A stretch of DNA of 42,149 nucleotides from the NCBI GenBank assembly GCA_964423225.1, contig CAYREE010000003.1:1-42149 (forward strand), read 5' to 3'. This DNA is from an uncultured archaeon. GTDB taxonomy: Archaea; Altiarchaeota; Altiarchaeia; IMC4; SCGC-AAA252-I15. A program made the translations under genes and the position numbers. The notes beneath the pieces were generated by a model. That model did no database searches and was not told the origin of the DNA. It saw nothing but the letters and a program-made list of their open reading frames with translations. Shown piece by piece: positions 1-42,149 of the stretch; positions within the stretch are counted from its first letter, which is position 1; each line of letters begins with the position of its first letter.

Positions 1-50
1 AGCTTGGACAGCCCCTCAGCATCCAGTCTTCCAAGAAACACAATATTGTC
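1..50 (-). other. In-frame continuation of the GT1 reading frame beyond the TGA at 51-53 (DNIVFLGRLDAEGLSK...); runs off the window edge
   Basis: The reverse complement of 1-50, read in the same frame as ORF 51..854, gives GAC AAT ATT GTG TTT CTT GGA AGA CTG GAT GCT GAG GGG CTG TCC AAG = DNIVFLGRLDAEGLSK. This is the x-N-V-x-F-L-G segment that normally follows the G-D-G-P...L-x-E-L-A block in GT4-type enzymes. Confidence 0.6.
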
Positions 51-806
51 TCACCCCTTAGCTAATTCTTTCAATTTGGGCATTAACGGACCATCTCCTG
101 CAACCACAAGTTTCTTATCAGGCATCTTGCAAAACGCCTCAACCATGACATCAACCCTCTTGTTCACATCCAGACGGTTGACAGAAAGGTAGAAATCGCC
201 GAAAGACTTGAATTTAAAATTGTTAGTAGTAACAGGTTCGAAAAGAACCTCAGAATCAATCCCATAATATTTTTTAATCCTCTTACGAACATTCTCAGAG
301 TTCGCGATCACAAGATCCATGCACTCTTTAACTATCCGCTGGTCTGATGGCTTCAGTAAAAAGGAATATGCATCCCATATAGGTCGGACTACCCATGGTT
401 TTGAATAATACACCCGCTCCCACTGGTCATATAGCGTCCGGTTAGGCGAATGACAATATAGGATATTGAATCTTTCCTTTTTTGCAGCCATTATGCAATA
501 GGAACCACTGAATATGTTCACATCATAATCAAAACTCTTCCGCCTCAAATAGAACCGCAACGCTGTTTCCAGATACCCTGCCCTATAGAATGAGTGAAAA
601 CCAGTGTAAGCATTTCCAAAAGAGATATTAACTCTTGCAGTCGTATTGCCAATATCCTTCACCCGACTAATATTCCACCCCGTAAATTTTGAGGGTAGTA
701 ATCCTGAAGTAAATAAGTCTGCATCAAACATCTCACTTACCTTAAGCATAGTCCGTTCAGCACCTCCCCTCACAAGAAGATTATCATGAAAAACTCCTAT
801 TTTCAT
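51..806 (-). CDS. Glycosyltransferase family 1 (GT-B fold, GT4-type), N-terminal and central part; frame closed by TGA at 51-53
   Basis: ORF 51..854. I moved the start to the ATG at 804-806 (MKIGVFHDNLLVRGGAERTM..., a typical GT4 N-terminus); the 16 codons upstream overlap radB. The product ends ...KLVVAGDGPLMPKLKELAKG*, inside the conserved C-terminal-domain block. Confidence 0.75.
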   Translation of the reverse strand: MKIGVFHDNLLVRGGAERTMLKVSEMFDADLFTSGLLPSKFTGWNISRVKDIGNTTARVNISFGNAYTGFHSFYRAGYLETALRFYLRRKSFDYDVNIFSGSYCIMAAKKERFNILYCHSPNRTLYDQWERVYYSKPWVVRPIWDAYSFLLKPSDQRIVKECMDLVIANSENVRKRIKKYYGIDSEVLFEPVTTNNFKFKSFGDFYLSVNRLDVNKRVDVMVEAFCKMPDKKLVVAGDGPLMPKLKELAKG

Positions 807-807
807 T

Positions 808-1467
808 TCACACCATATAAGGGACAGACTGAGGCAATATCCCCTCGTCAACAATCAAATAGTCGAGCCTTATCCCAGTAGGTTTGTTCAAATGCTTTAA
901 CAAAGTCAAGCATCGTGTACCATCATCCAACAAATCCGCTTCCAGTATTATCTTGCTCCAGTACTCATTAATTATACCGCCAATAGGCCGGTTTTTACCA
1001 GTATCATAGTCTGAATAAACCTGATTAGTCAGAAGAACAGGGAGTTCATATTTTCTTGCAATACGAAGAAGCTTTGCCATATATTTTGCAAGTTCCTTCG
1101 CGGAAATATCCTCCTCAAGCCTATAGAGCATTGCAACACTATCAACAATGATAAGACTCACCTTATCAGTCAATACTATCTCCTCTAACTTGCCTGTCGC
1201 AACCTTCTGCTCGTCAAAGGTTGTGGGCTCAATCAAGAGTAAGTTCTCCAATACCACCTTATAATCACTCTTTGCGATCTGCTTTAGTCTCCCAATGTTA
1301 AAACCACCTTCAGGATCGATATATATAACCTTCCCATGTTTAGATGCTTCAACAGCAGAAATAATGCAAAGATTTGTCTTGCCCGAGTTTGGCGGCCCAT
1401 ATACTTGAGTTAAAACACCATCCAGAATCTCGTTCAATACACCCGAGTATTGGTTTAACTTGATCAT
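808..1467 (-). CDS. radB: RadB-type RecA-superfamily ATPase (DNA repair/recombination protein RadB)
   Basis: 219 aa with Walker A GPPNSGKTN, YIDPEGGF, and a Walker B-like SLIIVDS. The size and the absence of an N-terminal HhH domain fit RadB rather than RadA. The start overlaps the mre11-like stop by 4 nt. Confidence 0.8.
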   Translation of the reverse strand: MIKLNQYSGVLNEILDGVLTQVYGPPNSGKTNLCIISAVEASKHGKVIYIDPEGGFNIGRLKQIAKSDYKVVLENLLLIEPTTFDEQKVATGKLEEIVLTDKVSLIIVDSVAMLYRLEEDISAKELAKYMAKLLRIARKYELPVLLTNQVYSDYDTGKNRPIGGIINEYWSKIILEADLLDDGTRCLTLLKHLNKPTGIRLDYLIVDEGILPQSVPYMV

Positions 1468-2555
1468 TCTCCACCATATTTATTAAATAATTCAACACAT
1501 AAGTCTTCGAGTTCTTTATCATCTATGTTTACTTTATTAAAATATTCCCTGATCATATCTGCATCAAGCATCATGCGTTCGATCTTTATCTCAGCACCCA
1601 ATTCCGGCTGGCTGATATTAACATCAAGTATCGTATGATCCTTTTCATAGGAAGTCCAATCCCTCCTGACTTCGGTTATGTCACCAGAAATATCCGCTTC
1701 CAAATCAATCTTCAGAAGTTTGGAATGCTTGTTTTCTTCGATCAGTTTTTTAACACATTTATTAATCTTATCTGGTCCAGCTTTTCCAATATTCTCCCGG
1801 ATATAAGACATCTTCGCAGACTTAACCTTGATGTAATCTGGTTTTCCATAGTCTTTATCAAAGAAAAGGAATCCTGTAGGATTACTAGCCTCATTAAAAC
1901 TGATCCTCTCAGTGCTTCCAATATAAAAAGTCGGGGTAATATCCGATAATTCATCAACAATCTGATGTTTGTGTACATGACCAAGCAATATAAGATCATA
2001 TTTCGGGGCAACCTGTCTGAGAGTCGCAAGAGATATCTCATGCGGGCTCAAATAATGTTCCAATGCCTGATGCAATACCAATATATTCGAATTATCAGAG
2101 TCCACATCATCACTGATCTTCATTAAAGTATCTTCAGCCCGGTCTCGCCCACGTATAAATTCAAATCCATGGAAATATGTCTTTCTCGAGCCTCCGATTG
2201 AAACATGCGGGTTTTCAGATGATAAGACATGAATGTTCTCATGTATGTCACTGTATAAAGGAGTATATGTCGTTCCCAGATGCCCGTCAATCTCATGATT
2301 ACCAATAGACAATACAACCGGAATTTTTTCAGCCAAACTAATCAAGGATCGCATAACAGTTCTAAGGCTGACAGGATCTGGCTTAGAATGATGTAAAAGA
2401 TCTCCAGCCAAAACAACTGCATCCGGATTCCTATCTAACGCCTTAACAATAGCTTCTTGGAACGATGACACATAATTCTTAAGTCGTTGTGTCTTGAAAC
2501 GGTGACGATACCCTATATGACAATCACTAATACACGCTATCTTCATCTGATTCAA
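1464..2555 (-). CDS. mre11: Mre11/SbcD-family metallophosphoesterase (DNA double-strand-break repair nuclease Mre11-like)
   Basis: 363 aa. Phosphoesterase motifs appear in the canonical order: ISDCHIG (DxH), LAGDLLH (GDxxH), GNHE, LVLHQAL, LLGHVHKH (GHxH). 4-nt overlaps with both neighbouring genes. Confidence 0.75.
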   Translation of the reverse strand: MNQMKIACISDCHIGYRHRFKTQRLKNYVSSFQEAIVKALDRNPDAVVLAGDLLHHSKPDPVSLRTVMRSLISLAEKIPVVLSIGNHEIDGHLGTTYTPLYSDIHENIHVLSSENPHVSIGGSRKTYFHGFEFIRGRDRAEDTLMKISDDVDSDNSNILVLHQALEHYLSPHEISLATLRQVAPKYDLILLGHVHKHQIVDELSDITPTFYIGSTERISFNEASNPTGFLFFDKDYGKPDYIKVKSAKMSYIRENIGKAGPDKINKCVKKLIEENKHSKLLKIDLEADISGDITEVRRDWTSYEKDHTILDVNISQPELGAEIKIERMMLDADMIREYFNKVNIDDKELEDLCVELFNKYGGE

Positions 2556-2914
2556 TCCTCGTTTTTACATGTATCAACAGTTAATGATATGCCCCCACTC
2601 ACCTTGGACACGAAATTATAGACCAATGCCACGACAATACCAATCACAACTCCAATTATTGTATATGCAATTATCATGAAAAAAGCCCAGAAGAGATACA
2701 TGATTATCCCGAATAAACCACCAGCTATAATCCCTCCAAGAGCAGTTGTGTTTCCACCAACAATAGCGATAACCGTTGGGAAAACCAAGGCCATTAACAT
2801 CATGATGCCCACAATAGAGAGTAAGACAACTCCTAGAATAAAATAAAACATTGCAGTGAATTTCGCAAGTGATAACACTCCGATCCGTTTTAGTTTAACT
2901 TTTTTCTTAGACAT
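2552..2914 (-). CDS. Small polytopic membrane protein, unknown function (about 3 TM segments, basic N-terminus MSKKKVKLKR)
   Basis: 120-aa ORF with three long hydrophobic, Gly-rich stretches. It is the first gene of the membrane protein-mre11-radB-GT1 string, preceded by a 197-nt AT-rich intergenic region. Confidence 0.6.
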   Translation of the reverse strand: MSKKKVKLKRIGVLSLAKFTAMFYFILGVVLLSIVGIMMLMALVFPTVIAIVGGNTTALGGIIAGGLFGIIMYLFWAFFMIIAYTIIGVVIGIVVALVYNFVSKVSGGISLTVDTCKNED

Positions 2915-3064
2915 TCAAAACACCTGGATAATGATATGATTACAACAGAATTAAATCAGAAAATGATGAAAAAAACCCTATTTTTTTTAAAATATTATGA
3001 AATTATGGGATTTTGACTAAAAAAAATGGTAAAAAATGAATATATAATCAAAAAAACAATAAAT

Positions 3065-3074
3065 ATTTATATAA
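3065..3074 (+). promoter_or_regulatory. Candidate archaeal TATA box (ATTTATATAA) for the glutamine synthetase gene
   Basis: TTTATATA-type element about 48 nt upstream of the ATG at 3121. A Shine-Dalgarno-like GAGGTGAT lies at 3108-3115. Confidence 0.35.
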
Positions 3075-3120
3075 GTTCTTCAAAAGTATTACAATTAATC
3101 AGTCTAATGAGGTGATGTTA

Positions 3121-5214
3121 ATGACATCAAAAAAAATAGTAGAGGACGTATTTGGAATGTTTGGTGAGAACGTCTTCAATCTCAAGGCAATGGAAAAACA
3201 CCTCCCTCCAGAGGTATTCAAAGCAGTCAGAGCAACCATTGAGAAAGGTGAAGCCATACCCGAAGGTATTGCAGACGAAGTAGCCGAAGGAATGATGAAC
3301 TGGGCTCTAGGAAAAGGAGCAACACACTACACCCATTGGTTCCAACCAATGACAAGCTTAACAGCAGAAAAACACGACGCATTTATCGATCCAGATGGAA
3401 AGGGTGGGATAATACTGAAATTCTCAGGGAAAAACCTTATCCAAGGCGAACCCGATGCATCAAGCTTCCCATCAGGAGGACTACGCCCCACCTTTGAAGC
3501 AAGAGGATATACAGTATGGGATCCGACAAGTCCAGCATTTGTAAAAGACATGGCAGACGGACCAACATTATGCATTCCAACAGCATTCATGGCATATACT
3601 GGAGACTCAATAGACAAGAAGACTCCACTACTAAGATCATTAGAGGCATTAGATAAATCAGTGAAAAGATTCCTCAAAGCAATGGGCGAAAAAGTGCCTG
3701 AAAAGAAAGCTTACCCAACACTTGGAGCAGAACAAGAATATTTCCTAGTAGATAAAGAACTATACCTGGCAAGACCCGACCTTGTGATGACTGGTAGAAC
3801 CCTATATGGAACAGTTCCTGAGAGGAACCAACAGTTGGAGGACCATTATTTCACGGCAATCAAACCAAGAGTATTACGATTCATGGCAGACGTAGATAAT
3901 AAATGCTGGAAACAAGGCATACCCGCAAAGACAAGGCATAATGAAGTGGCTCCAGCACAATTCGAGCTCGCCCCAGTATTCGAAGAACAGAACCTCTCAG
4001 TCGACCACAACATGCTATTAATGGAGATACTAAAAGAGACCGCCGACAAACACGGCCTAGTATGTCTCCTCCACGAGAAACCATTTGCAGGGATAAACGG
4101 TTCAGGAAAACACAACAACTGGAGCGTACACGCCCCTGACGGATCTAACCTGATGAAACCAGGGAAGAATCCACATGAGAATGCAAAATTCTTGGCTGTC
4201 GTATGCGCTGTATTAAAGGCAGTTGACACCCATTCTGGCCTATTGCGAGCCGCTGTCGCATCAGCTGGAAATGACCACCGTCTAGGAGCAAACGAGGCGC
4301 CTCCAGCGATCCTATCAGTCTTCCTTGGAGACCAGCTCACAGACATAATCAAACAGATAGAAAAAGGCGGTGCAAAGACAAGCAAGTCACGCGAAATGGT
4401 AAAGCTTGGTGTAACAACCCTGCCAGAATTCCCAAAAGACGTAACAGACAGGAACAGAACCTCACCGTTCGCATTCACTGGAAACAAGTTCGAATTTAGG
4501 GCAGTAGGATCCAACCAGTCTTGCGCAGGATCAAACACTGTATTGAATGCCGCATTCGCAGAAGCATTAGACCACATAACAGACAGGCTTGAGAAATCCA
4601 GTAAGAATACCCATGACGCCTTGCAGACTATCCTCCAAGACATTGTTAAAAAGCATAAGAGAATAATCTTCAATGGAGACAACTACACCAATGACTGGGA
4701 GAAAGAGGCTGAAAAACGGGGTTTGCCAAACATAAAGAAGACTGATGAATCATTAAAAGCCATTATATCAAAGAAGACTATAGGATTGATGGAGGAATAC
4801 AATACACTCTCCGAGATAGAGCTTAAAGCCAGATATGAGATCAACCTTGAAAGATATAAGGCAGCAATCGACATCGAAGGAAAAACTGCACTTGACATGG
4901 CAAGGACAATGATCCTTCCCGCAGCAATAGAACATCAGAAGAATTTAGCAGACACTATTGGTTCGTTAAAGGCAGCAGGCGTCAGCGCATCCAGTGTAGG
5001 AAGCCTAAAGAAAGAGCTGGACAAAGCATCAGCCCTTGTATCTGACTTCATCAAAAAAGCAGATGAGCTTGAAAACAGTGTGAAAAAGAATAGTACACAA
5101 AACATCATGAAGAGCATGAAAGAGATACGGGTTGTCGGAGACGCTCTAGAAGATGTTGTAGCAGACGAGATATGGCCGATGCCAAAATACCTTGAACTAT
5201 TGTTCATATACTGA
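3121..5214 (+). CDS. glnN: Glutamine synthetase, type III (GlnN-like)
   Basis: About 697-700 aa (ORF 3112..5214; the ATG at 3121 is best placed behind the GAGGTGAT SD). The N-terminal block GATHYTHWFQPMTSLTAEKHDAFI is the hallmark of GSIII enzymes (compare Bacteroides GlnN ...THYTHWFQPLT..TAEKHD.F). Other matches include NEVAPAQFELAP and a length of about 700 aa rather than about 450. Confidence 0.9.
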   Translation: MTSKKIVEDVFGMFGENVFNLKAMEKHLPPEVFKAVRATIEKGEAIPEGIADEVAEGMMNWALGKGATHYTHWFQPMTSLTAEKHDAFIDPDGKGGIILKFSGKNLIQGEPDASSFPSGGLRPTFEARGYTVWDPTSPAFVKDMADGPTLCIPTAFMAYTGDSIDKKTPLLRSLEALDKSVKRFLKAMGEKVPEKKAYPTLGAEQEYFLVDKELYLARPDLVMTGRTLYGTVPERNQQLEDHYFTAIKPRVLRFMADVDNKCWKQGIPAKTRHNEVAPAQFELAPVFEEQNLSVDHNMLLMEILKETADKHGLVCLLHEKPFAGINGSGKHNNWSVHAPDGSNLMKPGKNPHENAKFLAVVCAVLKAVDTHSGLLRAAVASAGNDHRLGANEAPPAILSVFLGDQLTDIIKQIEKGGAKTSKSREMVKLGVTTLPEFPKDVTDRNRTSPFAFTGNKFEFRAVGSNQSCAGSNTVLNAAFAEALDHITDRLEKSSKNTHDALQTILQDIVKKHKRIIFNGDNYTNDWEKEAEKRGLPNIKKTDESLKAIISKKTIGLMEEYNTLSEIELKARYEINLERYKAAIDIEGKTALDMARTMILPAAIEHQKNLADTIGSLKAAGVSASSVGSLKKELDKASALVSDFIKKADELENSVKKNSTQNIMKSMKEIRVVGDALEDVVADEIWPMPKYLELLFIY

Positions 5215-5219
5215 AAACA

Positions 5220-5250
5220 ATGGGGAAACCCCCCATAACTCTTTTTTCTT
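5220..5250. terminator. Hairpin plus T-tract between convergent genes (ATGGGG-AAACC-CCCCAT followed by CTCTTTTTTCTTTT)
   Basis: 6-bp GC-rich inverted repeat at 5220-5225 / 5231-5236, directly after the glnN stop (5212-5214), followed by an oligo-T run (5242 onward). Confidence 0.45.
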
Positions 5251-5625
5251 TTATTCTAATTCCTTCCTCATCCTCAGCCGTTTACGAGCACTAATCTTTC
5301 TATCACGAGATCTAGCATGATCCAAAGATAAGTCCAATAGACTATCAGAGTCAATTCTACTAGTGGTCTGACTAGGCTTAACACTCGCAGCCACACTTCT
5401 ATCAGAAGTACTAACAACACCACTACTAGTTTCACAGGACAATTCAGTCACCCTCTTATCAACTTCACTTGCAAGCCGAGCTTCTCCCTCAGACCTAGCA
5501 CATTCAATAGCAACACGTTCCATAAGGGCAGTACGACTAATCTGATCCGTATCATGGCCAGGATCCAGACTAGTTGCAGACGTAGCCTTTCTAGAACCCT
5601 TACCAGTAGGCCTAATAACCTTCAT
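5251..5625 (-). CDS. Hypothetical protein; Ser/Thr/Arg/Asp-rich, no TM segment, no recognisable motif
   Basis: ORF 5251..5637 (start probably MKVIRPTGKG at 5625). It is the only long ORF in a 425-nt gap between glnN and aroC. Its composition (poor in K/I/N, rich in S/T/R/A) differs from its neighbours. Confidence 0.4.
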   Translation of the reverse strand: MKVIRPTGKGSRKATSATSLDPGHDTDQISRTALMERVAIECARSEGEARLASEVDKRVTELSCETSSGVVSTSDRSVAASVKPSQTTSRIDSDSLLDLSLDHARSRDRKISARKRLRMRKELE

Positions 5626-5663
5626 GTATACTAACATAGAAAGAAGAGATAATATCTTCGATC

Positions 5664-6758
5664 TTACTCAAGTGCTCGGGGAATCATGCCTGATAGGATC
5701 ATATGATCAGCTATCACTAGATTCATCATCGCCTCAACCACTGGGACTGCCCTAGGCACGATACAGGGATCATGACGACCCTTAACCTGGATCGAAGCCT
5801 CTTTCATCAAGTTAAGATCCACTGTCTTCTGCCTCTTCATGATCGATGATGTCGGCTTGATAGCTGCCCGTACAATAATTGGCATACCATTCGAAATGCC
5901 CCCCAGAATACCACCACAATTATTCGATCTAGTCCTAACTTGATTATTCTTAACAATGAATTCATCATTTGCCTCAGACCCCATCATCTCAGCTAGTTTA
6001 AATCCTTGACCCACCTCAACACCTTTGACGCCTGGAATACTCATCAATGCAGAAGATATGTCAGCATCAAGTCTCGCATACACCGGCTCTCCAAGTCCAG
6101 CAGGGACATTTTGAACAACACACTCCACAACCCCGCCAACACTATCACCAGCCTTTTTCGCAGCCAATACATTCTCCTCCATCAGCCTAGCAGCCTCCAC
6201 GTCAAGTGCTCGCACAGAATTACTCTCAATCAATTCCCTAACACCCTTCATCTCAAAAGTCAACGACTCATTAGACACTACACCACCAATCATGCTTGCA
6301 TATGCAACTGATCCTATATCAAATCTTTCAAGAAGCTTTGCTGCAACTGCTCCTGATGCAACTCTTCCAACAGTTTCTCTTGCTGAAGCCCTGCCACCAC
6401 CACGCCAATCATAATGCCCAAACTTTTGACGCCATGTAAAATCAGCATGACCAGGTCTAGGCGTGTTCATAAGCTTGATATACTTCCCTGAATCAACGTC
6501 TTTATTATCAACCTTCATCGAGATTGGAGTCCCCAGAGTCTTACCATCAAATACTCCAGAAAGTACCTCTACTAAATCTTCCTCACCACGATCAGTATCA
6601 ACATCGCTTTGACCTGGTCGCCTACGATTTAGAGCACTTTGCACGTCTTCGACAGATAATATTAGGTTTGAAGGGCATCCGCTAACCACACACCCAACAG
6701 CCTCCCCATGGGATTCGCCCCAAGTCGTTACTTGAAACGACCTTCCAAAAATGTGCAT
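5664..6758 (-). CDS. aroC: Chorismate synthase
   Basis: FGRSFQVTTWGESHGEAVGCVVSGCP, RRPGQS, RPGHAD, GRHDPC are classical AroC signatures. I moved the start to MHIFGRSF (6756-6758); the hydrophobic 13-aa extension in the ORF track is unlikely to be translated. Confidence 0.9.
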   Translation of the reverse strand: MHIFGRSFQVTTWGESHGEAVGCVVSGCPSNLILSVEDVQSALNRRRPGQSDVDTDRGEEDLVEVLSGVFDGKTLGTPISMKVDNKDVDSGKYIKLMNTPRPGHADFTWRQKFGHYDWRGGGRASARETVGRVASGAVAAKLLERFDIGSVAYASMIGGVVSNESLTFEMKGVRELIESNSVRALDVEAARLMEENVLAAKKAGDSVGGVVECVVQNVPAGLGEPVYARLDADISSALMSIPGVKGVEVGQGFKLAEMMGSEANDEFIVKNNQVRTRSNNCGGILGGISNGMPIIVRAAIKPTSSIMKRQKTVDLNLMKEASIQVKGRHDPCIVPRAVPVVEAMMNLVIADHMILSGMIPRALE

Positions 6759-6819
6759 TTTCCAAAAAAAAATAGTAATAATGATATATATGAACAACTA
6801 ATAGTTAAAGAAAAAAAAA

Positions 6820-7437
6820 ATGAAAAAGAATAAATATCTTATCGTTATCCTAATCCTAGTAGTAGTTTCTGGATGTATTGGTTTAACCGAAGAAGATGTG
6901 AAAACTACGAAAAATGATGAGCAAAAATTAACAAAGGATCAGATAGAAAAAATAACTGAATATGCAACCGAAAACAACAAACCAGAAGTATGCAACAGGC
7001 TTATCGGAGTAGACAAATCATTTTGCATAAACCAGGTCAAAACAAAGGCTAGAGGACCAAATAACAATATTCCAAAACTTGATAAAGAATATGTCTGGAG
7101 GCTAGAATGGGCTGAGAAATTAGAATATCCGCAGCTATGCTATTCTATTAATTCAGAAAAGAACAGGATTGCATGCATAACAAATCTAGCTATCAGTGAA
7201 AATAAACCAGCAATCTGCGAATACATTGGAGAACCAGCTAAGTCAGATTGTATAACAAGAATTGCAGCTAACAACAACCTTGCCATCTTATGCAATATAC
7301 TAAACCCTGAAGAACAGGCAAGATGTATTCTACATGTCGCTAAAGAGAAAAATAGGGCTGAACTATGTAGTTATATAAAGGGTAATAAGAAGGAAGAATG
7401 TGACATCTATTTCAATAATAACAATAAGAAACAATAA
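6820..7437 (+). CDS. Predicted lipoprotein built from five Cys-pair repeats (unrecognised family)
   Basis: MKKNKYLIVILILVVVSGC is a basic n-region plus h-region plus lipobox-like SGC (Cys19). Five units of about 25 aa follow, each with the form x-(L/I)-C-x10-11-C-I-x3-(I/V)-A. Cys pairs: 58/69, 107/119, 133/144, 158/169, 183/194. Confidence 0.7.
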   Translation: MKKNKYLIVILILVVVSGCIGLTEEDVKTTKNDEQKLTKDQIEKITEYATENNKPEVCNRLIGVDKSFCINQVKTKARGPNNNIPKLDKEYVWRLEWAEKLEYPQLCYSINSEKNRIACITNLAISENKPAICEYIGEPAKSDCITRIAANNNLAILCNILNPEEQARCILHVAKEKNRAELCSYIKGNKKEECDIYFNNNNKKQ

Positions 7438-7446
7438 GGAATTAAT

Positions 7447-8709
7447 GTGACATTTGAGAAAGTCATATATACTAAAGAAGAGGTCCTAAAGTATCATTCA
7501 TCAAAAACAGGGAAGATAGAGATAACAAACAAAACCCCTATTGAAGATAAAAAAGACCTGAGCCTAGCTTATACGCCAGGGGTTGCAGAGGTCTGCAAGT
7601 CCATTGCAAACGACTATGAGAAAGTCTTCGAATATACTAACAAAGGAAATTCAATAGCAATAGTAACAGATGGAACAGCAATACTAGGGCTTGGCGACAT
7701 CGGGTCTGAAGCCGGACTTCCCGTAATGGAGGGGAAATCCATCCTATTCAAACTACTTGCAGGAGTGGACGCTTATCCTATCTGTCTAAATACCACGGAT
7801 ACCGACCAGATCATTGAGACTGTTAAAAATATCCAACCATCATTTGGAGGGATAAATCTCGAAGACATTGCAGCCCCACGATGCTTTGAAATAGAAAAAA
7901 GACTTAGTAAAGAATTATCAATCCCCGTGTTCCACGACGACCAACACGGGACCGCAGTAGTGACACTCGCAGGATTACTTAACGCATTGAAGATAGTAGG
8001 GAAAAAAATCGGTGAAATCAAGGTTGTCGTAAATGGTGCGGGAGCAGCAGGAATAGCATGCGCAAAATTCTATATGCATGCAGGAGTAAAAGACATAATC
8101 CTCACAGATAGCATTGGCACCATATATGAGGGTAGGGACGGGTTAAGTGGAATCAAAGAAGATATGTCCAAGGTAACCAACAGAAGACAAGTGACTGGCG
8201 GGCTTGAGGATGCCATCAAAGGAGCAGACGTATTCCTAGGTCTGTCAGTCGGGAATGTAGTGACAAAAGAGATGATTCAATCCATGTCAGATGATCCCAT
8301 AGTATTCGCATGCGCTAATCCAGACCCAGAGATAATGCCTGAAAAAGCATTGGATGCAGGAGCAAGAATTGTGGCAACAGGCCGTAGCGACTACCCTAAT
8401 CAGATTAATAATGTTTTGGGATTTCCAGGTATATTCAGAGGTGCACTTGACACATTAGCAACCGAAATCAACGATGATATGAATCTTGCAGCCTCACTTG
8501 AACTAACAAGACTGGTAAAAGACGATGAGTTAAATGAGGAATACATTATCATCAATCCATTAGATAAAAAAGTAGTGCCGAGAATAGCTCAAGCTGTCGC
8601 TGACCAAGCAATGAAAAGTGGTGTCGCAAGGAGAAAAGTAGGTCCGCGCGAGGTAATGGAAAAAACCGAAAAAATAATCGAATACACAAGGAAGAAAATA
8701 TTAGGATAA
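7447..8709 (+). CDS. NAD(P)-dependent malic enzyme (malate dehydrogenase, oxaloacetate-decarboxylating), short form
   Basis: 420 aa with a GTG start. LSLAYTPGVAEVC, VTDGTAILGLGDIG, GINLEDI, FHDDQHGTA and VVNGAGAAG are malic-enzyme N-terminal and NAD-binding domain signatures. Confidence 0.9.
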   Translation: MTFEKVIYTKEEVLKYHSSKTGKIEITNKTPIEDKKDLSLAYTPGVAEVCKSIANDYEKVFEYTNKGNSIAIVTDGTAILGLGDIGSEAGLPVMEGKSILFKLLAGVDAYPICLNTTDTDQIIETVKNIQPSFGGINLEDIAAPRCFEIEKRLSKELSIPVFHDDQHGTAVVTLAGLLNALKIVGKKIGEIKVVVNGAGAAGIACAKFYMHAGVKDIILTDSIGTIYEGRDGLSGIKEDMSKVTNRRQVTGGLEDAIKGADVFLGLSVGNVVTKEMIQSMSDDPIVFACANPDPEIMPEKALDAGARIVATGRSDYPNQINNVLGFPGIFRGALDTLATEINDDMNLAASLELTRLVKDDELNEEYIIINPLDKKVVPRIAQAVADQAMKSGVARRKVGPREVMEKTEKIIEYTRKKILG

Positions 8710-8710
8710 G

Positions 8711-9580
8711 ATGAAAGGTCTTGAAGAATCAATTATCGGATTGTATAGAAAGTGTTCAACCGACCTTCCTAAAGACGTGGAGGATTCTATTCGGAACGCA
8801 TTTGAAAAAAGCGTTGATGAAACCGAACAAAAGATACTATCAAACATCCTCGACAACATAAAGATTGCAAGAATTGAGGGTAGGCCAATATGCCAGGATA
8901 CTGGGACACCAATATTCAATATTAAAAGACCCTCTGATCTGAAGGAGGACAATATAAGAAAAACGATAATCGATGCGACAAGAAAGGCCACTGTAAACAT
9001 ACCGTTAAGACCTAATGCTATCGATCCTGTAACAGGTGAAAATTCATCCAATAATATTGGAAAAGGCATGCCGATCATATATTTCGAGGAATATGAAGGG
9101 GACACACTGATAATAGATCTGATGCTCAAGGGTGGCGGATCAGAAAACGCATCTATACTATACAAACTTCCATGCGAAAGGATAAATGCAGAAAGAGACA
9201 TTGAAGGTGTAGTGAAATGCGTGCTTGATGCAGCAGTAGTAACACAGGGTAAAGCATGCAGCCCGACAATAATCGGTGTATGCATCGGAGGATTGTCAGA
9301 TACGTCGATAACACATGCTAAAAAACAATTAATTCGAAAAATCAACGACAAGAATCCAGATGATGAACTTTTATTATTGGAAGAAGAGCTTACAAGAAAG
9401 ATAAACTCTCTTGGCATAGGTCCTATGGGACTTGGAGGAAATGCTTCTTGCCTAGCAGTTAAGGTGGGTACACTTGCTAGACATCCAGCATCCTTTTTTG
9501 TAGCAGTATCCTTTATGTGCTGGGCGGTAAGAAGAGTAAGATTAGAGACTAAAGAGTATAAAGCCTATCCAACCCAGTAG
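8711..9580 (+). CDS. Class I (Fe-S) fumarate hydratase / L(+)-tartrate dehydratase family, alpha subunit
   Basis: 289 aa; PICQDTGTP, KGGGSEN, ...CWAVRR. The size and motifs fit the N-terminal (alpha) half of Fe-S hydro-lyases. Confidence 0.85.
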   Translation: MKGLEESIIGLYRKCSTDLPKDVEDSIRNAFEKSVDETEQKILSNILDNIKIARIEGRPICQDTGTPIFNIKRPSDLKEDNIRKTIIDATRKATVNIPLRPNAIDPVTGENSSNNIGKGMPIIYFEEYEGDTLIIDLMLKGGGSENASILYKLPCERINAERDIEGVVKCVLDAAVVTQGKACSPTIIGVCIGGLSDTSITHAKKQLIRKINDKNPDDELLLLEEELTRKINSLGIGPMGLGGNASCLAVKVGTLARHPASFFVAVSFMCWAVRRVRLETKEYKAYPTQ

Positions 9581-9596
9581 ATAAGGGTCATTGAAT

Positions 9597-11132
9597 ATGA
9601 GTCGATTAAAAACAAAGAAAACACCAAAAAAGACATTCCCAGTAATCCTGATAATAATGATCCTCGGATTATTATTACGCCTGCATTTTTTCGTTGGATT
9701 CAATTGGTCTGACTCACCAGCATATGTTGATGTTATCAGGAGGATCCTCACCGGACTAGACATGTCTTACGATAATATAATGGGTGTTCGATTACTAACT
9801 TATTATCCTGCCACATTCTTCCTCTGGTTATTTGGAATCAACGAGTACGCCCTAGCATTATACCCACTATTATGCTCGCTAGGCTCGATTTATCTCACAT
9901 ACCATATCGGAAAAATGATGTTCAATAAGGAAGTTGGACTATTAGCAGCATACCTACTTTCCATATTTCCATTAAACATCTATTATTCAACATGGATTCT
10001 ACCAGATGTCCCACTAGCATTCTACCATGCACTAGCCGCATATCTCTTTATAAGACGTGAATACTTTGACAAGAGGAATATACTCTACCTGTTATCAGGA
10101 ATTATTGTTGGACTATCATATCTTGTAAGAATAAGCGGGCCATTTATCTTGTTTTTTATCTGCCCAGTAATGATACACAAAATAATAAAGACCAAAAAAA
10201 TCGAAAAAGGATTGGTCTTATTCTTCATTGGAATATTATTGATATTCATATTTGAAACATTATTTTACTGGACCGTTACAGGGTCACCCGACCCGCTTTT
10301 CAGGATAAAAAGCGAATCCTTCTTCTGGGATGACACTGCCAGAGAGGATCGATTCAACACAGATCCCATGTTTCTGCCAAGAGAGATGCTAAGGCTAAGC
10401 ACAGACTACAGGTTCCTATATCAGGAAAAATATCACGCACACTTCGGATTCTTCTACTACTTGATAATACCCGCAATCATCTACGTGTTCTACAGAAAGG
10501 ATAAGAAGGCCTCATTGATCGCATTCTGGGCAGTATCCTTATTCCTATACCTAAATTTCGGGACCATGAACCCAGTTAAATATGTTCCGATACACCGACT
10601 TGTCAGACATAGTACGATATTCACCATACCCTCACTGATAATCCTCGCATATGTTTTAACAAAATTCTTACTTAAAAGCAGGATAAGATATCAGAGGTTT
10701 ATCGCATATTCAATCATAATTATAATCTCGACAACATCAGTATTCTATACTCACCACTATGTTAAAAGACTTAACATGGAGACCGATGATCTGAGAGAGG
10801 CTTACAAGATACTTGCAGGACTAAAACCAAGAGACATATACGTTGAACCGACAGCAAGAACTCATATGAACTTCCACTTCAAGTTCAAGAGAATGGACTC
10901 TATCAAATCAATAGAATTCTTAGAGAACTGCCATGAGATAGCTGACAGCTATGTAGTATTGAATGTAAGAAAAGAATTCGTCTTCGATGAGAACGCAAAA
11001 AAGATAATCCCCGAATGTTTTCAGAATCCGCCTGGATACTGGGTACAACTTGGAAAAGTCAAGGGCGATGACATGGGGAGATATGATGAATTCGATCCAA
11101 TAATTTATTATGCGCCGTTAATCCCAAGTTAA
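9597..11132 (+). CDS. GT-C-fold polytopic glycosyltransferase (PMT_2/ArnT-like, GT39/GT83-type), paralogue group 1
   Basis: About 511 aa (ORF track starts at the TTG at 9591; ATG at 9597) with more than 10 hydrophobic segments. N-terminal loop LRLHFFVGFNWSDSPAY; TWILPDVPLAFY. A soluble C-terminal domain carries a conserved Cys pair. It is a clear paralogue of 26394..27953, 21817..23364 and 23367..24920. Confidence 0.75.
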   Translation: MSRLKTKKTPKKTFPVILIIMILGLLLRLHFFVGFNWSDSPAYVDVIRRILTGLDMSYDNIMGVRLLTYYPATFFLWLFGINEYALALYPLLCSLGSIYLTYHIGKMMFNKEVGLLAAYLLSIFPLNIYYSTWILPDVPLAFYHALAAYLFIRREYFDKRNILYLLSGIIVGLSYLVRISGPFILFFICPVMIHKIIKTKKIEKGLVLFFIGILLIFIFETLFYWTVTGSPDPLFRIKSESFFWDDTAREDRFNTDPMFLPREMLRLSTDYRFLYQEKYHAHFGFFYYLIIPAIIYVFYRKDKKASLIAFWAVSLFLYLNFGTMNPVKYVPIHRLVRHSTIFTIPSLIILAYVLTKFLLKSRIRYQRFIAYSIIIIISTTSVFYTHHYVKRLNMETDDLREAYKILAGLKPRDIYVEPTARTHMNFHFKFKRMDSIKSIEFLENCHEIADSYVVLNVRKEFVFDENAKKIIPECFQNPPGYWVQLGKVKGDDMGRYDEFDPIIYYAPLIPS

Positions 11133-11138
11133 CCGAAA

Positions 11139-11717
11139 ATGAATCTGAAAACCCCGATAAGTGAAACTGATGTTCGCAACCTAAACATCGGAGATGTAAT
11201 AGAGATAACTGGGACACTAGTCATAGGACGTGACATGGCCCACAAACACATGATAGACAAAAACCAGGATCTGCCATTTGATCTAAAGGGTGGGGTAATC
11301 TATCATTGCGGACCAGTTGTGGCAAAAAAGGGTAGTGCCTGGGAGATGATATCATGTGGACCGACCACTAGCATCAGACAAGAGCCATATGAAGAGGAAG
11401 TGATTAATAGATATGGGATAAAAGCAGTGATAGGAAAGGGTGGTATGGGCGATAAAACACTAAAAGCATTGAAAAAACAGGGGTGTGTATATCTTGCAGC
11501 AACAGGTGGAGCCGGCGCAATACTTGCTAAAAAGGTTGTAAAAATAAAAGAAGTATACATGCTCAAAGAATTCGGTATACCAGAAGCCTTCTGGATTCTT
11601 GAAGTCAATCGTTTCGGGCCTCTAATAGTCGCAATGGATTCCCATGGAAAAAGCATATACAAAGATGTCGAAGAAACCTCACAGATTAAATTAAATGAAA
11701 TACTAAATGAGTTATGA
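11139..11717 (+). CDS. Class I (Fe-S) fumarate hydratase family, beta subunit
   Basis: 192 aa; GDVIEITGTLVIGRDMAHK, IYHCGP, IGKGGMG. Typical C-terminal (beta) hydro-lyase domain. Confidence 0.85.
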   Translation: MNLKTPISETDVRNLNIGDVIEITGTLVIGRDMAHKHMIDKNQDLPFDLKGGVIYHCGPVVAKKGSAWEMISCGPTTSIRQEPYEEEVINRYGIKAVIGKGGMGDKTLKALKKQGCVYLAATGGAGAILAKKVVKIKEVYMLKEFGIPEAFWILEVNRFGPLIVAMDSHGKSIYKDVEETSQIKLNEILNEL

Positions 11718-12058
11718 TGATAAGCATATTGAAGAGTAAGATACATAATGCAAGAGTCACTTCAGCAAACTTGGAGTATGTTGGAAGCATCACGATTGAT
11801 AAAAGACTTGTTGAAGCGGTAGGACTATATGAATATGAAAAGGTCCTAGTATCTAATCTTACCAACGGCAGCAGATTTGAAACCTATGTGATACTCGGAC
11901 AAGATGAGGGAAAAATACAGGTTAATGGAGCAGCAGCAAAGATAACCGCGGAAGGAGACAGGATCATAATAATGAGTTTTAGACTATTGGAAGAAACAGA
12001 TGTCGGAAAGTATAAGCCAGTAATAATCATAGTTGACGAAGACAACAAGATAGTCTGA
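11714..12058 (+). CDS. panD: Aspartate 1-decarboxylase, pyruvoyl-dependent (PanD)
   Basis: 114 aa. KSKIHNARVTSANLEYVGSITID aligns residue-for-residue with E. coli PanD [23 protein letters not shown], including the Gly24-Ser25 self-cleavage site (11783-11788). TNGSRFETYVI and VNGAAA are also present. ATGA overlap with the preceding gene. Confidence 0.9.
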   Translation: MMISILKSKIHNARVTSANLEYVGSITIDKRLVEAVGLYEYEKVLVSNLTNGSRFETYVILGQDEGKIQVNGAAAKITAEGDRIIIMSFRLLEETDVGKYKPVIIIVDEDNKIV

Positions 12059-12167
12059 CAACAATACTCATTTTTTCTTTTTAAAAGCATCGAAAAACAT
12101 TCCAAAACCAAGTTTCATCTCGCTAAAACCATATTTCACAATACTCAACCATAAACCAAAAAGATCT

Positions 12168-13442
12168 TTAAGCTTCAACTATATCCGCTCCAATACTTGT
12201 CATTAAAGGCTTGAAATTCGGGAAGGTAACATCAACAAAATCTGCCCCAGTTATCTTCGTTGTCCCAGATGCAGACAAGCCAGCAACAGCAAGAGACATG
12301 ATAATACGATGATCATGCCAACCATCAACAATACCTCCTGAAAGATCCCCTCCTCTAATCGTCAGACCATCATCTCTCTCATCGATAGACGCGCCCATCT
12401 TACCAAGTTCAGATGCCATAGCCTTGATACGATCACACTCCTTTAAACGAGCATGAGAAGCATTAACAATCCGGGTAGTACCCTCAGCAAAACAACCCAG
12501 GACCGAAACAATAGGCACAAGATCCGGAGCATCGCTTAAATCAACTGTAATCCCAGTCAATGAACCCCCACCACAAACTTCAACTAGATCACCTAAAACA
12601 TTTATCTCAGCACCCATCTCAACGAGAATATCAATGATTTTCTTATCGGCCTGAAGAGAATTCTTAAATAAATTACTGACAACCAGCTTCGATTCCATAA
12701 GAGCGGAAGCAGAAAGAATGAATGCCGCACTACTATAATCACCCTCAACAACATACTCTGTAGGCTTATAAACCTGGCCACAAGCCACATGAAACTTCCG
12801 ATAATCCTTGTTCTTAACTTCAACACCAAAACAAGACAAGATATCTAGTGTGAGATCGATATATGGCCTCGATTTCAAGGATGTAGTCACTTCAACAACC
12901 GTATCTTGCAGGCCATACGGAGCCGCCATAAGGATCGCACTTATGAACTGGGAACTCACATCACCAGCAATACCACACTCACCACCCTTGAACGGACCCT
13001 TCACTGTATGAGGTGGATATCCACTAGTTGAAGTAGTATCCACTCCAAGATGAGATAATGCGTCAAGGAGTGGTTCGATAGGCCTGGATTTAATAGAGTC
13101 ATCTCCGGTTAAGCTTATCTTGGATTTTGACAAGGAGGCGATTGCAGTTAGAAGCCTTATTGATGTGCCAGAATTCATAAGATCCAATACTTTTCCCGGA
13201 TTGTTTATTTGACCGGAATTACCAGTGATATACATATGATCTTCTTCTTCGGTTATTATTGCACCAAGCTCTCTGCAAGCGTGTATACACGCATTTGTGT
13301 CTGCAGAGTAAAGTGGATGATGAATAATATTTTCCCCTTCAGATAGCATACCAGATATCACTGAACGTATAGTATAGCTTTTACTTGCAGGTGCATTTAC
13401 ACGCCCATCAATTTTCGTTGTTGGTTTGACTAGATAGTCCAT
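12168..13442 (-). CDS. aroA: 3-phosphoshikimate 1-carboxyvinyltransferase (EPSP synthase)
   Basis: 424 aa; PASKSYTIR, LMNSGTSIRLL, SSQFISAILMAAP, HDHRIIMSLAVAGL are classical AroA blocks. Confidence 0.9.
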   Translation of the reverse strand: MDYLVKPTTKIDGRVNAPASKSYTIRSVISGMLSEGENIIHHPLYSADTNACIHACRELGAIITEEEDHMYITGNSGQINNPGKVLDLMNSGTSIRLLTAIASLSKSKISLTGDDSIKSRPIEPLLDALSHLGVDTTSTSGYPPHTVKGPFKGGECGIAGDVSSQFISAILMAAPYGLQDTVVEVTTSLKSRPYIDLTLDILSCFGVEVKNKDYRKFHVACGQVYKPTEYVVEGDYSSAAFILSASALMESKLVVSNLFKNSLQADKKIIDILVEMGAEINVLGDLVEVCGGGSLTGITVDLSDAPDLVPIVSVLGCFAEGTTRIVNASHARLKECDRIKAMASELGKMGASIDERDDGLTIRGGDLSGGIVDGWHDHRIIMSLAVAGLSASGTTKITGADFVDVTFPNFKPLMTSIGADIVEA

Positions 13443-13456
13443 TATATGAAGCCTTA

Positions 13457-15127
13457 TTATATTGTATTTAATTTATAGAAATTGAATACCCAGCTCTCAT
13501 AAGTCTCTATAGTCGATATTTTTTCCAGATGATAAGATTTCTTGATGAAATCACATATCCGGTCATTAGGCGGACTATAACACCAATAACCCTCTAGAAA
13601 ATACGCACAACCATTATCCTCAATGGTTTTTTCCACAAAGTCTGGATTTAATGCCAACATTGCAGACATCGTATTTTGTCCCTGAAATACTGTGACCGCT
13701 GGATTATTCGTAAAAACCACGCAATTATCATCTATTTCATTCACGTTTTTTATCGCAAAATCTCGGAAGATACGGGGTGATTCAGCCTGAATATCAACGG
13801 AAGATATGAAACTTACTGTAGGTAGGAATGTGATGACAGTTAAAAACGTAATAAAAAATAGTGCATCACGCCGATTAGCATATCTTCCAATCAAACGTAC
13901 CGATCTATTCGCACCCCATGAAGCAAGAATAATTAACGGTGGATAACATAGGACAGTATATCGAAATCCAATCCCACCTGAAGTGAAACTCCCTGCATAA
14001 AAAAAGAGATATGAGAGGAAAAACATGAAAAACCATGCGAAAAGAATAGGTCCAAGATAACTCTTACGCCTGATCAGAGAAACCAGACCTATCAGGGCAA
14101 ATGGAGTTAAAACAAGGAGGTGTCTACGACCATTAAACCAATAGGAGGTATTATCAGTCCAGTTCCTATCCATATAATCATACTGGAATTTACCTTCTTC
14201 CGCACCCCAATCATGGATCTGACTAAAGTAGTTAAGATGCGTGAAATGCAGGAGTGAGAACATTACAAAAATAGTCGTGAAATAGAATATATCCTCCATA
14301 AAAATATTGATGCCAATCTTTCTTGCATTCAATAACAATATTAAAAAAACAACGGGAATCATTATCAATGATTCCGGACGAGATTGGACAGCGAATGCAA
14401 GAAATCCCGCGCAACTAAAAAGAAGTGTATAAGACCTCTTCCGCACATAAGCAATGCAGAAAACAACAGATAATAACGATGGGAGAGTATGATAAATCTC
14501 ACTAGACAATGATCCAGTCCAGACTATATGTGCTGGAGTCAATGCAAGGAACAATGCGGAAAATAATGCAGTCTGCTCATCATCGAACATTATATATGTA
14601 AGGAGGAAGATGGCAAGGATAGACAATACAGATATGAGGATGTTAAAAGCATATGCATTAAACTCATTAACACCGAATACAAGATAAAACAGAGATAATG
14701 AATAAGGCAGGGCATTAGGATGTTTATCTATCTCACCCCGCATGCATTTACCGTCAATCCATTCGACAGTACAGTATAAGGCACGTCCAGAAGTGACCAT
14801 CTCTTTTGCTATCTGCATGTATATATCCTCGTCGAAAAGGATCCGGTGGACATTAGGTGGGAGATACACTCTAAGAGACAATCCAATGAGGAATATTATG
14901 CTAAGAAACACAATCACCTTCTTATCGAACCTGAATATCTCAGATAAGACAACCCTTGAACGATATACACAGTAGGCTGTGATTATAGTAGTAATAGATA
15001 AGACAATGAAATAAAAGTAGGGTGTTGAATCGGATTTGAAGTATTCCTCACGGGGAAATAATACTATAAATCCTGAGACCAATAACAATGATACCAGGAT
15101 TATATTATTATACGACTTATCCTCCAT
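13457..15127 (-). CDS. GT-C-fold polytopic glycosyltransferase (PMT/ArnT-like), divergent 556-aa paralogue
   Basis: More than 10 hydrophobic segments. The first extracytoplasmic loop carries FDEDIYMQIAKEM (a DE-x-x-Y acidic motif). The C-terminal soluble domain is Cys-containing. Its start overlaps the carbamoyltransferase stop by 11 nt. Confidence 0.65.
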   Translation of the reverse strand: MEDKSYNNIILVSLLLVSGFIVLFPREEYFKSDSTPYFYFIVLSITTIITAYCVYRSRVVLSEIFRFDKKVIVFLSIIFLIGLSLRVYLPPNVHRILFDEDIYMQIAKEMVTSGRALYCTVEWIDGKCMRGEIDKHPNALPYSLSLFYLVFGVNEFNAYAFNILISVLSILAIFLLTYIMFDDEQTALFSALFLALTPAHIVWTGSLSSEIYHTLPSLLSVVFCIAYVRKRSYTLLFSCAGFLAFAVQSRPESLIMIPVVFLILLLNARKIGINIFMEDIFYFTTIFVMFSLLHFTHLNYFSQIHDWGAEEGKFQYDYMDRNWTDNTSYWFNGRRHLLVLTPFALIGLVSLIRRKSYLGPILFAWFFMFFLSYLFFYAGSFTSGGIGFRYTVLCYPPLIILASWGANRSVRLIGRYANRRDALFFITFLTVITFLPTVSFISSVDIQAESPRIFRDFAIKNVNEIDDNCVVFTNNPAVTVFQGQNTMSAMLALNPDFVEKTIEDNGCAYFLEGYWCYSPPNDRICDFIKKSYHLEKISTIETYESWVFNFYKLNTI

Positions 15128-16811
15128 TTCTATTTACAAAATAATCGCCAATAACTAAATATCTAGCCCCTGTTTTCAAAAACACGTCGATAGCATCATC
15201 AGGAGTGTTTACAATAGGATAACCATGAAGATTATAACTAGTATTCAATACAACACCATATCCAGTTTTTTCTTTAACAGTCTCTAAAAGCCTTCTAAAC
15301 ACCGGATTCTCATCATCCAACATTTGAGGGCGTGCAGATCCATCCACATTTATCACAGAATCCATGTGACCAAGCATATCTTTTTTCACCATATAACCCA
15401 TAGTCATAAAACGGTCAAACTGATCAACATCTTCAAACAATACTTTAGCATCTTCTGAAAGAAGAGACGGACAGAAAGGCTGGAACCAATTCCTCTTCTT
15501 AATCTTAAGATTCAACTTATCCTTGATATCAAGAGAGTCAGCAGGTGCAAGAATACTCCGGTTCCCAAGAGCTCTCGGACCAAACTCCATCCTACCCTGA
15601 TACCACAGTAAAAAATTACCCTTTGATATTAGATCACCTGCAAGTTCAGGTGCATCATCCCTTTTCTCATAGCTAATATTATTTTTCCTAAGGGCTTTCT
15701 CAATCAGTGGAGCAGTATAGTCAGGTCCAAAATACACGTTTTTAACATCAGTTGATTTCATATTGTTCTCCAACATACTCGCATATAATGCAGTCCCAAC
15801 TGCAAGGCCTCCATCACCCATATGCGGGAAAACAAACCATTTCTTCAGCTTTGGATTCGTCCTAATTTTAAGATTCACTTTTATGTTCGAGGCAACTCCT
15901 CCAGACCAGCATACGTTTCGCACACCTGTTTCTTCGATAGCATTCTCAAATAACTGGCAGATATGCTTTTCCAATGTTCTTTGAGCCATATAGGCAAGTT
16001 CTTCGCGTGGAGTATTCCAAAGTATCTTCTTTAGCATTCGATACTTCCCCAGGGTTGAATACTTGCATCTGACATTCATACCGTCTACTTCGAAGAAATC
16101 AATAAGCTTGTTCTCTTCATCAGGGATGGGAAATGCATAATCTGACAATGCCATAACCTTTCCCTCATCCTCCAGTTCTCGCATACCTAGTAGATCAGTG
16201 ACCTGTTCAAAGAACAATCCAAATGAATCCCTTGCCTTTATCGATGAAACGAATTCTATCCCACCATCTTCGTATATACCCACAGTACCGGATAAGGCAT
16301 CACCCACACCATCAAGTGTGATGACAAGGGATTTCTTGAACCCACTACTTAAGGCGGATGCTGCGGCATGAGCATAGTGATGCCCGACAAAATCAAGTCG
16401 ATAATCCTTAAAACCCAGCTTATCAAGGTCTCTTCTAATCAGAAACTCTGATACCTTACGGCAAAAGGGTAGTTCAGGTATCTCAGTAACAGTATGCTTA
16501 AAAGTCTTTCTAAACTCGACTAAAGAGGGTTTATTCGTCTTCCTCCGCCTGAAAAGATAGTAATTGTCCTTCATTGAAGGGAATACACGGGTTAAAGTCT
16601 TCCCAAAATCAGATGTGTTACAAGCAACCAGACCAATATCTGCAGGCTTTAACTTTAAATAATCAAGACATGACTTGATAGACTCGCTTGGAAAGCCTAC
16701 ATGAAGTTTTTTACGGGTGATACGCTCCTCATTTACAGCAACAAGAACACTCTTCTCATCAACAATCGCGGCGCCCGCATCATGACCATCCCATATACCC
16801 AGTATATACAT
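15117..16811 (-). CDS. Carbamoyltransferase, NodU/CmcH family
   Basis: MYILGIWDGHDAGAAIVDE...VAVNEERITRKK (ASKHA/Kae1-like N-domain), HHYAHAASA, and the C-terminal YrdC-like part ...NTSYNLHGYPIV. 564-567 aa is the typical length. Confidence 0.85.
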   Translation of the reverse strand: MYILGIWDGHDAGAAIVDEKSVLVAVNEERITRKKLHVGFPSESIKSCLDYLKLKPADIGLVACNTSDFGKTLTRVFPSMKDNYYLFRRRKTNKPSLVEFRKTFKHTVTEIPELPFCRKVSEFLIRRDLDKLGFKDYRLDFVGHHYAHAAASALSSGFKKSLVITLDGVGDALSGTVGIYEDGGIEFVSSIKARDSFGLFFEQVTDLLGMRELEDEGKVMALSDYAFPIPDEENKLIDFFEVDGMNVRCKYSTLGKYRMLKKILWNTPREELAYMAQRTLEKHICQLFENAIEETGVRNVCWSGGVASNIKVNLKIRTNPKLKKWFVFPHMGDGGLAVGTALYASMLENNMKSTDVKNVYFGPDYTAPLIEKALRKNNISYEKRDDAPELAGDLISKGNFLLWYQGRMEFGPRALGNRSILAPADSLDIKDKLNLKIKKRNWFQPFCPSLLSEDAKVLFEDVDQFDRFMTMGYMVKKDMLGHMDSVINVDGSARPQMLDDENPVFRRLLETVKEKTGYGVVLNTSYNLHGYPIVNTPDDAIDVFLKTGARYLVIGDYFVNRNGG

Positions 16812-16822
16812 GCTAAACAACC

Positions 16823-18226
16823 TTAGATGTTACAGATAAAATTAACGCCAGTCCTTATTAAAGAGGGTAGCTCGCGTACTCCAAAGATGCGCAACATATT
16901 TGTAATAGACCTAGGACGCAGATAAAAACGCCTATAAGCCTTATTTCTTGCCGATTCAAGATCCATATCCTTTGAAATCACATTATTTGCATACTCGAAT
17001 GAATCCCAGCTTTTCCCATCTAAATCATCTTTATGTCGTTCATACAAAGGGGACCCTGGAAACGGTGTAGCAACATAGTATTCCGCAAAATCCAGGGGAA
17101 GATCAAGGGAAAACCTTAGAGTCTGCCGGATTGTATCTATATTCTCCCCAGGTAAACCGAACACAAAATGGCCGACCGTCGCAATCCCTGCATCATGAGC
17201 AAGTTTGACTGCCCTCTTAGAATCTTCAACCTTTATCCCTTTTTTAATATTGTCAAGCACTTCCTGGCTGGACGACTCTAATCCAAATGATATCATCCAA
17301 CATCCAGAAGCCCTCATCAGCTCAAACATTTCGGCATCAACAGTATCCACCCTACTATTACAGAACCATCTGACATCCAATCCTTCATCAATGATCGCCT
17401 GACAAAGGTCTAATACATGTGATTTATCAAGTGTGAAAGTTTCAGCGAAAAAATATAGATCTCTGACCCCAAGTTTCACAGCATGCTTGATCTCCCGGAT
17501 AATGTCTTCAACACTCCTTTTCCTGTATTTCCGACCATAGTAGAATGGGGCCACACAAAAACTACATTCAAATGGACAACCCCTACCAGTCGTGATCAAT
17601 ACATACTTACGACCGAAGACTGGTACTTTATAATTAGACAAGTCAACAAGATCCCAGGCTGGAAGCGGCAGACAAGACAAGTCCATAGCCGACCTTGATG
17701 GATTTTTAATTAGCCTTCCATTCTTGACATATGCAATTCCCGTGACTTTTTCAATCGGTTTAGAAACAAGGTCTTCTAGGGTAGATTCCGGTTCTCCGAA
17801 AATAACTCCATCTACATGACCATGATTTAGAACAGTCTCCCATAGGCTTGAAGCATGGACACCATAGACAAATACCCTACAATCCACTAGCTCACGGATT
17901 CTAGATATGAAATCCATATCATGCAGGAAAGTTGGCGTAGTAGTATTTAAGACAATCAAGTCCGGTTTGAACGATTTGATTTCATCAAGGACTGAAGACT
18001 CAATCATTGAAGCCCCCATAGCATCTATCAGCTTGACATCAGCAACATCCCTGATCATTGAGGCCATATATGCGAGTGTCATAGGAGGATAGACCGATGA
18101 GAAAACAGCTGCCTTATGCTGGCAACGACCTTCTTTCACATACAAGGATTCTGCCGGAGGGTTCAGTAATAATAGCCTAATTTTACACCACCCATAAACG
18201 AGTATAAATGGATTATTATACCTCAA
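16823..18226 (-). CDS. B12-binding-domain radical SAM enzyme (class B rSAM)
   Basis: The N-terminal Rossmann-like IRLLLLNPP...PPMTLAYMAS...DLIVLNTTTP is a cobalamin-binding-domain pattern. TTGRGCPFECSFCVAP is the CxxxCxxC rSAM cluster motif. The start codon is uncertain: the track uses the TTG at 18224-18226 and there is no in-frame ATG near the N-terminus. Confidence 0.8.
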   Translation of the reverse strand: MRYNNPFILVYGWCKIRLLLLNPPAESLYVKEGRCQHKAAVFSSVYPPMTLAYMASMIRDVADVKLIDAMGASMIESSVLDEIKSFKPDLIVLNTTTPTFLHDMDFISRIRELVDCRVFVYGVHASSLWETVLNHGHVDGVIFGEPESTLEDLVSKPIEKVTGIAYVKNGRLIKNPSRSAMDLSCLPLPAWDLVDLSNYKVPVFGRKYVLITTGRGCPFECSFCVAPFYYGRKYRKRSVEDIIREIKHAVKLGVRDLYFFAETFTLDKSHVLDLCQAIIDEGLDVRWFCNSRVDTVDAEMFELMRASGCWMISFGLESSSQEVLDNIKKGIKVEDSKRAVKLAHDAGIATVGHFVFGLPGENIDTIRQTLRFSLDLPLDFAEYYVATPFPGSPLYERHKDDLDGKSWDSFEYANNVISKDMDLESARNKAYRRFYLRPRSITNMLRIFGVRELPSLIRTGVNFICNI

Positions 18227-18290
18227 ATAATTCCATAAATATATAATACTATATAGTATATGTTAGATAGTTTAATGAGTGTAAGCTAAA

Positions 18291-18869
18291 TTGAATAATA
18301 TCCACAGAAATATTGTATTAACAATCATACTAGCCATACTGATTTCTATAGGATGTATTTCGTATATGAAAAGTGATTTGGGGGTAGCAGACGATCTTCA
18401 AACCGTGATTAACGACGCCCTTAAAGACAAGAATGTGAAATACTGTTTTGACAGGCTGGGTGACAATAAGATTGACGTGGGAACCTGCATAATGACTGTT
18501 GCAAAAAACCTTAGTAATCCAAGGATATGCAATCAGTTCTGGAGTGTTGAAACCATGTCAGAATGCCTTTTTGAAGTCGCTAAGATACAGGAGAATGCTC
18601 AACCATGCGAACGGATCCCTTTTGACTCACCATATAAGTCAAAATGCAAATCTTATTTGAAGAATATCGCGGTTGATAAAATGAAGGTCGTAATGTGTAA
18701 GAAACTGATGGGTGAAGACAAGAACGATTGTCTGATAAGGATTGGCGAAAAGAGAAAAAGTGCGAGAATATGCACCAAACACTTTAAGAAAGGAACAGAG
18801 ATTCATACAACATGCCTATCTCGTGTAAAAGAGGCTAAAGAATCGGAAAAACAATTAGAAAATACTTGA
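18291..18869 (+). CDS. Predicted lipoprotein with five Cys-pair repeats (same family as 6820..7437)
   Basis: TTG start. The hydrophobic LTIILAILISIGC has a lipobox-like IGC (Cys22). Cys pairs at 52/66, 80/92, 106/119, 136/147, 161/175, with C-(I/L)-x3-(V/I)-(A/G) after the second Cys. Confidence 0.65.
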   Translation: MNNIHRNIVLTIILAILISIGCISYMKSDLGVADDLQTVINDALKDKNVKYCFDRLGDNKIDVGTCIMTVAKNLSNPRICNQFWSVETMSECLFEVAKIQENAQPCERIPFDSPYKSKCKSYLKNIAVDKMKVVMCKKLMGEDKNDCLIRIGEKRKSARICTKHFKKGTEIHTTCLSRVKEAKESEKQLENT

Positions 18870-18923
18870 TTCTTTACTTACTGTCAGTAATATTAAAAAA
18901 GTCTATATAAGATTCATGATAAG

Positions 18924-20045
18924 ATGGGGAAAAAAATGAAAAAAGAGGGATTGCATGCTCTAGTATCCAAAAAAAAGGATAAATCCAAGGATAAAGACCA
19001 TTCATTTCAAGAAATGACCAAGACAGCGATAATCATCTTAGGTATCGCTATCATAGCTGTGATCTTCTTCTATCCAGGATCGGTTTCCCAGGATGATGAG
19101 GGTACCCAGGAGATAACCACAGATACCACTATTTCAGGCAATAATCAACAAACAATACAGAACAATCCACTAACAAAAGAGGAACAGATAAAAACCCAGA
19201 CAGGAAAAGAATCAAGCACAACTCAAGTAGAACAAATACAAAGAGAGGATGAGAATCTAAATGCTTCTCGCATATACAGTCCATATAAGATATTCAAGGA
19301 TATATACTGGATCGACGCACCAGGAAATATCCGAGCCCGAGGAGCATATGCTTTAAACACTTCAAAAGGATTTGTACTCATAGACACAGGATGTAACAAA
19401 GGATTAAAACAGCTAATAAAAAACCTGAAGACGATTGGAGTGAACCCAAACAAGATATTCCATGTATTAAACACACATGGCCACGGCGACCACTGTGGAG
19501 GAAATGAATACTTCCAGAAAAAAGGCGCAAAGATAGTCATACACGAAGATGATGTCGAAGCTCTTCAAACAGGTGATGAACAATTATACTGCAAATATTG
19601 CTGTCCTAAAGGGCTTAACCCGGTAACACCAGACATAATACTAAAAAACAGGCAGAAACTCAATTACAAAGACAAAAAATTAATTGTAAAATACTTTCCA
19701 GGACATACGCCAGGCAGCGTGATATTTTTGTTTAGAACCAATTACTCAAATAGTAGTATAAACATCTACTTCACAGGCGATACACTTCTCGGACCAGGAT
19801 GGTATGCGCATTGGCTAGGAAATAAATATTCAAACCTCACCCAATTCGCATCATCAGTAAAAAGACTTGAAAAAGAGACATTAAAAGATCCAGAAGATGA
19901 TAAATATCTGATCATCCCAGGCCACATAAAACCACATAAAGAATGGACATTCAAGATAACCGATAGAACCGATTTCCTAAAAAACCTGAAGGTAATCCAT
20001 AAAAAGATACTATTAAGGAAAAATGCTACAGGAGATATTCTATGA
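18924..20045 (+). CDS. Membrane-anchored metallo-beta-lactamase-fold hydrolase
   Basis: N-terminal basic segment plus one TM (TAIIILGIAIIAVIFFY), a Thr/Gln/Glu-rich linker, then an MBL domain with GFVLIDTG and the HxHxDH motif NTHGHGDHCGG. Confidence 0.8.
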   Translation: MGKKMKKEGLHALVSKKKDKSKDKDHSFQEMTKTAIIILGIAIIAVIFFYPGSVSQDDEGTQEITTDTTISGNNQQTIQNNPLTKEEQIKTQTGKESSTTQVEQIQREDENLNASRIYSPYKIFKDIYWIDAPGNIRARGAYALNTSKGFVLIDTGCNKGLKQLIKNLKTIGVNPNKIFHVLNTHGHGDHCGGNEYFQKKGAKIVIHEDDVEALQTGDEQLYCKYCCPKGLNPVTPDIILKNRQKLNYKDKKLIVKYFPGHTPGSVIFLFRTNYSNSSINIYFTGDTLLGPGWYAHWLGNKYSNLTQFASSVKRLEKETLKDPEDDKYLIIPGHIKPHKEWTFKITDRTDFLKNLKVIHKKILLRKNATGDIL

Positions 20046-21811
20046 AGAAAAAAACCGAGAACAAGACGAAACCAAACAAAACATGGAAGAAGACAGCGTA
20101 TGTAATCGGTACAATATTCGCCATAGTATCAATCATTGTTCTGGCAAAAACACTGACAAACAATCCAATACAAGAAGAGAAAAAAGTCAAAACCCTAATT
20201 CTCGGAGTGGACGGCGCAGAATGGGACGTAATAATGCCGATGATAAAAAAGGGAAAGCTTCCGAACATTGGAAAGCTCATGAATTCAGGATATTATGGAG
20301 ACCTAGTCTCAGTTCAACCACTACTATCCCCACCAGCATGGGGATCTGCAATAACAGGCATGATGCCTGAAAAACACGGTGTAAAATACTTCTACGCATG
20401 CTCAGACGGAACGCCAGGCAGAGACTGTAAGGGAAGAGGGAAAGTCCATCAAATAGACTCCACATTCCTCAAGACAAATACATACTTTGATGTGATCAGC
20501 GAAATGGGGGGTAAACCCATGATCATGTATATCCCATTTGTCGGATTCCCAGTATGGGAAGTAAACGGGATAATGATCGGCCTTCCTAAAATAGGGAACA
20601 GGCCCGAGATCAAGGAAAGGTTTAAAGTCTATCCTGAAACGCTTCTTTCCGAACTTCCAGAGGATATAATTCATCAGATGGGGTGCATATTCGACAAGAC
20701 ATTAGCAGACATAAAATTGAACAAGACGTGCAATGGCGATGATCTGCTAAAAGATGAGAATTTTAAAATGGCTTTAGATAGTTACAGCCAACTCAATAAC
20801 AATGCTGACAATTGGAGTGTGAGAAATGACCAGGTATTTTACCGACTCTATAATGTGAACCGAAAGAAGAATGTGGCAAAATACTTGATGGATAACTATG
20901 ATTACGATAATTTCATGATAGTGTTCGATGAAGGCGATTATATGCAACATCTGTTCTGGAGATATTCCGATGAAGGACATCCAGGATACGATCCAAAATT
21001 CAAGGATAAACACGATATGCTTATAGAATATATGTTCGTTGAACTAGACCGGATTATTGGAGAGCTATTGGAGGATGCAGGTGAGAACACTGTCGTATAC
21101 ATGGTGTCGGATCATGGTTTCAGACAGACATTCCACATACATATGGAGCCGCTATTAAAAATGATTAGCCAGACGCTCGGACAAGATATCACATTCTGTA
21201 TTAAAAACGATAATGTGAAATACAGACTTTTCAATGAGATAGCCAGGATACCATTATGCCATGGAAAAGACGTTGAAGAAGATGCAAAAGATATAAGCGA
21301 GCTTAGAAGGCTTTTGAAAAACGTCAAGTTCAAGGAGTCTGGGATGCCAGTATTTGACAGGCTTAATACAGCAAATTCACCGAAAATAGATTATTATGCG
21401 AAAATCAATATGCATGGATTTTACGGGATGGGAAACACACGAATCCTTATCGATGGTGAGTTCGAGGATAGTGAAATAAAGATCTATGACATGGTGAATT
21501 TAGAGACGCGCTCCGGAGCCCATAACAAGACTGGAGTATACATTATAAACGGTCCGATGATTAAGAAGGGTTCAAGTACCAAGGATATCATAGACATCGC
21601 TCCAACAGTCCTTTATTCCATGGGCTACCCAATACCCCGATACATTGATGGAAAAATCATAATCAATGCATTCAAAGACGATTTTATTGGGGAAAACGAG
21701 ATAAGAAAACTCAAAATCAATATGACAAGAGATGTTGAACACATTAGTTGGGGAGACAGTAAGCTTGAAAAAGAGATGCTTGAAACATTAAAATCATTAG
21801 GCTATGTATAA
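20042..21811 (+). CDS. Membrane-anchored type I phosphodiesterase / nucleotide pyrophosphatase-family enzyme (alkaline-phosphatase superfamily)
   Basis: N-terminal TM (YVIGTIFAIVSIIVLA), LILGVDGAEWD, LLSPPAWGSAITGMMPEKHGV (nucleophile loop plus HG), MVSDHGF (metal site). ATGA overlap with the MBL gene. Confidence 0.75.
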   Translation: MKKKTENKTKPNKTWKKTAYVIGTIFAIVSIIVLAKTLTNNPIQEEKKVKTLILGVDGAEWDVIMPMIKKGKLPNIGKLMNSGYYGDLVSVQPLLSPPAWGSAITGMMPEKHGVKYFYACSDGTPGRDCKGRGKVHQIDSTFLKTNTYFDVISEMGGKPMIMYIPFVGFPVWEVNGIMIGLPKIGNRPEIKERFKVYPETLLSELPEDIIHQMGCIFDKTLADIKLNKTCNGDDLLKDENFKMALDSYSQLNNNADNWSVRNDQVFYRLYNVNRKKNVAKYLMDNYDYDNFMIVFDEGDYMQHLFWRYSDEGHPGYDPKFKDKHDMLIEYMFVELDRIIGELLEDAGENTVVYMVSDHGFRQTFHIHMEPLLKMISQTLGQDITFCIKNDNVKYRLFNEIARIPLCHGKDVEEDAKDISELRRLLKNVKFKESGMPVFDRLNTANSPKIDYYAKINMHGFYGMGNTRILIDGEFEDSEIKIYDMVNLETRSGAHNKTGVYIINGPMIKKGSSTKDIIDIAPTVLYSMGYPIPRYIDGKIIINAFKDDFIGENEIRKLKINMTRDVEHISWGDSKLEKEMLETLKSLGYV

Positions 21812-21816
21812 AACCA

Positions 21817-23364
21817 TCAGGGTACATAATAAATAACAGACTTCCTCGCTATCTGATTCTTTTTAATCTGCTTTTTTGCATCCCTAATATTCTTTTTCTT
21901 AACCGAGTCGAATACTTTTGTCCAAGCGTCAGGGATACTCCTCAAACATTTTTTACTCGCTATTAACTTCTTCGCCTTCGGGGGTCTAAGATTATCCAAG
22001 AGTATATATGCATCCGATACTTTCTTACAATTAAGATTTTTTAACGACCTTGCTTCAAGACTAGAATCTCCCCCAGAATATATGTCAATCCAGTATCTGG
22101 CTAACTCTGAAGCATAGACAACACCCTGCTTATCATTAAGGAAAACAGCGGCTTCATGCATTCCATAAGTCCTCGTAGAATCAAAAAGCCAAAGCCTATA
22201 AGTCACAAATAAAGAGCTTAAAATAAGGGAAAAAATTAAAAGTTGTATGAATAATCGCCCCCTCTCAGAACTCCGATATAACATAATCATTGCACGAGAC
22301 ATAAGGATCGAGGCTACTGGCATCAATATCGACAAGTATCTCGCATCACGGTGTAGAAACTTAATAGGGCTAATGCTCTGCAAACCAAAATTCAGATAAA
22401 ATGCTAGGACAAAAAACCAGATGAGCAGGTATACAGTTGACTTATCTTTTCTAAGAAGGATATAAAGCAGTGATAAAACGATAACATACCCGTAAAAACC
22501 ATATAAAGGCGCTCTAATAAACTTAAAATCACCCATAAATCTATCAAGATTAAGTTCATATGAATCCGGTTCGACTGAGAATAGAATACGAGGATAGAAG
22601 ATAAGAAAATCCCTATTAGCGTTTGCATTATAATAATCTTGGATTGCCTTGAAATTATCTGCTGGATTTATACCATGGACTAAATAGACTGTTATCTGCA
22701 ATGTGAAGATTATCAAAAATCCGAGTACGAAATAACCAAGTCCGATCTCAATCCTCTTTGATACAGCATACCGATACAAACCAATGGCTATTACAACGAA
22801 TATGAAGAAGGCTCCTGAGAGTTTCACTAGATAGGCTATGCCAGAGACTAATCCTGAGATAAGAAGATTAAATGACATGTTTTGCCCATCCTTTAATCCC
22901 CGTAATAAAAAAAATGCTGACAAGGTCATATAAAATTCCAGGGGAATATCAGGCATAATCCAGGTAGCCCAAATAATATTGAAAGGTACAAGTGAGATAA
23001 AAAAGGCTGCGAGAAGAGATGTGTCCTCATCATAATAGAGTCTTGAGATCTTATAGACCAGGGGTATCAATAGCAGTGAAAATATCAGAGACTGTGAAAC
23101 AAGAACCCATACATTCATGCCAAAAACCTTCACTAATATATATAGTGGGAAGATCAGCATGATACGACTGCCAAAAACACCTGTAAGTTCATTCAAATCA
23201 AATTCTTCATCCAGGGTATAGAGTATCCGGATATATTCAAAGGTATCACTCAAGTTGACTCCAACAAAAAAATAAAGCCTTACCAGAAGAGAGACCAATA
23301 CAATCAATGATAAGATGATCAATACCTTCGAATCCTGTAAACGTTTCTTTTTATCTTTCATCAT
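21817..23364 (-). CDS. GT-C-fold polytopic glycosyltransferase (PMT_2/ArnT-like), paralogue group 1, tandem copy B
   Basis: 515 aa; LLVRLYFFVGVNLSDTFEY, ATWIMPDIPLEFY, C-terminal ...SVIYYVP. Collinear with 23367..24920 over its full length. Confidence 0.75.
   Translation of the reverse strand: MMKDKKKRLQDSKVLIILSLIVLVSLLVRLYFFVGVNLSDTFEYIRILYTLDEEFDLNELTGVFGSRIMLIFPLYILVKVFGMNVWVLVSQSLIFSLLLIPLVYKISRLYYDEDTSLLAAFFISLVPFNIIWATWIMPDIPLEFYMTLSAFFLLRGLKDGQNMSFNLLISGLVSGIAYLVKLSGAFFIFVVIAIGLYRYAVSKRIEIGLGYFVLGFLIIFTLQITVYLVHGINPADNFKAIQDYYNANANRDFLIFYPRILFSVEPDSYELNLDRFMGDFKFIRAPLYGFYGYVIVLSLLYILLRKDKSTVYLLIWFFVLAFYLNFGLQSISPIKFLHRDARYLSILMPVASILMSRAMIMLYRSSERGRLFIQLLIFSLILSSLFVTYRLWLFDSTRTYGMHEAAVFLNDKQGVVYASELARYWIDIYSGGDSSLEARSLKNLNCKKVSDAYILLDNLRPPKAKKLIASKKCLRSIPDAWTKVFDSVKKKNIRDAKKQIKKNQIARKSVIYYVP
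22916..22945. repeat. 30-nt block identical to 24466-24495 (GCTGACAAGGTCATATAAAATTCCAGGGGA on the + strand)
   Basis: Direct comparison of the two tandem GT-C genes shows the same offset (1550 nt) for a second identical 17-mer (23003-23019 and 24553-24569). Confidence 0.85.
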
Positions 23365-23366
23365 TA

Positions 23367-24920
23367 TCAGGGTACATAATAGATCACTGACCTTCTTAAT
23401 ATCAGATTCTTCTTGACCTTCAAATCATTGGTGATAACAGATGATTGCTTAGTGGAATCAAATACTTTCTCCCAATCAGAGGGAGAATTCTTCAAGCATT
23501 TTTTCCGGGATATAACGTTCTTTGTCTTAGGCGGGCGTAGATTATCAACGAGTACATATGCATTTGAGACCTTGTTACAATTAAGCTTCTTAATACCCTT
23601 GAAGGTCAGATTATGTTCTTTTCCACTATAGGTTTCGATCCACTGGCGAGCCATCATAGAGGTATATATCACTCCGTTCTTCTCCTTAATGAAATCAAAT
23701 GCCAACTGCATCCCATATGTCCTTGTTATGTCAAAAAGCCATAAACGATGAGTGACATACAATGAGCTTACGATAAGAAAGATAAAAATGATTGCTGTAA
23801 GATATCTGCCATTCCTAGAACTCCTATAAACTGTTATCAAGAAACGAGACATGATGATGATTGCTACCGGCATAAGGATTGATAAAAACCGGGCATCACG
23901 GTGAATAATCTTGAAAGTCTTCAAGCTTTGTATCCCAAAATTCAGGTATAAAGCCAATACAAACAACCATATTAGAAGCGGTATGGTCGACGTATCACGT
24001 TTATAGATTAGATAAAGAAGGGACAATACTATCACATAGCCAAACAATCCGTAGAGAGGAGCTCTTATAAAACCAAAATCACCGAAATACCTGTCGATAT
24101 TCAATGTGTTTGTTTCAGGATCGATTGAAAACAATATCAATGGATAATAGAATAAATGCCCACGATTAGCTCTTACCTCATAATAATCCTGGATATTCGA
24201 ATAATTCTTGACAAGATCAATACCTGAATAAATATATGCGCCCATCTGAAGCAGGAATATCACTAAAAAACCAATGAAAAAAAAGCTTAGTCTCCATTCA
24301 ACCTTCCTTTTAACGAAATAATTATATACTCCAAAAGCGATTACAACAAGGATGAAAAAAGCTCCAGTAACCTTTGTTAAATATGCGATACCAGTGAAAA
24401 ACCCAGATATAAGAGAATATGAGGAAAGCCTATCCTCATGCTTAAAACCCTTTAATAAAAAGAAGGCTGACAAGGTCATATAAAATTCCAGGGGAACGTC
24501 AGGCATAAGCCAAGAAGCCCAGATAATGTTAAACGGGATTAATGATATTAAGAAGGCTGCGAGAAGAGAGGTCTCCGTGTCATAATAAAGACGCGATAAT
24601 TTATAGACAAGGGGTATTAACAACAATGAGCATACCATCGACTGGGATACTAACAACATTATATTAACGCCAAAAATCTTTGTAAGGAGAAAAGGCGGAA
24701 TAATCATCATAATCCTACTTCCAAAAAGCCCAGACAAATCTTTAATCTGGAAATTCTCTTCAAGCTCATAGATTATCCTAAGATAAGTGTAGGAATCACT
24801 AAGGTTGATGCCGATAAAATAATAAAGACGAATAAACAAGGAGACTATCATAATCAATAAAATGATGTAAAAAGCATTCAAACCACTACCTTGTTTCTTC
24901 ACGGATTTATTAGATTTCAT
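23367..24920 (-). CDS. GT-C-fold polytopic glycosyltransferase (PMT_2/ArnT-like), paralogue group 1, tandem copy A
   Basis: 517 aa; LFIRLYYFIGINLSDSYTY, ASWLMPDVPLEFY, C-terminal ...SVIYYVP. A 2-nt spacer separates it from the downstream copy. Confidence 0.75.
   Translation of the reverse strand: MKSNKSVKKQGSGLNAFYIILLIMIVSLFIRLYYFIGINLSDSYTYLRIIYELEENFQIKDLSGLFGSRIMMIIPPFLLTKIFGVNIMLLVSQSMVCSLLLIPLVYKLSRLYYDTETSLLAAFLISLIPFNIIWASWLMPDVPLEFYMTLSAFFLLKGFKHEDRLSSYSLISGFFTGIAYLTKVTGAFFILVVIAFGVYNYFVKRKVEWRLSFFFIGFLVIFLLQMGAYIYSGIDLVKNYSNIQDYYEVRANRGHLFYYPLILFSIDPETNTLNIDRYFGDFGFIRAPLYGLFGYVIVLSLLYLIYKRDTSTIPLLIWLFVLALYLNFGIQSLKTFKIIHRDARFLSILMPVAIIIMSRFLITVYRSSRNGRYLTAIIFIFLIVSSLYVTHRLWLFDITRTYGMQLAFDFIKEKNGVIYTSMMARQWIETYSGKEHNLTFKGIKKLNCNKVSNAYVLVDNLRPPKTKNVISRKKCLKNSPSDWEKVFDSTKQSSVITNDLKVKKNLILRRSVIYYVP
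24466..24495. repeat. 30-nt block identical to 22916-22945
   Basis: See 22916-22945. Confidence 0.85.
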
Positions 24921-24927
24921 TAACAGC

Positions 24928-26295
24928 TCACTCTAAATAGCCGATCTCCCTTAATCGTTTCAATGTTTCTTCATCGTATTCGACTTCCTTAGACTTGTAT
25001 TTTGCAATATTACCAGTGAGGAAATCATCAAGGATTAATTCGAGTTCACCACGAATAGCATTATCCAGATCCAAAGGACTCGTCTCATTAACATCATTAA
25101 TAATATCATATAGCTCATAGTTTTCATCAAACTTTTTAGTCTTTGGCCGATAGATCAACTTATGCCCTTTAAACCTAACTGCCTTCAATTCAGGACCATA
25201 TTGAGGGTGAATAGCCTCGCTATATACTATCCTGTCCTGATTTTCCCTTCCAAAAAGCATTGGGATAAGACTTGCTCCACTAGCCGTGTATCCAGGGATA
25301 TCAAGAATGTCAAGAATAGTAGGTAGTATGTCAATGCTCCTAACCTGATATTTAATCCTAGTAGATTTTTTAATTGACGGGATATGCATGAACATTGGGA
25401 CATGTATCAACTCATCATACTGTGTATGACCATGGTCAGTAGCACCATGTTCGGAAAATTCCTCACCATGGTCTGCTATGATTACGATAATCGTTTTATC
25501 ATAGATTCCAAGATCCTTTATACCGTCAATCAAACCTCCCAACTGTTCATCCATATATTTTATCTCACCATCATGCAGAGCATGAAGATAATCCATTTCC
25601 TTAGCTGTAAAAACCCTTCCTGTGGAGGTTGTCTTAAAGCGAGTGGTCTCCCGATAATCTTGTGGAATATCCTTGATAAACAAATCATCATATCCATCAG
25701 GCGGATTATATGGTTGATGCGGCTCCTCGATATGCAACCAGATGAATGACTTCTCATCCTTATGCTCACGTAAAACTTTCAAAGCCTGATTCTTGAAAAT
25801 ATCTGCAGATCCTCCACGACCTTGCTTCTTAAAACCCTGCTCGAAACCAAGTTCATTCAATGGAAACCATGCCTTATAATTATAATAAGTATAATATCCG
25901 CCCTCATTTAGTATCTCTGTAATCGTCGTATAATTTTCAGATATACCTGCCTTAGGATTGATGACACCATGCTCACTAGGATAAAGAGAAGTTAAAATAG
26001 ACGCCAGAGAGGGAGTAGTCCACGAAGACTGTGTGAAAGCATTTTCAAATAGAATATTTTCTCTTCCAAAATCATCTAATTCAGGGGTAATATTCCTTGA
26101 ATATCCCATTGATGTAACATGATCAGCCCTAAAAGTTTCGAGAGTAATAAGCAGAACATTACAATCAGAACAAGTATAGTCTGGGAGAGCAACAACAGTC
26201 TCATTGGATTCTTTTTGAGACTGGTCGATACAACCAAATAATAGTGTAACTATCAACAAAAAAGCGAGTTGCCGAGTAAACAAGGGAGATTCCAT
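24928..26295 (-). CDS. Sulfatase-like hydrolase/transferase (alkaline-phosphatase superfamily), predicted lipoprotein; Thr replaces the formylglycine Cys/Ser
   Basis: LAFLLIVTLLFGC is a signal with a lipobox-like FGC (Cys22). LLITLETFRADH is a metal-binding Asp region. SSWTTPSLASILTS aligns with the sulfatase C-T-P-S-R-A-x-L-L-T-G. IADHGEEFSEHG is also present. Confidence 0.75.
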   Translation of the reverse strand: MESPLFTRQLAFLLIVTLLFGCIDQSQKESNETVVALPDYTCSDCNVLLITLETFRADHVTSMGYSRNITPELDDFGRENILFENAFTQSSWTTPSLASILTSLYPSEHGVINPKAGISENYTTITEILNEGGYYTYYNYKAWFPLNELGFEQGFKKQGRGGSADIFKNQALKVLREHKDEKSFIWLHIEEPHQPYNPPDGYDDLFIKDIPQDYRETTRFKTTSTGRVFTAKEMDYLHALHDGEIKYMDEQLGGLIDGIKDLGIYDKTIIVIIADHGEEFSEHGATDHGHTQYDELIHVPMFMHIPSIKKSTRIKYQVRSIDILPTILDILDIPGYTASGASLIPMLFGRENQDRIVYSEAIHPQYGPELKAVRFKGHKLIYRPKTKKFDENYELYDIINDVNETSPLDLDNAIRGELELILDDFLTGNIAKYKSKEVEYDEETLKRLREIGYLE

Positions 26296-26387
26296 GGTTT
26301 ATCCATTGTGGCACTATACAATATATACTAAGAAACAAATCAAAAAAAACAGACAGAATTTTATTAATTTAAATCAACTCTAAGTTT
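26296..26387. promoter_or_regulatory. Divergent intergenic region; presumably holds promoters for the sulfatase-like/GT-C/GT-C operon (-) and the GT-C gene (+)
   Basis: 92-nt AT-rich spacer between divergent genes, containing TATA-like ACAATATATACT and TTTTATTAATTT. No transcription data are available. Confidence 0.3.
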
Positions 26388-26393
26388 TTGTTA

Positions 26394-27953
26394 ATGATAG
26401 ATGAAATAATGGATAAACCAGGTAAGAGACATATAATCATCATCATACTATTCGCCTTGCTGATAAGAATCGTATTTCTTGTAGGATATAATCTGTCTGA
26501 CGACCTCGGATACGCCGAAACTGCAGGTATCATCATTTCAGGAAAAGAATATGTGTCTACAACAACCACGTTCTACCTGGTATCAAACATGCGATTGTTG
26601 ATGGTCTATCCAATAGCATTATCATTCAAAATCTTTGGTGTCAACGATTATTCCCTTGTAATATATCCCTTATTATGCTCAATTGGAGGTATCTTCATAA
26701 CCTATAAACTTGGCGAGATGCTCTTCAACAAAGAGACAGGCATCCTCGCAAGCCTACTTCTTTCCTTTTATCCAATGGATGTGATCTATGCTACATGGGC
26801 TATGCCCGACGTGCCGATAGCTTTTTTCATGGCATCCGCCACATACTTTTTTTTAAAAGCCGAAAAACTCCGGGAAAATGAAAAATACTCGATCAAAGGA
26901 ATAAACATCAATAAAAGAGGAGTCTTATTGGTAGTTACCGGACTCATAATCGGTGTTTCCTACCTGATAAGGGTCTCAGGTCTAATGATCCTATTAGTCA
27001 TAATAACATACATCCTTTATCGAACATGGATTACAAAAAGAATAAAACTGGATTATTGTTGGATACTTACAGGTATCCTAATCATAATATTTCTAGAAGC
27101 GTGTTTTTACTACACTCAATTAGGGAGCATTGATGGATTAAGCCTAAGATATAAAGCCATTGAAGATACTTTTGGATCCACACCAGGCTACCATGACCAG
27201 TATTATTTCTTAAGAGGTATGCTTAATTTAGACTACGAAAACAATTTCATGTGGGAGAACAGATATGATGTGCATTACGGACTCTACTATTATCTGATAA
27301 TCCCCGCAATAATAATCTGTATTCTAACAAGGGATAAAAAAGCCTTCCCCGTGATAATCTGGTTGATTGCATTATTCCTATGGTCAAATTATGGGTCAAT
27401 GAGCATTACAAAATATGTCCTAATACACAAGCTACACAGACATATGACAATAATAGCGATACCATCCATGCTAATACTATCCAAAGTCATTATCGACAGG
27501 TTCTATAACAAGAAATCCATTATTCCAAGGACGATCGGCTTGCTTATAATAATCGCACTATTTACCACCTCAATTTTTTATATTTCAAACAGGTACGTGT
27601 ACTTAAAAGCCTCAGTACATGACTTCACACTAATGCATACAATATTAAAAGACTTAGACGACAAACCGATTTATGGCGATCCAGTCGTACGAACCCAATT
27701 GAAATACAAATTCAAATATAAGAAAAATGAATTGATCAGAACAATTGAAAATGTTAAAGAATGCGATGAGATAAAAGACGCATATGTGATAATGAAGGGT
27801 TCGCGCGGATTTGTTGACAATGAATTCTTTATCAATTCAATACCAGAATGCATGTATGAGCCACCCTCAAACTGGGATCTGATAGAGATTATCAAAGGCC
27901 CAAAAATAGATTTTTTTAGCTCATATGATCCAGTAGTATACTATGTCAGATAA
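26394..27953 (+). CDS. GT-C-fold polytopic glycosyltransferase (PMT_2/ArnT-like), paralogue group 1
   Basis: About 519 aa (track start is the TTG at 26388; first ATG at 26394). LLIRIVFLVGYNLSDDLGY, ATWAMPDVPIAFF, and a C-terminal domain with C-x28-C as in 9597..11132, its closest paralogue by eye. Confidence 0.75.
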   Translation: MIDEIMDKPGKRHIIIIILFALLIRIVFLVGYNLSDDLGYAETAGIIISGKEYVSTTTTFYLVSNMRLLMVYPIALSFKIFGVNDYSLVIYPLLCSIGGIFITYKLGEMLFNKETGILASLLLSFYPMDVIYATWAMPDVPIAFFMASATYFFLKAEKLRENEKYSIKGININKRGVLLVVTGLIIGVSYLIRVSGLMILLVIITYILYRTWITKRIKLDYCWILTGILIIIFLEACFYYTQLGSIDGLSLRYKAIEDTFGSTPGYHDQYYFLRGMLNLDYENNFMWENRYDVHYGLYYYLIIPAIIICILTRDKKAFPVIIWLIALFLWSNYGSMSITKYVLIHKLHRHMTIIAIPSMLILSKVIIDRFYNKKSIIPRTIGLLIIIALFTTSIFYISNRYVYLKASVHDFTLMHTILKDLDDKPIYGDPVVRTQLKYKFKYKKNELIRTIENVKECDEIKDAYVIMKGSRGFVDNEFFINSIPECMYEPPSNWDLIEIIKGPKIDFFSSYDPVVYYVR

Positions 27954-27960
27954 TAGAGGA

Positions 27961-28761
27961 TTATTTCACACAGAAATCTTCCCGCATACCCTGCATCCCA
28001 GGACATTCGCAAAGCCTATTCGTATCCATATAAACATTGACTAATCCCTGGATGCAAGTATAAGAATAATCCCTGATATTAATACAATCCGATAACATGG
28101 CGCACGGATCCTCTCCATAAGCCCTGTTTAAGATATGTCCCATACATAGGCCGAAATGATGATAACAAGTGTCAACTGCTTGTGGATTTGTGTTGATGAG
28201 ATCATTATGAACTGTCTCGCAAAAATTTAATGATAAGTATTTATCTTTGTTGCAGACCAGTTCCTGGATATGTCCGATACAATGATGTTGGAATATATCT
28301 GAATTTAGACATGATTCATACGCATTTTCAAAGTTGTCTTGGACAATTGCTAATTGCTCTGCATTTTTAAAAAAACATTCGCTTCGCCAAATTTGATCTT
28401 CAACAGAATTGCACATTTTATTCACATTATCCTTGATTTCTTGATAGTTTGGCGTCTCGCGGATAATATGATTGGAGACCTCGATGATGCAGTGGCTCTT
28501 TAAATGAGTCCTCTTTATCTTGTAGCAGTAATCCAAACCCTTTGTATAGTTTATATTGTAAGAATAACTTGATTTTAGGAAATAACAGTAATCACGGTAG
28601 TTATCAGTAAATTCGTCACAATTCATTGAAACACGATAGTTTTCAGATATGCTTAGTAATTGATAGGAATAATATACGGTTATCAACAGGGTAAAACACA
28701 TTAGCCCATAGGCTATGATCTGTCGTCTCTTACTATTTTGTTTTCTTGCTTCTTGATCCAT
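27961..28761 (-). CDS. Membrane-anchored Cys-rich protein (18 extracytoplasmic Cys, mostly C-x9-11-C pairs); same family as 6820..7437
   Basis: 266 aa; N-terminal basic region plus TM (IIAYGLMCFTLLITVYY), then repeated C-x10-11-C units (48/59, 79/91, 117/129, 151/161, 170/181 ...). Its start lies 1 nt after the upstream stop. Confidence 0.6.
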   Translation of the reverse strand: MDQEARKQNSKRRQIIAYGLMCFTLLITVYYSYQLLSISENYRVSMNCDEFTDNYRDYCYFLKSSYSYNINYTKGLDYCYKIKRTHLKSHCIIEVSNHIIRETPNYQEIKDNVNKMCNSVEDQIWRSECFFKNAEQLAIVQDNFENAYESCLNSDIFQHHCIGHIQELVCNKDKYLSLNFCETVHNDLINTNPQAVDTCYHHFGLCMGHILNRAYGEDPCAMLSDCINIRDYSYTCIQGLVNVYMDTNRLCECPGMQGMREDFCVK

Positions 28762-28762
28762 T

Positions 28763-29245
28763 CTAATTAGTCCTAAAGATAAATGATCTGCCGATCTCCG
28801 ACGTACATGATGCCTTAAGAGAATATTGAGATATCTTAGTGCATAGGAGATTTAGTTTTGTCATGAGTCTTTCAAAACCGAGCATTTCCTCTTTGTTTTT
28901 GTTGTGATAATTGACTAGAACAGTGTGAACAAGTTCATAATAGCAGGCATCCCTGATAGTCTGATCCTTGATTTGACCGCATATCTGCTCCGACTTTTCT
29001 GGATCCACTAATATCAGTTTAAATGCAGTATCTGCAAGGCATCCATTAAACTCTAGTTCGTTTGATTGTTCGTCACATTCACTTGTTGAAGTATTACTAA
29101 ACGGATTTATTATTAGGATAAAGTTTACGATAAAAAGCAGGAGTGTAAGGGCAAGTGGAAGATAGCTATTTTTGAATCCATCACCACCATCATCTTTCGC
29201 AGCATCAAGTTTCTTTTTCTTCATTTTTTTACTACCACCAATCAT
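28763..29245 (-). CDS. Membrane-anchored Cys-pair repeat protein (3 pairs); same family
   Basis: 160 aa; Lys-rich N-terminus, TM (LPLALTLLLFIVNFILII), Cys pairs 57/69, 89/101, 135/147 (each C-x11-C). ATGA overlap with the GT2 stop. Confidence 0.6.
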   Translation of the reverse strand: MIGGSKKMKKKKLDAAKDDGGDGFKNSYLPLALTLLLFIVNFILIINPFSNTSTSECDEQSNELEFNGCLADTAFKLILVDPEKSEQICGQIKDQTIRDACYYELVHTVLVNYHNKNKEEMLGFERLMTKLNLLCTKISQYSLKASCTSEIGRSFIFRTN

Positions 29246-29907
29246 AAGACTTCCATAATAATGCGTTTTAATATACGCCAGCCATCACTAATCGTCCCAA
29301 GCTTTCCCACTCCAGACTTTCGTGCCTTCTCAAAACTTGGTACTTCAAGAGTCCTTAACTTGTTTTTAGCAGCTTTAATAGATATTTCAGTTTCAATACC
29401 AAAACCATCTTCAGTAAGTTCAAGGTCTTTTATAACCTCTCGTCTAAAGGACCGGTATCCGTAACAGAGGTCTGAATAATTTGTCCTCCATAAAGTATTT
29501 ACCATTTTTACGAACATCCAGTTGCCAAACTTGCGTATTAGACTGATATCCTCACTTCCTCCACCTTGTATGAACCTAGAGCCCATACAAATATCATAAC
29601 CCGCTTCTATACCTGCGATAAGAAGTATTAGCTCGCTTGAAAGATGTGAGCAATCAGCATCCATCATAATAATAATGTCTCCTTTACCTTCGTTCATACC
29701 GATTCTGAGTGCAGATCCCTTCCCTTTATCATCAAAAAGGACGGTTAATCCCTTATCCTCTGCTATTTTAGCTGTATTATCCTTTGAATACCCATCGACG
29801 ATTATTATCTCATCGATGAAATCCGGTAGGGTTCCCAGAACAACAGGTAGGTTTTCCTCCTCATTTAACGTAGGAATGATTACTGTTATGCTTTTTCCAT
29901 AAAACAT
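29242..29907 (-). CDS. GT2-family glycosyltransferase, dolichyl/polyprenyl-phosphate sugar synthase-like (DPM1/AglD-type catalytic domain, no TM)
   Basis: 221 aa; ITVIIPTLNEEENL, IIIVDGYSKDNT, IIIMMDADCSH (DxD region). The short soluble GT-A architecture is typical of polyprenyl-P-mannose/glucose synthases. Confidence 0.8.
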   Translation of the reverse strand: MFYGKSITVIIPTLNEEENLPVVLGTLPDFIDEIIIVDGYSKDNTAKIAEDKGLTVLFDDKGKGSALRIGMNEGKGDIIIMMDADCSHLSSELILLIAGIEAGYDICMGSRFIQGGGSEDISLIRKFGNWMFVKMVNTLWRTNYSDLCYGYRSFRREVIKDLELTEDGFGIETEISIKAAKNKLRTLEVPSFEKARKSGVGKLGTISDGWRILKRIIMEVL

Positions 29908-29914
29908 TTTTATT

Positions 29915-31021
29915 TTAATTAATTATTTTTTCCGCTATTTTACTTGCTTTAACCATCTTTTTTTGATGGTTAATAAGGAATTTTCTCATCAATTCTGCAC
30001 AATGCTTCTTATCGTCACCACACATTAGCTTACCACTTTTACATTCATGATATATGCGTGATAATTCAAGATCATCTTCCATCAGATGATAAAGATACAA
30101 CTCATAGATAACGCATTTCTCAGGTTCTCCACCCTTCACCTTCTGTATGTCAAGTGTTTCCCTACCCCCGGTCTTCGCCCTTAAAACTTTTTTCTCGGCT
30201 TCCACAGGATCATCACTTAATCCTATATAGCTTTTTGGATCGGATGAACTCATCTTACCCCCAGATAAACCCTGCATGAATTTATGATACGTAGCCGAAG
30301 GAGGAATGCATGAAAAATCCCGTTCTCCCATATCCCTTTCAGCATTTAGCCTTGATGCAATATCTCTTGTAAGCCTTAGATGAGGATCCTGGTCTGCGCC
30401 AACTGGGACTACAACATGCTTTGGACCGCCAAGAGCAGGTAGTTGCGGATGCAATATATCAGCGACCTGTGTAAGCACAGAAGTTATCTTCGCTGGAGAT
30501 AAATCCCCATAAATAGCCTTCAACTCATTGAATGTCACCCTCTTCGAAGCGATATCCCTTAGACGATAATAATCAGTAATATAATCACTCTGGAACCAGA
30601 AGGTAAGGTTCTTAGGCTTTAATCCAAGCGCAATATAATTCGTCAGATACTCTCGTATCGCAGTGTCTCTAGCTTCTTCAAAACTGATATCCCTCATCAA
30701 ATAGCTTTCAACATCAGCAGCACAGATAAATACCTCAGCATTCTTCTCTTGGAACCATATGATTTCATCAGCCACCATCTTATGCCCTAGATGAAATTTG
30801 CCTGAAGGCATCAATCCAGTCATCAACGCATAATCCCTACCAGTTTCAATAGATTTGACTATCTTATCGAAATCCCTATGACCGAAAATAATACCTCGTC
30901 TAATATATTTAAAATCATCTAGTTTCTTCCGATACTTGTCGAATTGCTCAATACCGAAATCCGTCATCAGCTTCTCATAGTCTCCGATCTCCGATATCTT
31001 CCAAGGATCGATCTGATTCAT
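29915..31021 (-). CDS. trpS: Tryptophanyl-tRNA synthetase, archaeal/eukaryal type
   Basis: 368 aa; IDPW...DYEKLMTDFGIE, HIGH motif PSGKFHLGH, GADQDPHLRLTRD, KMSSS. Confidence 0.85.
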   Translation of the reverse strand: MNQIDPWKISEIGDYEKLMTDFGIEQFDKYRKKLDDFKYIRRGIIFGHRDFDKIVKSIETGRDYALMTGLMPSGKFHLGHKMVADEIIWFQEKNAEVFICAADVESYLMRDISFEEARDTAIREYLTNYIALGLKPKNLTFWFQSDYITDYYRLRDIASKRVTFNELKAIYGDLSPAKITSVLTQVADILHPQLPALGGPKHVVVPVGADQDPHLRLTRDIASRLNAERDMGERDFSCIPPSATYHKFMQGLSGGKMSSSDPKSYIGLSDDPVEAEKKVLRAKTGGRETLDIQKVKGGEPEKCVIYELYLYHLMEDDLELSRIYHECKSGKLMCGDDKKHCAELMRKFLINHQKKMVKASKIAEKIIN

Positions 31022-31299
31022 TTTTCCTCGTATCTAACTAGCATTTTCTCCCATTCCTGGTCTAGGTCTAGATTATAGTGGTTAGAAATTTTTATAACAA
31101 GATAAAGCAGATCCATAATCTCTGATGAAACATTATCCATATCCGAGTTCCCAGATTTATATCCATCCTTAATCAGCATTATCCTGGCTAACTCGCCTAA
31201 TTCCTCCTGCATATGCAAGACCGTCTGGCTAGGTCTGTCAACCCATCCTTTCTTCCGGTCAATATCCTTTATCTCCTTCTGCAGTTCTTTTAAAACCAT
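31018..31299 (-). CDS. MazG-like nucleotide pyrophosphohydrolase (small all-alpha NTP-PPase)
   Basis: 93 aa; LHMQEELGELARIM plus a downstream acidic helix (SSEIMDLLYLV). This is the E-x2-E-E-x3-E-type MazG pattern. 4-nt overlap with trpS. Confidence 0.65.
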   Translation of the reverse strand: MVLKELQKEIKDIDRKKGWVDRPSQTVLHMQEELGELARIMLIKDGYKSGNSDMDNVSSEIMDLLYLVIKISNHYNLDLDQEWEKMLVRYEEK

Positions 31300-31339
31300 A
31301 CAAGTATGTAATTTACATTAAAGACTAATATAGTTCCTG

Positions 31340-32524
31340 ATGGATCAGTCCAGTTTAGAGGCTCAGATAGGGATGTCAGGATATTATACGGATAATCCTG
31401 GCTTGGGAGGTATTTTAAAACAGGAGCCTGAAGATTTCATTGTTGAAGAGATCAATGAGAAAGGGACTATAATATTATTAGAAGGGGATGACTCGATCAA
31501 GGATATACAAGGGGATTATGCCCATTTCACCCTTGTAAAACGCAACTGGGATACTATTCGAGCCGTCAAAGAGGTTTCTAAAGCATTATGGATAAGCCAG
31601 AGACGATTGGGTTTTGCAGGAACAAAGGATAAACGGGCTCTGACATCCCAGAGGGTATCTGTAGGGAAGATCGGATTAGACAAGCTCAAAAAGATAAGGA
31701 TCAAAGACATCACTATAAAAGACATAAGATATGCCGACGATCCAATACGACTAGGAGATTTATGGGGAAACCGATTCACAACCACGATTAGAGGGATTGA
31801 ACTTTCATCAGAGGAGATCAACAAGAGTATTTCCAACATCATGGATGAATGTAGTGGCATGTTCCCAAATTACTATGGGATCCAGAGATTCGGAGGAATA
31901 AGACCATTAACCCACCTTGTCGGACGTGAGATACTCAGGGATGATCTTGAAACAGCAGTAATGATGTATCTATCAAAGGGTTTTAACGGGGAATCAAGCG
32001 AGAATGCATTAGTCAGAAAAGCACTTGCAGAAACCAAGGATTTCAAACAGGCCCTGACAGATTATCCCAAGAACATGGGTTATGAAAAAGCAATGTTGAA
32101 TCATCTTGTCGAAAAACCTGGAGATTATAGGGGGGCTATCATGAGGCTGCCATTTGGCTTGCAGATGATGTTCATACATGCTTATCAAAGCTTTGTTTTC
32201 AACCGTGTATTGAGCATTATCCTCGAAAAAGACTTGGATGTTGAACGCCTCCCACTGATAGGATATGAAAGCAGGATGGATGATATTTCAGCCAGGATAT
32301 TGGATGAAGAGAATATTAATCCTGAAGATTTCCGGATAAGATCAATTCCCAGGCTTTCAAGCAAGGGTGAATACAGGGATTGTTTTGCCATTGTGGAAGA
32401 CTTCAAGATAAATAATGTGGGGGATGACAAGCTGGAAATGGATGGGAAGACTGCTATAGTGTCATTCAAGCTCAGAAAAGGCTCATATGCAACAGTGTTC
32501 CTTAGGGAACTTATGAAGAATTGA
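31340..32524 (+). CDS. truD: tRNA pseudouridine(13) synthase TruD
   Basis: 394 aa; PEDFIVEEI and GFAGTKDKRA (catalytic Asp motif of the TruD/Pus7 family); PNYYGIQRFG. Confidence 0.9.
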   Translation: MDQSSLEAQIGMSGYYTDNPGLGGILKQEPEDFIVEEINEKGTIILLEGDDSIKDIQGDYAHFTLVKRNWDTIRAVKEVSKALWISQRRLGFAGTKDKRALTSQRVSVGKIGLDKLKKIRIKDITIKDIRYADDPIRLGDLWGNRFTTTIRGIELSSEEINKSISNIMDECSGMFPNYYGIQRFGGIRPLTHLVGREILRDDLETAVMMYLSKGFNGESSENALVRKALAETKDFKQALTDYPKNMGYEKAMLNHLVEKPGDYRGAIMRLPFGLQMMFIHAYQSFVFNRVLSIILEKDLDVERLPLIGYESRMDDISARILDEENINPEDFRIRSIPRLSSKGEYRDCFAIVEDFKINNVGDDKLEMDGKTAIVSFKLRKGSYATVFLRELMKN

Positions 32525-32539
32525 ATTCGAGTTATTTTT

Positions 32540-33820
32540 TTATAAGGATAATCCAGCAGCCTTTAACCAGACTTTACCTTTTTCCACTATTTCATCCAGT
32601 TTTTCCCTTGTTCTGGCTTCAGCAGTTATCCGCATATAGGGCTCTGTGCCTGATGGACGAATCAACATCCAACAGTCTTCATCTTGCACTCGAACACCAT
32701 CGATCGTAGTATAGTCCATTGAAATAATATTTTCTAAAGAATCCATGATTTTCTCTTTCTCGGAATCTGGACATTCGAGCTTAAGCCTTACTACTGGATA
32801 AGAAGGTATCTTATCGATAAGATCATAAAATACTCCCTCATCAACCATCTTTACAGTCTTGGCGATAGTAGCTACTCCATCAGGATATATGTGGATATCA
32901 GGGAAAATGTATGTTCCAGACGGTTCTCCCCCAAATCCCGCATTATTAGCCCGAATACCATCTGCAACCGAAACATCACCAACAGGAACCCTCACTACAT
33001 TATCGCACATATCCTCGATACGCATACTAGCATCAACAGTGGTAACGACAGTCTTATGCCCGTAAGAAAGCGCAGTAAGAAATGAATCCCATTCTATCAG
33101 ACTACCATCCCCCGAGATCGCGCATGTCCTATCAGCATCCCCGTCATGAGCAAACGCAATATCAAAATCACCGTCTCCCACCAATTTTAAAGTATCTGAA
33201 AGATTGTTTTCAGTAGGCTCAAGAGGATGGGGAAAAACACCATCAGTATTATCGTTAATAACAGTAACATCACAACCCATCTCGGTTAAAAGCATAGGCG
33301 TTATCGTAGAACCACTCCCACCAGAACAATCAACCAATACACGCAAATTATTACGAACACATCCAACAGAACCAAGGACAAGTTCCATATGCTTTGAAAT
33401 ATAATCCTCACTACTCTGACAGCCCGAACCAGATGCAAACTCGCCCTGATCCAACATTCCCTCAAGCAACCCTTCTTCACCAGGACTAAATGCTCCCAAC
33501 CTACTCCAAAACTTAAAACCATTATAATCAGCGGGATTATGAGATGCAGTCACCATCACACCAACCCCATACTCACTTGTTGCAACACCAACAGTAGGAG
33601 TAGTAACAACACCAAGTTCAACAACATCCTTGCCAGTCGACAATACTCCAGAAATGAACGCACTCTCAATAAGCGGGCCAGAGATACGTGTGTCACGCCC
33701 ACAAGCAACAACTTTAGAATCAGTAGATGATCCCAACGCCTTCCCCAAATCAACTGCGAAATCAAGGGGTATGTCCGAGACCTTTCTCCTAATACCTGAT
33801 GTTCCAAATAATCCAGTCAT
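32540..33820 (-). CDS. Alpha-D-phosphohexomutase (phosphoglucosamine mutase / phosphomannomutase / phosphoglucomutase type)
   Basis: 426 aa; GTSGIRRKV, TASHNPADYNGFKF (phosphoserine loop), FAHDGDADR (Mg loop), GGEPSG, RPSGTEP (phosphate-binding loop). The sugar specificity cannot be read from the sequence. Confidence 0.85.
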   Translation of the reverse strand: MTGLFGTSGIRRKVSDIPLDFAVDLGKALGSSTDSKVVACGRDTRISGPLIESAFISGVLSTGKDVVELGVVTTPTVGVATSEYGVGVMVTASHNPADYNGFKFWSRLGAFSPGEEGLLEGMLDQGEFASGSGCQSSEDYISKHMELVLGSVGCVRNNLRVLVDCSGGSGSTITPMLLTEMGCDVTVINDNTDGVFPHPLEPTENNLSDTLKLVGDGDFDIAFAHDGDADRTCAISGDGSLIEWDSFLTALSYGHKTVVTTVDASMRIEDMCDNVVRVPVGDVSVADGIRANNAGFGGEPSGTYIFPDIHIYPDGVATIAKTVKMVDEGVFYDLIDKIPSYPVVRLKLECPDSEKEKIMDSLENIISMDYTTIDGVRVQDEDCWMLIRPSGTEPYMRITAEARTREKLDEIVEKGKVWLKAAGLSL

Positions 33821-33826
33821 TTACAC

Positions 33827-34765
33827 CTACTTCAATAACATAAGCCGTGCAAGCAATGCTTCAAGCTGAATACGCTCATTAGCACCCTCAACAAGAGTGA
33901 AATTCGCCTCACCCACCAAGTCAATAATTCTAACCTTAACATTATCATCAACATCCAGGTTAAAAGCCTCACGATTCATCGAAAGCAGAATATCCTCTCC
34001 AGACAATCCATAATTCAACATCAACTCATCCAATAATTTCCTAGCCTCAATAAACTTCGCGGACAATGCAAGACTCAAAATCTTTTTTATGTCCTCAGGC
34101 CTCGCCCGGGTAGTAATAGAGTAGATGTTATCCTCATTGACTTCGCCTATTGCAGCTGCACTCTGTAAGATGTTTATCGACTGTCTAAGATCACCTTCAG
34201 AGACATAAAGCAGAGCATCAAGACCCTTATCTGTTGACTTGACCCCCTCCTTCTTGAGGATTCCCTCAAGATGTTTCTTGATTTTTTCCGAGGGTATCTT
34301 TGTGAATCTGAATATCGCACATCTGCTCTGGAGTGGCTCTATTAGCTTACTTGAATAATTACAGCTTAAGATAAAACGACAAGTTGACGTATATCTTTCC
34401 ATCGTCCTTCTCAAAGCGTTTTGCGCGTCAGAAGTCAGAGAATCAGATTCATCCAAAAAGATGATCTTAAAATCGCCTATGAGTGGCTTAGTCCTCGCAA
34501 AATCCTTGATCTTATTCCTAACAACATCAATACCCCTCTCATCACTAGCATTAAGCTCGAGAAAATCATGGGTTAGATCACCAAAAAGCTCTTTAGCAAT
34601 ACACATGGCAGCAGTAGTCTTACCCACCCCTGCAGGACCAGCAAATAATAAGTGAGGAAGGCTCTTAGCTGCCACATATGCAACCAACCGGTCAACCGCC
34701 GGCTCCTGACCAACTATTTCAGACAGTTTGACAGGCCGGTATTTCTCAGTCCAAGGTAATTCCAT
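33827..34765 (-). CDS. rfcS: Replication factor C small subunit
   Basis: 312 aa; PWTEKYRP, Walker A GPAGVGKTT, Walker B FLDESD, and the SRC motif QSRCAIFRF. No intein. Confidence 0.9.
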   Translation of the reverse strand: MELPWTEKYRPVKLSEIVGQEPAVDRLVAYVAAKSLPHLLFAGPAGVGKTTAAMCIAKELFGDLTHDFLELNASDERGIDVVRNKIKDFARTKPLIGDFKIIFLDESDSLTSDAQNALRRTMERYTSTCRFILSCNYSSKLIEPLQSRCAIFRFTKIPSEKIKKHLEGILKKEGVKSTDKGLDALLYVSEGDLRQSINILQSAAAIGEVNEDNIYSITTRARPEDIKKILSLALSAKFIEARKLLDELMLNYGLSGEDILLSMNREAFNLDVDDNVKVRIIDLVGEANFTLVEGANERIQLEALLARLMLLK

Positions 34766-34878
34766 CGTAGGATAAGTATTTTATTAGAAATTAATAAAAA
34801 GTGGATGAATAATAGATTACACGAGAAATCCAGGTATTATAACAGAATTAATCAATATACTGATGAGTTTTAATTCAG

Positions 34879-36210
34879 ATGACCAATGATAAAAACAGAC
34901 TTTATAAAAAGTATATAACAATCATCCTATCATGCTTGCTGATTGGTGAAATAGTATTTCTAATCCCAATAATCACAATAACAGAGAGGGTAGGTGATGA
35001 AGTATACTGGCTTCAAAACTCATATTTCTACTATCTATTCTTCATTGAAAAAGACGTATCGAACAGGGACTGGAGGGGTATGCATTCAATAGACCAACCC
35101 CCATTAGGAAAATACATTATGGGATTCGCATTAGATCAGATAAACGAAAAGAGGGTAACAAATTATAACGGACTAACAAGATGGCAGGAAGACTACATAA
35201 ATGAGAACATAATAAAGGTCAGGGAATGCCAGGAGGAAATATGTATACGATACAAGAACCTGATAAACGAGGGAAAGAGAAGGGGAGCAATCCCTAAGAT
35301 CACGCTAAAAGATATTTATGTGGGAAGGCTCGTATCCTATTCATTCACAATACTAACCCTCCTTGCCATTATCCTACTATGTAATAAAGTGTTTGATAGT
35401 AGTCTGACAGGAATAATCGCTTCACTAGTCTTCCTAAACAACCTCCTTACAATACCCACAATCATCCACGCATATGTAGATCCAATATGCTATTTTTTCA
35501 TGATTATGTCAGTCTACACGATGATACAGTTATATAAGAAAATCGAGTCTGAGAACTACAGAAAAACCGTGGAATATTCAATTACTACCGGGGTTCTAAC
35601 TTCACTTGCAATCAGTACGAAATTCGTTTCAATAAGCATGATAGCCACACTCGGAGTAATATATTCCATAGGTTTTATCCTTGCCCTCAGTAGAAAACGG
35701 ATAAAAACAATTAAAATAATATTCATCTCACTGATAATACTTTCTATAACAGGGATATTCACGTTCATAATCCTTAATCCATTCCTATACCAAAACCCGA
35801 TTAAAAACTCCATGACAATAATCCAACACCGTCAATTAGTGATGGACATCCAGACATATGCACATAACATAAAAAAACCAACAATAACCGAAAGGATGCA
35901 TACCGCATATATGAAGGGAATCCTACTAGACTCATCAAAACACAATAACTACTTGATGATAGTAATAAGTGGATTATTCCTCATTGGATTATCAAAACTA
36001 ATAAACAAAACAATAATAGAACTAAAGAAAGTCGCCTTGGGCCCCTATTCAATAATCATGATATGGATGCTGTCAACATACATAATACACGGCAACTTTG
36101 TGCATATAGAATGGAACAGATATTTCATGGGAATGGCACTTGCCACAAGCATGATAATAGCGTTAAGCATCCAAGAAATATCATCAAGATGTTTTACTGA
36201 AAATGGATAA
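34879..36210 (+). CDS. PMT-like GT-C glycosyltransferase (GT39-type motifs), tandem paralogue 1 of 3
   Basis: 443 aa, polytopic. The first loop carries GDEVYWL (DE at 34996-35001) and SIDQPPLGKYIMGF (35095-35112). Compare the eukaryotic/bacterial PMT DE motif and DVHPPL(A/G)K. Confidence 0.7.
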   Translation: MTNDKNRLYKKYITIILSCLLIGEIVFLIPIITITERVGDEVYWLQNSYFYYLFFIEKDVSNRDWRGMHSIDQPPLGKYIMGFALDQINEKRVTNYNGLTRWQEDYINENIIKVRECQEEICIRYKNLINEGKRRGAIPKITLKDIYVGRLVSYSFTILTLLAIILLCNKVFDSSLTGIIASLVFLNNLLTIPTIIHAYVDPICYFFMIMSVYTMIQLYKKIESENYRKTVEYSITTGVLTSLAISTKFVSISMIATLGVIYSIGFILALSRKRIKTIKIIFISLIILSITGIFTFIILNPFLYQNPIKNSMTIIQHRQLVMDIQTYAHNIKKPTITERMHTAYMKGILLDSSKHNNYLMIVISGLFLIGLSKLINKTIIELKKVALGPYSIIMIWMLSTYIIHGNFVHIEWNRYFMGMALATSMIIALSIQEISSRCFTENG

Positions 36211-37555
36211 ACAAGAGAATAATCACGTGAAAAAGATGTTAAACAGGTCTATCACAGATTATCTTGCCATCATAATCACAGTCTTTTTAATCCTTGAACT
36301 AGTACTAATCATACCCTCACTCTGGACGAACAGAAAGATAATAGATGAAGGATACTGGCTACACAGCTCATACTTCTACTATCTCTTCTTCATAAAAAAG
36401 GATATGGATCACAGAGACTGGTATAGCATGTATTCCATAGACCATCCACCACTAGGCAAATACATCATGGGATTCACGCTAGACATGATAAATAACAAAC
36501 GGATTGAAAACTATGATGGCCTGGCGAAATGGTTCGAACGATATAAATGCAAATCCAATCTATGCGATTATTTCCGAAAAAGAATAGATGAATACAAGCC
36601 AATAGGAAACATGCCAGAAATAACAATAGAGGACTTGTTTGTCGGAAGAATGGTATCATATACATTCACCGCATCAATACTGATTATCTTAGTAATTCTG
36701 GCCTCAATAACCTTCGATAAAAAGGCGGTTGGAGTGATAGCAGCCATGATATTCATAAACAACAAGGTAACATCGCCAATATTCCTGCATGCCTACATGG
36801 ATACTGCACCATATTTCTTCGTGCTAATAACAATAGTCTTCATAATCAAGACCCTGGAGAATATTAGAACCAATGATAATAGAAAAATAGTCATATATTC
36901 CATCTTCACAGGCATATTTGCCGTGCTTGGCCTAAGCACAAAGTTCTCTGCAAGCTATGTGATAATCACAATCATTATCATATACTTTACCAGCAGCCTA
37001 TTGGCATTGAGAAATAAGCAGAAGGCAAATGTAAAAATGTTCTTAAAATCAGCGTTTATCACCTCTATCATCGGGATAATCCTGTTTATAAGCCTTAATC
37101 CACTCCTATACAAAGATCCGATAGGAGGGATAAAACAGATGATCGAACATCGTCAGAGCGTAATATTCATCCAAAACCATTTCCTTGATGAACGAGTATC
37201 AGGCCTATATGAAAAAATCAGGATAATCTATTTGAAAGGCATACTACTAGACAGTAAAACAGGGTTTGGATTATTATCCATTACTCTAACAATATTATTC
37301 TTCCATGGATTATCAAACCTTTTGAAAAACATGAAGAAAGAAATAATAAAAGGCTATCTTGGCCAGTACTCAATAGTGACTATCTGGTTGGCAACATCAT
37401 ATATCTTCATAGGATACTTCGTCCACATGTCATGGAATAGATACTTCATAGGGATGGCATTGTCAACCAGCATAATAATATCCTATGCCATCATCAAGAT
37501 ACTCTCGGATTTAGAGGCAAATATCCTTGAGAGAATAGCGGATGATAAAACATGA
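36203..37555 (+). CDS. PMT-like GT-C glycosyltransferase, tandem paralogue 2 of 3
   Basis: 450 aa; IDEGYWL, SIDHPPLGKYIMGF. 8-nt overlap with paralogue 1 (ATG at 36203-36205; upstream TAA at 36208-36210). Confidence 0.7.
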   Translation: MDKQENNHVKKMLNRSITDYLAIIITVFLILELVLIIPSLWTNRKIIDEGYWLHSSYFYYLFFIKKDMDHRDWYSMYSIDHPPLGKYIMGFTLDMINNKRIENYDGLAKWFERYKCKSNLCDYFRKRIDEYKPIGNMPEITIEDLFVGRMVSYTFTASILIILVILASITFDKKAVGVIAAMIFINNKVTSPIFLHAYMDTAPYFFVLITIVFIIKTLENIRTNDNRKIVIYSIFTGIFAVLGLSTKFSASYVIITIIIIYFTSSLLALRNKQKANVKMFLKSAFITSIIGIILFISLNPLLYKDPIGGIKQMIEHRQSVIFIQNHFLDERVSGLYEKIRIIYLKGILLDSKTGFGLLSITLTILFFHGLSNLLKNMKKEIIKGYLGQYSIVTIWLATSYIFIGYFVHMSWNRYFIGMALSTSIIISYAIIKILSDLEANILERIADDKT

Positions 37556-38901
37556 GTAATAAAAAAAACTTCTACAAATCGATACCTAGTCCAAGAATCC
37601 AGGATTATGCCATTCCAATACTAGTTATCTTTCTTATATGCGAACTAATCATTATCTTCCCCTCCAATCCGCCGGAAATCATTATGGTTGATGAAATGTA
37701 CTGGCTCCAAAGCTCATACTACTACCACCTATACTTCATTGAAAACGACTTTACAAACAAAGACTGGAAAGACCAGACCGCGATCGACCAACCTCCATTT
37801 GGAAAATACTTGTATGGATTCGTACTAGACCTAGTCAATAATAAGAGAGTAACAAACAACCAGGGATTATACGAATGGTTCAGGATAGACATGGAAAGAT
37901 GCAAAGTGAGAAATCCAACCGACGTGAAAAAATGCGAATACTTCCTAAAGGAAGAACAATACGAGAAAGAATTAAGTATTAATAATATCGATGGTAAAGA
38001 CGTGCATCTTGGAAGAATAATAACATTCACATTTCTAGCAGGGATAATCATCGCATTAAATGCAATATCCCTGTTTTTCCTAAAGAACAAGCCAATAGGA
38101 GTGATTGCAAGCCTGTTTTTCATAAACAACACGGTAACATTAAAGACTATCATACCGACAACCGTTGACACCTTCTGCTATTTCATATCCACTATGACGA
38201 TAATAACGCTTATCATACTCCTTCAAAACATGGAAAAAAACAATCAAAAAAAGATAATAACCAAATCTATTGCATTAGGATTACTGCTCTCCATCGCATT
38301 AAGCACAAAACTAGTAACAGCATATAACGCAGTGACAATAACACTAGTATACCTCATTATCATCATCCTAAAGATATATGACAAGAAAAATCCGATGAAA
38401 CAACTAGTATCATTATCCATAGTAATACTAACCAGCATCACCCTCTTTATCGCATTAAACCCGGCATTACATACAGACACGTTTGAAACCATACAAAAAA
38501 CGATAATACTCAGGCAAGAAGCCATAGAATTCCATGCAAACTTCGTCCCAAACACGATACGAAACCCCAGCCAGAGAATTGACGCAATAATCTCCAAAGG
38601 AATACTACTTGACACAACAAAAGAAAACATCATCCTCCTACTATTCATCCTCATATCACTTCTATACGGAGTACGAAGACTCCTTAAAAACACGCAAGAA
38701 GAGATAAGCCACCGGAATATCGGACCCTACACGATAATTCTCCTATGGTCAATATCCGCATATACTGTGAACGGATACTTTGTACCCGTTGCCTTCGCGA
38801 GATATTTCATGGGAATGGTCTTATGCACAAGCATAATACTTGCAATAGGCCTCAATGATATAGCCTTAAAAATCCACGAGAAAAAGAATCCCAGCCCCTG
38901 A
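37552..38901 (+). CDS. PMT-like GT-C glycosyltransferase, tandem paralogue 3 of 3
   Basis: 449 aa; VDEMYWL, AIDQPPFGKYLYGF. ATGA overlap with paralogue 2. Confidence 0.7.
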   Translation: MSNKKNFYKSIPSPRIQDYAIPILVIFLICELIIIFPSNPPEIIMVDEMYWLQSSYYYHLYFIENDFTNKDWKDQTAIDQPPFGKYLYGFVLDLVNNKRVTNNQGLYEWFRIDMERCKVRNPTDVKKCEYFLKEEQYEKELSINNIDGKDVHLGRIITFTFLAGIIIALNAISLFFLKNKPIGVIASLFFINNTVTLKTIIPTTVDTFCYFISTMTIITLIILLQNMEKNNQKKIITKSIALGLLLSIALSTKLVTAYNAVTITLVYLIIIILKIYDKKNPMKQLVSLSIVILTSITLFIALNPALHTDTFETIQKTIILRQEAIEFHANFVPNTIRNPSQRIDAIISKGILLDTTKENIILLLFILISLLYGVRRLLKNTQEEISHRNIGPYTIILLWSISAYTVNGYFVPVAFARYFMGMVLCTSIILAIGLNDIALKIHEKKNPSP

Positions 38902-38941
38902 GTCTATTTATTAAGTGACGACCCCAAAATTATTTTTCACA

Positions 38942-41900
38942 ATGAATATAAAGCCTGTCGGAGACTATAAACCCGAGTATATAGAGGAGAATATTCTCAA
39001 GTATTGGAAAAAAGAGAGCATAATGGAGGAAACCCTGAAAGAACATAAAGACCGTAAGCTATTCTCCTTTCTCGAAGGGCCGCCCACTGCAAACGCGCCC
39101 CCAGCACTCCACCACGTAGAGGTTAGAGTCTTCAAAGATCTCGTGAACAGATACTACTATATGAAAGGCTATAATGTCCCTAGAAAGGCAGGATGGGACT
39201 GTCATGGCCTACCAGTCGAAGTACAGGTTGAAAAAGAATTGAAACTATCCACAAAAAAAGAAGTCATAGAATATGGGTTGGATAAATTCAATGAAAAATG
39301 CAGGGAAAGCGTATTCAGCCATATCAAAGAATGGGACGAACTGACAAGGAGGATGGCATACTGGATAGACCTTAATAATCCATACATCACTATGGACAAT
39401 GATTATATTGAAAGCGTCTGGTGGTCTCTAAAGAAAATATGGGAAAAAGACTTACTTTATGAAGGATACAGGGTCGTACCATATTGTGCAAGATGCGGTA
39501 CACCCCTTTCAAGCCATGAAGTCGCCCAGGGATACAAGAATATAAAGGAGACCACAGTGATAGTGGCATTCAGGGCTGTGGACAAGGATTATAGCTTCCT
39601 TGCCTGGACAACCACGCCATGGACACTCTTATCAAACCTTGCCCTAGCAGTTAATCCAGACATAAAATACGTTGTGATAAAATACAGGGGAGAAAAATAC
39701 CTCCTTGCAAAAAACATAGCTGAGATAAGATTTAAAGACGCTGAAGTCATCGAAGAAATCCTTGGAAAAGACCTTCTGGGACAGGAGTATCATCCATTAT
39801 TCAACCATTTCAAAGGAAAACTTGAAAAACCATCGTGGATGATCATACCCGGTGACTTTGTTACAACCGATGAGGGGACTGGAATAGTCCATATCGCCCC
39901 CGCATTCGGAGAAGACGACTATAACGTTGGAGTTGTGAACGACCTACCACTTGTCAATCCTATAGGAGAGGACGGATGCTTCACAGACCAAGTGCCAGAA
40001 CTTGCAGGAATGTTCGCAAAAGACGCGGATGAAAAGATAATACAGCTGCTAGATGATATGGGATATCTAATAACAAAATACCAGTATGAACACGACTATC
40101 CATATTGCTGGCGATGCAATACACCACTATTATACTATGCCATGAAATCATGGTTCGTCAAAGTCTCGTCAATAAATGAAAAACTGTTAAAAAACAATGA
40201 GAAGATAGCATGGTATCCAGAACATATCAAAGAAGGAAGATTCGGAAACTGGTTGGAAAATGCGAGAGACTGGGGATTATCAAGAAACAGGTTCTGGGGA
40301 ACACCCCTACCCATCTGGAAATGCGAAGAATGCGACAAACATGAAGTAATCGGAAGTAGAGACGAACTCATAGAAAAAGCCGAGGAGAATATAGATGAGA
40401 CTATAGACCTGCACCGCCCATACGTCGATAAGATACATATCAAATGCAAGTGCGGGAAAAAAATGAGGAGGGTAGAATACGTGATAGACTGCTGGTATGA
40501 TTCCGGGGCAGGATCATTCGCACAATTCCACCACCCATTCGAAAACAAGGAACAATTCACAGAAAACATGCCATACGACTTCATATCAGAGGCTACTGAC
40601 CAGACACGAGGATGGTTCTACACACTCCTAGTCCTATCAACAATCCTATTTGACAAACCAGCATATAAAAACTGTGTTGTAGGCGGGCTCCTACTTGACG
40701 ATAACGGCGAGAAGATGAGCAAGAGCAACAAGAATATAATCGATCCCTGGGAGCTATTTAACAAGGTTGGGGCAGACGCAGTCAGACTCCAAATGTGCTC
40801 ACAAGCACCATGGAATGCAAGAAGATTCGGGATAGACAGTCTGAACGAGACTGTCGTCCCATTATTAAGAACCCTATGGAACTGCTATCACTTCACAGTA
40901 AGATACATGATGCTCGACAACTTCGATGCAAGAAACGAAAAAATAGATGAAAACGAATTACAGATAGAGGATAAATGGATTCTAGACGTAGCAGACCTTG
41001 TCGTCGGAGAAGTATCAAAACAATTAGATGCAAACAACTTCCATGTAGCACTCACAACAATAAACAACTTCATCGTAGAAGACCTATCAAGATGGTATAT
41101 AAAACTAATACGAGACCGATTATGGCTAGAAGACACAGACGGAGTCATTAATCCATCAAAGAAGGCAGCATACATGACTCTAAACAAAGCCTTCGAAAAA
41201 ACATGCCTCATAATGTCTCCGCTCGCACCATTCATAACCGAAGAAATATACCAGAACATAATAAAAACCAGTGAAAAAAGCATACACCACATGCCATGGC
41301 CGAAACCAGGACACATTGACTCCAAGCTTATAGCTCAGATGAGCATAGCAAGAAAAATGGTTGAGGCAGGAGCAAACTGCCGACAACAAGCCAAGATAAA
41401 ACTACGATACCCCATAGAAAAAGTAACAATAATAGGGGATAAAACAGTGGCTGAATCAACCGAAACACTAAAAGAAGTGATAATAAAACAGTTAAACACA
41501 AAAACCATAGAATATGTTAAAGAAGTAAAAGAGATAGAATACATCGCAAATCCAGACTACAGTTTCATAGGCCCCAAATATGGAAAAGAAGCAGATAATG
41601 TGGCAAAAGCAATAAAAGAAAACCCAATAGAAGCGAAAAAAGCATATGAAACACGTAAAACAGTAAAGATAAGAGATTATGAAGTGGAGCCAGAAATGGT
41701 TTTAAGCGTATCAATAAACGTGCCAGAAGAATACGAGGCCACAGAATTCACGCAAGGAGACATTACAGGCATAATATTCATTGAAAAAGCAAGGAGTAAA
41801 AGCCTGATGAACGAGGCATTAGCTAGAGACCTGATCAGAAACGTCCAGAAACTAAGAAAAGAAAACGACCTGGAAGAAATGCAGAAGATAAGGATAACCG

Positions 41901-42058
41901 CTTTAAACAACCCTGAAATGGAGGATATGATAGCGGAATTCGAGGATTTAATACTATCAGAGACCAGATCCGAAAAAATCGACTTAAAAACAGGATTAAA
42001 GGCTTCAAACAGCTTAAAATTCGAGGGAACCGAGATATTCGTAGAAATCTCTTTTTAA
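38942..42058 (+). CDS. ileS: Isoleucyl-tRNA synthetase (archaeal/eukaryal, bacterial 'type 2'-like)
   Basis: About 1038 aa. Start moved from the GTG at 38915 to the ATG at 38942 (MNIKPVGDYKP). EGPPTAN..., GWDCHGLPVE, VVPYCARCGTPLSSHEVAQGY and KMSKS (40712-40726) align closely with Thermus-type IleRS. The HIGH position reads ALHH (39104-39115). Confidence 0.9.
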   Translation: MNIKPVGDYKPEYIEENILKYWKKESIMEETLKEHKDRKLFSFLEGPPTANAPPALHHVEVRVFKDLVNRYYYMKGYNVPRKAGWDCHGLPVEVQVEKELKLSTKKEVIEYGLDKFNEKCRESVFSHIKEWDELTRRMAYWIDLNNPYITMDNDYIESVWWSLKKIWEKDLLYEGYRVVPYCARCGTPLSSHEVAQGYKNIKETTVIVAFRAVDKDYSFLAWTTTPWTLLSNLALAVNPDIKYVVIKYRGEKYLLAKNIAEIRFKDAEVIEEILGKDLLGQEYHPLFNHFKGKLEKPSWMIIPGDFVTTDEGTGIVHIAPAFGEDDYNVGVVNDLPLVNPIGEDGCFTDQVPELAGMFAKDADEKIIQLLDDMGYLITKYQYEHDYPYCWRCNTPLLYYAMKSWFVKVSSINEKLLKNNEKIAWYPEHIKEGRFGNWLENARDWGLSRNRFWGTPLPIWKCEECDKHEVIGSRDELIEKAEENIDETIDLHRPYVDKIHIKCKCGKKMRRVEYVIDCWYDSGAGSFAQFHHPFENKEQFTENMPYDFISEATDQTRGWFYTLLVLSTILFDKPAYKNCVVGGLLLDDNGEKMSKSNKNIIDPWELFNKVGADAVRLQMCSQAPWNARRFGIDSLNETVVPLLRTLWNCYHFTVRYMMLDNFDARNEKIDENELQIEDKWILDVADLVVGEVSKQLDANNFHVALTTINNFIVEDLSRWYIKLIRDRLWLEDTDGVINPSKKAAYMTLNKAFEKTCLIMSPLAPFITEEIYQNIIKTSEKSIHHMPWPKPGHIDSKLIAQMSIARKMVEAGANCRQQAKIKLRYPIEKVTIIGDKTVAESTETLKEVIIKQLNTKTIEYVKEVKEIEYIANPDYSFIGPKYGKEADNVAKAIKENPIEAKKAYETRKTVKIRDYEVEPEMVLSVSINVPEEYEATEFTQGDITGIIFIEKARSKSLMNEALARDLIRNVQKLRKENDLEEMQKIRITALNNPEMEDMIAEFEDLILSETRSEKIDLKTGLKASNSLKFEGTEIFVEISF

Positions 42059-42108
42059 ATCAATACATACTATATAATATCCCAATAATTTTCGAGGGAA
42101 AAAATAAG

Positions 42109-42149
42109 ATGAAAGGCTCACATGGATATAGACGAGGAACAAGGAACCT
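42109..42149 (+). CDS. rpl21e: 50S ribosomal protein L21e, first 13 codons (truncated by the window end)
   Basis: ATG AAA GGC TCA CAT GGA TAT AGA CGA GGA ACA AGG AAC = MKGSHGYRRGTRN, the conserved S-H-G-(Y/F)-R-x-x-T-R N-terminus of archaeal L21e. A TATA-like ACTATATAAT lies about 35 nt upstream. Confidence 0.55.
   Translation, partial: MKGSHGYRRGTRN

Follow-up and report, generated by a model that had tools for sequence, protein, structure and literature searches.

Four predicted exported proteins of a marine Altiarchaeota genome share an apparently unnamed two-cysteine repeat

The stretch of DNA analysed here (the window, 42,149 nucleotides) is archaeal, encoding an RFC small subunit, TruD and archaeal-type aminoacyl-tRNA synthetases. 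Its RFC shares 83% identity with a homologue in a Candidatus Altiarchaeota MAG, and nearly all of the next ~30 best matches came from Altiarchaeota or unclassified archaeal MAGs. One of its genes, gene A, was also found on contigs of ENA and JGI metagenome records, and its reads come from marine or seawater metagenome runs. The host of the four repeat proteins described below, A to D, is a marine Altiarchaeota genome. Gene A DNA was identical on contigs from four other metagenome records, so that no selection signal could be read from it. Genome contigs scanned for an exact pattern of this gene gave no match. Metatranscriptome runs of the same study lacked gene A words and yielded no RNA evidence. 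The features that matter for the argument are the following.

6820..7437, plus strand: protein A, a predicted lipoprotein of 205 aa (open reading frame, Cys positions, A+B profile, hhalign, AlphaFold2)
6820..6876, plus strand: signal peptide and lipobox V-S-G-C19 of A (sequence MKKNKYLIVILILVVVSGC)
7123..7425, plus strand: four tandem 25-residue Cys-pair hairpin units of A, aa 102-202 (Cys spacing, AlphaFold2 helices)
18291..18869, plus strand: protein B, a paralogue of A, 192 aa with a TTG start; relaxed lipobox I-S-I-G-C22
18426..18839, plus strand: five tandem Cys-pair units of B, aa 46-183 (Cys spacing)
26388..27953, plus strand: GT-C glycosyltransferase gene (PMT_2; PF13231/PF02366), convergent with the gene for C
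27961..28761, minus strand: protein C, 266 aa; signal anchor at aa 15-36, four Cys-pair hairpins at aa 46-171
aa 177-266 of C, minus strand: divergent Cys-rich helical tail (irregular Cys, AlphaFold2)
28763..29245, minus strand: protein D, 160 aa; N-in signal anchor at aa 29-48, three Cys-pair units at aa 53-152
29242..29907, minus strand: GT2 gene, dolichyl-phosphate sugar synthase-like (PF00535, E 2e-24), upstream of D and C

The N-terminus of protein A, MKKNKYLIVILILVVVSGC, is a basic, hydrophobic signal peptide with a canonical lipobox at its end (V-S-G-C19, fitting [LVI][ASTVI][GAS]C). It also gave a weak LPAM_1 match (E 0.025), under the Pfam cut-off. It is followed by an N-terminal cap helix, an isolated Cys-pair unit, a Cys-less helix and four tandem Cys-pair units. 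Besides the lipobox Cys, the protein has ten Cys, arranged as the pairs 58/69, 107/119, 133/144, 158/169 and 183/194. Gaps within pairs are 11, 12, 11, 11 and 11 and those between tandem pairs 14, the first pair (58/69) standing alone. Protein B carries five pairs (52/66, 80/92, 106/119, 136/147 and 161/175), with gaps of 11-14 within and 14-17 between them. Its lipobox, in ...ILISIGC22 (S-I-G-C22), fits a relaxed PROSITE-type rule only and is present only with the upstream TTG start; gene callers place the start at M26 (167 aa, P0002). A and B are homologous, since BLASTP aligned them over their full length at E 7e-8 with all Cys but the last in register. The first-pass annotation of this DNA had given both proteins a signal or lipobox and five two-Cys units with Cys 11-14 residues apart. 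This description was borne out, and when each mature sequence was shuffled, the observed number of 10-14-residue Cys gaps was attained in 0/20,000 shuffles for A and 0/20,000 for B.

Proteins D and C are built on another anchor. In each, a Lys/Arg-rich segment precedes one hydrophobic (TM) helix, and neither is a lipoprotein. By the positive-inside rule, the positive N-terminus and the TM helix would place the remainder of C and D outside. Protein D had been described as an N-terminal TM anchor with three Cys pairs, and so it is: the pairs 57/69, 89/101 and 135/147 each have a gap of 12 and are separated by longer spacers (20 and 34). All six Cys are kept in the orthologue from the closest MAG (L083), at 41% identity. 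Unit 2 of D, ICGQIKDQTIRDACYYELV, is near-consensus, and a phmmer search with D matched many family members. The Cys spacing of D taken alone is marginal, as 624/20,000 shuffles attained the observed count.

Protein C has 18 ectodomain Cys, of which the first eight form four canonical pairs (48/59, 79/91, 117/129 and 151/161, with gaps of 11, 12, 12 and 10, and 20-26 residues from one pair to the next) and the remainder are irregular. The observed count was attained in 69/20,000 shuffles. An earlier count of about nine regular pairs in C did not stand, because the C-terminal third is irregular; the TM anchor did stand, together with four or five recognisable Cys-pair units. The orthologue of C keeps 16/18 ectodomain Cys and has lost both C170 and C206. 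This joint loss suggests that the two pair with each other, and it contradicts the pairings 170/181 and 199/206 that had been assumed. Scans of metagenomes for C and D relatives, two in all, returned nothing.

To the extent that N-termini can tell, all four proteins would thus be displayed outside the membrane as first proposed, A by a canonical lipobox, B by a relaxed one, and C and D by a basic N-terminus and a TM helix, as predicted from sequence.

The repeat extends far beyond the window. HMMER, run exhaustively over 1.84 billion representative proteins with an A+B profile, detected 638 protein clusters at E<=1e-3, 35 of them at E<=1e-10, and the best homologues reached E 3e-20. In the same search A and B had no relative above 90 bits. 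Counting four members had underestimated the family, for which at least 638 clusters were found. Word-index searches based on shared 5-residue words, run with A, the A+B profile or a profile of 50 family sequences, recovered little beyond the queries themselves, and the family emerged only from the exhaustive search. The relatives listed are proteins of 200-1,000 residues, each built almost throughout of the two-Cys repeat unit. Gaps between successive Cys in these relatives peak at 12 (n=1130) and 14 (n=1517), which makes a 26-residue repeat.

A consensus and a unit HMM were derived from 823 perfectly spaced units taken from external proteins only. In short form the consensus reads DPxLCxxIxDxxx(K/R)DxC(Y/L)xx(V/I)A, and more fully (K/T)(K/N)(D/N)P(S/E)(L/I)-C-(E/D)(K)I-x-D-x3-(K/R)(D/N)-x-C-(Y/L/I/F)-x2-(V/I/L)-A. 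The units of A and B, aligned and set against the column frequencies of the family, share its aliphatic residues at Cys1-1 and Cys1+3, K/R-D at Cys2-3/-2, Y/L/I/F at Cys2+1 and V/I/L-A at Cys2+4/+5. They mostly do without the D-P cap and have a loop one residue shorter than that of the family.

The first-pass annotation had suggested a repeat HMM as a check. Run against the 256 reading frames of at least 50 aa in the window, the external-unit HMM recovered exactly the four proteins (D, 2e-11; A, 1e-8; B, 4e-8; C, 2e-6), the best other frame scoring E 0.74, and no Pfam or NCBIfam family was assigned. For C and D this test is independent, since the family sequences had been gathered with A and B only. 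An HMM made from the units of A and B alone gave C no more than 7.5 bits and did not detect D. Profile-profile comparison by hhalign with a clean four-unit family alignment as target gave a probability of 96.8% (E 2e-10) for A+B and 90.9% (E 1e-6) for D with its orthologue. The value for C with its orthologue was 45% (E 2e-4), over two units at aa 76-135, and only two of the four canonical pairs of C score with the family profile. By profile comparison, A, B and D are clear family members, and C contains at least two bona fide units within a more divergent Cys-rich helical domain.

MAFFT on overlapping three-repeat windows produced no in-register stacking, and the family alignment contains no conserved stretch of 7-10 columns. 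Named relatives come from Candidatus Micrarchaeota, Altiarchaeota, 'uncultured archaeon', Parcubacteria, Shapirobacteria and a Bacteroidetes MAG. All are called 'hypothetical' or 'uncharacterised' except one (P0034), which IMG names an ArnT-like glycosyltransferase. A lipobox-like motif lies near the N-terminus in 78/148 of the relatives listed. As judged from these sequences, the family is large, fast-evolving and rich in paralogues, with members in Altiarchaeota, DPANN archaea, CPR bacteria and others.

The first-pass annotation had proposed a helical-hairpin solenoid. AlphaFold2 models of A and C agree with it, as both are all-alpha and consist of stacked hairpins of a short and a long helix. 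The model of A, made with a 50-row alignment of family segments, has a mean pLDDT of 84.5, rising to 91-98 in the tandem units. Each unit is modelled as two helices joined by a turn of 3-4 residues; the first has 6 residues and carries Cys1, and the second has 12-16 and carries Cys2 near its start, in the first turns (H104-109/H113-126, H130-135/H140-151, H155-160/H163-176 and H180-185/H189-202). An N-terminal cap helix at aa 39-51 and the Cys-less helix at aa 89-101 complete the model. For C, a 13-row alignment of fragments of family matches gave a pLDDT of 83.6 (>90 at aa 50-170, ~70 in the tail). In this model a long TM helix is followed by twelve helices, with Cys1 ending one helix and Cys2 lying early in the next.

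In searches of the PDB with Foldseek, nothing scored below E 0.18 for A or below E 0.013 for C, and the best TM-scores were ~0.3. The weak matches were designed repeat proteins, VPS35, alpha-SNAP and the TPR domains of LGN/KLC; the viral library BFVD gave weak Sel1/TPR matches only. Since these are generic alpha-solenoids, the fold class (alpha/alpha solenoid) is known and the unit itself is not among solved structures. We regard the two-Cys repeat as a new family inside a known fold class.

Positions that are near-invariant in the unit are the two Cys, Asp-Pro, (Lys/Arg)-Asp, the aliphatics and one Ala, the others varying freely. We read Asp-Pro and (Lys/Arg)-Asp as probable helix caps, the aliphatics as core and the Ala as a helix-helix contact. 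Conservation that looks structural only, export and tethering, many paralogues and fast evolution together fit a binding scaffold like TPR, Sel1 or Hcp proteins and not for an enzyme.

The analysis shows the repeat and its significance, membership in the family, the export signals, the prediction of helical hairpins and the lack of a match in curated libraries. From these we infer disulfide bonding, display at the surface and a role in binding for A-D, and consider that the four are probably exported, membrane-tethered, disulfide-stapled alpha/alpha-solenoid binding scaffolds. A and B would be held by a lipid on the lipobox Cys, and C and D by the N-terminal signal-anchor helix. Each unit would be a 25-26-residue helix-turn-helix with Cys1 in the short helix and Cys2 in the first turns of the longer one, and a Cys1-Cys2 disulfide would staple the hairpin. 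Stacking of the hairpins would then produce a rigid rod- or arc-shaped structure on the outside of the cytoplasmic membrane. A double membrane has been reported for Altiarchaeum, so that the scaffolds of Altiarchaeota could face a periplasm-like space. D and C would act as a pair with the neighbouring polyprenol-phosphate-dependent GT2 and GT-C. They might act in trans as a module that holds the acceptor, much like the lumenal TPR domain of a TMTC-type GT-C.

The spacing of the Cys bears directly on the staple. Across A-D the gap from Cys1 to Cys2 is constant (10-14) and that from Cys2 to the next Cys1 takes the values 14, 17, 20, 22, 26, 34 and 38. Conservation of the first distance and variability of the second indicate pairing within the hairpin. 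One Cys1-Cys2 disulfide per hairpin is most likely, being consistent with both spacing and conservation; the isolated pair of A unit 1 and the conservation of 6/6 Cys in D also suggest pairing within the unit. The first gap, the last gap and the parity of the Cys arrays in the 148 relatives listed did not distinguish within-unit from between-unit pairing. The largely anoxic habitats of the hosts count against the staple, because extracellular disulfides are less secure there.

That same consideration favours a different use of the Cys, in which the pairs are functional, binding a metal, haem or an iron-sulfur centre or serving a thiol-disulfide relay, and A-D are extracytoplasmic redox or metal proteins. 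Stable disulfides are less to be expected in these hosts, which are anaerobes or microaerophiles, and the Cys are the only invariant residues. COA7, which has Sel1-like repeats and several disulfides, both binds haem and acts as a disulfide reductase (PMC8892353). However, the units have no CXXC or CXXCH, and no conserved His, Met or acidic ligand appears in the 823-unit profile. Single pairs also occur in isolation (A unit 1, the units of D), the 10-13-residue spacing across a helix-turn-helix suits a staple, and the other conserved residues look like helix caps or core. We consider a redox or metal role to be unlikely.

The gene neighbourhoods separate D and C from A and B. The window contains 8 GT-C (PMT_2-like) genes, in three paralogue groups, interspersed among housekeeping genes within 42 kb. 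The 'glycosylation locus' in which the repeat proteins had been placed is thus not a dedicated one, its GT-C genes being scattered through housekeeping genes. Gene A lies between genes for chorismate synthase and malic enzyme, so the statement that each of the four adjoins a GT-C, GT2 or hydrolase gene does not hold for A. Gene B is flanked by a B12-radical-SAM gene and a metallo-beta-lactamase-fold gene. Malic enzyme had no A-like gene beside it in any of 80 loci, and six Altiarchaeota loci around EPSP synthase contained neither an A-like nor a B-like gene. The neighbours of A and B are unrelated, and the related genomes examined offer no syntenic counterpart of either gene. In other Altiarchaeota, family members occupy different genomic positions, for example beside RFC in two loci (L011 and L034), and another member (P0156) sits among housekeeping genes. 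The contexts of these three genes, like those of A and B, are unrelated to glycosylation.

D and C are placed differently. The D start codon lies on the GT2 stop codon in a four-nucleotide overlap, and one nucleotide separates the D stop codon from C. GT2, D and C are predicted to be one operon and to be co-transcribed. In the closest MAG (L083) a GT-C gene takes the position corresponding to that of 26388..27953, and the order is GT-C, D, C on one strand, with 22 nt from GT-C to D and overlapping D/C orthologues. Furthermore, one relative among the 148 listed, P0034, is a PMT_2 GT-C fused to about eight C-terminal Cys-pair units in its last 200 residues; the closest relative of its GT-C part in the window is the GT-C at 26388..27953. 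No family gene was found near 46 other loci of GT2 homologues.

The operon with GT2, the adjacency to GT-C in the relative and the single fusion tentatively suggest a glycosylation link for D-C. This is a weaker inference, as it draws on two closely related genomes and one fusion, and a link for A and B is not supported. Of the tie to glycosyltransferase genes proposed for the whole set, the part that concerns the D-C pair survives tentatively (GT2 operon, GT-C in L083, P0034) and the part that concerns A and B does not.

Proximity to GT-C genes could have another meaning. A-D might be mainly cargo, as abundant structural proteins of the surface coat or periplasm on which the many nearby GT-C enzymes act. 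Eight GT-C genes lie in the same 42 kb, all four proteins are predicted to be exported, and a function in attachment has been proposed for Cys-rich extracellular proteins of CPR bacteria (PMC4736985). Yet A has 0 N-X-S/T sequons and B, C and D one each, and no repeat position is enriched in sequons among the 823 units, which makes a role as preferred N-glycan acceptor unlikely; on this count the glycan-acceptor idea failed for A-D. None of the four has a Ser/Thr-rich linker, and A and B are not beside glycosyltransferases. A cargo role is improbable in our estimate, to about the same degree as a redox or metal role.

Curated libraries gave no name for the repeat. Searches of Pfam-A and NCBIfam with A-D at E up to 10 returned no match except weak signal-peptide ones, and ten canonical relatives had no match in either library. 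When 110 relatives were compared with Pfam (E<=1e-3), no family was common to more than one protein. PDB sequences searched with three profiles gave nothing. That the repeat could earlier be assigned to no named family agrees with these searches, in which Pfam-A, NCBIfam and PDB sequences were without match and Foldseek found nothing at E <0.01. The repeat family appears to be unnamed and absent from curated libraries and solved structures.

The same searches bear on whether the units are divergent Sel1-like or TPR repeats and A-D ordinary Hcp/SLR members. The designs are alike, in that Hcp proteins are secreted and consist of stacked helix-turn-helix repeats in a superhelix cross-linked by disulfides (PMC3851747), and the weak Foldseek matches include TPR and Sel1 proteins. 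However, no Sel1 (PF08238) or TPR (clan CL0020) model matched A-D (for Sel1, at E<=10) or the 110 relatives (for Sel1, at E<=1e-3). HcpB and HcpC were absent from the top 50 Foldseek PDB matches of the A and C models, where the best TM-scores stayed at ~0.3. The period is 25-26 residues here against 36-38 in SLR and 34 in TPR. In addition, the Hcp disulfide links consecutive repeats, from the end of the first to the beginning of the second (PMC3851747); the constant spacing here spans the hairpin turn. We regard membership in the Sel1-like or TPR families as very unlikely.

A Cys pattern due to chance or composition, or open reading frames that are not genes, has next to no likelihood: D is marginal by Cys spacing alone and RNA evidence was not found in the metatranscriptome runs, but no shuffle reproduced A or B, hundreds of homologues reach E 3e-20, the C and D orthologues conserve their Cys, the external-unit HMM recovers A-D and an identical gene A occurs on contigs of four other metagenome records.

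If the stapled-scaffold reading of A-D is true, a repeat of several hundred clusters is missing from Pfam-A, NCBIfam and the PDB, and naming it would annotate many 'hypothetical' exported proteins. The lineages in which the family occurs (Altiarchaeota, DPANN archaea and CPR bacteria) have cell surfaces that are almost uncharacterised, and the repeat would open a way to study the surface interactions of organisms that attach to other cells or depend on them. Natural repeat scaffolds would also gain a very short disulfide-stapled solenoid (25-26 residues per unit), which would interest protein designers. A lead on acceptor choice by archaeal GT-C paralogues comes from the fused GT-C and from the operon of D and C.

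Several known systems resemble parts of this picture. Rigidity or attachment has been proposed as the role of the large Cys-rich extracellular proteins in CPR bacteria (PMC4736985). Like these and proteins with the Myxococcus cysteine-rich repeat, A-D and their relatives are exported, Cys-rich and found in small-genome uncultured lineages. The difference is that those proteins are very large and built of a different repeat, and no Myxococcus-repeat model of Pfam or NCBIfam matches A-D or the relatives. Archaeal lipoproteins dependent on AliA/AliB offer a likeness in the lipobox of A (canonical), of B (relaxed) and of about half of the relatives listed. Lipobox proteins of Haloferax are lipidated through a thioether-linked archaeol on the Cys (PMC12462473). 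This likeness concerns the anchor and not the repeat domain, and C and D use a TM anchor.

The likeness to HcpB/HcpC (PF08238; PDB 1KLX, 1OUV) lies in a secreted helix-turn-helix solenoid with two Cys per unit and in fast-evolving paralogues thought to be interaction scaffolds (PMC3851747, PMC1941758). The Cys pairs of Hcp proteins form disulfides by which the solenoid is stabilised. The Hcp unit differs in having 36-38 residues against 25-26 here, the first helix in A and B has only ~6 residues, and there is no profile match or preferential structural match.

Finally, in the eukaryotic O-mannosyltransferases TMTC1-4 a GT-C membrane domain carries lumenal TPRs (PMC7801869). Here there are two Cys per unit and a period of 26 residues against 34, with no TPR match. 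The repeat proteins of the window are separate polypeptides, and A and B have no GT association. The likeness consists in an alpha-solenoid beside a PMT-clan GT-C on the non-cytoplasmic side, as in P0034 and the D-C neighbourhood. By this analogy, and as a speculation to which we give low credence, D-C could be a detachable, disulfide-rigidified acceptor-recognition subunit of a polyprenol-dependent GT-C, and the hairpin an extracytoplasmic repeat that is hitherto undescribed and widespread among archaea and bacteria with small genomes (Altiarchaeota, DPANN, CPR). D-C would then be a trans-acting prokaryotic counterpart of the TPR domain of TMTC proteins.

A Pfam scan of 110 relatives in the Cys-pair repeat family gave a single domain whose functional connection is plausible, PMT_2, carried by P0034, a 667-aa JGI/IMG protein named as an ArnT-like glycosyltransferase. 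In this naturally fused protein, a PMT_2 GT-C membrane domain (Pfam match at aa 89-222) is joined to roughly eight Cys-pair units at the C-terminus (aa 462-666). Two further relatives, P0108 (Altiarchaeota, 731 aa) and P0141 (615 aa), possess a six-TM N-terminal domain, a middle domain and then a Cys-pair array. Neither the N-terminal nor the middle domain had a Pfam match in these two proteins; their layout is a second way in which family members are embedded in the membrane. In the small lipoprotein members, the first Cys-pair unit is immediately preceded by a common N-terminal cap helix with '...A(I/V)xxGD(P/A)xxC' at its end. This helix occurs in many relatives (P0006, P0026, P0049, P0119), with divergent versions in the exported repeat proteins A (aa 39-57) and B (aa 35-51) of the window, and may serve as a subfamily marker.

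The 42-kb window itself harbors eight GT-C glycosyltransferase genes, which sort into a group of four paralogues, a tandem trio and a singleton:

9591..11132, PMT_2/PMT-like GT-C
13457..15127, PMT_2/PMT-like GT-C
21817..23364, PMT_2/PMT-like GT-C
23367..24920, PMT_2/PMT-like GT-C
26388..27953, PMT_2/PMT-like GT-C
34879..36210, PMT_2/PMT-like GT-C
36203..37555, GT-C, middle of the tandem trio, assigned by paralogy to its neighbors
37552..38901, PMT_2/PMT-like GT-C

The middle gene of the trio had no Pfam match and is a clear paralogue of the adjoining genes (E about 1e-85 to 1e-112). Two gene groups that include a GT-C gene are:

8711..9580, 9591..11132 and 11139..11717, all on one strand: fumarase/GT-C/fumarase
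13457..18226, - strand, all on the same strand: B12-binding radical SAM enzyme, NodU/CmcH-type carbamoyltransferase and GT-C

In the first, the class I fumarase alpha and beta subunit genes flank a GT-C gene at distances of only 10 and 6 nt, an unusual interruption of two paired metabolic genes. In the second, clustering of the three activities on one strand points to a glycan or lipid-linked sugar modified by carbamoylation or methylation. The closest MAG has a related radical SAM gene (5666..7153 of its locus L083) between GT2 and GT-C.

Comparison with this MAG revealed a local rearrangement between close relatives (L083 7203..9984 versus window 26388..29907). The L083 order is TyrRS/TrpRS-type tRNA synthetase, GT2, radical SAM (on the opposite strand), GT-C, D and C, whereas in the window GT2 is followed directly by D-C, converging on GT-C. 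The pair of TM-anchored repeat proteins, D-C, is intact in both. Cys170 and Cys206 of C are jointly replaced in the orthologue (by Ser and Arg) and the remaining 16 ectodomain Cys are kept, which looks like co-loss of one disulfide.

Public gene calls begin B at Met26 (167 aa; P0002). Starting from the upstream in-frame TTG at 18291, B gains a hydrophobic signal peptide and a Cys22 lipobox (18291..18366), and this extension aligns with the A N-terminus; the extended version is probably the genuine protein. Directly downstream lies one further gene:

18924..20045, metallo-beta-lactamase-fold protein

Its product has an N-terminal TM helix and then a Thr/Ser/Gln-rich linker (about aa 57-105). 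Linkers of this type are substrates for PMT-type O-mannosyltransferases, making this protein a candidate glycan acceptor, more plausible than A-D.

Follow-up and report, generated by a model that had tools for sequence, protein, structure and literature searches.

In Haloferax volcanii, dolichyl phosphate is charged with a hexose by a GT2 enzyme, AglD, and the sugar is passed on by AglS, a multi-spanning, PMT-related transferase other than AglB. As the two are described, AglD is a Dol-P-mannose synthase, AglS is a Dol-P-Man-dependent mannosyltransferase that works outside the membrane, and the acceptor is a protein-bound N-glycan; AglS is a distant relative of the PMTs (Lombard 2016, PMC4973528, citing Cohen-Rosenzweig 2012). 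On this account AglS also has an established role in archaea (PMC4973528), and AglB is not the only such GT-C enzyme, contrary to the original prediction for the DNA analysed here. In the ArnC-ArnD-ArnT pathway, Und-P-Ara4FN is the product of a GT2 enzyme, a deformylase tailors this lipid-linked sugar, and the GT-C enzyme ArnT transfers it in the periplasm. Bacterial three-component systems (GtrA/GtrB/GtrC, or a polyprenyl-P-ribose synthase with a MATE flippase and GT136) likewise combine a polyprenyl-phosphate sugar synthase with a GT-C enzyme for extracytoplasmic, post-assembly glycosylation. Protein O-mannosyltransferases of eukaryotes and actinobacteria (PMTs; GT39; Pmt1/2/4) have 750 to 800 aa and work as dimers.

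Organization of the locus

The window, by which we mean the whole stretch of 42,149 nucleotides that was analysed, comes from an uncultured, Altiarchaeota-like archaeon. Eight intact GT-C ORFs, A to H, lie within 29.3 kb (9597-38901); the ORF list has all of them at the positions originally predicted, and their sum of 11,916 bp (~11.9 kb) agrees with the predicted "about 12 kb" of coding sequence.

9591/9597-11132, plus strand: GT-C A, group 1a, 511-513 aa (PMT_2 45.4 bits, PMT 34.7 bits)
13457-15127, minus strand: GT-C B, separate subfamily, 556 aa (PMT_2 49.4 bits)
21817-23364, minus strand: GT-C C, group 1b, 515 aa (PMT_2 44.4 bits)
23367-24920, minus strand: GT-C D, group 1b, 517 aa (PMT_2 52 bits)
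26388/26394-27953, plus strand: GT-C E, group 1a, 519-521 aa (PMT_2 48.9 bits, PMT 35.3 bits)
34879-36210, plus strand: GT-C F, short PMT-like, opens the triplet, 443 aa (PMT 26.7 bits)
36203-37555, plus strand: GT-C G, middle of the triplet, 450 aa (without a Pfam match of its own)
37552-38901, plus strand: GT-C H, third gene of the triplet, 449 aa (PMT 21.5 bits)

The TTG-initiated ORFs of A and E start at 9591 and 26388; their first ATG codons, at 9597 and 26394, lie two codons further in. Since E, D, and C recur in identical arrangement on an independent JGI contig (L001; 99.8 to 100% identity), the locus is not an assembly artefact. Neighbouring genes overlap or are 2 to 14 nt apart. D is separated by 2 nt from C and by 7 nt from the upstream sulfatase-family gene, which suggests that these three form one operon; F/G and G/H overlap by 8 and 4 nt, and this translational coupling is preserved. 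A is inserted between the genes for the fumarase alpha and beta subunits.

Assignment of the eight proteins to the GT-C fold

It is quite likely, judged from sequence profiles and one structural model, that all eight proteins are GT-C transferases (GT-C_A fold) of the PMT/ArnT superfamily and not oligosaccharyltransferases, and that they are active. They fall into three homologous subfamilies: group 1 (1a, A/E; 1b, C/D), the B type, and the short, ~450-aa PMT-like F/G/H. A to E match PMT_2 (PF13231; gathering threshold 26.1 bits) with 44 to 52 bits, and F matches PMT (PF02366; threshold 22.7 bits), so that six of the eight are above threshold; H is slightly under the PMT cutoff, and G matches no Pfam family on its own sequence. 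G is counted as a GT-C enzyme because PF02366 is found in 38 of 43 members of the F/G/H family, because the family profile matches yeast Pmt2 (1.4e-11; also Pmt4 and Pmt1, down to 7.6e-5), and because the best 24 Foldseek matches of its AlphaFold2 model (43-sequence alignment; pLDDT 93.8, pTM 0.92) are all GT-C enzymes, among them AfAglB (3.3e-4, TMq 0.54), yeast STT3, CtPmt4 (TMq 0.54), and ArnT (0.51). H scores 454 bits against the F/G/H family HMM. For the other seven, the fold is assigned from sequence profiles: profile-profile comparison shows the three subfamilies to be homologous (Prob 96.7, E 3.9e-10; for the B family against group 1 by hhalign, Prob 97.2, E 4.8e-11, with F-D-E-D aligned to the group 1 S-D), and BLASTP of B against group 1 gives a weak match of about 1e-4. 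Pfam, profile homology, and the model of G thus agree with the original prediction that all eight are GT-C-type, and the profile searches named beforehand as a possible refutation exposed no non-glycosyltransferase among them.

Family and fold membership can be read directly, as can the acidic motifs in all eight proteins. An acidic residue follows the first core transmembrane helix in each, within N-x-S-D (A, C, D, E), F-D-E-D (B), or D-E-x-Y-W (F, G, H). A has both N-W-S-D (Asp39) and W-I-L-P-D, H keeps D-E-M-Y-W, D99 and E100 are invariant in B homologues (n = 12), and the F/G/H family shows no variation at D48 of G and at least 90% conservation at E49. All eight also keep a second acidic residue: in group 1 it is the Asp of W-x-[ML]-P-D, in G it is D200 (with equivalents in F and H), and in B it belongs to a conserved S-L-S-S-E-type motif.

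F, G, and H resemble the PMTs in their profile matches, PF02366, and the D-E motif of the first loop, and the model of G superposes on CtPmt4. Unlike the PMTs, they have only about 450 aa and no MIR domain, and the match is confined to the TM3-TM6 core; existing annotation of the family goes no further than "hypothetical protein."

Genes accompanying the transferases

15117-16820, minus strand: O-carbamoyltransferase (NodU/TobZ/NovN type; Carbam_trans_N and Carbam_trans_C)
16823-18226, minus strand: B12-binding radical SAM enzyme, first gene of the B cassette (Radical_SAM and B12-binding)
18291-18869, plus strand: Cys-rich repeat protein, secreted or membrane-anchored, 192 aa (N-terminal hydrophobic segment; no Pfam match)
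20042-21811, plus strand: type I phosphodiesterase/nucleotide pyrophosphatase family protein, membrane-anchored (PF01663 85.6 bits; one N-terminal TM)
24928-26295, minus strand: sulfatase-family (alkaline-phosphatase superfamily) lipoprotein-like exoenzyme (PF00884 166 bits)
27961-29245, minus strand: two Cys-rich proteins, 266 aa and 160 aa, beside the GT2/GT-C pair
29242-29907, minus strand: GT2, predicted dolichyl/polyprenyl-phosphate hexose synthase (PF00535 86.9 bits)
32540-33820, minus strand: phosphohexose mutase, archaeal GlmM/PMM type (PGM_PMM domains I-IV)

The most interesting by-product of the analysis is a cassette, no description of which was found, that runs from the radical SAM gene through the O-carbamoyltransferase gene to B, the start of B overlapping the carbamoyltransferase stop by 11 nt. 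A B-type GT-C gene lies directly downstream of an O-carbamoyltransferase gene in all nine contexts examined, archaeal and bacterial, which usually also carry a GT2 and a radical SAM gene; in L071, L073, L074, and L078, too, a B12-binding radical SAM gene adjoins the carbamoyltransferase gene. The best PDB matches of the carbamoyltransferase are NovN (1.9e-62), TobZ (2.2e-57), and GdmN, and the best NCBIfam match of the radical SAM enzyme is HpnJ, with 222.8 bits under a cutoff of 577.6.

The GT2 protein best matches the Dol-P-Man synthase of Pyrococcus furiosus (5mlz, 5e-21) in the PDB, followed by ArnC (3.8e-9) and GtrB. Its best NCBIfam matches are AglJ and Dol-P hexose transferase, but it stays below every equivalog cutoff, and its sugar is therefore only putative. 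It is 73 to 75% identical to the GT2 beside a GT-C in relatives and 57% identical to that of a Woesearchaeota operon; at three related loci the gene adjoins a 1b GT-C gene, and it stands first in the Woesearchaeota operon. The phosphohexose mutase, which scores 412 bits with Arch_GlmM (cutoff 439), is predicted to supply the sugar-1-phosphate.

The sulfatase-family protein has an N-terminal anchor with L-F-G-C and is probably not a true sulfatase: its nucleophile motif is W-T-T-P-S-L and not C/S-x-P-x-R, and this is kept in L002 and L003. Its gene adjoins GT-C genes in relatives, too. With the phosphodiesterase-family protein, it makes up the predicted extracytoplasmic, membrane-anchored enzymes of the alkaline-phosphatase superfamily at this locus. 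The 266-aa and 160-aa Cys-rich proteins have no match in Pfam or NCBIfam, and L002, L003, and L004 have orthologues (33 to 49% identity) at the corresponding place. In the sister genome, the syntenic position holds a 667-aa PMT_2 protein, whose C-terminal domain is homologous (E 2e-12) to the 192-aa Cys-rich protein. Since housekeeping genes (TrpRS, TruD, RFC, fumarase, AroA) are interspersed among the glycosylation genes, a common function of the entire 30 kb is only putative.

A model for sugar transfer outside the membrane

By analogy to AglD/AglS and ArnC/ArnT, the enzymes of the locus likely take single sugars from dolichyl-phosphate donors and attach them to acceptors outside the membrane. 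In our model, dolichyl phosphate would receive a monosaccharide from the GT2 on the cytoplasmic side; in the case of the B cassette, O-carbamoylation and a radical SAM step may then tailor the lipid-linked sugar or its precursor. After flipping across the membrane, each GT-C would hand this one sugar to an extracytoplasmic acceptor of its own, with the conserved Asp after the first core transmembrane helix as the predicted catalytic residue. We infer donor identity, the order of the tailoring steps, and the candidate acceptors, which are protein Ser/Thr, an already attached glycan, a lipid, or a polymer.

The likeness to AglS is one of description, and unlike the single AglS with its described acceptor, the window has eight transferases in three subfamilies, whose acceptors are only proposed. 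The bacterial three-component systems differ in that their GT-C enzymes are GtrC or GT136 and not PMT/PMT_2 proteins, and that a search of the window ORFs turned up no candidate flippase (GtrA, MATE, ArnE/F, or Wzx type). With the Arn pathway the locus shares the PF13231 family, to which A to E and ArnT belong, the match of its GT2 to ArnC structures, and, in the B cassette, the union of GT2, sugar-tailoring enzymes, and GT-C in one operon. It differs in that an O-carbamoyltransferase and a radical SAM enzyme take the place of the deformylase, and in that the host is an archaeon without lipid A.

It is imaginable, though on balance doubtful, that the acceptors are lipids or lipoglycans and not proteins, as for ArnT on lipid A, so that membrane lipids of a double-membrane archaeon would be decorated. 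A double membrane has been described in the type organism of the Altiarchaeota, which is not the one studied here (Bird 2016, PMC4975002). Consistent with lipid acceptors, ArnT is itself a PMT_2 protein and among the structural matches of G, homologues are labelled "ArnT-like" by JGI, and the adjoining sulfatase-family protein has weak matches to lipid-modifying transferases of the EptA/LtaS type. However, B reaches only 17 bits against the ArnT equivalog (cutoff 567), and the F/G/H family is nearer to protein O-mannosyltransferases.

Catalytic competence and relation to oligosaccharyltransferases

If several paralogues, especially F, G, and H, were decaying or non-catalytic, the number of functional GT-C enzymes would be well under eight. 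The missing Pfam match of G and the subthreshold score of H would fit, as would the mutual identity of F, G, and H of 35 to 44%, which makes them more divergent than many family orthologues in other lineages. Nevertheless, we regard decay as improbable: all eight ORFs are complete and full length, free of stops and frameshifts, F, G, and H retain 31 of 31 invariant columns of a nine-sequence family alignment (among them those of the D-E motif, D200, K247, and R317), the model of G is a confident, complete GT-C fold, and both coupled overlaps are intact.

The originally predicted lack of an AglB/STT3 signature was borne out by motif and Pfam searches: neither WWDYG nor WW[DE][YWFN]G occurs in the eight proteins or in six frames of the 42-kb window, and no STT3 match was found in Pfam for these or other window ORFs. 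It is very improbable that at least one of the eight, most plausibly of group 1, stands in for AglB as a divergent oligosaccharyltransferase and moves whole lipid-linked glycans to Asn. In favour of this reading, the window has no aglB gene (which refers to these 42 kb only), group 1 proteins have a C-terminal soluble domain of ~120 aa, the group 1 profile finds its best PDB match in Archaeoglobus AglB (at only E 0.032, over TM3-TM6, with a weakly aligned second acidic motif), E matches NCBIfam archaeo_STT3 weakly (23.9 bits), and AfAglB is the best Foldseek match of G. Against it, NCBIfam STT3 scores are 13 to 24 bits against a cutoff of 450, the proteins have 443 to 556 aa compared to about 870 aa in AfAglB, the large C-terminal domain of AglB/STT3 (GT66) is missing, G scores equally with AglB, Pmt4, and ArnT (TMq 0.51 to 0.54) because of the common GT-C core and not because of specific kinship, and aglB may reside elsewhere in the genome.

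Gene density and duplication in the lineage

The original prediction treated the density of GT-C genes as special and named routine densities in the lineage as its refutation, which is largely what we found: the nearest relative (L003 and L071, two contigs of one metagenome) has at least seven GT-C genes in a syntenic ~34 kb. Density is thus typical of the lineage, and the window-specific expansion is small, amounting to one additional 1b gene and two additional PMT-like genes. The eight-gene cluster is a lineage trait and mostly ordinary gene-family growth, and the predicted envelope-glycosylation region is conserved in this Altiarchaeota-like lineage, gene order and its conservation being seen directly. 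It is plausible that the expansion reflects a surface glycan of complex structure or a large number of acceptor specificities; that the paralogues differ in specificity is something we infer.

The duplication pattern is likewise observed directly. BLASTP agrees with the pairs originally picked by eye, 9597/26394 (A/E, 37% identity) and 21817/23367 (C/D, 58%), with 28% for A against C/D; within the triplet, F/G share 44% and F/H and G/H 36%. The predicted repeated duplication holds, in that C/D and F/G/H are in-paralogues relative to single orthologues in the relatives. The recent tandem duplication (C/D) and the triplication (F/G/H) are specific to this genome, and copy number is the sum of these events and an older diversification common to the relatives. 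In a neighbor-joining tree, C and D pair as sister to the single orthologues in L002 and L003 (39 to 42% identity); the nearest relatives of D are P0003 (44%) and P0004 (41%; named GT39 family, Candidatus Altiarchaeota archaeon). F is 31% identical to the sole 490-aa orthologue in L003, E is 41 to 42% identical to 505/514-aa genes of the sister genome, and the two genes that fill the fumarase slot in the sister genome are 38 to 40% identical to A.

Eight GT-C-fold proteins of the PMT/ArnT superfamily

Our data confirm the original prediction of eight GT-C-type genes in about 30 kb: the window (GC content of ~39%) contains eight intact ORFs, all GT-C by family or fold evidence, which account for 11.9 kb of a 29.3-kb span. 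We refer to them as A to H. A and E (group 1a) and C and D (group 1b) together make up group 1, F, G and H belong to a family of short, PMT-like proteins (the triplet family), and B, with 556 aa, belongs to a separate subfamily.

GT-C ORFs of the window (coordinates, strand, feature)
9597-11132, +, GT-C A, intact ORF
13457-15127, -, GT-C B, intact ORF
21817-23364, -, GT-C C, intact ORF
23367-24920, -, GT-C D, intact ORF
26394-27953, +, GT-C E, intact ORF
34879-36210, +, GT-C F, intact ORF
36203-37555, +, GT-C G, intact ORF
37552-38901, +, GT-C H, intact ORF

The window is archaeal, with genes for TruD, a RadB-like ATPase, the RFC small subunit, a GlmM of archaeal type and a class I fumarase of two subunits. 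The arrays are not assembly artefacts, since the order E-D-C is repeated in an independent JGI contig with 99.8-100% identity, and we conclude that nothing points to pseudogenes among the eight.

In Pfam, A to E matched PMT_2 (PF13231) with 44.4-52 bits (gathering threshold, 26.1), and F, G and H had no match. PF02366 (PMT) was matched above its gathering threshold by A, C, D, E and F; H reached 21.5 bits versus 22.7, and G and B had no match. Within the triplet family, 38 of 43 members matched PF02366. A crude hydropathy scan revealed multiple hydrophobic segments in all eight, as in polytopic membrane proteins. Profiles were needed, as single-sequence searches of PDB sequences with D, B and F gave nothing useful. 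For these membrane proteins, word-indexed homologue search missed nearly everything (four matches for D; only itself for G, with F and H missed). The triplet family was therefore collected by searching exhaustively with a profile of F, G and H, which gave 931 cluster representatives at E <= 1e-3, 45 of them at E <= 1e-30. The family is small and, wherever named, labeled only "hypothetical protein"; its profile matched yeast Pmt2 (1.4e-11) and C. thermophilum Pmt4 (6.2e-10), along with Pmt1 and a further Pmt4.

Similarity in three dimensions to solved GT-C enzymes was tested with G only. Its AlphaFold model, built on a 43-sequence alignment (pLDDT, 93.8; pTM, 0.92) and used instead of a run on three sequences (pLDDT, 50.8), has ~13 long helices, and all of the top 24 Foldseek matches in the PDB were GT-C (TMq, ~0.5), among them AfAglB, STT3, Pmt4, ArnT, ALG3, AftA, Emb and ALG9/12. 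The other seven are tied to G by profile-profile homology, of group 1 to the triplet family (Prob, 96.7; E, 3.9e-10) and of the B family to group 1 (Prob, 97.2; E, 4.8e-11), the latter aligning F-D-E-D of B with S-D of group 1. Furthermore, an acidic residue in the first extracytoplasmic loop, directly after TM1, and a second conserved acidic motif are kept in all eight. Loop 1 carries N-x-S-D in A, C, D and E (D41 invariant in the group 1 alignment), D99-E100 in B (invariant in the B family alignment) and D-E in F, G and H (D48 invariant in 43 sequences, E49 at least 90% conserved); hence, B, F, G and H have the Asp-Glu of the PMT type, whereas group 1 has Ser-Asp there. We conclude that all eight are predicted GT-C-fold transferases of the PMT/ArnT superfamily, with the fold modeled for G and linked by profiles for the other seven.

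Relation to AglB, PMT and ArnT

The eight had been described as lacking an AglB/STT3 signature, and this was borne out by motif, profile and length. WWDYG, WWD and WW[DE][YWFN]G are absent from the eight proteins and from all six frames of the window, and PF02516 (STT3) had no match at E <= 0.01 in the eight and none in any window ORF. With the NCBIfam model archaeo_STT3 (TIGR04154), C and E scored 13.1 and 23.9 bits versus a cutoff of 450. AglB/STT3 proteins (GT66) have a large C-terminal soluble domain and ~600-1000 aa (AfAglB chains, ~865 aa), whereas the eight have 443-556 aa. We conclude that none of them is AglB; a replacement of AglB by one of them was considered and rejected. PMTs (GT39) carry a luminal MIR domain in a large loop; Pfam finds no MIR domain in any of the eight, and Pmt1/2/4 are longer than the window proteins by 300 aa. 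The ArnT equivalog PRK13279 gave 17.3 bits for B (cutoff, 567) and no match for the other seven. To our knowledge, non-AglB GT-C enzymes are almost unstudied in archaea, and our literature search on GT-C expansion in Altiarchaeota or on PF13231 in archaea returned nothing relevant.

Duplication and GT-C richness of the lineage

The pairs proposed by eye were recovered by BLASTP, with identities of 37% for A/E and 58% for C/D. Identities in the triplet are 44% (F/G), 36% (F/H) and 36% (G/H), and the similarity of B to group 1 is marginal. According to neighbor-joining trees and identities, C and D are in-paralogues of a gene present in one copy in relatives (39-42% identity), F, G and H are a monophyletic triplication whose counterpart occurs once in L003 and is missing from L002 (both comparison contigs), and subclade 1a comprises A, E, two genes of the sister genome and one Woesearchaeota gene.

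The nearest named relatives are two MAGs labeled Candidatus Altiarchaeota archaeon (current NCBI spelling of the phylum, Altarchaeota). Syntenic housekeeping proteins in L002 are 57-83% identical to those of the window (RFC, 83%; IleRS, 76%; TrpRS, 76%), and the loci share a conserved backbone.

Conserved backbone (order, feature)
1, IleRS
2, 0, 1 or 3 PMT-like genes
3, RFC
4, PGM/PMM
5, TruD
6, 0 or 1 PMT_2 gene
7, MazG-like small ORF
8, TrpRS
9, GT2
10, 1b GT-C
11, two Cys-rich proteins
12, sulfatase-family protein

The closest relative, a sister genome seen as two contigs of one metagenome (L003 and L071), is syntenic with the window at 8.7-18 kb and 22-42 kb. It has at least seven GT-C genes (490, 477, 527, 667, 558, 514 and 505 aa), two of which lack an equivalent in the window. 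Richness in GT-C genes is thus a trait of the lineage, and eight genes are no surprise as a count. The original interpretation is therefore supported in part: GT-C identity and duplication stand, but a similarly high density is seen in the closest relative and is not specific to the window. The GT-C set of the lineage shows gain and loss in conserved slots, with three extra copies as the window's own share. Outside the lineage, a metagenome scan with a nine-sequence alignment as the query found 63 loci with triplet-family members, mostly in one copy and occasionally in two, a count in which subfamily HMMs under-count other GT-C types. A profile scan of genome contigs with the group 1 alignment found three loci.

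GT-C A lies between the genes for the alpha (8711-9580) and beta (11139-11717) subunits of class I fumarase (window 8711-11717, +). The same slot in the sister genome (L071 13381-18723) holds two 1a GT-C genes and a SPASM radical-SAM gene, and so this odd insertion site is conserved.

A likely donor synthase and a proposed model for sugar transfer

A GT2 of the Dol-P-hexose type is the classic donor-synthase partner of GT-C enzymes. The GT2 of the window (29242-29907) is closest to the Dol-P-Man synthase of P. furiosus (5e-21), followed by ArnC and GtrB; in NCBIfam, AglJ and Dol-P-hexose transferase scored best, both below their cutoffs. A GT2 gene also adjoins GT-C genes in seven comparison contigs (L002, L003, L007, L073, L074, L076 and L077). 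The presence of this Dol-P-hexose-synthase-like GT2 in the locus indirectly suggests a polyprenyl-phosphate-linked sugar as the putative donor. In the best-supported model, the cytoplasmic GT2 would produce Dol-P-hexose, the lipid-linked sugar would be flipped, and each GT-C would transfer one sugar to its own extracytoplasmic acceptor, which could be protein, glycan or lipid. Analogous schemes are known from Haloferax AglD/AglS, from ArnC/ArnT and from bacterial three-component systems of extracytoplasmic glycosylation. A predicted synthase and GT-C genes are present in the window; Pfam revealed no flippase family (GtrA, MATE, ArnE/F) among its ORFs of at least 100 aa, and a flippase could be encoded elsewhere in the genome. 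Other genes of the locus (for a sulfatase-family protein, a phosphodiesterase and Cys-rich secreted proteins) point to envelope remodeling outside the membrane.

The genes are ordinary in kind, that is, uncharacterised subfamilies of a known superfamily along with a known type of donor synthase. What is new is modest: a family of short PMT-like proteins that lack a MIR domain, and a GT-C cassette coupled to a carbamoyltransferase. Nevertheless, the locus offers three uncharacterised GT-C subfamilies (one present in databases only as "hypothetical protein") and a likely donor synthase, and suggests heavy investment in extra-membrane glycosylation by an uncultured lineage.

A conserved O-carbamoyltransferase-GT-C cassette

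In the window, a B12 radical-SAM gene precedes an O-carbamoyltransferase gene that is translationally coupled to B. The closest structures of the O-carbamoyltransferase are NovN (1.9e-62), TobZ and GdmN.

B-type cassettes, [GT2]-[radical SAM]-O-carbamoyltransferase-GT-C
window 13457-18226, -, conserved cassette
L071 6871-11631, conserved cassette
L078 632-5347, conserved cassette
L007 4625-11274, conserved cassette
L073 4097-9688, conserved cassette
L074 6075-11806, conserved cassette
L076 5464-10705, conserved cassette
L077 5350-11190, conserved cassette

An O-carbamoyltransferase gene is located directly upstream of the B-type GT-C in nine of nine contexts (the window, the sister genome, a second Altiarchaeota MAG, a Woesearchaeota contig and five further contigs), accompanied in eight by a radical-SAM gene of the B12 or SPASM type and in seven by an adjacent GT2. 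At least two of the five further contigs are clearly bacterial, with Wzz/Poly_export/BBP2_2 or a CHASE2 cyclase as neighbors. The carbamoyltransferase is much better conserved (79%, 57% and 45-48% identity) than the GT-C (49%, 27% and 26-27%). By analogy to ArnC-ArnD-ArnT, we infer that O-carbamoylation and modification by the radical-SAM enzyme may take place on the lipid-linked sugar, or on its precursor, before transfer by B. A literature search of limited reach found no description of a carbamoyltransferase/radical-SAM/GT-C cassette. It is imaginable, if rather doubtful, that the module of radical-SAM enzyme, O-carbamoyltransferase, B and GT2 is an undescribed archaeal and bacterial pathway that builds a tailored lipid-linked monosaccharide (O-carbamoylated and radical-SAM-modified) and transfers it to an extracytoplasmic envelope acceptor, with the other seven GT-C enzymes using further Dol-P sugars. 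If true, an Altiarchaeota-like lineage would decorate its envelope largely from outside, with single lipid-linked sugars in series and not by en-bloc transfer by AglB. Since carbamoyltransferase and GT-C are paired in archaea and bacteria alike, the pairing gives a concrete starting point in the search for a new modification of cell envelope sugars.

In the bacterial contig L073, the cassette is followed (9685-12806) by genes for a UbiA prenyltransferase, FAD_binding_4 and a short-chain dehydrogenase, a combination that recalls decaprenyl-phospho-arabinose synthesis (UbiA/DprE1/DprE2); a further PMT_2 gene is close by.

Other genes of the locus

The sulfatase-family protein (24928-26295, -) has W-T-T-P-S-L in place of the sulfatase motif C/S-x-P-x-R, with Thr replacing the Cys/Ser precursor of formylglycine and Leu replacing Arg (W-T-L-P-S-L in L002 and L003). 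It is lipoprotein-like, with a lipobox-like L-F-G-C. Rather than a sulfatase, it is likely to be a phospho(di)esterase or a transferase within the alkaline phosphatase superfamily. A membrane-anchored phosphodiesterase is also encoded in the locus. The 192-aa Cys-rich repeat protein (18291-18869, +) is homologous to the C-terminal domain of a 667-aa PMT_2 GT-C of the sister genome (L071 4740-6743, -; E, 2e-12), which lies at the syntenic position; the window lacks the GT-C part there. Through this fusion, the secreted Cys-rich proteins encoded in the locus (also at 27961-29245) are tied to GT-C function. A membrane-anchored protein of the metallo-beta-lactamase fold (18924-20045, +) shows subthreshold similarity to subclass B3 beta-lactamases (99.5 bits; cutoff, 240), and its orthologue in L002 (44% identity) adjoins the sulfatase-family gene. 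A truncated GT-B glycosyltransferase of the GT4/GT1 type is located at the start of the window (51-854, -), and a type III glutamine synthetase (GSIII_N, 248 bits) is encoded in archaeal context at 3112-5214 (+).

Follow-up and report, generated by a model that had tools for sequence, protein, structure and literature searches.

Three-component extracytoplasmic glycosylation systems (GtrB/GtrA/Gtr*) consist of a polyprenyl-phosphate-sugar synthase, a flippase and a GT-C glycosyltransferase (PMC11127046). In the AglD/AglR/AglS step of Haloferax volcanii, a dolichyl-phosphate (Dol-P) sugar is synthesised on the cytoplasmic side, flipped across the membrane and then used for transfer at the outside (PMC3871713). 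The same species carries agl5-agl15 as an alternative N-glycosylation cluster (PMC3892788), and variable glycosylation clusters that differ between close relatives are known in archaea (PMC5867893).

The analyzed window, a stretch of 42,149 nucleotides from the genome of an uncultured archaeon (marine Candidatus Altiarchaeota), contains 13 consecutive ORFs at 13457-29907 with intergenic gaps of -11 to 92 bp. This island is flanked by aroA (12168-13442) on one side and trpS (29915-31021) on the other. Outside the island, four further GT-Cs and another Cys-repeat lipoprotein, the fourth in the window, are encoded among housekeeping genes. The island follows the known lipid-carrier logic together with some uncharacterised partners, and it is, with moderate confidence, an accessory, lineage-specific cell-surface glycosylation system that is extracytoplasmic and lipid-carrier-dependent. 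The genes are as follows:

6820..7437, + strand: Cys205 (satellite), lipoprotein with regular C-x10-C-x13 Cys repeats of 25 aa
9591..11132, + strand: GTC0 (satellite), GT-C of subfamily A; PMT_2 and PMT above cut-offs
13457..15127, - strand: GTC1, GT-C of its own subfamily (B), 556 aa
15117..16820, - strand: CarbT, NodU/CmcH-type O-carbamoyltransferase, 567 aa, predicted cytoplasmic
16823..18226, - strand: rSAM, B12-binding radical SAM enzyme, 467 aa, predicted cytoplasmic
18291..18869, + strand: Cys192, predicted lipoprotein with repeated C-x11-14-C units, 11 Cys
18924..20045, + strand: MBL, membrane-anchored MBL-fold hydrolase, 373 aa; Lactamase_B 63 bits
20042..21811, + strand: NPP, NPP/COG3379-type alkaline-phosphatase (AP)-superfamily enzyme with N-terminal anchor, 589 aa; Phosphodiest 86 bits
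21817..23364, - strand: GTC2, GT-C of subfamily A, 515 aa; PMT_2 and PMT above cut-offs
23367..24920, - strand: GTC3, GT-C of subfamily A, 517 aa
24928..26295, - strand: Sulf, sulfatase-fold lipoprotein, 455 aa; Sulfatase 166 bits
26388..27953, + strand: GTC4, GT-C of subfamily A, 521 aa; PMT_2 and PMT above cut-offs
27961..28761, - strand: Cys266, anchored Cys-rich protein, 19 Cys, member of the core module
28763..29245, - strand: Cys160, anchored and Cys-rich, three C-x12-C pairs
29242..29907, - strand: GT2, dolichyl-phosphate-hexose-synthase-like catalytic domain, 221 aa; Glycos_transf_2 87 bits
34879..38901, + strand: GTC5-7 (satellites), three tandem GT-C-like paralogues of subfamily C, ~445 aa each

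The original prediction had listed the 13 island genes between aroA and trpS, and all ORFs and fold assignments hold. Pfam matches above the gathering cut-offs establish the fold families for 10 of the 13 products; the remaining three (Cys192, Cys266 and Cys160) are Cys-rich and gave no Pfam match. The observation is thus confirmed, and its interpretation is partly supported. The topology was determined with a Kyte-Doolittle scan for hydrophobic segments. The four island GT-Cs have 7-10 segments each, a single N-terminal segment was found in Cys192, MBL, NPP, Sulf and Cys160, and CarbT, rSAM and GT2 have none. This agrees with the predicted outer-face location of all products except the last three; the N-terminal stretch of Cys266 is weaker and lies below the scan threshold.

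In two relatives, trpS and aroA are separated by 17 bp (L008) and 71 bp (L007), the island is absent, and the order continues with panD-fumB-fumA-(malic)-aroC as in the host. Since trpS and aroA are directly adjacent there in the same backbone order, the 16.4-kb block represents an accessory insertion. Block and backbone have equal GC3, and no mobility marks were found on the block. A conserved core adjoins trpS in three related lineages. In the closest relatives it comprises GT2 (73% protein identity in L009 and 75% in L016), one GT-C (41% and 44%), Cys160 (39% and 47%), Cys266 (36% and 33%) and Sulf (53% and 52%); in L009, MBL (44%) and a distant B12-rSAM (28%) are also present. The L016 core is co-directional and operon-like with gaps of 4-41 bp, and the module carriers group together in a neighbour-joining tree of TrpRS. 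In the present genome the block grew by GT-C duplication and the addition of genes.

Co-occurrence of the block had been set beforehand as a test, and it was borne out in part. Beside trpS, 6 of the 13 gene types were recovered in L009 and 5 in L016; both contigs stop within the module or shortly behind it, so that the comparison reaches 6 of 13 gene types. GTC1, CarbT, rSAM, Cys192, NPP and GTC4 are therefore linked by adjacency in one genome only.

The view of the island as a closed unit did not stand, as GT-C and Cys-repeat genes are scattered across the rest of the window. GTC0 separates the fumarase alpha and beta genes (fumA-fumB are adjacent in L007 and L008), GTC5-7 are flanked by the RFC small-subunit gene and ileS (adjacent in L009), and Cys205 is inserted with aroC and the malic enzyme gene as its neighbours, a place where it is missing in L008. 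Hence, a general spread of these families may account for part of the adjacency within the island. Taken further, these insertions could indicate a hot spot that gathers envelope genes (GT-C paralogues, Cys-repeat lipoproteins, hydrolases) which act independently of each other and do not form one pathway. The five predicted transcription units on both strands, an additional PMT_2 gene that is located between truD and trpS in L009 and L016 but is not the same in the two, and the unrelated gene contexts of the Cys192 relatives agree with it. However, the 5-6 core genes keep their neighbourhood across lineages at 33-75% protein identity, and an unrelated low-GC genome (L019) independently shows the same combination of families: GT2, a PMT_2 GT-C, a Phosphodiest gene and a Thr-type sulfatase gene are consecutive and co-directional there. 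A mere hot spot is therefore considered highly improbable.

For the preferred glycosylation system, the TM-less GT2, encoded 7 bp downstream of trpS, would load a hexose onto dolichyl phosphate at the cytoplasmic face; as the host is an archaeon, the lipid carrier is presumably dolichol. The best NCBIfam match of GT2 is AglJ (141 bits, below the cut-off of 325), and the nearest PDB entries are the P. furiosus Dol-P-Man synthase (5mlz, 5e-21), followed by ArnC. Together with PMT_2 on four polytopic proteins, this bears out the proposed combination of a lipid-P-sugar synthase with GT-C enzymes. CarbT (Carbam_trans_C 185 bits, Carbam_trans_N 116 bits) and rSAM (Radical_SAM 109 bits, B12-binding 44 bits, CPFECSFC as the CxxxCxxC motif at residue 217) may modify a sugar in the cytoplasm. 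The nearest solved structures of CarbT are NovN (1.9e-62) and TobZ (2e-57), that of rSAM is AprD4 (2e-39), and these relatives act on sugars. The best NCBIfam match of rSAM is HpnJ with 223 bits (cut-off 578). Since all NCBIfam equivalog cut-offs were missed, neither the sugar nor the reaction can be specified.

The lipid-linked sugar would cross the membrane by a flippase encoded elsewhere. As originally stated, no flippase, AglB or Wzx/Wzy gene is present in the window: Polysacc_synt, MatE, Wzy_C, GtrA and STT3 domains were not found among ORFs of at least 100 aa, and the WWDxG motif was not found in the six-frame translation. No nucleotide-sugar pathway, flippase or acceptor gene within the island ties the steps together.

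The claim that the locus differs in its logic from the archaeal Agl pathway was overstated, because AglD/AglR/AglS uses the same logic (PMC3871713), and AglJ and the Pyrococcus Dol-P-Man synthase are the best named matches of GT2. The island could accordingly be an outer-face branch of N-glycosylation, in which GT2 and the GT-Cs take the roles of AglD and AglS and add terminal sugars from a Dol-P-sugar to AglB-transferred N-glycans, with AglB encoded elsewhere and the hydrolase-fold enzymes editing the N-glycans. This is regarded as unlikely as a whole. The anchored island enzymes carry 4-6 N-x-S/T sequons each, and an NPP homologue in Haloferax (L022) is flanked by rml genes and a Polysacc_synt flippase gene, which are gene types of agl11-agl15 (PMC3892788). 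The AglJ score and the AglB/STT3 search of the window speak against it, and the Cys-rich partners have no counterpart in known Agl clusters. NPP homologues also adjoin Polysacc_synt flippase genes in L004 and occur with MatE, Wzy_C and B12-rSAM genes in L002.

At the outer face, the GT-C paralogues would pass the sugar to acceptors. GTC2 is a tandem duplicate of GTC3 (58% identity, direct DNA repeats spaced 1550 bp), which is the ortholog of the sole GT-C in the L009/L016 core. The closest paralogue of GTC4 is GTC0 outside the island (37%). GTC1 overlaps CarbT by 11 bp, has aroA 14 bp downstream and shows weak similarity to the other GT-Cs (PMT_2 49 bits, cut-off 26; 8 hydrophobic segments); its NCBIfam matches LA_3751/2 and Agl23 are far below their cut-offs. 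GTC5-7 share 36-44% identity and have 7-8 TM segments. PF02366 (PMT) was found in GTC5 with 26.7 bits (cut-off 22.7) and slightly below the cut-off in GTC7 (21.5 bits), and GTC6 gave no Pfam match. The residues N-L-S-D42 and P140-D141 of GTC3 are invariant, and the Asp after TM1 is invariant in four GT-C paralogues. All top 24 Foldseek matches of the weak AF2 model of GTC3 (pLDDT 59, TM ~0.4) are GT-C enzymes, among them Pmt4 and ArnT, with only 11-16% identity in the structural alignments to solved GT-Cs.

Protein O-glycosylation, in which these PMT-like enzymes would take hexose from Dol-P-hexose and attach it to Ser/Thr residues of anchored or secreted proteins, with the co-encoded Cys-rich proteins or the Thr-rich MBL stalk among the targets, is unlikely. 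It is suggested by PF02366 and PF13231 above the cut-offs in GTC0, GTC2, GTC3 and GTC4, by the match to Pmt4, and by the ~60 aa Thr/Gln-rich linker after the MBL anchor (14 Ser/Thr in 40 residues). The actinobacterial Ppm1/Pmt pair is a parallel for a Dol-P-hexose synthase with a PMT-like enzyme. In addition, Cys160 and Cys266 always accompany the GT-C in L009 and L016. However, no MIR domain was found on the GT-Cs, loop 1 reads S-D and not D-E as in GT39, the AP-superfamily enzymes are left without a role, and the Cys-rich core proteins are not Ser/Thr-rich. Their conserved non-Cys motifs suggest a folded functional domain and not a passive acceptor.

Within the favored system, Cys160 and Cys266 may serve the core GT-C specifically, either as its partners or as its acceptors. 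Cys160 is a paralogue of the N-terminal region of Cys266 (88.9% probability and E 2.4e-6 in an hhalign comparison with the Cys266 family). Eleven Cys columns of Cys266 are invariant in four aligned sequences, including an L016 paralogue; its AF2 model is all-alpha with low confidence (pLDDT 53), and a word search of a 5.8-billion protein set gave no homologue. Cys192 has an N-terminal hydrophobic segment and an IGC lipobox, the Cys of which is conserved in homologues. It is related to Cys205 (E 5e-10), and its weak repeat relatives number 64 in a set of 1.8 billion representatives.

NPP, Sulf and MBL might act on phosphoester-type substituents by adding, removing or trimming them, or they might process the carrier. 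The phosphoester-directed chemistry predicted for the AP-superfamily enzymes is upheld by the Thr established at the nucleophile position of both. In NPP, D57, T105, D357, H358 and H494 are invariant across 8 homologues, and a PDB sequence search gave no match. In Sulf, Thr93 occupies this position in the motif T-T-P-S-L in place of C/S-x-P-x-R, and 117 of the clade's 121 sequences have Thr there. The two enzymes also share a conserved C-terminal LGY tail, LKSLGYV in NPP (the C-terminus in 95 of 122 homologues) and LREIGYLE in Sulf (kept in 100 of 120). The Cys of the lipobox-like FGC in Sulf is conserved in homologues. MBL carries HGHGDH at residue 185, its nearest PDB entry is GOB-18 (5e-19), and its B3-like NCBIfam match (99.5 bits) is under the cut-off of 240.

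The comparison with bacterial teichoic-acid, LPS-modification and arabinogalactan systems implies that the locus builds or decorates a phosphodiester-linked envelope glycopolymer or lipid; an outer membrane has been reported for Altiarchaeales and could be the envelope in question. A double membrane is present in Altiarchaeum (PMC4975002, PMC4460559); the relatives here are of the Alti-2 type. The Thr nucleophile position as in LtaS, EptA and NPP, the presence of LtaS and LtaP among the PDB matches of Sulf (1e-8 to 1e-10), and the recurrence of GT2, GT-C, NPP and Sulf in L019 are consistent with this. Nevertheless, the best PDB matches of Sulf are soluble sulfatases, and genes for glycerol- or ribitol-phosphate, CDP-alcohol and a polymerase are absent. 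The teichoic-acid and lipid-A analogies also fail at the anchor of Sulf, which is of the lipoprotein type only and lacks the polytopic lipid-binding N-terminal domain of LtaS, EptA and OpgB. We therefore consider this reading very unlikely.

On the best reading, a dolichyl-phosphate-sugar is the donor of the island system, and the acceptor could be an N-glycan, protein Ser/Thr, a lipid or a polymer. Like GtrB/GtrA/Gtr*, it encodes a GT2 polyprenyl-phosphate-sugar-synthase-like enzyme with polytopic GT-Cs (PMC11127046), outer-face transfer is predicted and the GT-C repertoire is lineage-variable. It differs by 4-8 GT-Cs compared to one, a window without a GtrA, SMR or MATE flippase gene, additional AP-superfamily and MBL ectoenzymes, Cys-rich partner proteins and an archaeal host. 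With the Haloferax Agl pathway it shares the proposed route of a Dol-P-sugar made inside, flipped and used outside, a GT2 most like AglJ/Dol-P-hexose synthases, and the NPP homologue in a Haloferax genome. In contrast, no AglR-type gene lies in its vicinity, nucleotide-sugar genes are absent inside the island, and neither MBL nor the Thr-type sulfatase-fold enzyme belongs to the Agl components. The pairing of a Dol-P- or Und-P-sugar synthase with a PMT_2/PMT-family GT-C is found likewise in protein O-mannosylation by Pmt/Ppm1 (GT39) and lipid A modification by ArnC/ArnT (GT83), to which the low identity of the GT-Cs and the absence of Ara4N pathway genes are the differences. Compared to the phosphotransferases LtaS, EptA (MCR) and OpgB, Sulf has a lipoprotein signal in place of their N-terminal five-helix lipid-donor-binding membrane domain, is closer in sequence to soluble S1 sulfatases and has a tail as in the NPP-like family; the sulfatase-fold domain outside the membrane, with Thr replacing formylglycine, is common to all. 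The lipid-carrier logic is known from these systems, and the Cys-rich anchored partners, the Thr-type sulfatase-fold enzyme and the MBL alongside GT-Cs are added here.

Between aroA (EPSP synthase, 380 bits) and trpS (tRNA-synt_1b, 160 bits), the ORF listing contains 13 tightly packed ORFs at 13457-29907, with intergenic gaps ranging between -11 and 92 bp. Pfam domains were identified for the four polytopic GT-C glycosyltransferases GTC1-4 (PMT_2), the carbamoyltransferase CarbT (Carbam_trans_N and Carbam_trans_C), the radical SAM protein rSAM (B12-binding and Radical_SAM), the MBL-fold hydrolase MBL (Lactamase_B), the phosphodiesterase NPP (Phosphodiest), the sulfatase-fold lipoprotein Sulf (Sulfatase; 24928-26295) and the glycosyltransferase GT2 (Glycos_transf_2). 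The three Cys-rich proteins, named by their length in amino acids (Cys192, Cys266 and Cys160), gave no Pfam match. In the hydropathy scan, 7-10 hydrophobic segments were found in each of GTC1-4, a single N-terminal one in Cys192, MBL, NPP, Sulf and Cys160, and none in CarbT, rSAM and GT2. The N-terminal segment of Cys266 is weaker and lies under the scan threshold. Lipobox-like sequences are present in Cys192 (IGC) and Sulf (FGC), and the lipobox Cys is kept in homologues. Five transcription units are predicted: rSAM-CarbT-GTC1[-aroA], Cys192-MBL-NPP, Sulf-GTC3-GTC2, GTC4 and [trpS-]GT2-Cys160-Cys266. The 13-gene list of the original prediction agrees with the ORF listing, all folds named in it agree with Pfam, and its outer-face topology agrees with the hydropathy scan. 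The block was correctly delimited and annotated at the fold level. As a closed system it does not hold, since four GT-C genes and a fourth Cys-repeat protein were identified elsewhere in the window:

6820-7437, Cys205, a lipoprotein encoded between aroC and the gene of the malic enzyme, in which a C-x10-C-x13 unit of 25 residues is repeated very regularly
9591-11132, GTC0, a GT-C gene flanked by the genes for the alpha and beta subunits of fumarase (gaps of 10 bp and 6 bp), 37% identical to GTC4
34879-38901, GTC5-7, three tandem GT-C-like paralogues of ~445 aa, 36-44% identical, between the RFC small-subunit gene and ileS

Related loci were located by a TrpRS scan of species-representative genomes, which yielded Candidatus Altiarchaeota/Altiarchaeales MAGs with 63-76% identity, and their gene content was determined by tblastn with all window proteins. 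The distance between trpS and aroA is only 17 bp in locus L008 and 71 bp in locus L007. Both then continue with panD-fumB-fumA-(malic)-aroC, and L008 additionally contains Mre11-like and RadA-like genes. This is the backbone order of the window minus the 16.4-kb block and GTC0, and in L008 also minus Cys205, which is missing there between aroC and the malic enzyme gene. Since the backbone order is intact without the block in L007 and L008, and the module is present in two other relatives (L009 and L016), the block is an accessory insertion into conserved synteny. A mobile island or recent foreign origin was rejected, because no tRNA, Rfam match, flanking repeats, integrase or transposase domain was found in the block and its GC3 (0.387) equals that of the backbone (0.386). 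The block is a resident variable region rather than a recent mobile element.

The window overlaps a JGI metagenome contig. Its archaeal backbone includes a type III glutamine synthetase (3112-5214; GSIII_N, 248 bits) and a pyruvoyl-type aspartate decarboxylase PanD (11714-12058; 150 bits), both more usual in bacteria. Between the glutamine synthetase gene and aroC, a gap of 449 bp (5215-5663) contains only a 128-aa ORF (5251-5637) of low complexity, which has no Pfam match and is probably not a gene.

In the closest relative, L009 (TrpRS 76%), trpS is directly followed by GT2 (73%), an opposite-strand distant B12-rSAM gene (28%), one GT-C (41% to GTC3), Cys160 (39%), Cys266 (36%), Sulf (53%), MBL (44%) and the contig end. 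L016, which was found via the Sulf ortholog P0190, has the co-directional order trpS-GT2(75%)-GT-C(44%)-Cys160(47%)-Cys266(33%)-Sulf(52%) with gaps of 4-41 bp, followed by a 59-aa lipoprotein ORF, a second Cys266-like gene and the contig end. These two arrangements define a five- to six-gene core that is conserved as a block. Dispersal in related genomes, raised in the original prediction as an argument against the island, was not observed for the core genes in either locus. The three carriers group together in a TrpRS neighbour-joining tree, a single-gene tree for which no bootstrap support was computed. In a further locus (L005), the genes after trpS are unrelated to the module. The other seven genes (GTC1, CarbT, rSAM, Cys192, NPP and the GTC2/GTC4 copies) are either genome-specific or would lie past the contig ends of the relatives. 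A non-functional accumulation of genes is a rival explanation for the block, here judged very unlikely; the core genes stay neighbours in the window, L009 and L016.

The GT2 protein is a catalytic domain of 221 aa that has D-A-D at residue 83 and contains no TM segment. The Glycos_transf_2 domain scored 87 bits. The top NCBIfam-type matches were AglJ with 140.8 bits (cut-off 325) and the dolichyl-phosphate hexose transferase DPhHxTase_Halo with 77 bits (cut-off 375), so neither equivalog score is reached. The closest solved structures are the Pyrococcus Dol-P-Man synthase 5mlz (5e-21) and then ArnC (4e-9). By these matches, GT2 is predicted to be a GT2-family polyprenyl-phosphate-sugar synthase.

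For GTC1-4, PMT_2 scored 44-52 bits (cut-off 26.1) and for GTC2-4, PMT scored 31-35 bits (cut-off 22.7). Together with the polytopic membrane domain, this places all four in the GT-C class by sequence. Three subfamilies were distinguished, namely A (GTC0, GTC2, GTC3 and GTC4), B (GTC1) and C (GTC5-7). The motif N-[LW]-S-D42, immediately after TM1, is invariant across the four subfamily-A paralogues, which also have P-D-[VI]-P in common. GTC2 and GTC3 are a tandem duplicate (58% identical) that is also visible as DNA repeats. A sequence search of the PDB with GTC3 gave no match. The AF2 model calculated from the four subfamily-A paralogues is weak (pLDDT 59, pTM 0.62). Its top 24 Foldseek PDB matches are all GT-C enzymes (AglB/STT3, ArnT, Pmt4, DPY19, AftA and EmbC) with TM-scores of only ~0.4, and the model does not tell GT-C families apart. 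Protein O-glycosylation is a rival reading of the GT-C genes. The PMT matches exceed their gathering scores; a GT39 protein O-mannosyltransferase sensu stricto was rejected, since loop 1 contains S-D and not D-E and no MIR Pfam match was found. If the acceptor were protein Ser/Thr, the GT-Cs would become candidates for archaeal O-glycosylation enzymes, of which, to our knowledge, none has yet been identified.

Among the paralogues outside the block, PF02366 (PMT) was found in GTC5 with 26.7 bits (above the cut-off of 22.7) and in GTC7 with 21.5 bits (just below it); GTC6 gave no Pfam match. In L007 and L008, where GTC0 is absent, the two fumarase subunit genes lie next to each other. Likewise, RFCs and ileS are adjacent in L009, which lacks GTC5-7 at that position. 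The GT-C genes amount to 11.9 kb, or 28% of the 42-kb window, and those of GTC0 and GTC5-7 lie outside the region delimited in the original prediction. Directly upstream of trpS, a 93-aa MazG/PRA-PH-like ORF (31018-31299) with weak Pfam scores of ~18-22 bits was observed, the position of which is kept in L009 and L016. Between truD and this small ORF, both relatives contain an extra PMT_2 GT-C gene of their own (L009 8498-9700; L016 3599-5014), unlike the window, where no PMT_2 GT-C gene is found at that position. These extra genes are another sign of the turnover of single GT-C genes.

In Sulf, the sequence aligned to the S/C-x-P-x-R motif of S1 sulfatases is T93-T-P-S-L97. When the query and its 120 best matches were aligned with MAFFT, Thr was found at the nucleophile position in 117 of 121 sequences, and Arg was absent from the fifth-position residues tallied. 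Thr93 and the metal ligands D58/H59 and D275/H276 are all conserved. A formylglycine (S1) sulfatase was rejected for Sulf, which has Thr93 at the nucleophile position and no C/S-x-P-x-R motif. Judged by these residues, the clade, commonly annotated as "arylsulfatase A-like", should be incapable of formylglycine formation. A metagenome scan with the Sulf alignment gave only one match, with 23% identity (L014). For NPP, the Phosphodiest domain scored 85.6 bits (cut-off 23), and D57, T105, D357, H358 and H494 are invariant in 8 sequences. The domain, the Thr nucleophile and the metal ligands identify NPP as a putative NPP/type I phosphodiesterase of the AP superfamily; a sequence search of the PDB gave no match.

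NPP and Sulf have a common C-terminal tail, which consists of an acidic stretch followed by L-x-x-[LIVM]-G-Y-[LIVM] and was located at:

window 21791-21811, C-terminus of NPP
window 24928-24951, C-terminus of Sulf
L016 11528-11707, 59-aa lipoprotein ORF

This tail forms the C-terminal end in 95 of 122 NPP homologues and 100 of 120 Sulf homologues, both bacterial and archaeal. The 59-aa ORF consists of nothing but signal, linker and tail. A role of the tail in docking, sorting or oligomerisation is conceivable.

CarbT contains both NodU/CmcH domains (Carbam_trans_N, 116 bits; Carbam_trans_C, 185 bits), and its closest solved structures are NovN and TobZ (1e-57 to 1e-62). The NodU equivalog is not reached (112 bits, cut-off 1000). 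With an N-terminal B12-binding domain and a CxxxCxxC core, rSAM belongs to the class B (cobalamin) radical SAM proteins; it reaches no equivalog cut-off (best HpnJ, 223 bits, cut-off 578), and its closest solved relative is AprD4. These relatives of CarbT and rSAM are sugar-tailoring enzymes. A role of rSAM as anaerobic sulfatase maturase was rejected, since it is B12-type and not SPASM-type and Sulf has no Cys/Ser-x-P-x-R to mature. A phosphonate link, suggested by weak PhpK and PhnA matches, was likewise dropped, because PEP mutase is absent and the scores are far under the cut-offs. MBL (18924-20045) is membrane-anchored via a Thr/Gln-rich stalk and has an ortholog in L009. It contains HxHxDH, matches GOB-18 (5e-19) and scored 99.5 bits with the subclass B3 model (cut-off 240). 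It is thus classified by sequence as a probable B3-like MBL-fold hydrolase that does not reach the B3 beta-lactamase equivalog score.

By hhalign, Cys160 and the N-terminal part of Cys266 are paralogous (probability 88.9%, E 2.4e-6). Across three genomes, both proteins retain their Cys pairs and the non-Cys motifs W-R-x-E-C-F-F-K, C-I-G-H and E-I-G-R-P-F-L-F-R, a conservation that argues for folded functional domains. The orthologs of Cys266 were detected only via tblastn of the loci retrieved through trpS and Sulf; the word-index search gave a self-match only, and the metagenome scan with the Cys266 alignment returned nothing usable. A single-sequence model of Cys266 (pLDDT 53) was too poor for a fold search. 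Between the Cys266 and Cys192 families, hhalign did not establish a link (probability 36%). Cys205 is related to Cys192 (E 5e-10). These two proteins belong to an unnamed repeat family; among 1.8 billion representatives, it has 64 weak relatives, and lipoboxes are present in many of these. A specificity of this family for GT-C loci was dropped, because the relatives sit in non-glycosylation contexts and have no Pfam domain.

The combination of GT2, GT-C, NPP and Thr-type sulfatase recurs independently at the family level. In an unrelated low-GC genome (L019 174-7031; GCA_053996315.1, GC 0.28), the genes for a GT2 with 4 TM, a GT2 of 229 aa, a PMT_2 GT-C, a Phosphodiest protein and a Sulfatase are consecutive and co-directional. 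This Sulfatase is 36% identical to Sulf and belongs to the Thr clade. Downstream, membrane proteins, a GT4, an rSAM/SPASM protein, a methyltransferase and an LPG_synthase_TM protein are encoded. In three other contexts of Thr-type sulfatases (L017, L018 and L020), a GT-C neighbourhood is absent, so the association is recurrent and not universal.

Homologues of NPP were also found in three further contexts. On a contig from the same metagenome as the window (L004 1101-8460; tetranucleotide correlation to the window 0.925), the gene of an 884-aa protein, whose 56 Cys are arranged in ~70-residue repeats of 6 Cys, precedes those of a Polysacc_synt flippase, a 41% identical NPP paralogue and another NPP. 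This contig may belong to the same or a sister genome; if so, it would provide the flippase that is absent from the window. In Haloferax (L022 9001-12195; GCA_008806905.1), the NPP homologue P0013 has rml genes for rhamnose synthesis on one side and a Polysacc_synt flippase gene on the other. The agl11-agl15 region of H. volcanii comprises the same types of genes (PMC3892788). Its epimerase gene agl13 (HVO_2056) and flippase gene agl15 (HVO_2055) have consecutive locus tags in strain DS2. Another NPP homologue occurs with MatE, Wzy_C, GT2 and two B12-rSAM genes (L002).

Extracytoplasmic glycosylation from a lipid-phosphate-sugar donor is the best-supported reading of the island. The donor would be Dol-P-hexose, and the sugar may be tailored in the cytoplasm by CarbT and rSAM. 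The lipid-linked sugar would then be flipped by an enzyme encoded elsewhere and transferred on the outer face by the GT-Cs. The Thr-type AP-superfamily enzymes and MBL would process phosphoesters, with Cys160 and Cys266 as possible partner or acceptor. Beyond this, GT2, GT-C and the NPP-like and Thr-type Sulf enzymes with their acidic-helix-LGY tail might represent an uncharacterised, widespread extracytoplasmic pathway by which phosphoester-linked sugars are attached to components of the envelope or remodelled there. Dedicated Cys-rich anchored partners would be an acquisition of the pathway in these Altiarchaeota, where it would have a part in an unusual envelope, possibly one with a double membrane. 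We consider this extended proposal rather improbable.

Archaea are well known to have variable glycosylation clusters (PMC5867893). For Altiarchaeales, the genes named in published comparisons are limited to generic ones for glycosyltransferases and polysaccharides in the Alti-1 clade (PMC4975002). In the literature search, no description of the module was found, and nothing specific on Altiarchaeota glycosyltransferases or on Thr-type sulfatase-fold enzymes in glycan loci. Uncommon features are a conserved core that includes orphan Cys-rich partners, the recurring neighbourhood of GT2, GT-C, NPP and Thr-sulfatase, the shared C-terminal tail and, in a lineage whose envelope is unusual, the high number of GT-C genes inserted into housekeeping operons. 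The Altiarchaeota are a widespread uncultured subsurface lineage, the best-studied member of which is double-membraned, and their envelope biosynthesis is almost wholly uncharted. The island offers a concrete testable gene set for it, consisting of the core and defined lineage-specific additions. The share of GT-C genes and the insertion between the fumarase subunit genes point to a rapid diversification of outer-face glycosylation in this clade, a variation usually tied to virus and predator pressure. Furthermore, two large mis-annotated clades are flagged, the Thr-type "arylsulfatase A-like" proteins and the COG3379-type "AlkP phosphohydrolase/phosphomutase" proteins. Both recur in archaeal and bacterial surface-glycan loci and have the tail in common.

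In the original prediction, the island was compared to teichoic-acid, LPS-modification and arabinogalactan systems rather than to Agl N-glycosylation. Its lipid-P-sugar logic and topology were retained here; the contrast to Agl, the LtaS/EptA analogy and the closed block were not. The phosphodiester-linked polymer or lipid that it proposed is a rival to glycosylation from a lipid-phosphate-sugar donor. Like LtaS and EptA, Sulf has a Thr-type nucleophile, which is also that of NPP, in a sulfatase-fold domain. The analogy fails on one defining feature, since LtaS and EptA have a polytopic N-terminal membrane domain of five helices, whereas Sulf has a lone N-terminal hydrophobic segment with the lipobox. 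Three-component periplasmic glycosylation systems differ in having a dedicated flippase in the locus. In agreement with the original prediction, no Polysacc_synt, MatE, Wzy_C, GtrA or STT3 domain and no GtrA/SMR/MATE/Wzx-type lipid-linked-sugar flippase was found among the window ORFs of at least 100 aa. Decoration of N-glycans is a further rival. Archaeal Agl clusters contain AglB/STT3 with the WWDxG motif, which was not found (as WWDxG or WW[DE]xG) in six frames of the 42-kb window, and GT2 lies under the AglJ equivalog score. The island shares its lipid-P-sugar donor logic with the bacterial three-component systems (PMC11127046) and also with the AglD/AglR/AglS step in the N-glycosylation of Haloferax (PMC3871713), so that a contrast to Agl is not justified.

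Follow-up and report, generated by a model that had tools for sequence, protein, structure and literature searches.

Three overlapping genes for GT-C class A glycosyltransferases of a family sister to protein O-mannosyltransferases in an Altiarchaeota lineage

Several GT-C glycosyltransferases, among them AglS, GtrC, ArnT and the mycobacterial lipoglycan enzymes, add single sugars to glycans or glycolipids on the outer face of the membrane. In the PMT/PMT_2 clan, most of the characterised members (PMT, TMTC, TMEM260) O-mannosylate proteins (PMC10214176, PMC7801869), and in the protein O-mannosyltransferase (PMT) of Mycobacterium tuberculosis the residues D74, D176 and R441/Y444 are essential (PMC12331936). 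The enzymes of archaeal O-glycosylation are still described as elusive (PMC8241124, PMC11607397), in agreement with an earlier note on the DNA analysed here, a stretch of 42,149 nucleotides from an uncultured member of the Altiarchaeota (the window). That note proposed three of its genes, here T1, T2 and T3 (Table 1), as a candidate archaeal O-glycosylation machine.

The three genes were described as head-to-tail paralogues of 443–450 aa with overlaps of 8 and 4 nt, and both the open reading frames and direct reading of the sequence agree: the T1/T2 junction is ATGGATAA and that of T2/T3 is ATGA. T2 is 44% and T3 35% identical to T1, and the E-values of the paralogues against T1 (1.7e-102 and 6.6e-73) place their paralogy far beyond chance. 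Against the family HMM, T1 scores 389 bits and T2 374 bits, with a range of 358–389 bits over the three copies.

Table 1. Positions of the triplet, its conserved motifs and associated features in the window
Feature	Position	Strand	Basis
T1, GT-C class A glycosyltransferase of PMT-like family	34879..36210	+	443-aa ORF
T2, paralogue, ATG overlapping T1 stop by 8 nt	36203..37555	+	450-aa ORF
T3, paralogue, ATGA overlap (4 nt) with T2	37552..38901	+	449-aa ORF
T1 D40-E41 codons, predicted catalytic acidic dyad opening extracytoplasmic loop 1	34996..35001	+	Family conservation, PMT alignment
T2 equivalent of D40-E41 codons	36344-36349	+	As T1
T3 equivalent of D40-E41 codons	37690-37695	+	As T1
T1 D72-Y79 (DQPPLGKY), counterpart of PMT D-x-HPP-[LF]-[AG]-K	35092..35115	+	hhalign, BLASTP, P74 conservation
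T2 equivalent of D72-Y79 codons	36440-36463	+	As T1
T3 equivalent of D72-Y79 codons	37786-37809	+	As T1
Presumed promoter region of triplet, AT-rich intergenic 113 bp, common to divergent rfcS	34766..34878	.	Sequence read directly
GT2, Dol-P-hexose-synthase-like, 221 aa	29242..29907	-	Pfam Glycos_transf_2; 5mlz

The AlphaFold2 model of T1 (pLDDT 95.1, pTM 0.94) has about 10 helices, and a Foldseek search with it places Pmt4 on top (TMq 0.55), followed at similar scores by AglB/OST and ArnT (0.53). T1–T3 are GT-C class A glycosyltransferases; the GT-C fold had been anticipated, and neither profile nor structure comparison gave an assignment outside it. By sequence the relation is narrower. When the family profile was compared with solved proteins, the PMTs were the sole relatives (Pmt2, 2.3e-13; Pmt1, 6.3e-13; Pmt4, 2.1e-9), and ArnT, AglB and PglB gave no match at E<=1. 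At E 8e-7, BLASTP aligns T3 residues 21–105 with residues 2–76 of a genuine bacterial PMT, pairing DE with DE and QPPFGK with HPPFAK, and hhalign, at 92% probability, matches DQPPvGKY to DLHPPFAKM in a genuine bacterial PMT. Both methods thus bear out the suggested equivalence of these motifs to the DE and DVHPPL(A/G)K motifs of PMTs. In the comparison of the profile with solved PMTs, D201 pairs with the Asp conserved in the R-x-I-L-L-D segment and K248 with the Lys of S-x-K, and the W-x-R-Y of the family aligns only below threshold. A MIR domain is missing from T1–T3, as had been expected.

The Pfam PMT profile (PF02366) is matched by 88 of 102 family members. The match is marginal and partial, limited to profile positions ~86–236; T1 scores 26.7 bits and T3 21.5 bits against a cut-off of 22.7, and T2 has no Pfam match at all. 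PMT_2 is matched weakly by 43/102 members, with no match in T1–T3. PMT_4TMC, the carrier of the R-x2-Y of the PMT acceptor groove, was undetected in all 102 members, an observation that speaks against a protein acceptor. One Saccharibacteria locus encodes a genuine PMT (131 bits to PMT, 164 bits to PMT_4TMC) alongside a family member, and because the two coexist in one genome they are not interchangeable. The label "PMT-like (GT39-type)" given earlier holds for the sequence relationship to PMTs; the missing PMT_4TMC, the marginal PF02366 match and the coexisting genuine PMT set T1–T3 apart from GT39 proper. Their family, unnamed and of GT-C class A, is sister to the protein O-mannosyltransferases.

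The dyad motifs GDEVYWL, IDEGYWL and VDEMYWL are all present, and ID(Q/H)PP(L/F)GKY, placed about 30 residues further on by the earlier note, follows at an observed spacing of 32 residues. Conservation of the acidic and PP-x-G-K motifs was checked in 133 aligned relatives and found in nearly all of them: D40 occurs in 132, E41 in 130, P74 in 125 and G82 in 130. Further family-conserved residues are W65, R150, D201, K248, N300-P301 and R414-Y415. T1, T2 and T3 each retain every conserved residue, including all the polar ones, and judging by their sequences they are active-looking, three apparently catalytically competent paralogues. In M. tuberculosis PMT the counterpart of D40 is an essential Asp (PMC12331936). 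In T1, a K/R-rich N-terminus precedes TM1 (~10–34), a loop of ~105 residues begins with the DE dyad, and the K/R-rich short loops 224–232, 272–276 and 378–388 lie on the opposite side. This charge pattern places the dyad outside the cell, in the first extracytoplasmic loop as proposed and not in the cytoplasm, and in the topology and the AlphaFold2 model the conserved polar residues map to the outer membrane face. Between the paralogues, conservation peaks in the first half of loop 1 (50–65%) and is lowest in its second half (24–41%, with indels).

The family comprises about 1,900 cluster representatives, mostly bacterial, and Altiarchaeota is the sole archaeal phylum in which members were found. 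The family therefore does not represent a general archaeal machine. Of about 50 other loci, only L053 has more than one family gene, with two divergent copies; the rest are single-copy. The monophyly of ((T1,T2),T3) has 88.5% bootstrap support, and relatives have no triplet at the IleRS–rfcS junction. The triplet is a lineage-specific triplication, produced by two tandem duplications in this Altiarchaeota lineage between IleRS and rfcS.

Elsewhere the family is found in varied company. A short Dol-P-sugar-synthase-like GT2 often accompanies it: such a gene adjoins a family member or is start/stop-coupled with it in at least eight other loci (L004, L008, L009, L010, L011, L030, L031, L062). In L009 a family member and a prepilin-type DUF1559 domain form one fused protein, and in L010 the prepilin-type protein is encoded by the neighbouring gene, a hint of a protein acceptor. 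A Wzx-type flippase adjoins the family gene in L001, a MBOAT + AlgX pair lies near it in L005, and in L006 it is flanked by two PMT_2 GT-Cs, with a UbiA prenyltransferase also present. Two members, P0040 and P0091, are fusions with PMT_2 domains, P0091 also with GH3.

The gene neighbourhood in the window had been read as a functional hint. The gene identities stand: the phosphohexomutase (32540-33820) has PGM_PMM domains I–IV, and the Dol-P-sugar-synthase-like GT2 carries Pfam Glycos_transf_2, with Pyrococcus furiosus Dol-P-Man synthase (5mlz, E 5e-21) as its closest solved relative, followed by ArnC and GtrB. The hint does not, since the rfcS–PGM adjacency recurs in four relatives without the triplet and the Trp/Tyr-tRNA-synthetase–GT2 adjacency in one (L013 only); such conserved synteny makes proximity no evidence of a functional link. 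The GT2 probably supplies a lipid-linked sugar donor common to the triplet and the five other GT-C genes of the window, which make eight with the triplet. These five PMT_2 paralogues share with the family the TM2–TM6 core alone (20–41 bits) and differ in loop 1 (N[LW]SD..Y), where one of them has FDEDIY. Sulfatase-fold and phosphodiesterase genes are also encoded in the window.

Very probably, T1–T3 are glycosyltransferases that face outward and depend on a polyprenyl-phosphate sugar. Each is predicted to have ~10 transmembrane helices and a cytoplasmic N-terminus. It is proposed that a short cytoplasmic Dol-P-Man-synthase-like GT2 loads a hexose onto dolichyl phosphate, that the lipid-linked sugar is flipped to the outer face, and that each enzyme then moves a single sugar onto an extracytoplasmic acceptor, with D40 as the likely catalytic base and K248 and R414 probably holding the donor phosphate. 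The favoured acceptor is Ser/Thr in proteins that are secreted or lie at the surface, by analogy with PMTs, although our confidence that it is a protein stays below even. The Thr-rich, probably glycosylated hamus protein of Altiarchaeum counts as a hint in this direction. The DE dyad does not: as a mark of O-mannosyltransferases, the earlier reading holds in so far as the dyad aligns with that of PMTs, but it also occurs in ArnT (D55/E56) and EmbA (PMC7801869) as well as in the FDEDIY paralogue of the window, and such a general GT-C feature is no indicator of a protein acceptor. Because they have a common catalytic centre and diverge most in the variable half of loop 1, T1–T3 are probably specialised on different acceptors or donors, and not redundant. 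The explanation as a whole, protein acceptor included, is preferred tentatively, and as enzymes of archaeal protein O-glycosylation T1–T3 are plausible, still unproven candidates.

A serious possibility, though one to which we give less than even weight, is that T1–T3 decorate glycans or glycolipids rather than proteins, with Dol-P-sugar donating single sugars on the outer face and oligosaccharides (lipid-linked or protein-bound), surface polysaccharide or glycosyl-archaeol head groups receiving them; the three paralogues would then stand for three linkages or three sugars. AglS offers an archaeal precedent, mono-, di- and tri-glycosyl archaeols occur in Altiarchaeum membranes, and ArnT (lipid acceptor) and AglB (Asn acceptor) score nearly as high as PMT in Foldseek. 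The flippase, MBOAT + AlgX and PMT_2/UbiA contexts, the PMT_2 and GH3 fusions, the abundance of GT-C genes beside sulfatase-fold and phosphodiesterase genes in the window, and the absence of PMT_4TMC point the same way. However, PMTs alone, and not ArnT, are detectable by sequence among solved GT-Cs, the alignment of loop 1 to a genuine PMT runs residue by residue, and the prepilin-like fusion and neighbour argue for a protein acceptor.

That T1–T3 form an obligate hetero-oligomeric protein O-glycosyltransferase like fungal Pmt1–Pmt2, as the earlier note had it, is unlikely. Translational coupling, which the overlaps favour, would secure equal amounts of the three subunits, the catalytic residues are retained in T1–T3 as in Pmt1 and Pmt2, and fungal PMTs are obligate dimers (PMC12705809). 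However, start/stop overlaps are common in compact archaeal operons and by themselves do not prove a complex, and with the family single-copy almost everywhere else a hetero-oligomer cannot be an ancestral requirement. It is very improbable that at least one copy is a decaying or non-catalytic duplicate or that the ORFs are unexpressed: the missing Pfam match of T2 is set against three intact, full-length ORFs, the family HMM scores and the nearly invariant residues kept in every copy, and with paralogues just 35–44% identical each copy must have been maintained for a long time.

Among known systems, the preferred reading of T1–T3 as relatives of protein O-mannosyltransferases is compared first with the PMTs themselves (CAZy GT39; yeast Pmt1/Pmt2/Pmt4, M. 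tuberculosis PMT Rv1002c; PF02366 + PF16192). Shared are the GT-C class A fold, the DE dyad directly after TM1, the aligned D-x-(H/Q)PP-x-(G/A)-K, a conserved Asp in the LLD segment, a conserved Lys in S/T-K and, with the bacterial PMTs, the size without MIR; the donor logic, Dol-P- or polyprenyl-P-hexose from a Dol-P-Man-synthase-like GT2, is expected to be the same. In contrast to PMTs, the family carries 13 additional residues between its two loop-1 motifs, has W-x-R-Y-(Y/F)-L-P in the last outer loop where PMTs have R-x2-Y...HHYLP, and shows ~10 helices in the T1 model instead of 11. ArnT (GT83) and the wider PMT_2 (PF13231) group, including TMTC1-4, resemble T1–T3 in fold (for ArnT, TMq 0.53 at an rmsd of about 6.5 A), and ArnT also in its loop-1 acidic dyad and ArnC/GtrB-like GT2 partner, whereas T1–T3 lack a C-terminal periplasmic or TPR domain. 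The Haloferax volcanii enzyme AglS is alike in pathway logic, being archaeal and outward-facing and using Dol-P-Man made by the GT2 AglD and then flipped, but its mannose goes onto an Asn-linked tetrasaccharide and not onto the protein itself. In gene arrangement, the short GT2 adjacent to or overlapping a polytopic GT-C recalls the Gtr-type (GtrA/GtrB/GtrC) and TfpW-type systems, although no GtrA-like flippase was recognised adjoining the triplet. The likeness to TfpW-type systems extends to the family GT-C that adjoins or is fused to a pilin-like protein, since a GT-C beside a pilin-like gene parallels pilA–tfpW.

The three tandem genes T1, T2 and T3 are very probably active, outward-facing polyprenyl-phosphate-sugar glycosyltransferases (GTs), predicted to belong to an unnamed sister family of the protein O-mannosyltransferases (PMTs, GT39) and triplicated in tandem in one Altiarchaeota lineage. 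The ORF call confirmed the positions given for them in the earlier note (see the table), and sequence inspection showed an 8-nt overlap at the T1/T2 junction (ATGGATAA) and a 4-nt overlap, ATGA, at the T2/T3 junction. T2 and T3 are clearly paralogues of T1, to which they are 44% and 35% identical (E-values 1.7e-102 and 6.6e-73). The motifs GDEVYWL/IDEGYWL/VDEMYWL and ID(Q/H)PP(L/F)GKY, pointed out before, are all present at a spacing of 32 residues. The half of loop 1 that carries DE...PP-x-GK is the best conserved part (50-65% between paralogues, 1.83 bits per column in the family), and residues 95-142 (T1 numbering, here and below), forming the second half of the loop, are the least conserved (24-41% with indels, 0.52 bits). 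In PMTs, the acceptor groove is formed by loops 1, 4 and 5 (PMC12331936). Such a pattern would fit enzymes that have a common catalytic centre but recognise different acceptors or donors. A cysteine pair kept by all three paralogues in this variable half of the loop (T1 C117/C122, T2 C116/C121, T3 C117/C128) may form an extracytoplasmic disulfide.

Coordinates of the genes and gene modules discussed (window, the contig under study; L numbers, homologous loci from other genomes or metagenomes)
Feature	Source	Position	Strand	Size	Basis
T1	window	34879-36210	+	443 aa	ORF
T2	window	36203-37555	+	450 aa	ORF
T3	window	37552-38901	+	449 aa	ORF
Five PMT_2 +/- PMT GT-C genes	window	9591-11132, 13457-15127, 21817-23364, 23367-24920, 26388-27953		513-556 aa	Pfam
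GT2, Dol-P-hexose-synthase-like	window	29242-29907	-	221 aa	
Two Cys-rich ORFs	window	27961-29245	-	266, 160 aa	
GT2 start/stop-coupled to family member	L004 (Saccharibacteria MAG)	7054-9344		310 aa (GT2)	
Bacterial PMT	L004	12637-14022			Pfam
Family gene fused to prepilin-type protein	L009	6494-8719			N_methyl + DUF1559
Family gene with prepilin-type protein directly 3'	L010	996-3292			N_methyl + DUF1559
Pilin/archaellin gene in IleRS-rfcS gap	L014	9337-9921			Pfam Flagellin_arch-type
Pilin/archaellin gene in IleRS-rfcS gap	L015	9342-9896			Pfam Flagellin_arch-type
Pilin/archaellin gene in IleRS-rfcS gap	L017	9282-9872			Pfam Flagellin_arch-type
Small-ORF module	L015	16215-19727			
Small-ORF module	L017	18291-20527			

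The AlphaFold2 model obtained from a 102-sequence alignment (pLDDT 95.1, pTM 0.94) contains TM1 at 4-34, TM2-7 at 143-298 and TM8-10 at 357-441, with juxtamembrane helices after TM1 at 39-46, 49-56 and 76-89. Together with hydropathy (TM1 at ~10-34) and the positive-inside rule, it describes a polytopic protein with a cytoplasmic, K/R-rich N-terminus. The DE dyad starts a loop of ~105 residues, and the short K/R-rich loops 224-232, 272-276 and 378-388 alternate with loops bearing the conserved polar residues, which in the model are all extracytoplasmic. The dyad thus lies, as the earlier note had placed it, in the first extracytoplasmic loop and does not face the cytoplasm. In GT-C class A enzymes, a conserved Asp (DE/DxD) opens this loop and is followed by juxtamembrane helices (PMC12331936, PMC7801869); D40-E41 and the helices behind them correspond to this arrangement. 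A Foldseek search of the PDB returned Pmt4, AglB, STT3, ArnT and Pmt1/2 at probability 1.00 with TMq 0.38-0.55 (Pmt4 0.55, E 5e-4; ArnT 0.53), and all matches outside GT-C had TMq <0.2, so that the modelled fold confirms membership of the GT-C class A superfamily. Even with a pLDDT-95 model, the Foldseek search did not separate PMT, ArnT and OST from each other.

The sequence comparison, unlike the fold, does make this separation. When the family profile was compared with all solved structures, PMTs alone matched (Pmt2 2.3e-13, Pmt1 6.3e-13, Pmt4 2.1e-9), and ArnT, AglB and PglB gave no match at E<=1. The family itself was revealed only by exhaustive HMM search. With a limit of E<=1e-3 this search collected 1,912 cluster representatives, of which 132 reached E<=1e-30; most have 420-490 aa and align end to end. 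Word-indexed searches with T1 or with the family alignment returned almost no matches, probably because transmembrane sequence is of low complexity. The Pfam PMT model (PF02366; gathering cut-off 22.7) matches T1 with 26.7 bits and T3 with 21.5 bits and does not match T2; the match is marginal and partial, spanning profile positions 86-236 of 245. Among 102 relatives (E<=0.01 for PMT), PMT was matched by 88 and PMT_2 by 43, STT3 weakly by two and PMT_4TMC (PF16192) by none, and PMT_4TMC has no Pfam match in T1-T3 either. The proposal that the triplet is of PMT or GT39 type therefore holds as far as the PMT sequence relatives and loop-1 motifs are concerned, but the marginal Pfam PMT match and the lack of PMT_4TMC in all 102 relatives speak against the label itself. 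Pfam has no model specific to the family, and the NCBI product name found for it is just the generic "phospholipid carrier-dependent glycosyltransferase". The family is best described, from its sequence relationships, as a putative unnamed sister of the PMTs.

D40 is kept in 132 and E41 in 130 of the 133 aligned family members, K248 in 132, R414 in 124 and Y415 in 131; position 201 is D in 114 and E in 14 (128/133 together). W65, P74, G82, R150, N300-P301 and R318 are conserved as well, and every one of these residues is kept in T1, T2 and T3. A direct comparison with a canonical prokaryotic reference was enabled by L004, where a family member is followed 3 kb downstream by a genuine bacterial PMT (PMT 131 bits, PMT_4TMC 163.7 bits). 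BLASTP of T3 against this protein (E 8e-7) sets NPPEIIMVDEMYWL opposite NPPSVVF-DEVYY and ID-QPPFGKYLY opposite DLHPPFAKMVF, and hhalign of the family (92% probability, E 6e-7) pairs the PP motif identically. In comparison with the PMT, the family carries a 13-residue insertion between the two loop-1 motifs, after the DE helix, and has the form D-Q/H-PP-x-G/A-K instead of D-x-HPP-[LF]-[AG]-K. The alignments with yeast Pmt1, Pmt2 and Pmt4 place D201 opposite the Asp of ILLD and K248 opposite the Lys of S-x-K, suggesting that D201 is the counterpart of D176 of Mycobacterium tuberculosis PMT (MtPMT), and K248 that of the donor-phosphate Lys. By these pairings, the equivalence of the DE and PP-x-GK motifs to those of PMTs, as proposed in the earlier note, is correct. 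It is also worth noticing that the loop-1 acidic residues are not specific to enzymes with protein acceptors: ArnT (D55/E56) and EmbA share the dyad (PMC7801869), and one PMT_2 paralogue of the window has the loop-1 sequence FDEDIYMQIAKEM.

A fixed-spacing DNA pattern of the loop-1 residues, made by hand and scanned against 185,579 species genomes, found 49 loci, 40 of them validated with the family HMM. They come mainly from Verrucomicrobiota, Planctomycetota, CPR/Patescibacteria and Omnitrophota, also from Spirochaetales and Proteobacteria, and as single loci from Nitrospira, Elusimicrobiota, Chloroflexota, Myxococcales and Thermodesulfobacteriota. The sole archaeal phylum in this sample is Altiarchaeota, with three loci (L037, L052, L059), two of them from the MAG closest to the window; their homologues, 23-29% identical to T1-T3, are dispersed single genes amid housekeeping neighbours. 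With the family mostly bacterial, the idea of a general archaeal machine is not borne out. In a neighbour-joining tree, the triplet groups as ((T1,T2),T3); the trio has a bootstrap value of 88.5% and the T1+T2 pair one of 72.5%. At other loci the family is single-copy, with the exception of a Gammaproteobacteria MAG that has two divergent copies.

The surroundings of the triplet allow its history to be traced. The RFC small subunit encoded next to it is 83% identical to a Candidatus Altiarchaeota MAG protein, the named top matches being nearly all Altiarchaeota, and two other metagenome assemblies carry the same contig with a nucleotide-identical triplet region. Four related genomes of Altiarchaeota have IleRS and rfcS side by side in divergent orientation. 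Just 185 bp lie between them in the closest relative (L013), and in L014-L017 the gap holds, at the site of the triplet, a small archaeal-type pilin/archaellin gene. None of these relatives has a family member in its 21-kb locus, and the triplet is therefore an insertion at the IleRS-rfcS junction in the window's lineage. With a GC content of 0.35-0.37, the triplet is no different from the remaining membrane GT-C genes of the window (0.36-0.38), and base composition thus does not indicate a recent foreign origin. The nearness of a phosphohexomutase gene (PGM) had been read as a functional link; this argument has no weight, because the rfcS-PGM pairing is conserved synteny, recurring in four relatives without the triplet, and the pairing of Trp/Tyr-tRNA synthetase with GT2 recurs in L013. 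On the other side of the triplet, IleRS probably starts at ATG 38942 (MNIKPVGDY..., as in the orthologue N-termini) and not at GTG 38915, and the 40-nt gap 3' of T3 (38901-38942) has a TATA-like element, TTTATTAA. On both grounds, co-transcription of the triplet with IleRS was rejected.

In total, the window encodes eight GT-C proteins. The five PMT_2 genes lie dispersed among housekeeping genes; one of them (9591-11132) separates the gene of fumarase subunit alpha (8711-9580) from that of subunit beta (11139-11717). They share with the triplet just the TM2-TM6 core (20-41 bits), and their first loop reads N[LW]SD..Y in four and FDEDIY in one. Single-sequence searches with two of these proteins matched no solved structure and so provide no contrast with ArnT. 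Two of the PMT_2 genes are interleaved, at 18924-26295, with exported-enzyme-like genes, namely those of a metallo-beta-lactamase fold protein, a type I phosphodiesterase and a sulfatase-fold protein, and this block may be a surface-polymer modification cluster. The GT-C gene 13457-15127 has as neighbours the genes of a NodU/CmcH-type carbamoyltransferase and of a B12-binding radical SAM enzyme (together 13457-18226, - strand); in both L013 and L059, a similar radical SAM/B12 gene stands beside genes of the GT2 and GT-C types. The Altiarchaeota relatives L015 and L017 have modules of two small ORFs, the second EamA-like, followed by a large membrane protein, which is a PMT_2 GT-C in L015 and has no Pfam match in L017. 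The L015 module is led by a GT2, and both resemble ArnC-ArnE/F-ArnT.

Only one neighbour of the family recurs, a short GT2 (228-310 aa) resembling Dol-P-Man synthase and GtrB, which is adjacent or start/stop-coupled in at least eight loci (L004, L008, L009, L010, L011, L030, L031, L062). A polyprenyl-phosphate-sugar synthase and a GT-C transferase are a usual pairing, and such neighbours would fit a lipid-phosphate-linked sugar as the donor. The window GT2, which had been described as Dol-P-sugar-synthase-like and 5 kb from the triplet, indeed has Pyrococcus Dol-P-Man synthase as its best solved match (5mlz, E 5e-21), followed by ArnC and GtrB. The five PMT_2 enzymes probably draw on it as well. 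The two Cys-rich ORFs, whose products have a membrane anchor at the N-terminus and match no Pfam model, are co-directional with this gene and overlap it, an arrangement found likewise in L002; they could encode exported partners or acceptors.

The debatable issue is the acceptor. That T1-T3 modify Ser/Thr of proteins is given slightly less than an even chance, because the nearest characterised relatives are PMTs, some members have pilin-like fusions or neighbours, and the hamus protein of Altiarchaeum is Thr-rich and probably glycosylated (PMC4460559). The prepilin-like context of L009, with its fusion, and of L010 points toward proteins and is the only such hint of Ser/Thr mannose transfer. 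Both loci come from one metagenome and have the short GT2 upstream of the family gene, with HEAT-repeat and Reg_prop proteins nearby. A glycan or glycolipid acceptor is given a chance somewhat below even. AglS of Haloferax volcanii, a Dol-P-Man:glycan mannosyltransferase compared here with the family by its role, provides an archaeal precedent (PMC3871713), and Altiarchaeum membranes consist of glycosyl-archaeols. Family genes are found near a Wzx-like flippase (L001), near an MBOAT and AlgX pair (L005) and flanked by two PMT_2 GT-Cs (L006), and PMT_2 fusions occur in the metagenomic proteins P0040 (1082 aa) and P0091 (1297 aa), the latter also with a GH3 glycoside hydrolase domain. In the most far-reaching reading, the family would be a second, hitherto unrecognised protein O-glycosyltransferase family besides GT39. 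T1-T3 would be the first enzymes identified for protein O-glycosylation in archaea, each acting on its own set of surface proteins in an archaeon with two membranes, perhaps within a hetero-oligomer, and the bacterial members, GT2-coupled and sometimes pilin-coupled, would have pilin-like proteins of Planctomycetota, Verrucomicrobiota and CPR as their acceptors. This joint reading is tentative and, as a whole, rather unlikely, and assembly of T1-T3 into a hetero-oligomer, taken separately, is improbable and finds no backing in the comparison of loci.

The enzymes and pathway of archaeal O-glycosylation are still called elusive, in agreement with the earlier note (PMC8241124, 2021; PMC11607397, 2024), and no paper later than PMC11607397 was found that names an enzyme for archaeal proteins. 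With its compact size and intact catalytic residues, the PMT-sister family offers a concrete candidate for expression and assay; T1-T3 themselves come from an uncultivated organism. The reach of the family extends beyond one genome to ~1,900 cluster representatives, widespread in little-studied bacteria (Verrucomicrobiota, Planctomycetota, CPR, Omnitrophota), with repeated GT2 coupling, and defining its acceptor would close a gap in the GT-C enzyme map. If the acceptor is a glycan or lipid, then the family is just one more of the many GT-Cs that decorate surfaces.

Among known systems, eukaryotic PMTs have a MIR domain between TM7 and TM8, which T1-T3 lack, as had been noted before; bacterial PMTs likewise lack it (PMC12331936), and its absence is therefore compatible with a prokaryotic-type PMT. 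MtPMT requires D74, D176 and an R441-x2-Y444 motif, the latter within the PMT_4TMC part (PMC12331936). In place of this R-x2-Y, the last outer loop of the family has W412-x-R414-Y415-(Y/F)-L-P, which aligns to the PMT ...RVTYVHHYLP below threshold only. ArnT (GT83) and the PMT_2 enzymes differ from T1-T3 by the PF13231 match that the triplet does not have, and ArnT stays beyond reach of the family profile. AglB and STT3 (GT66) combine an STT3 match with a large C-terminal extracytoplasmic domain bearing WWDYG, whereas T1-T3 have no Pfam STT3 match and, in the model, stop directly after the last TM helix.
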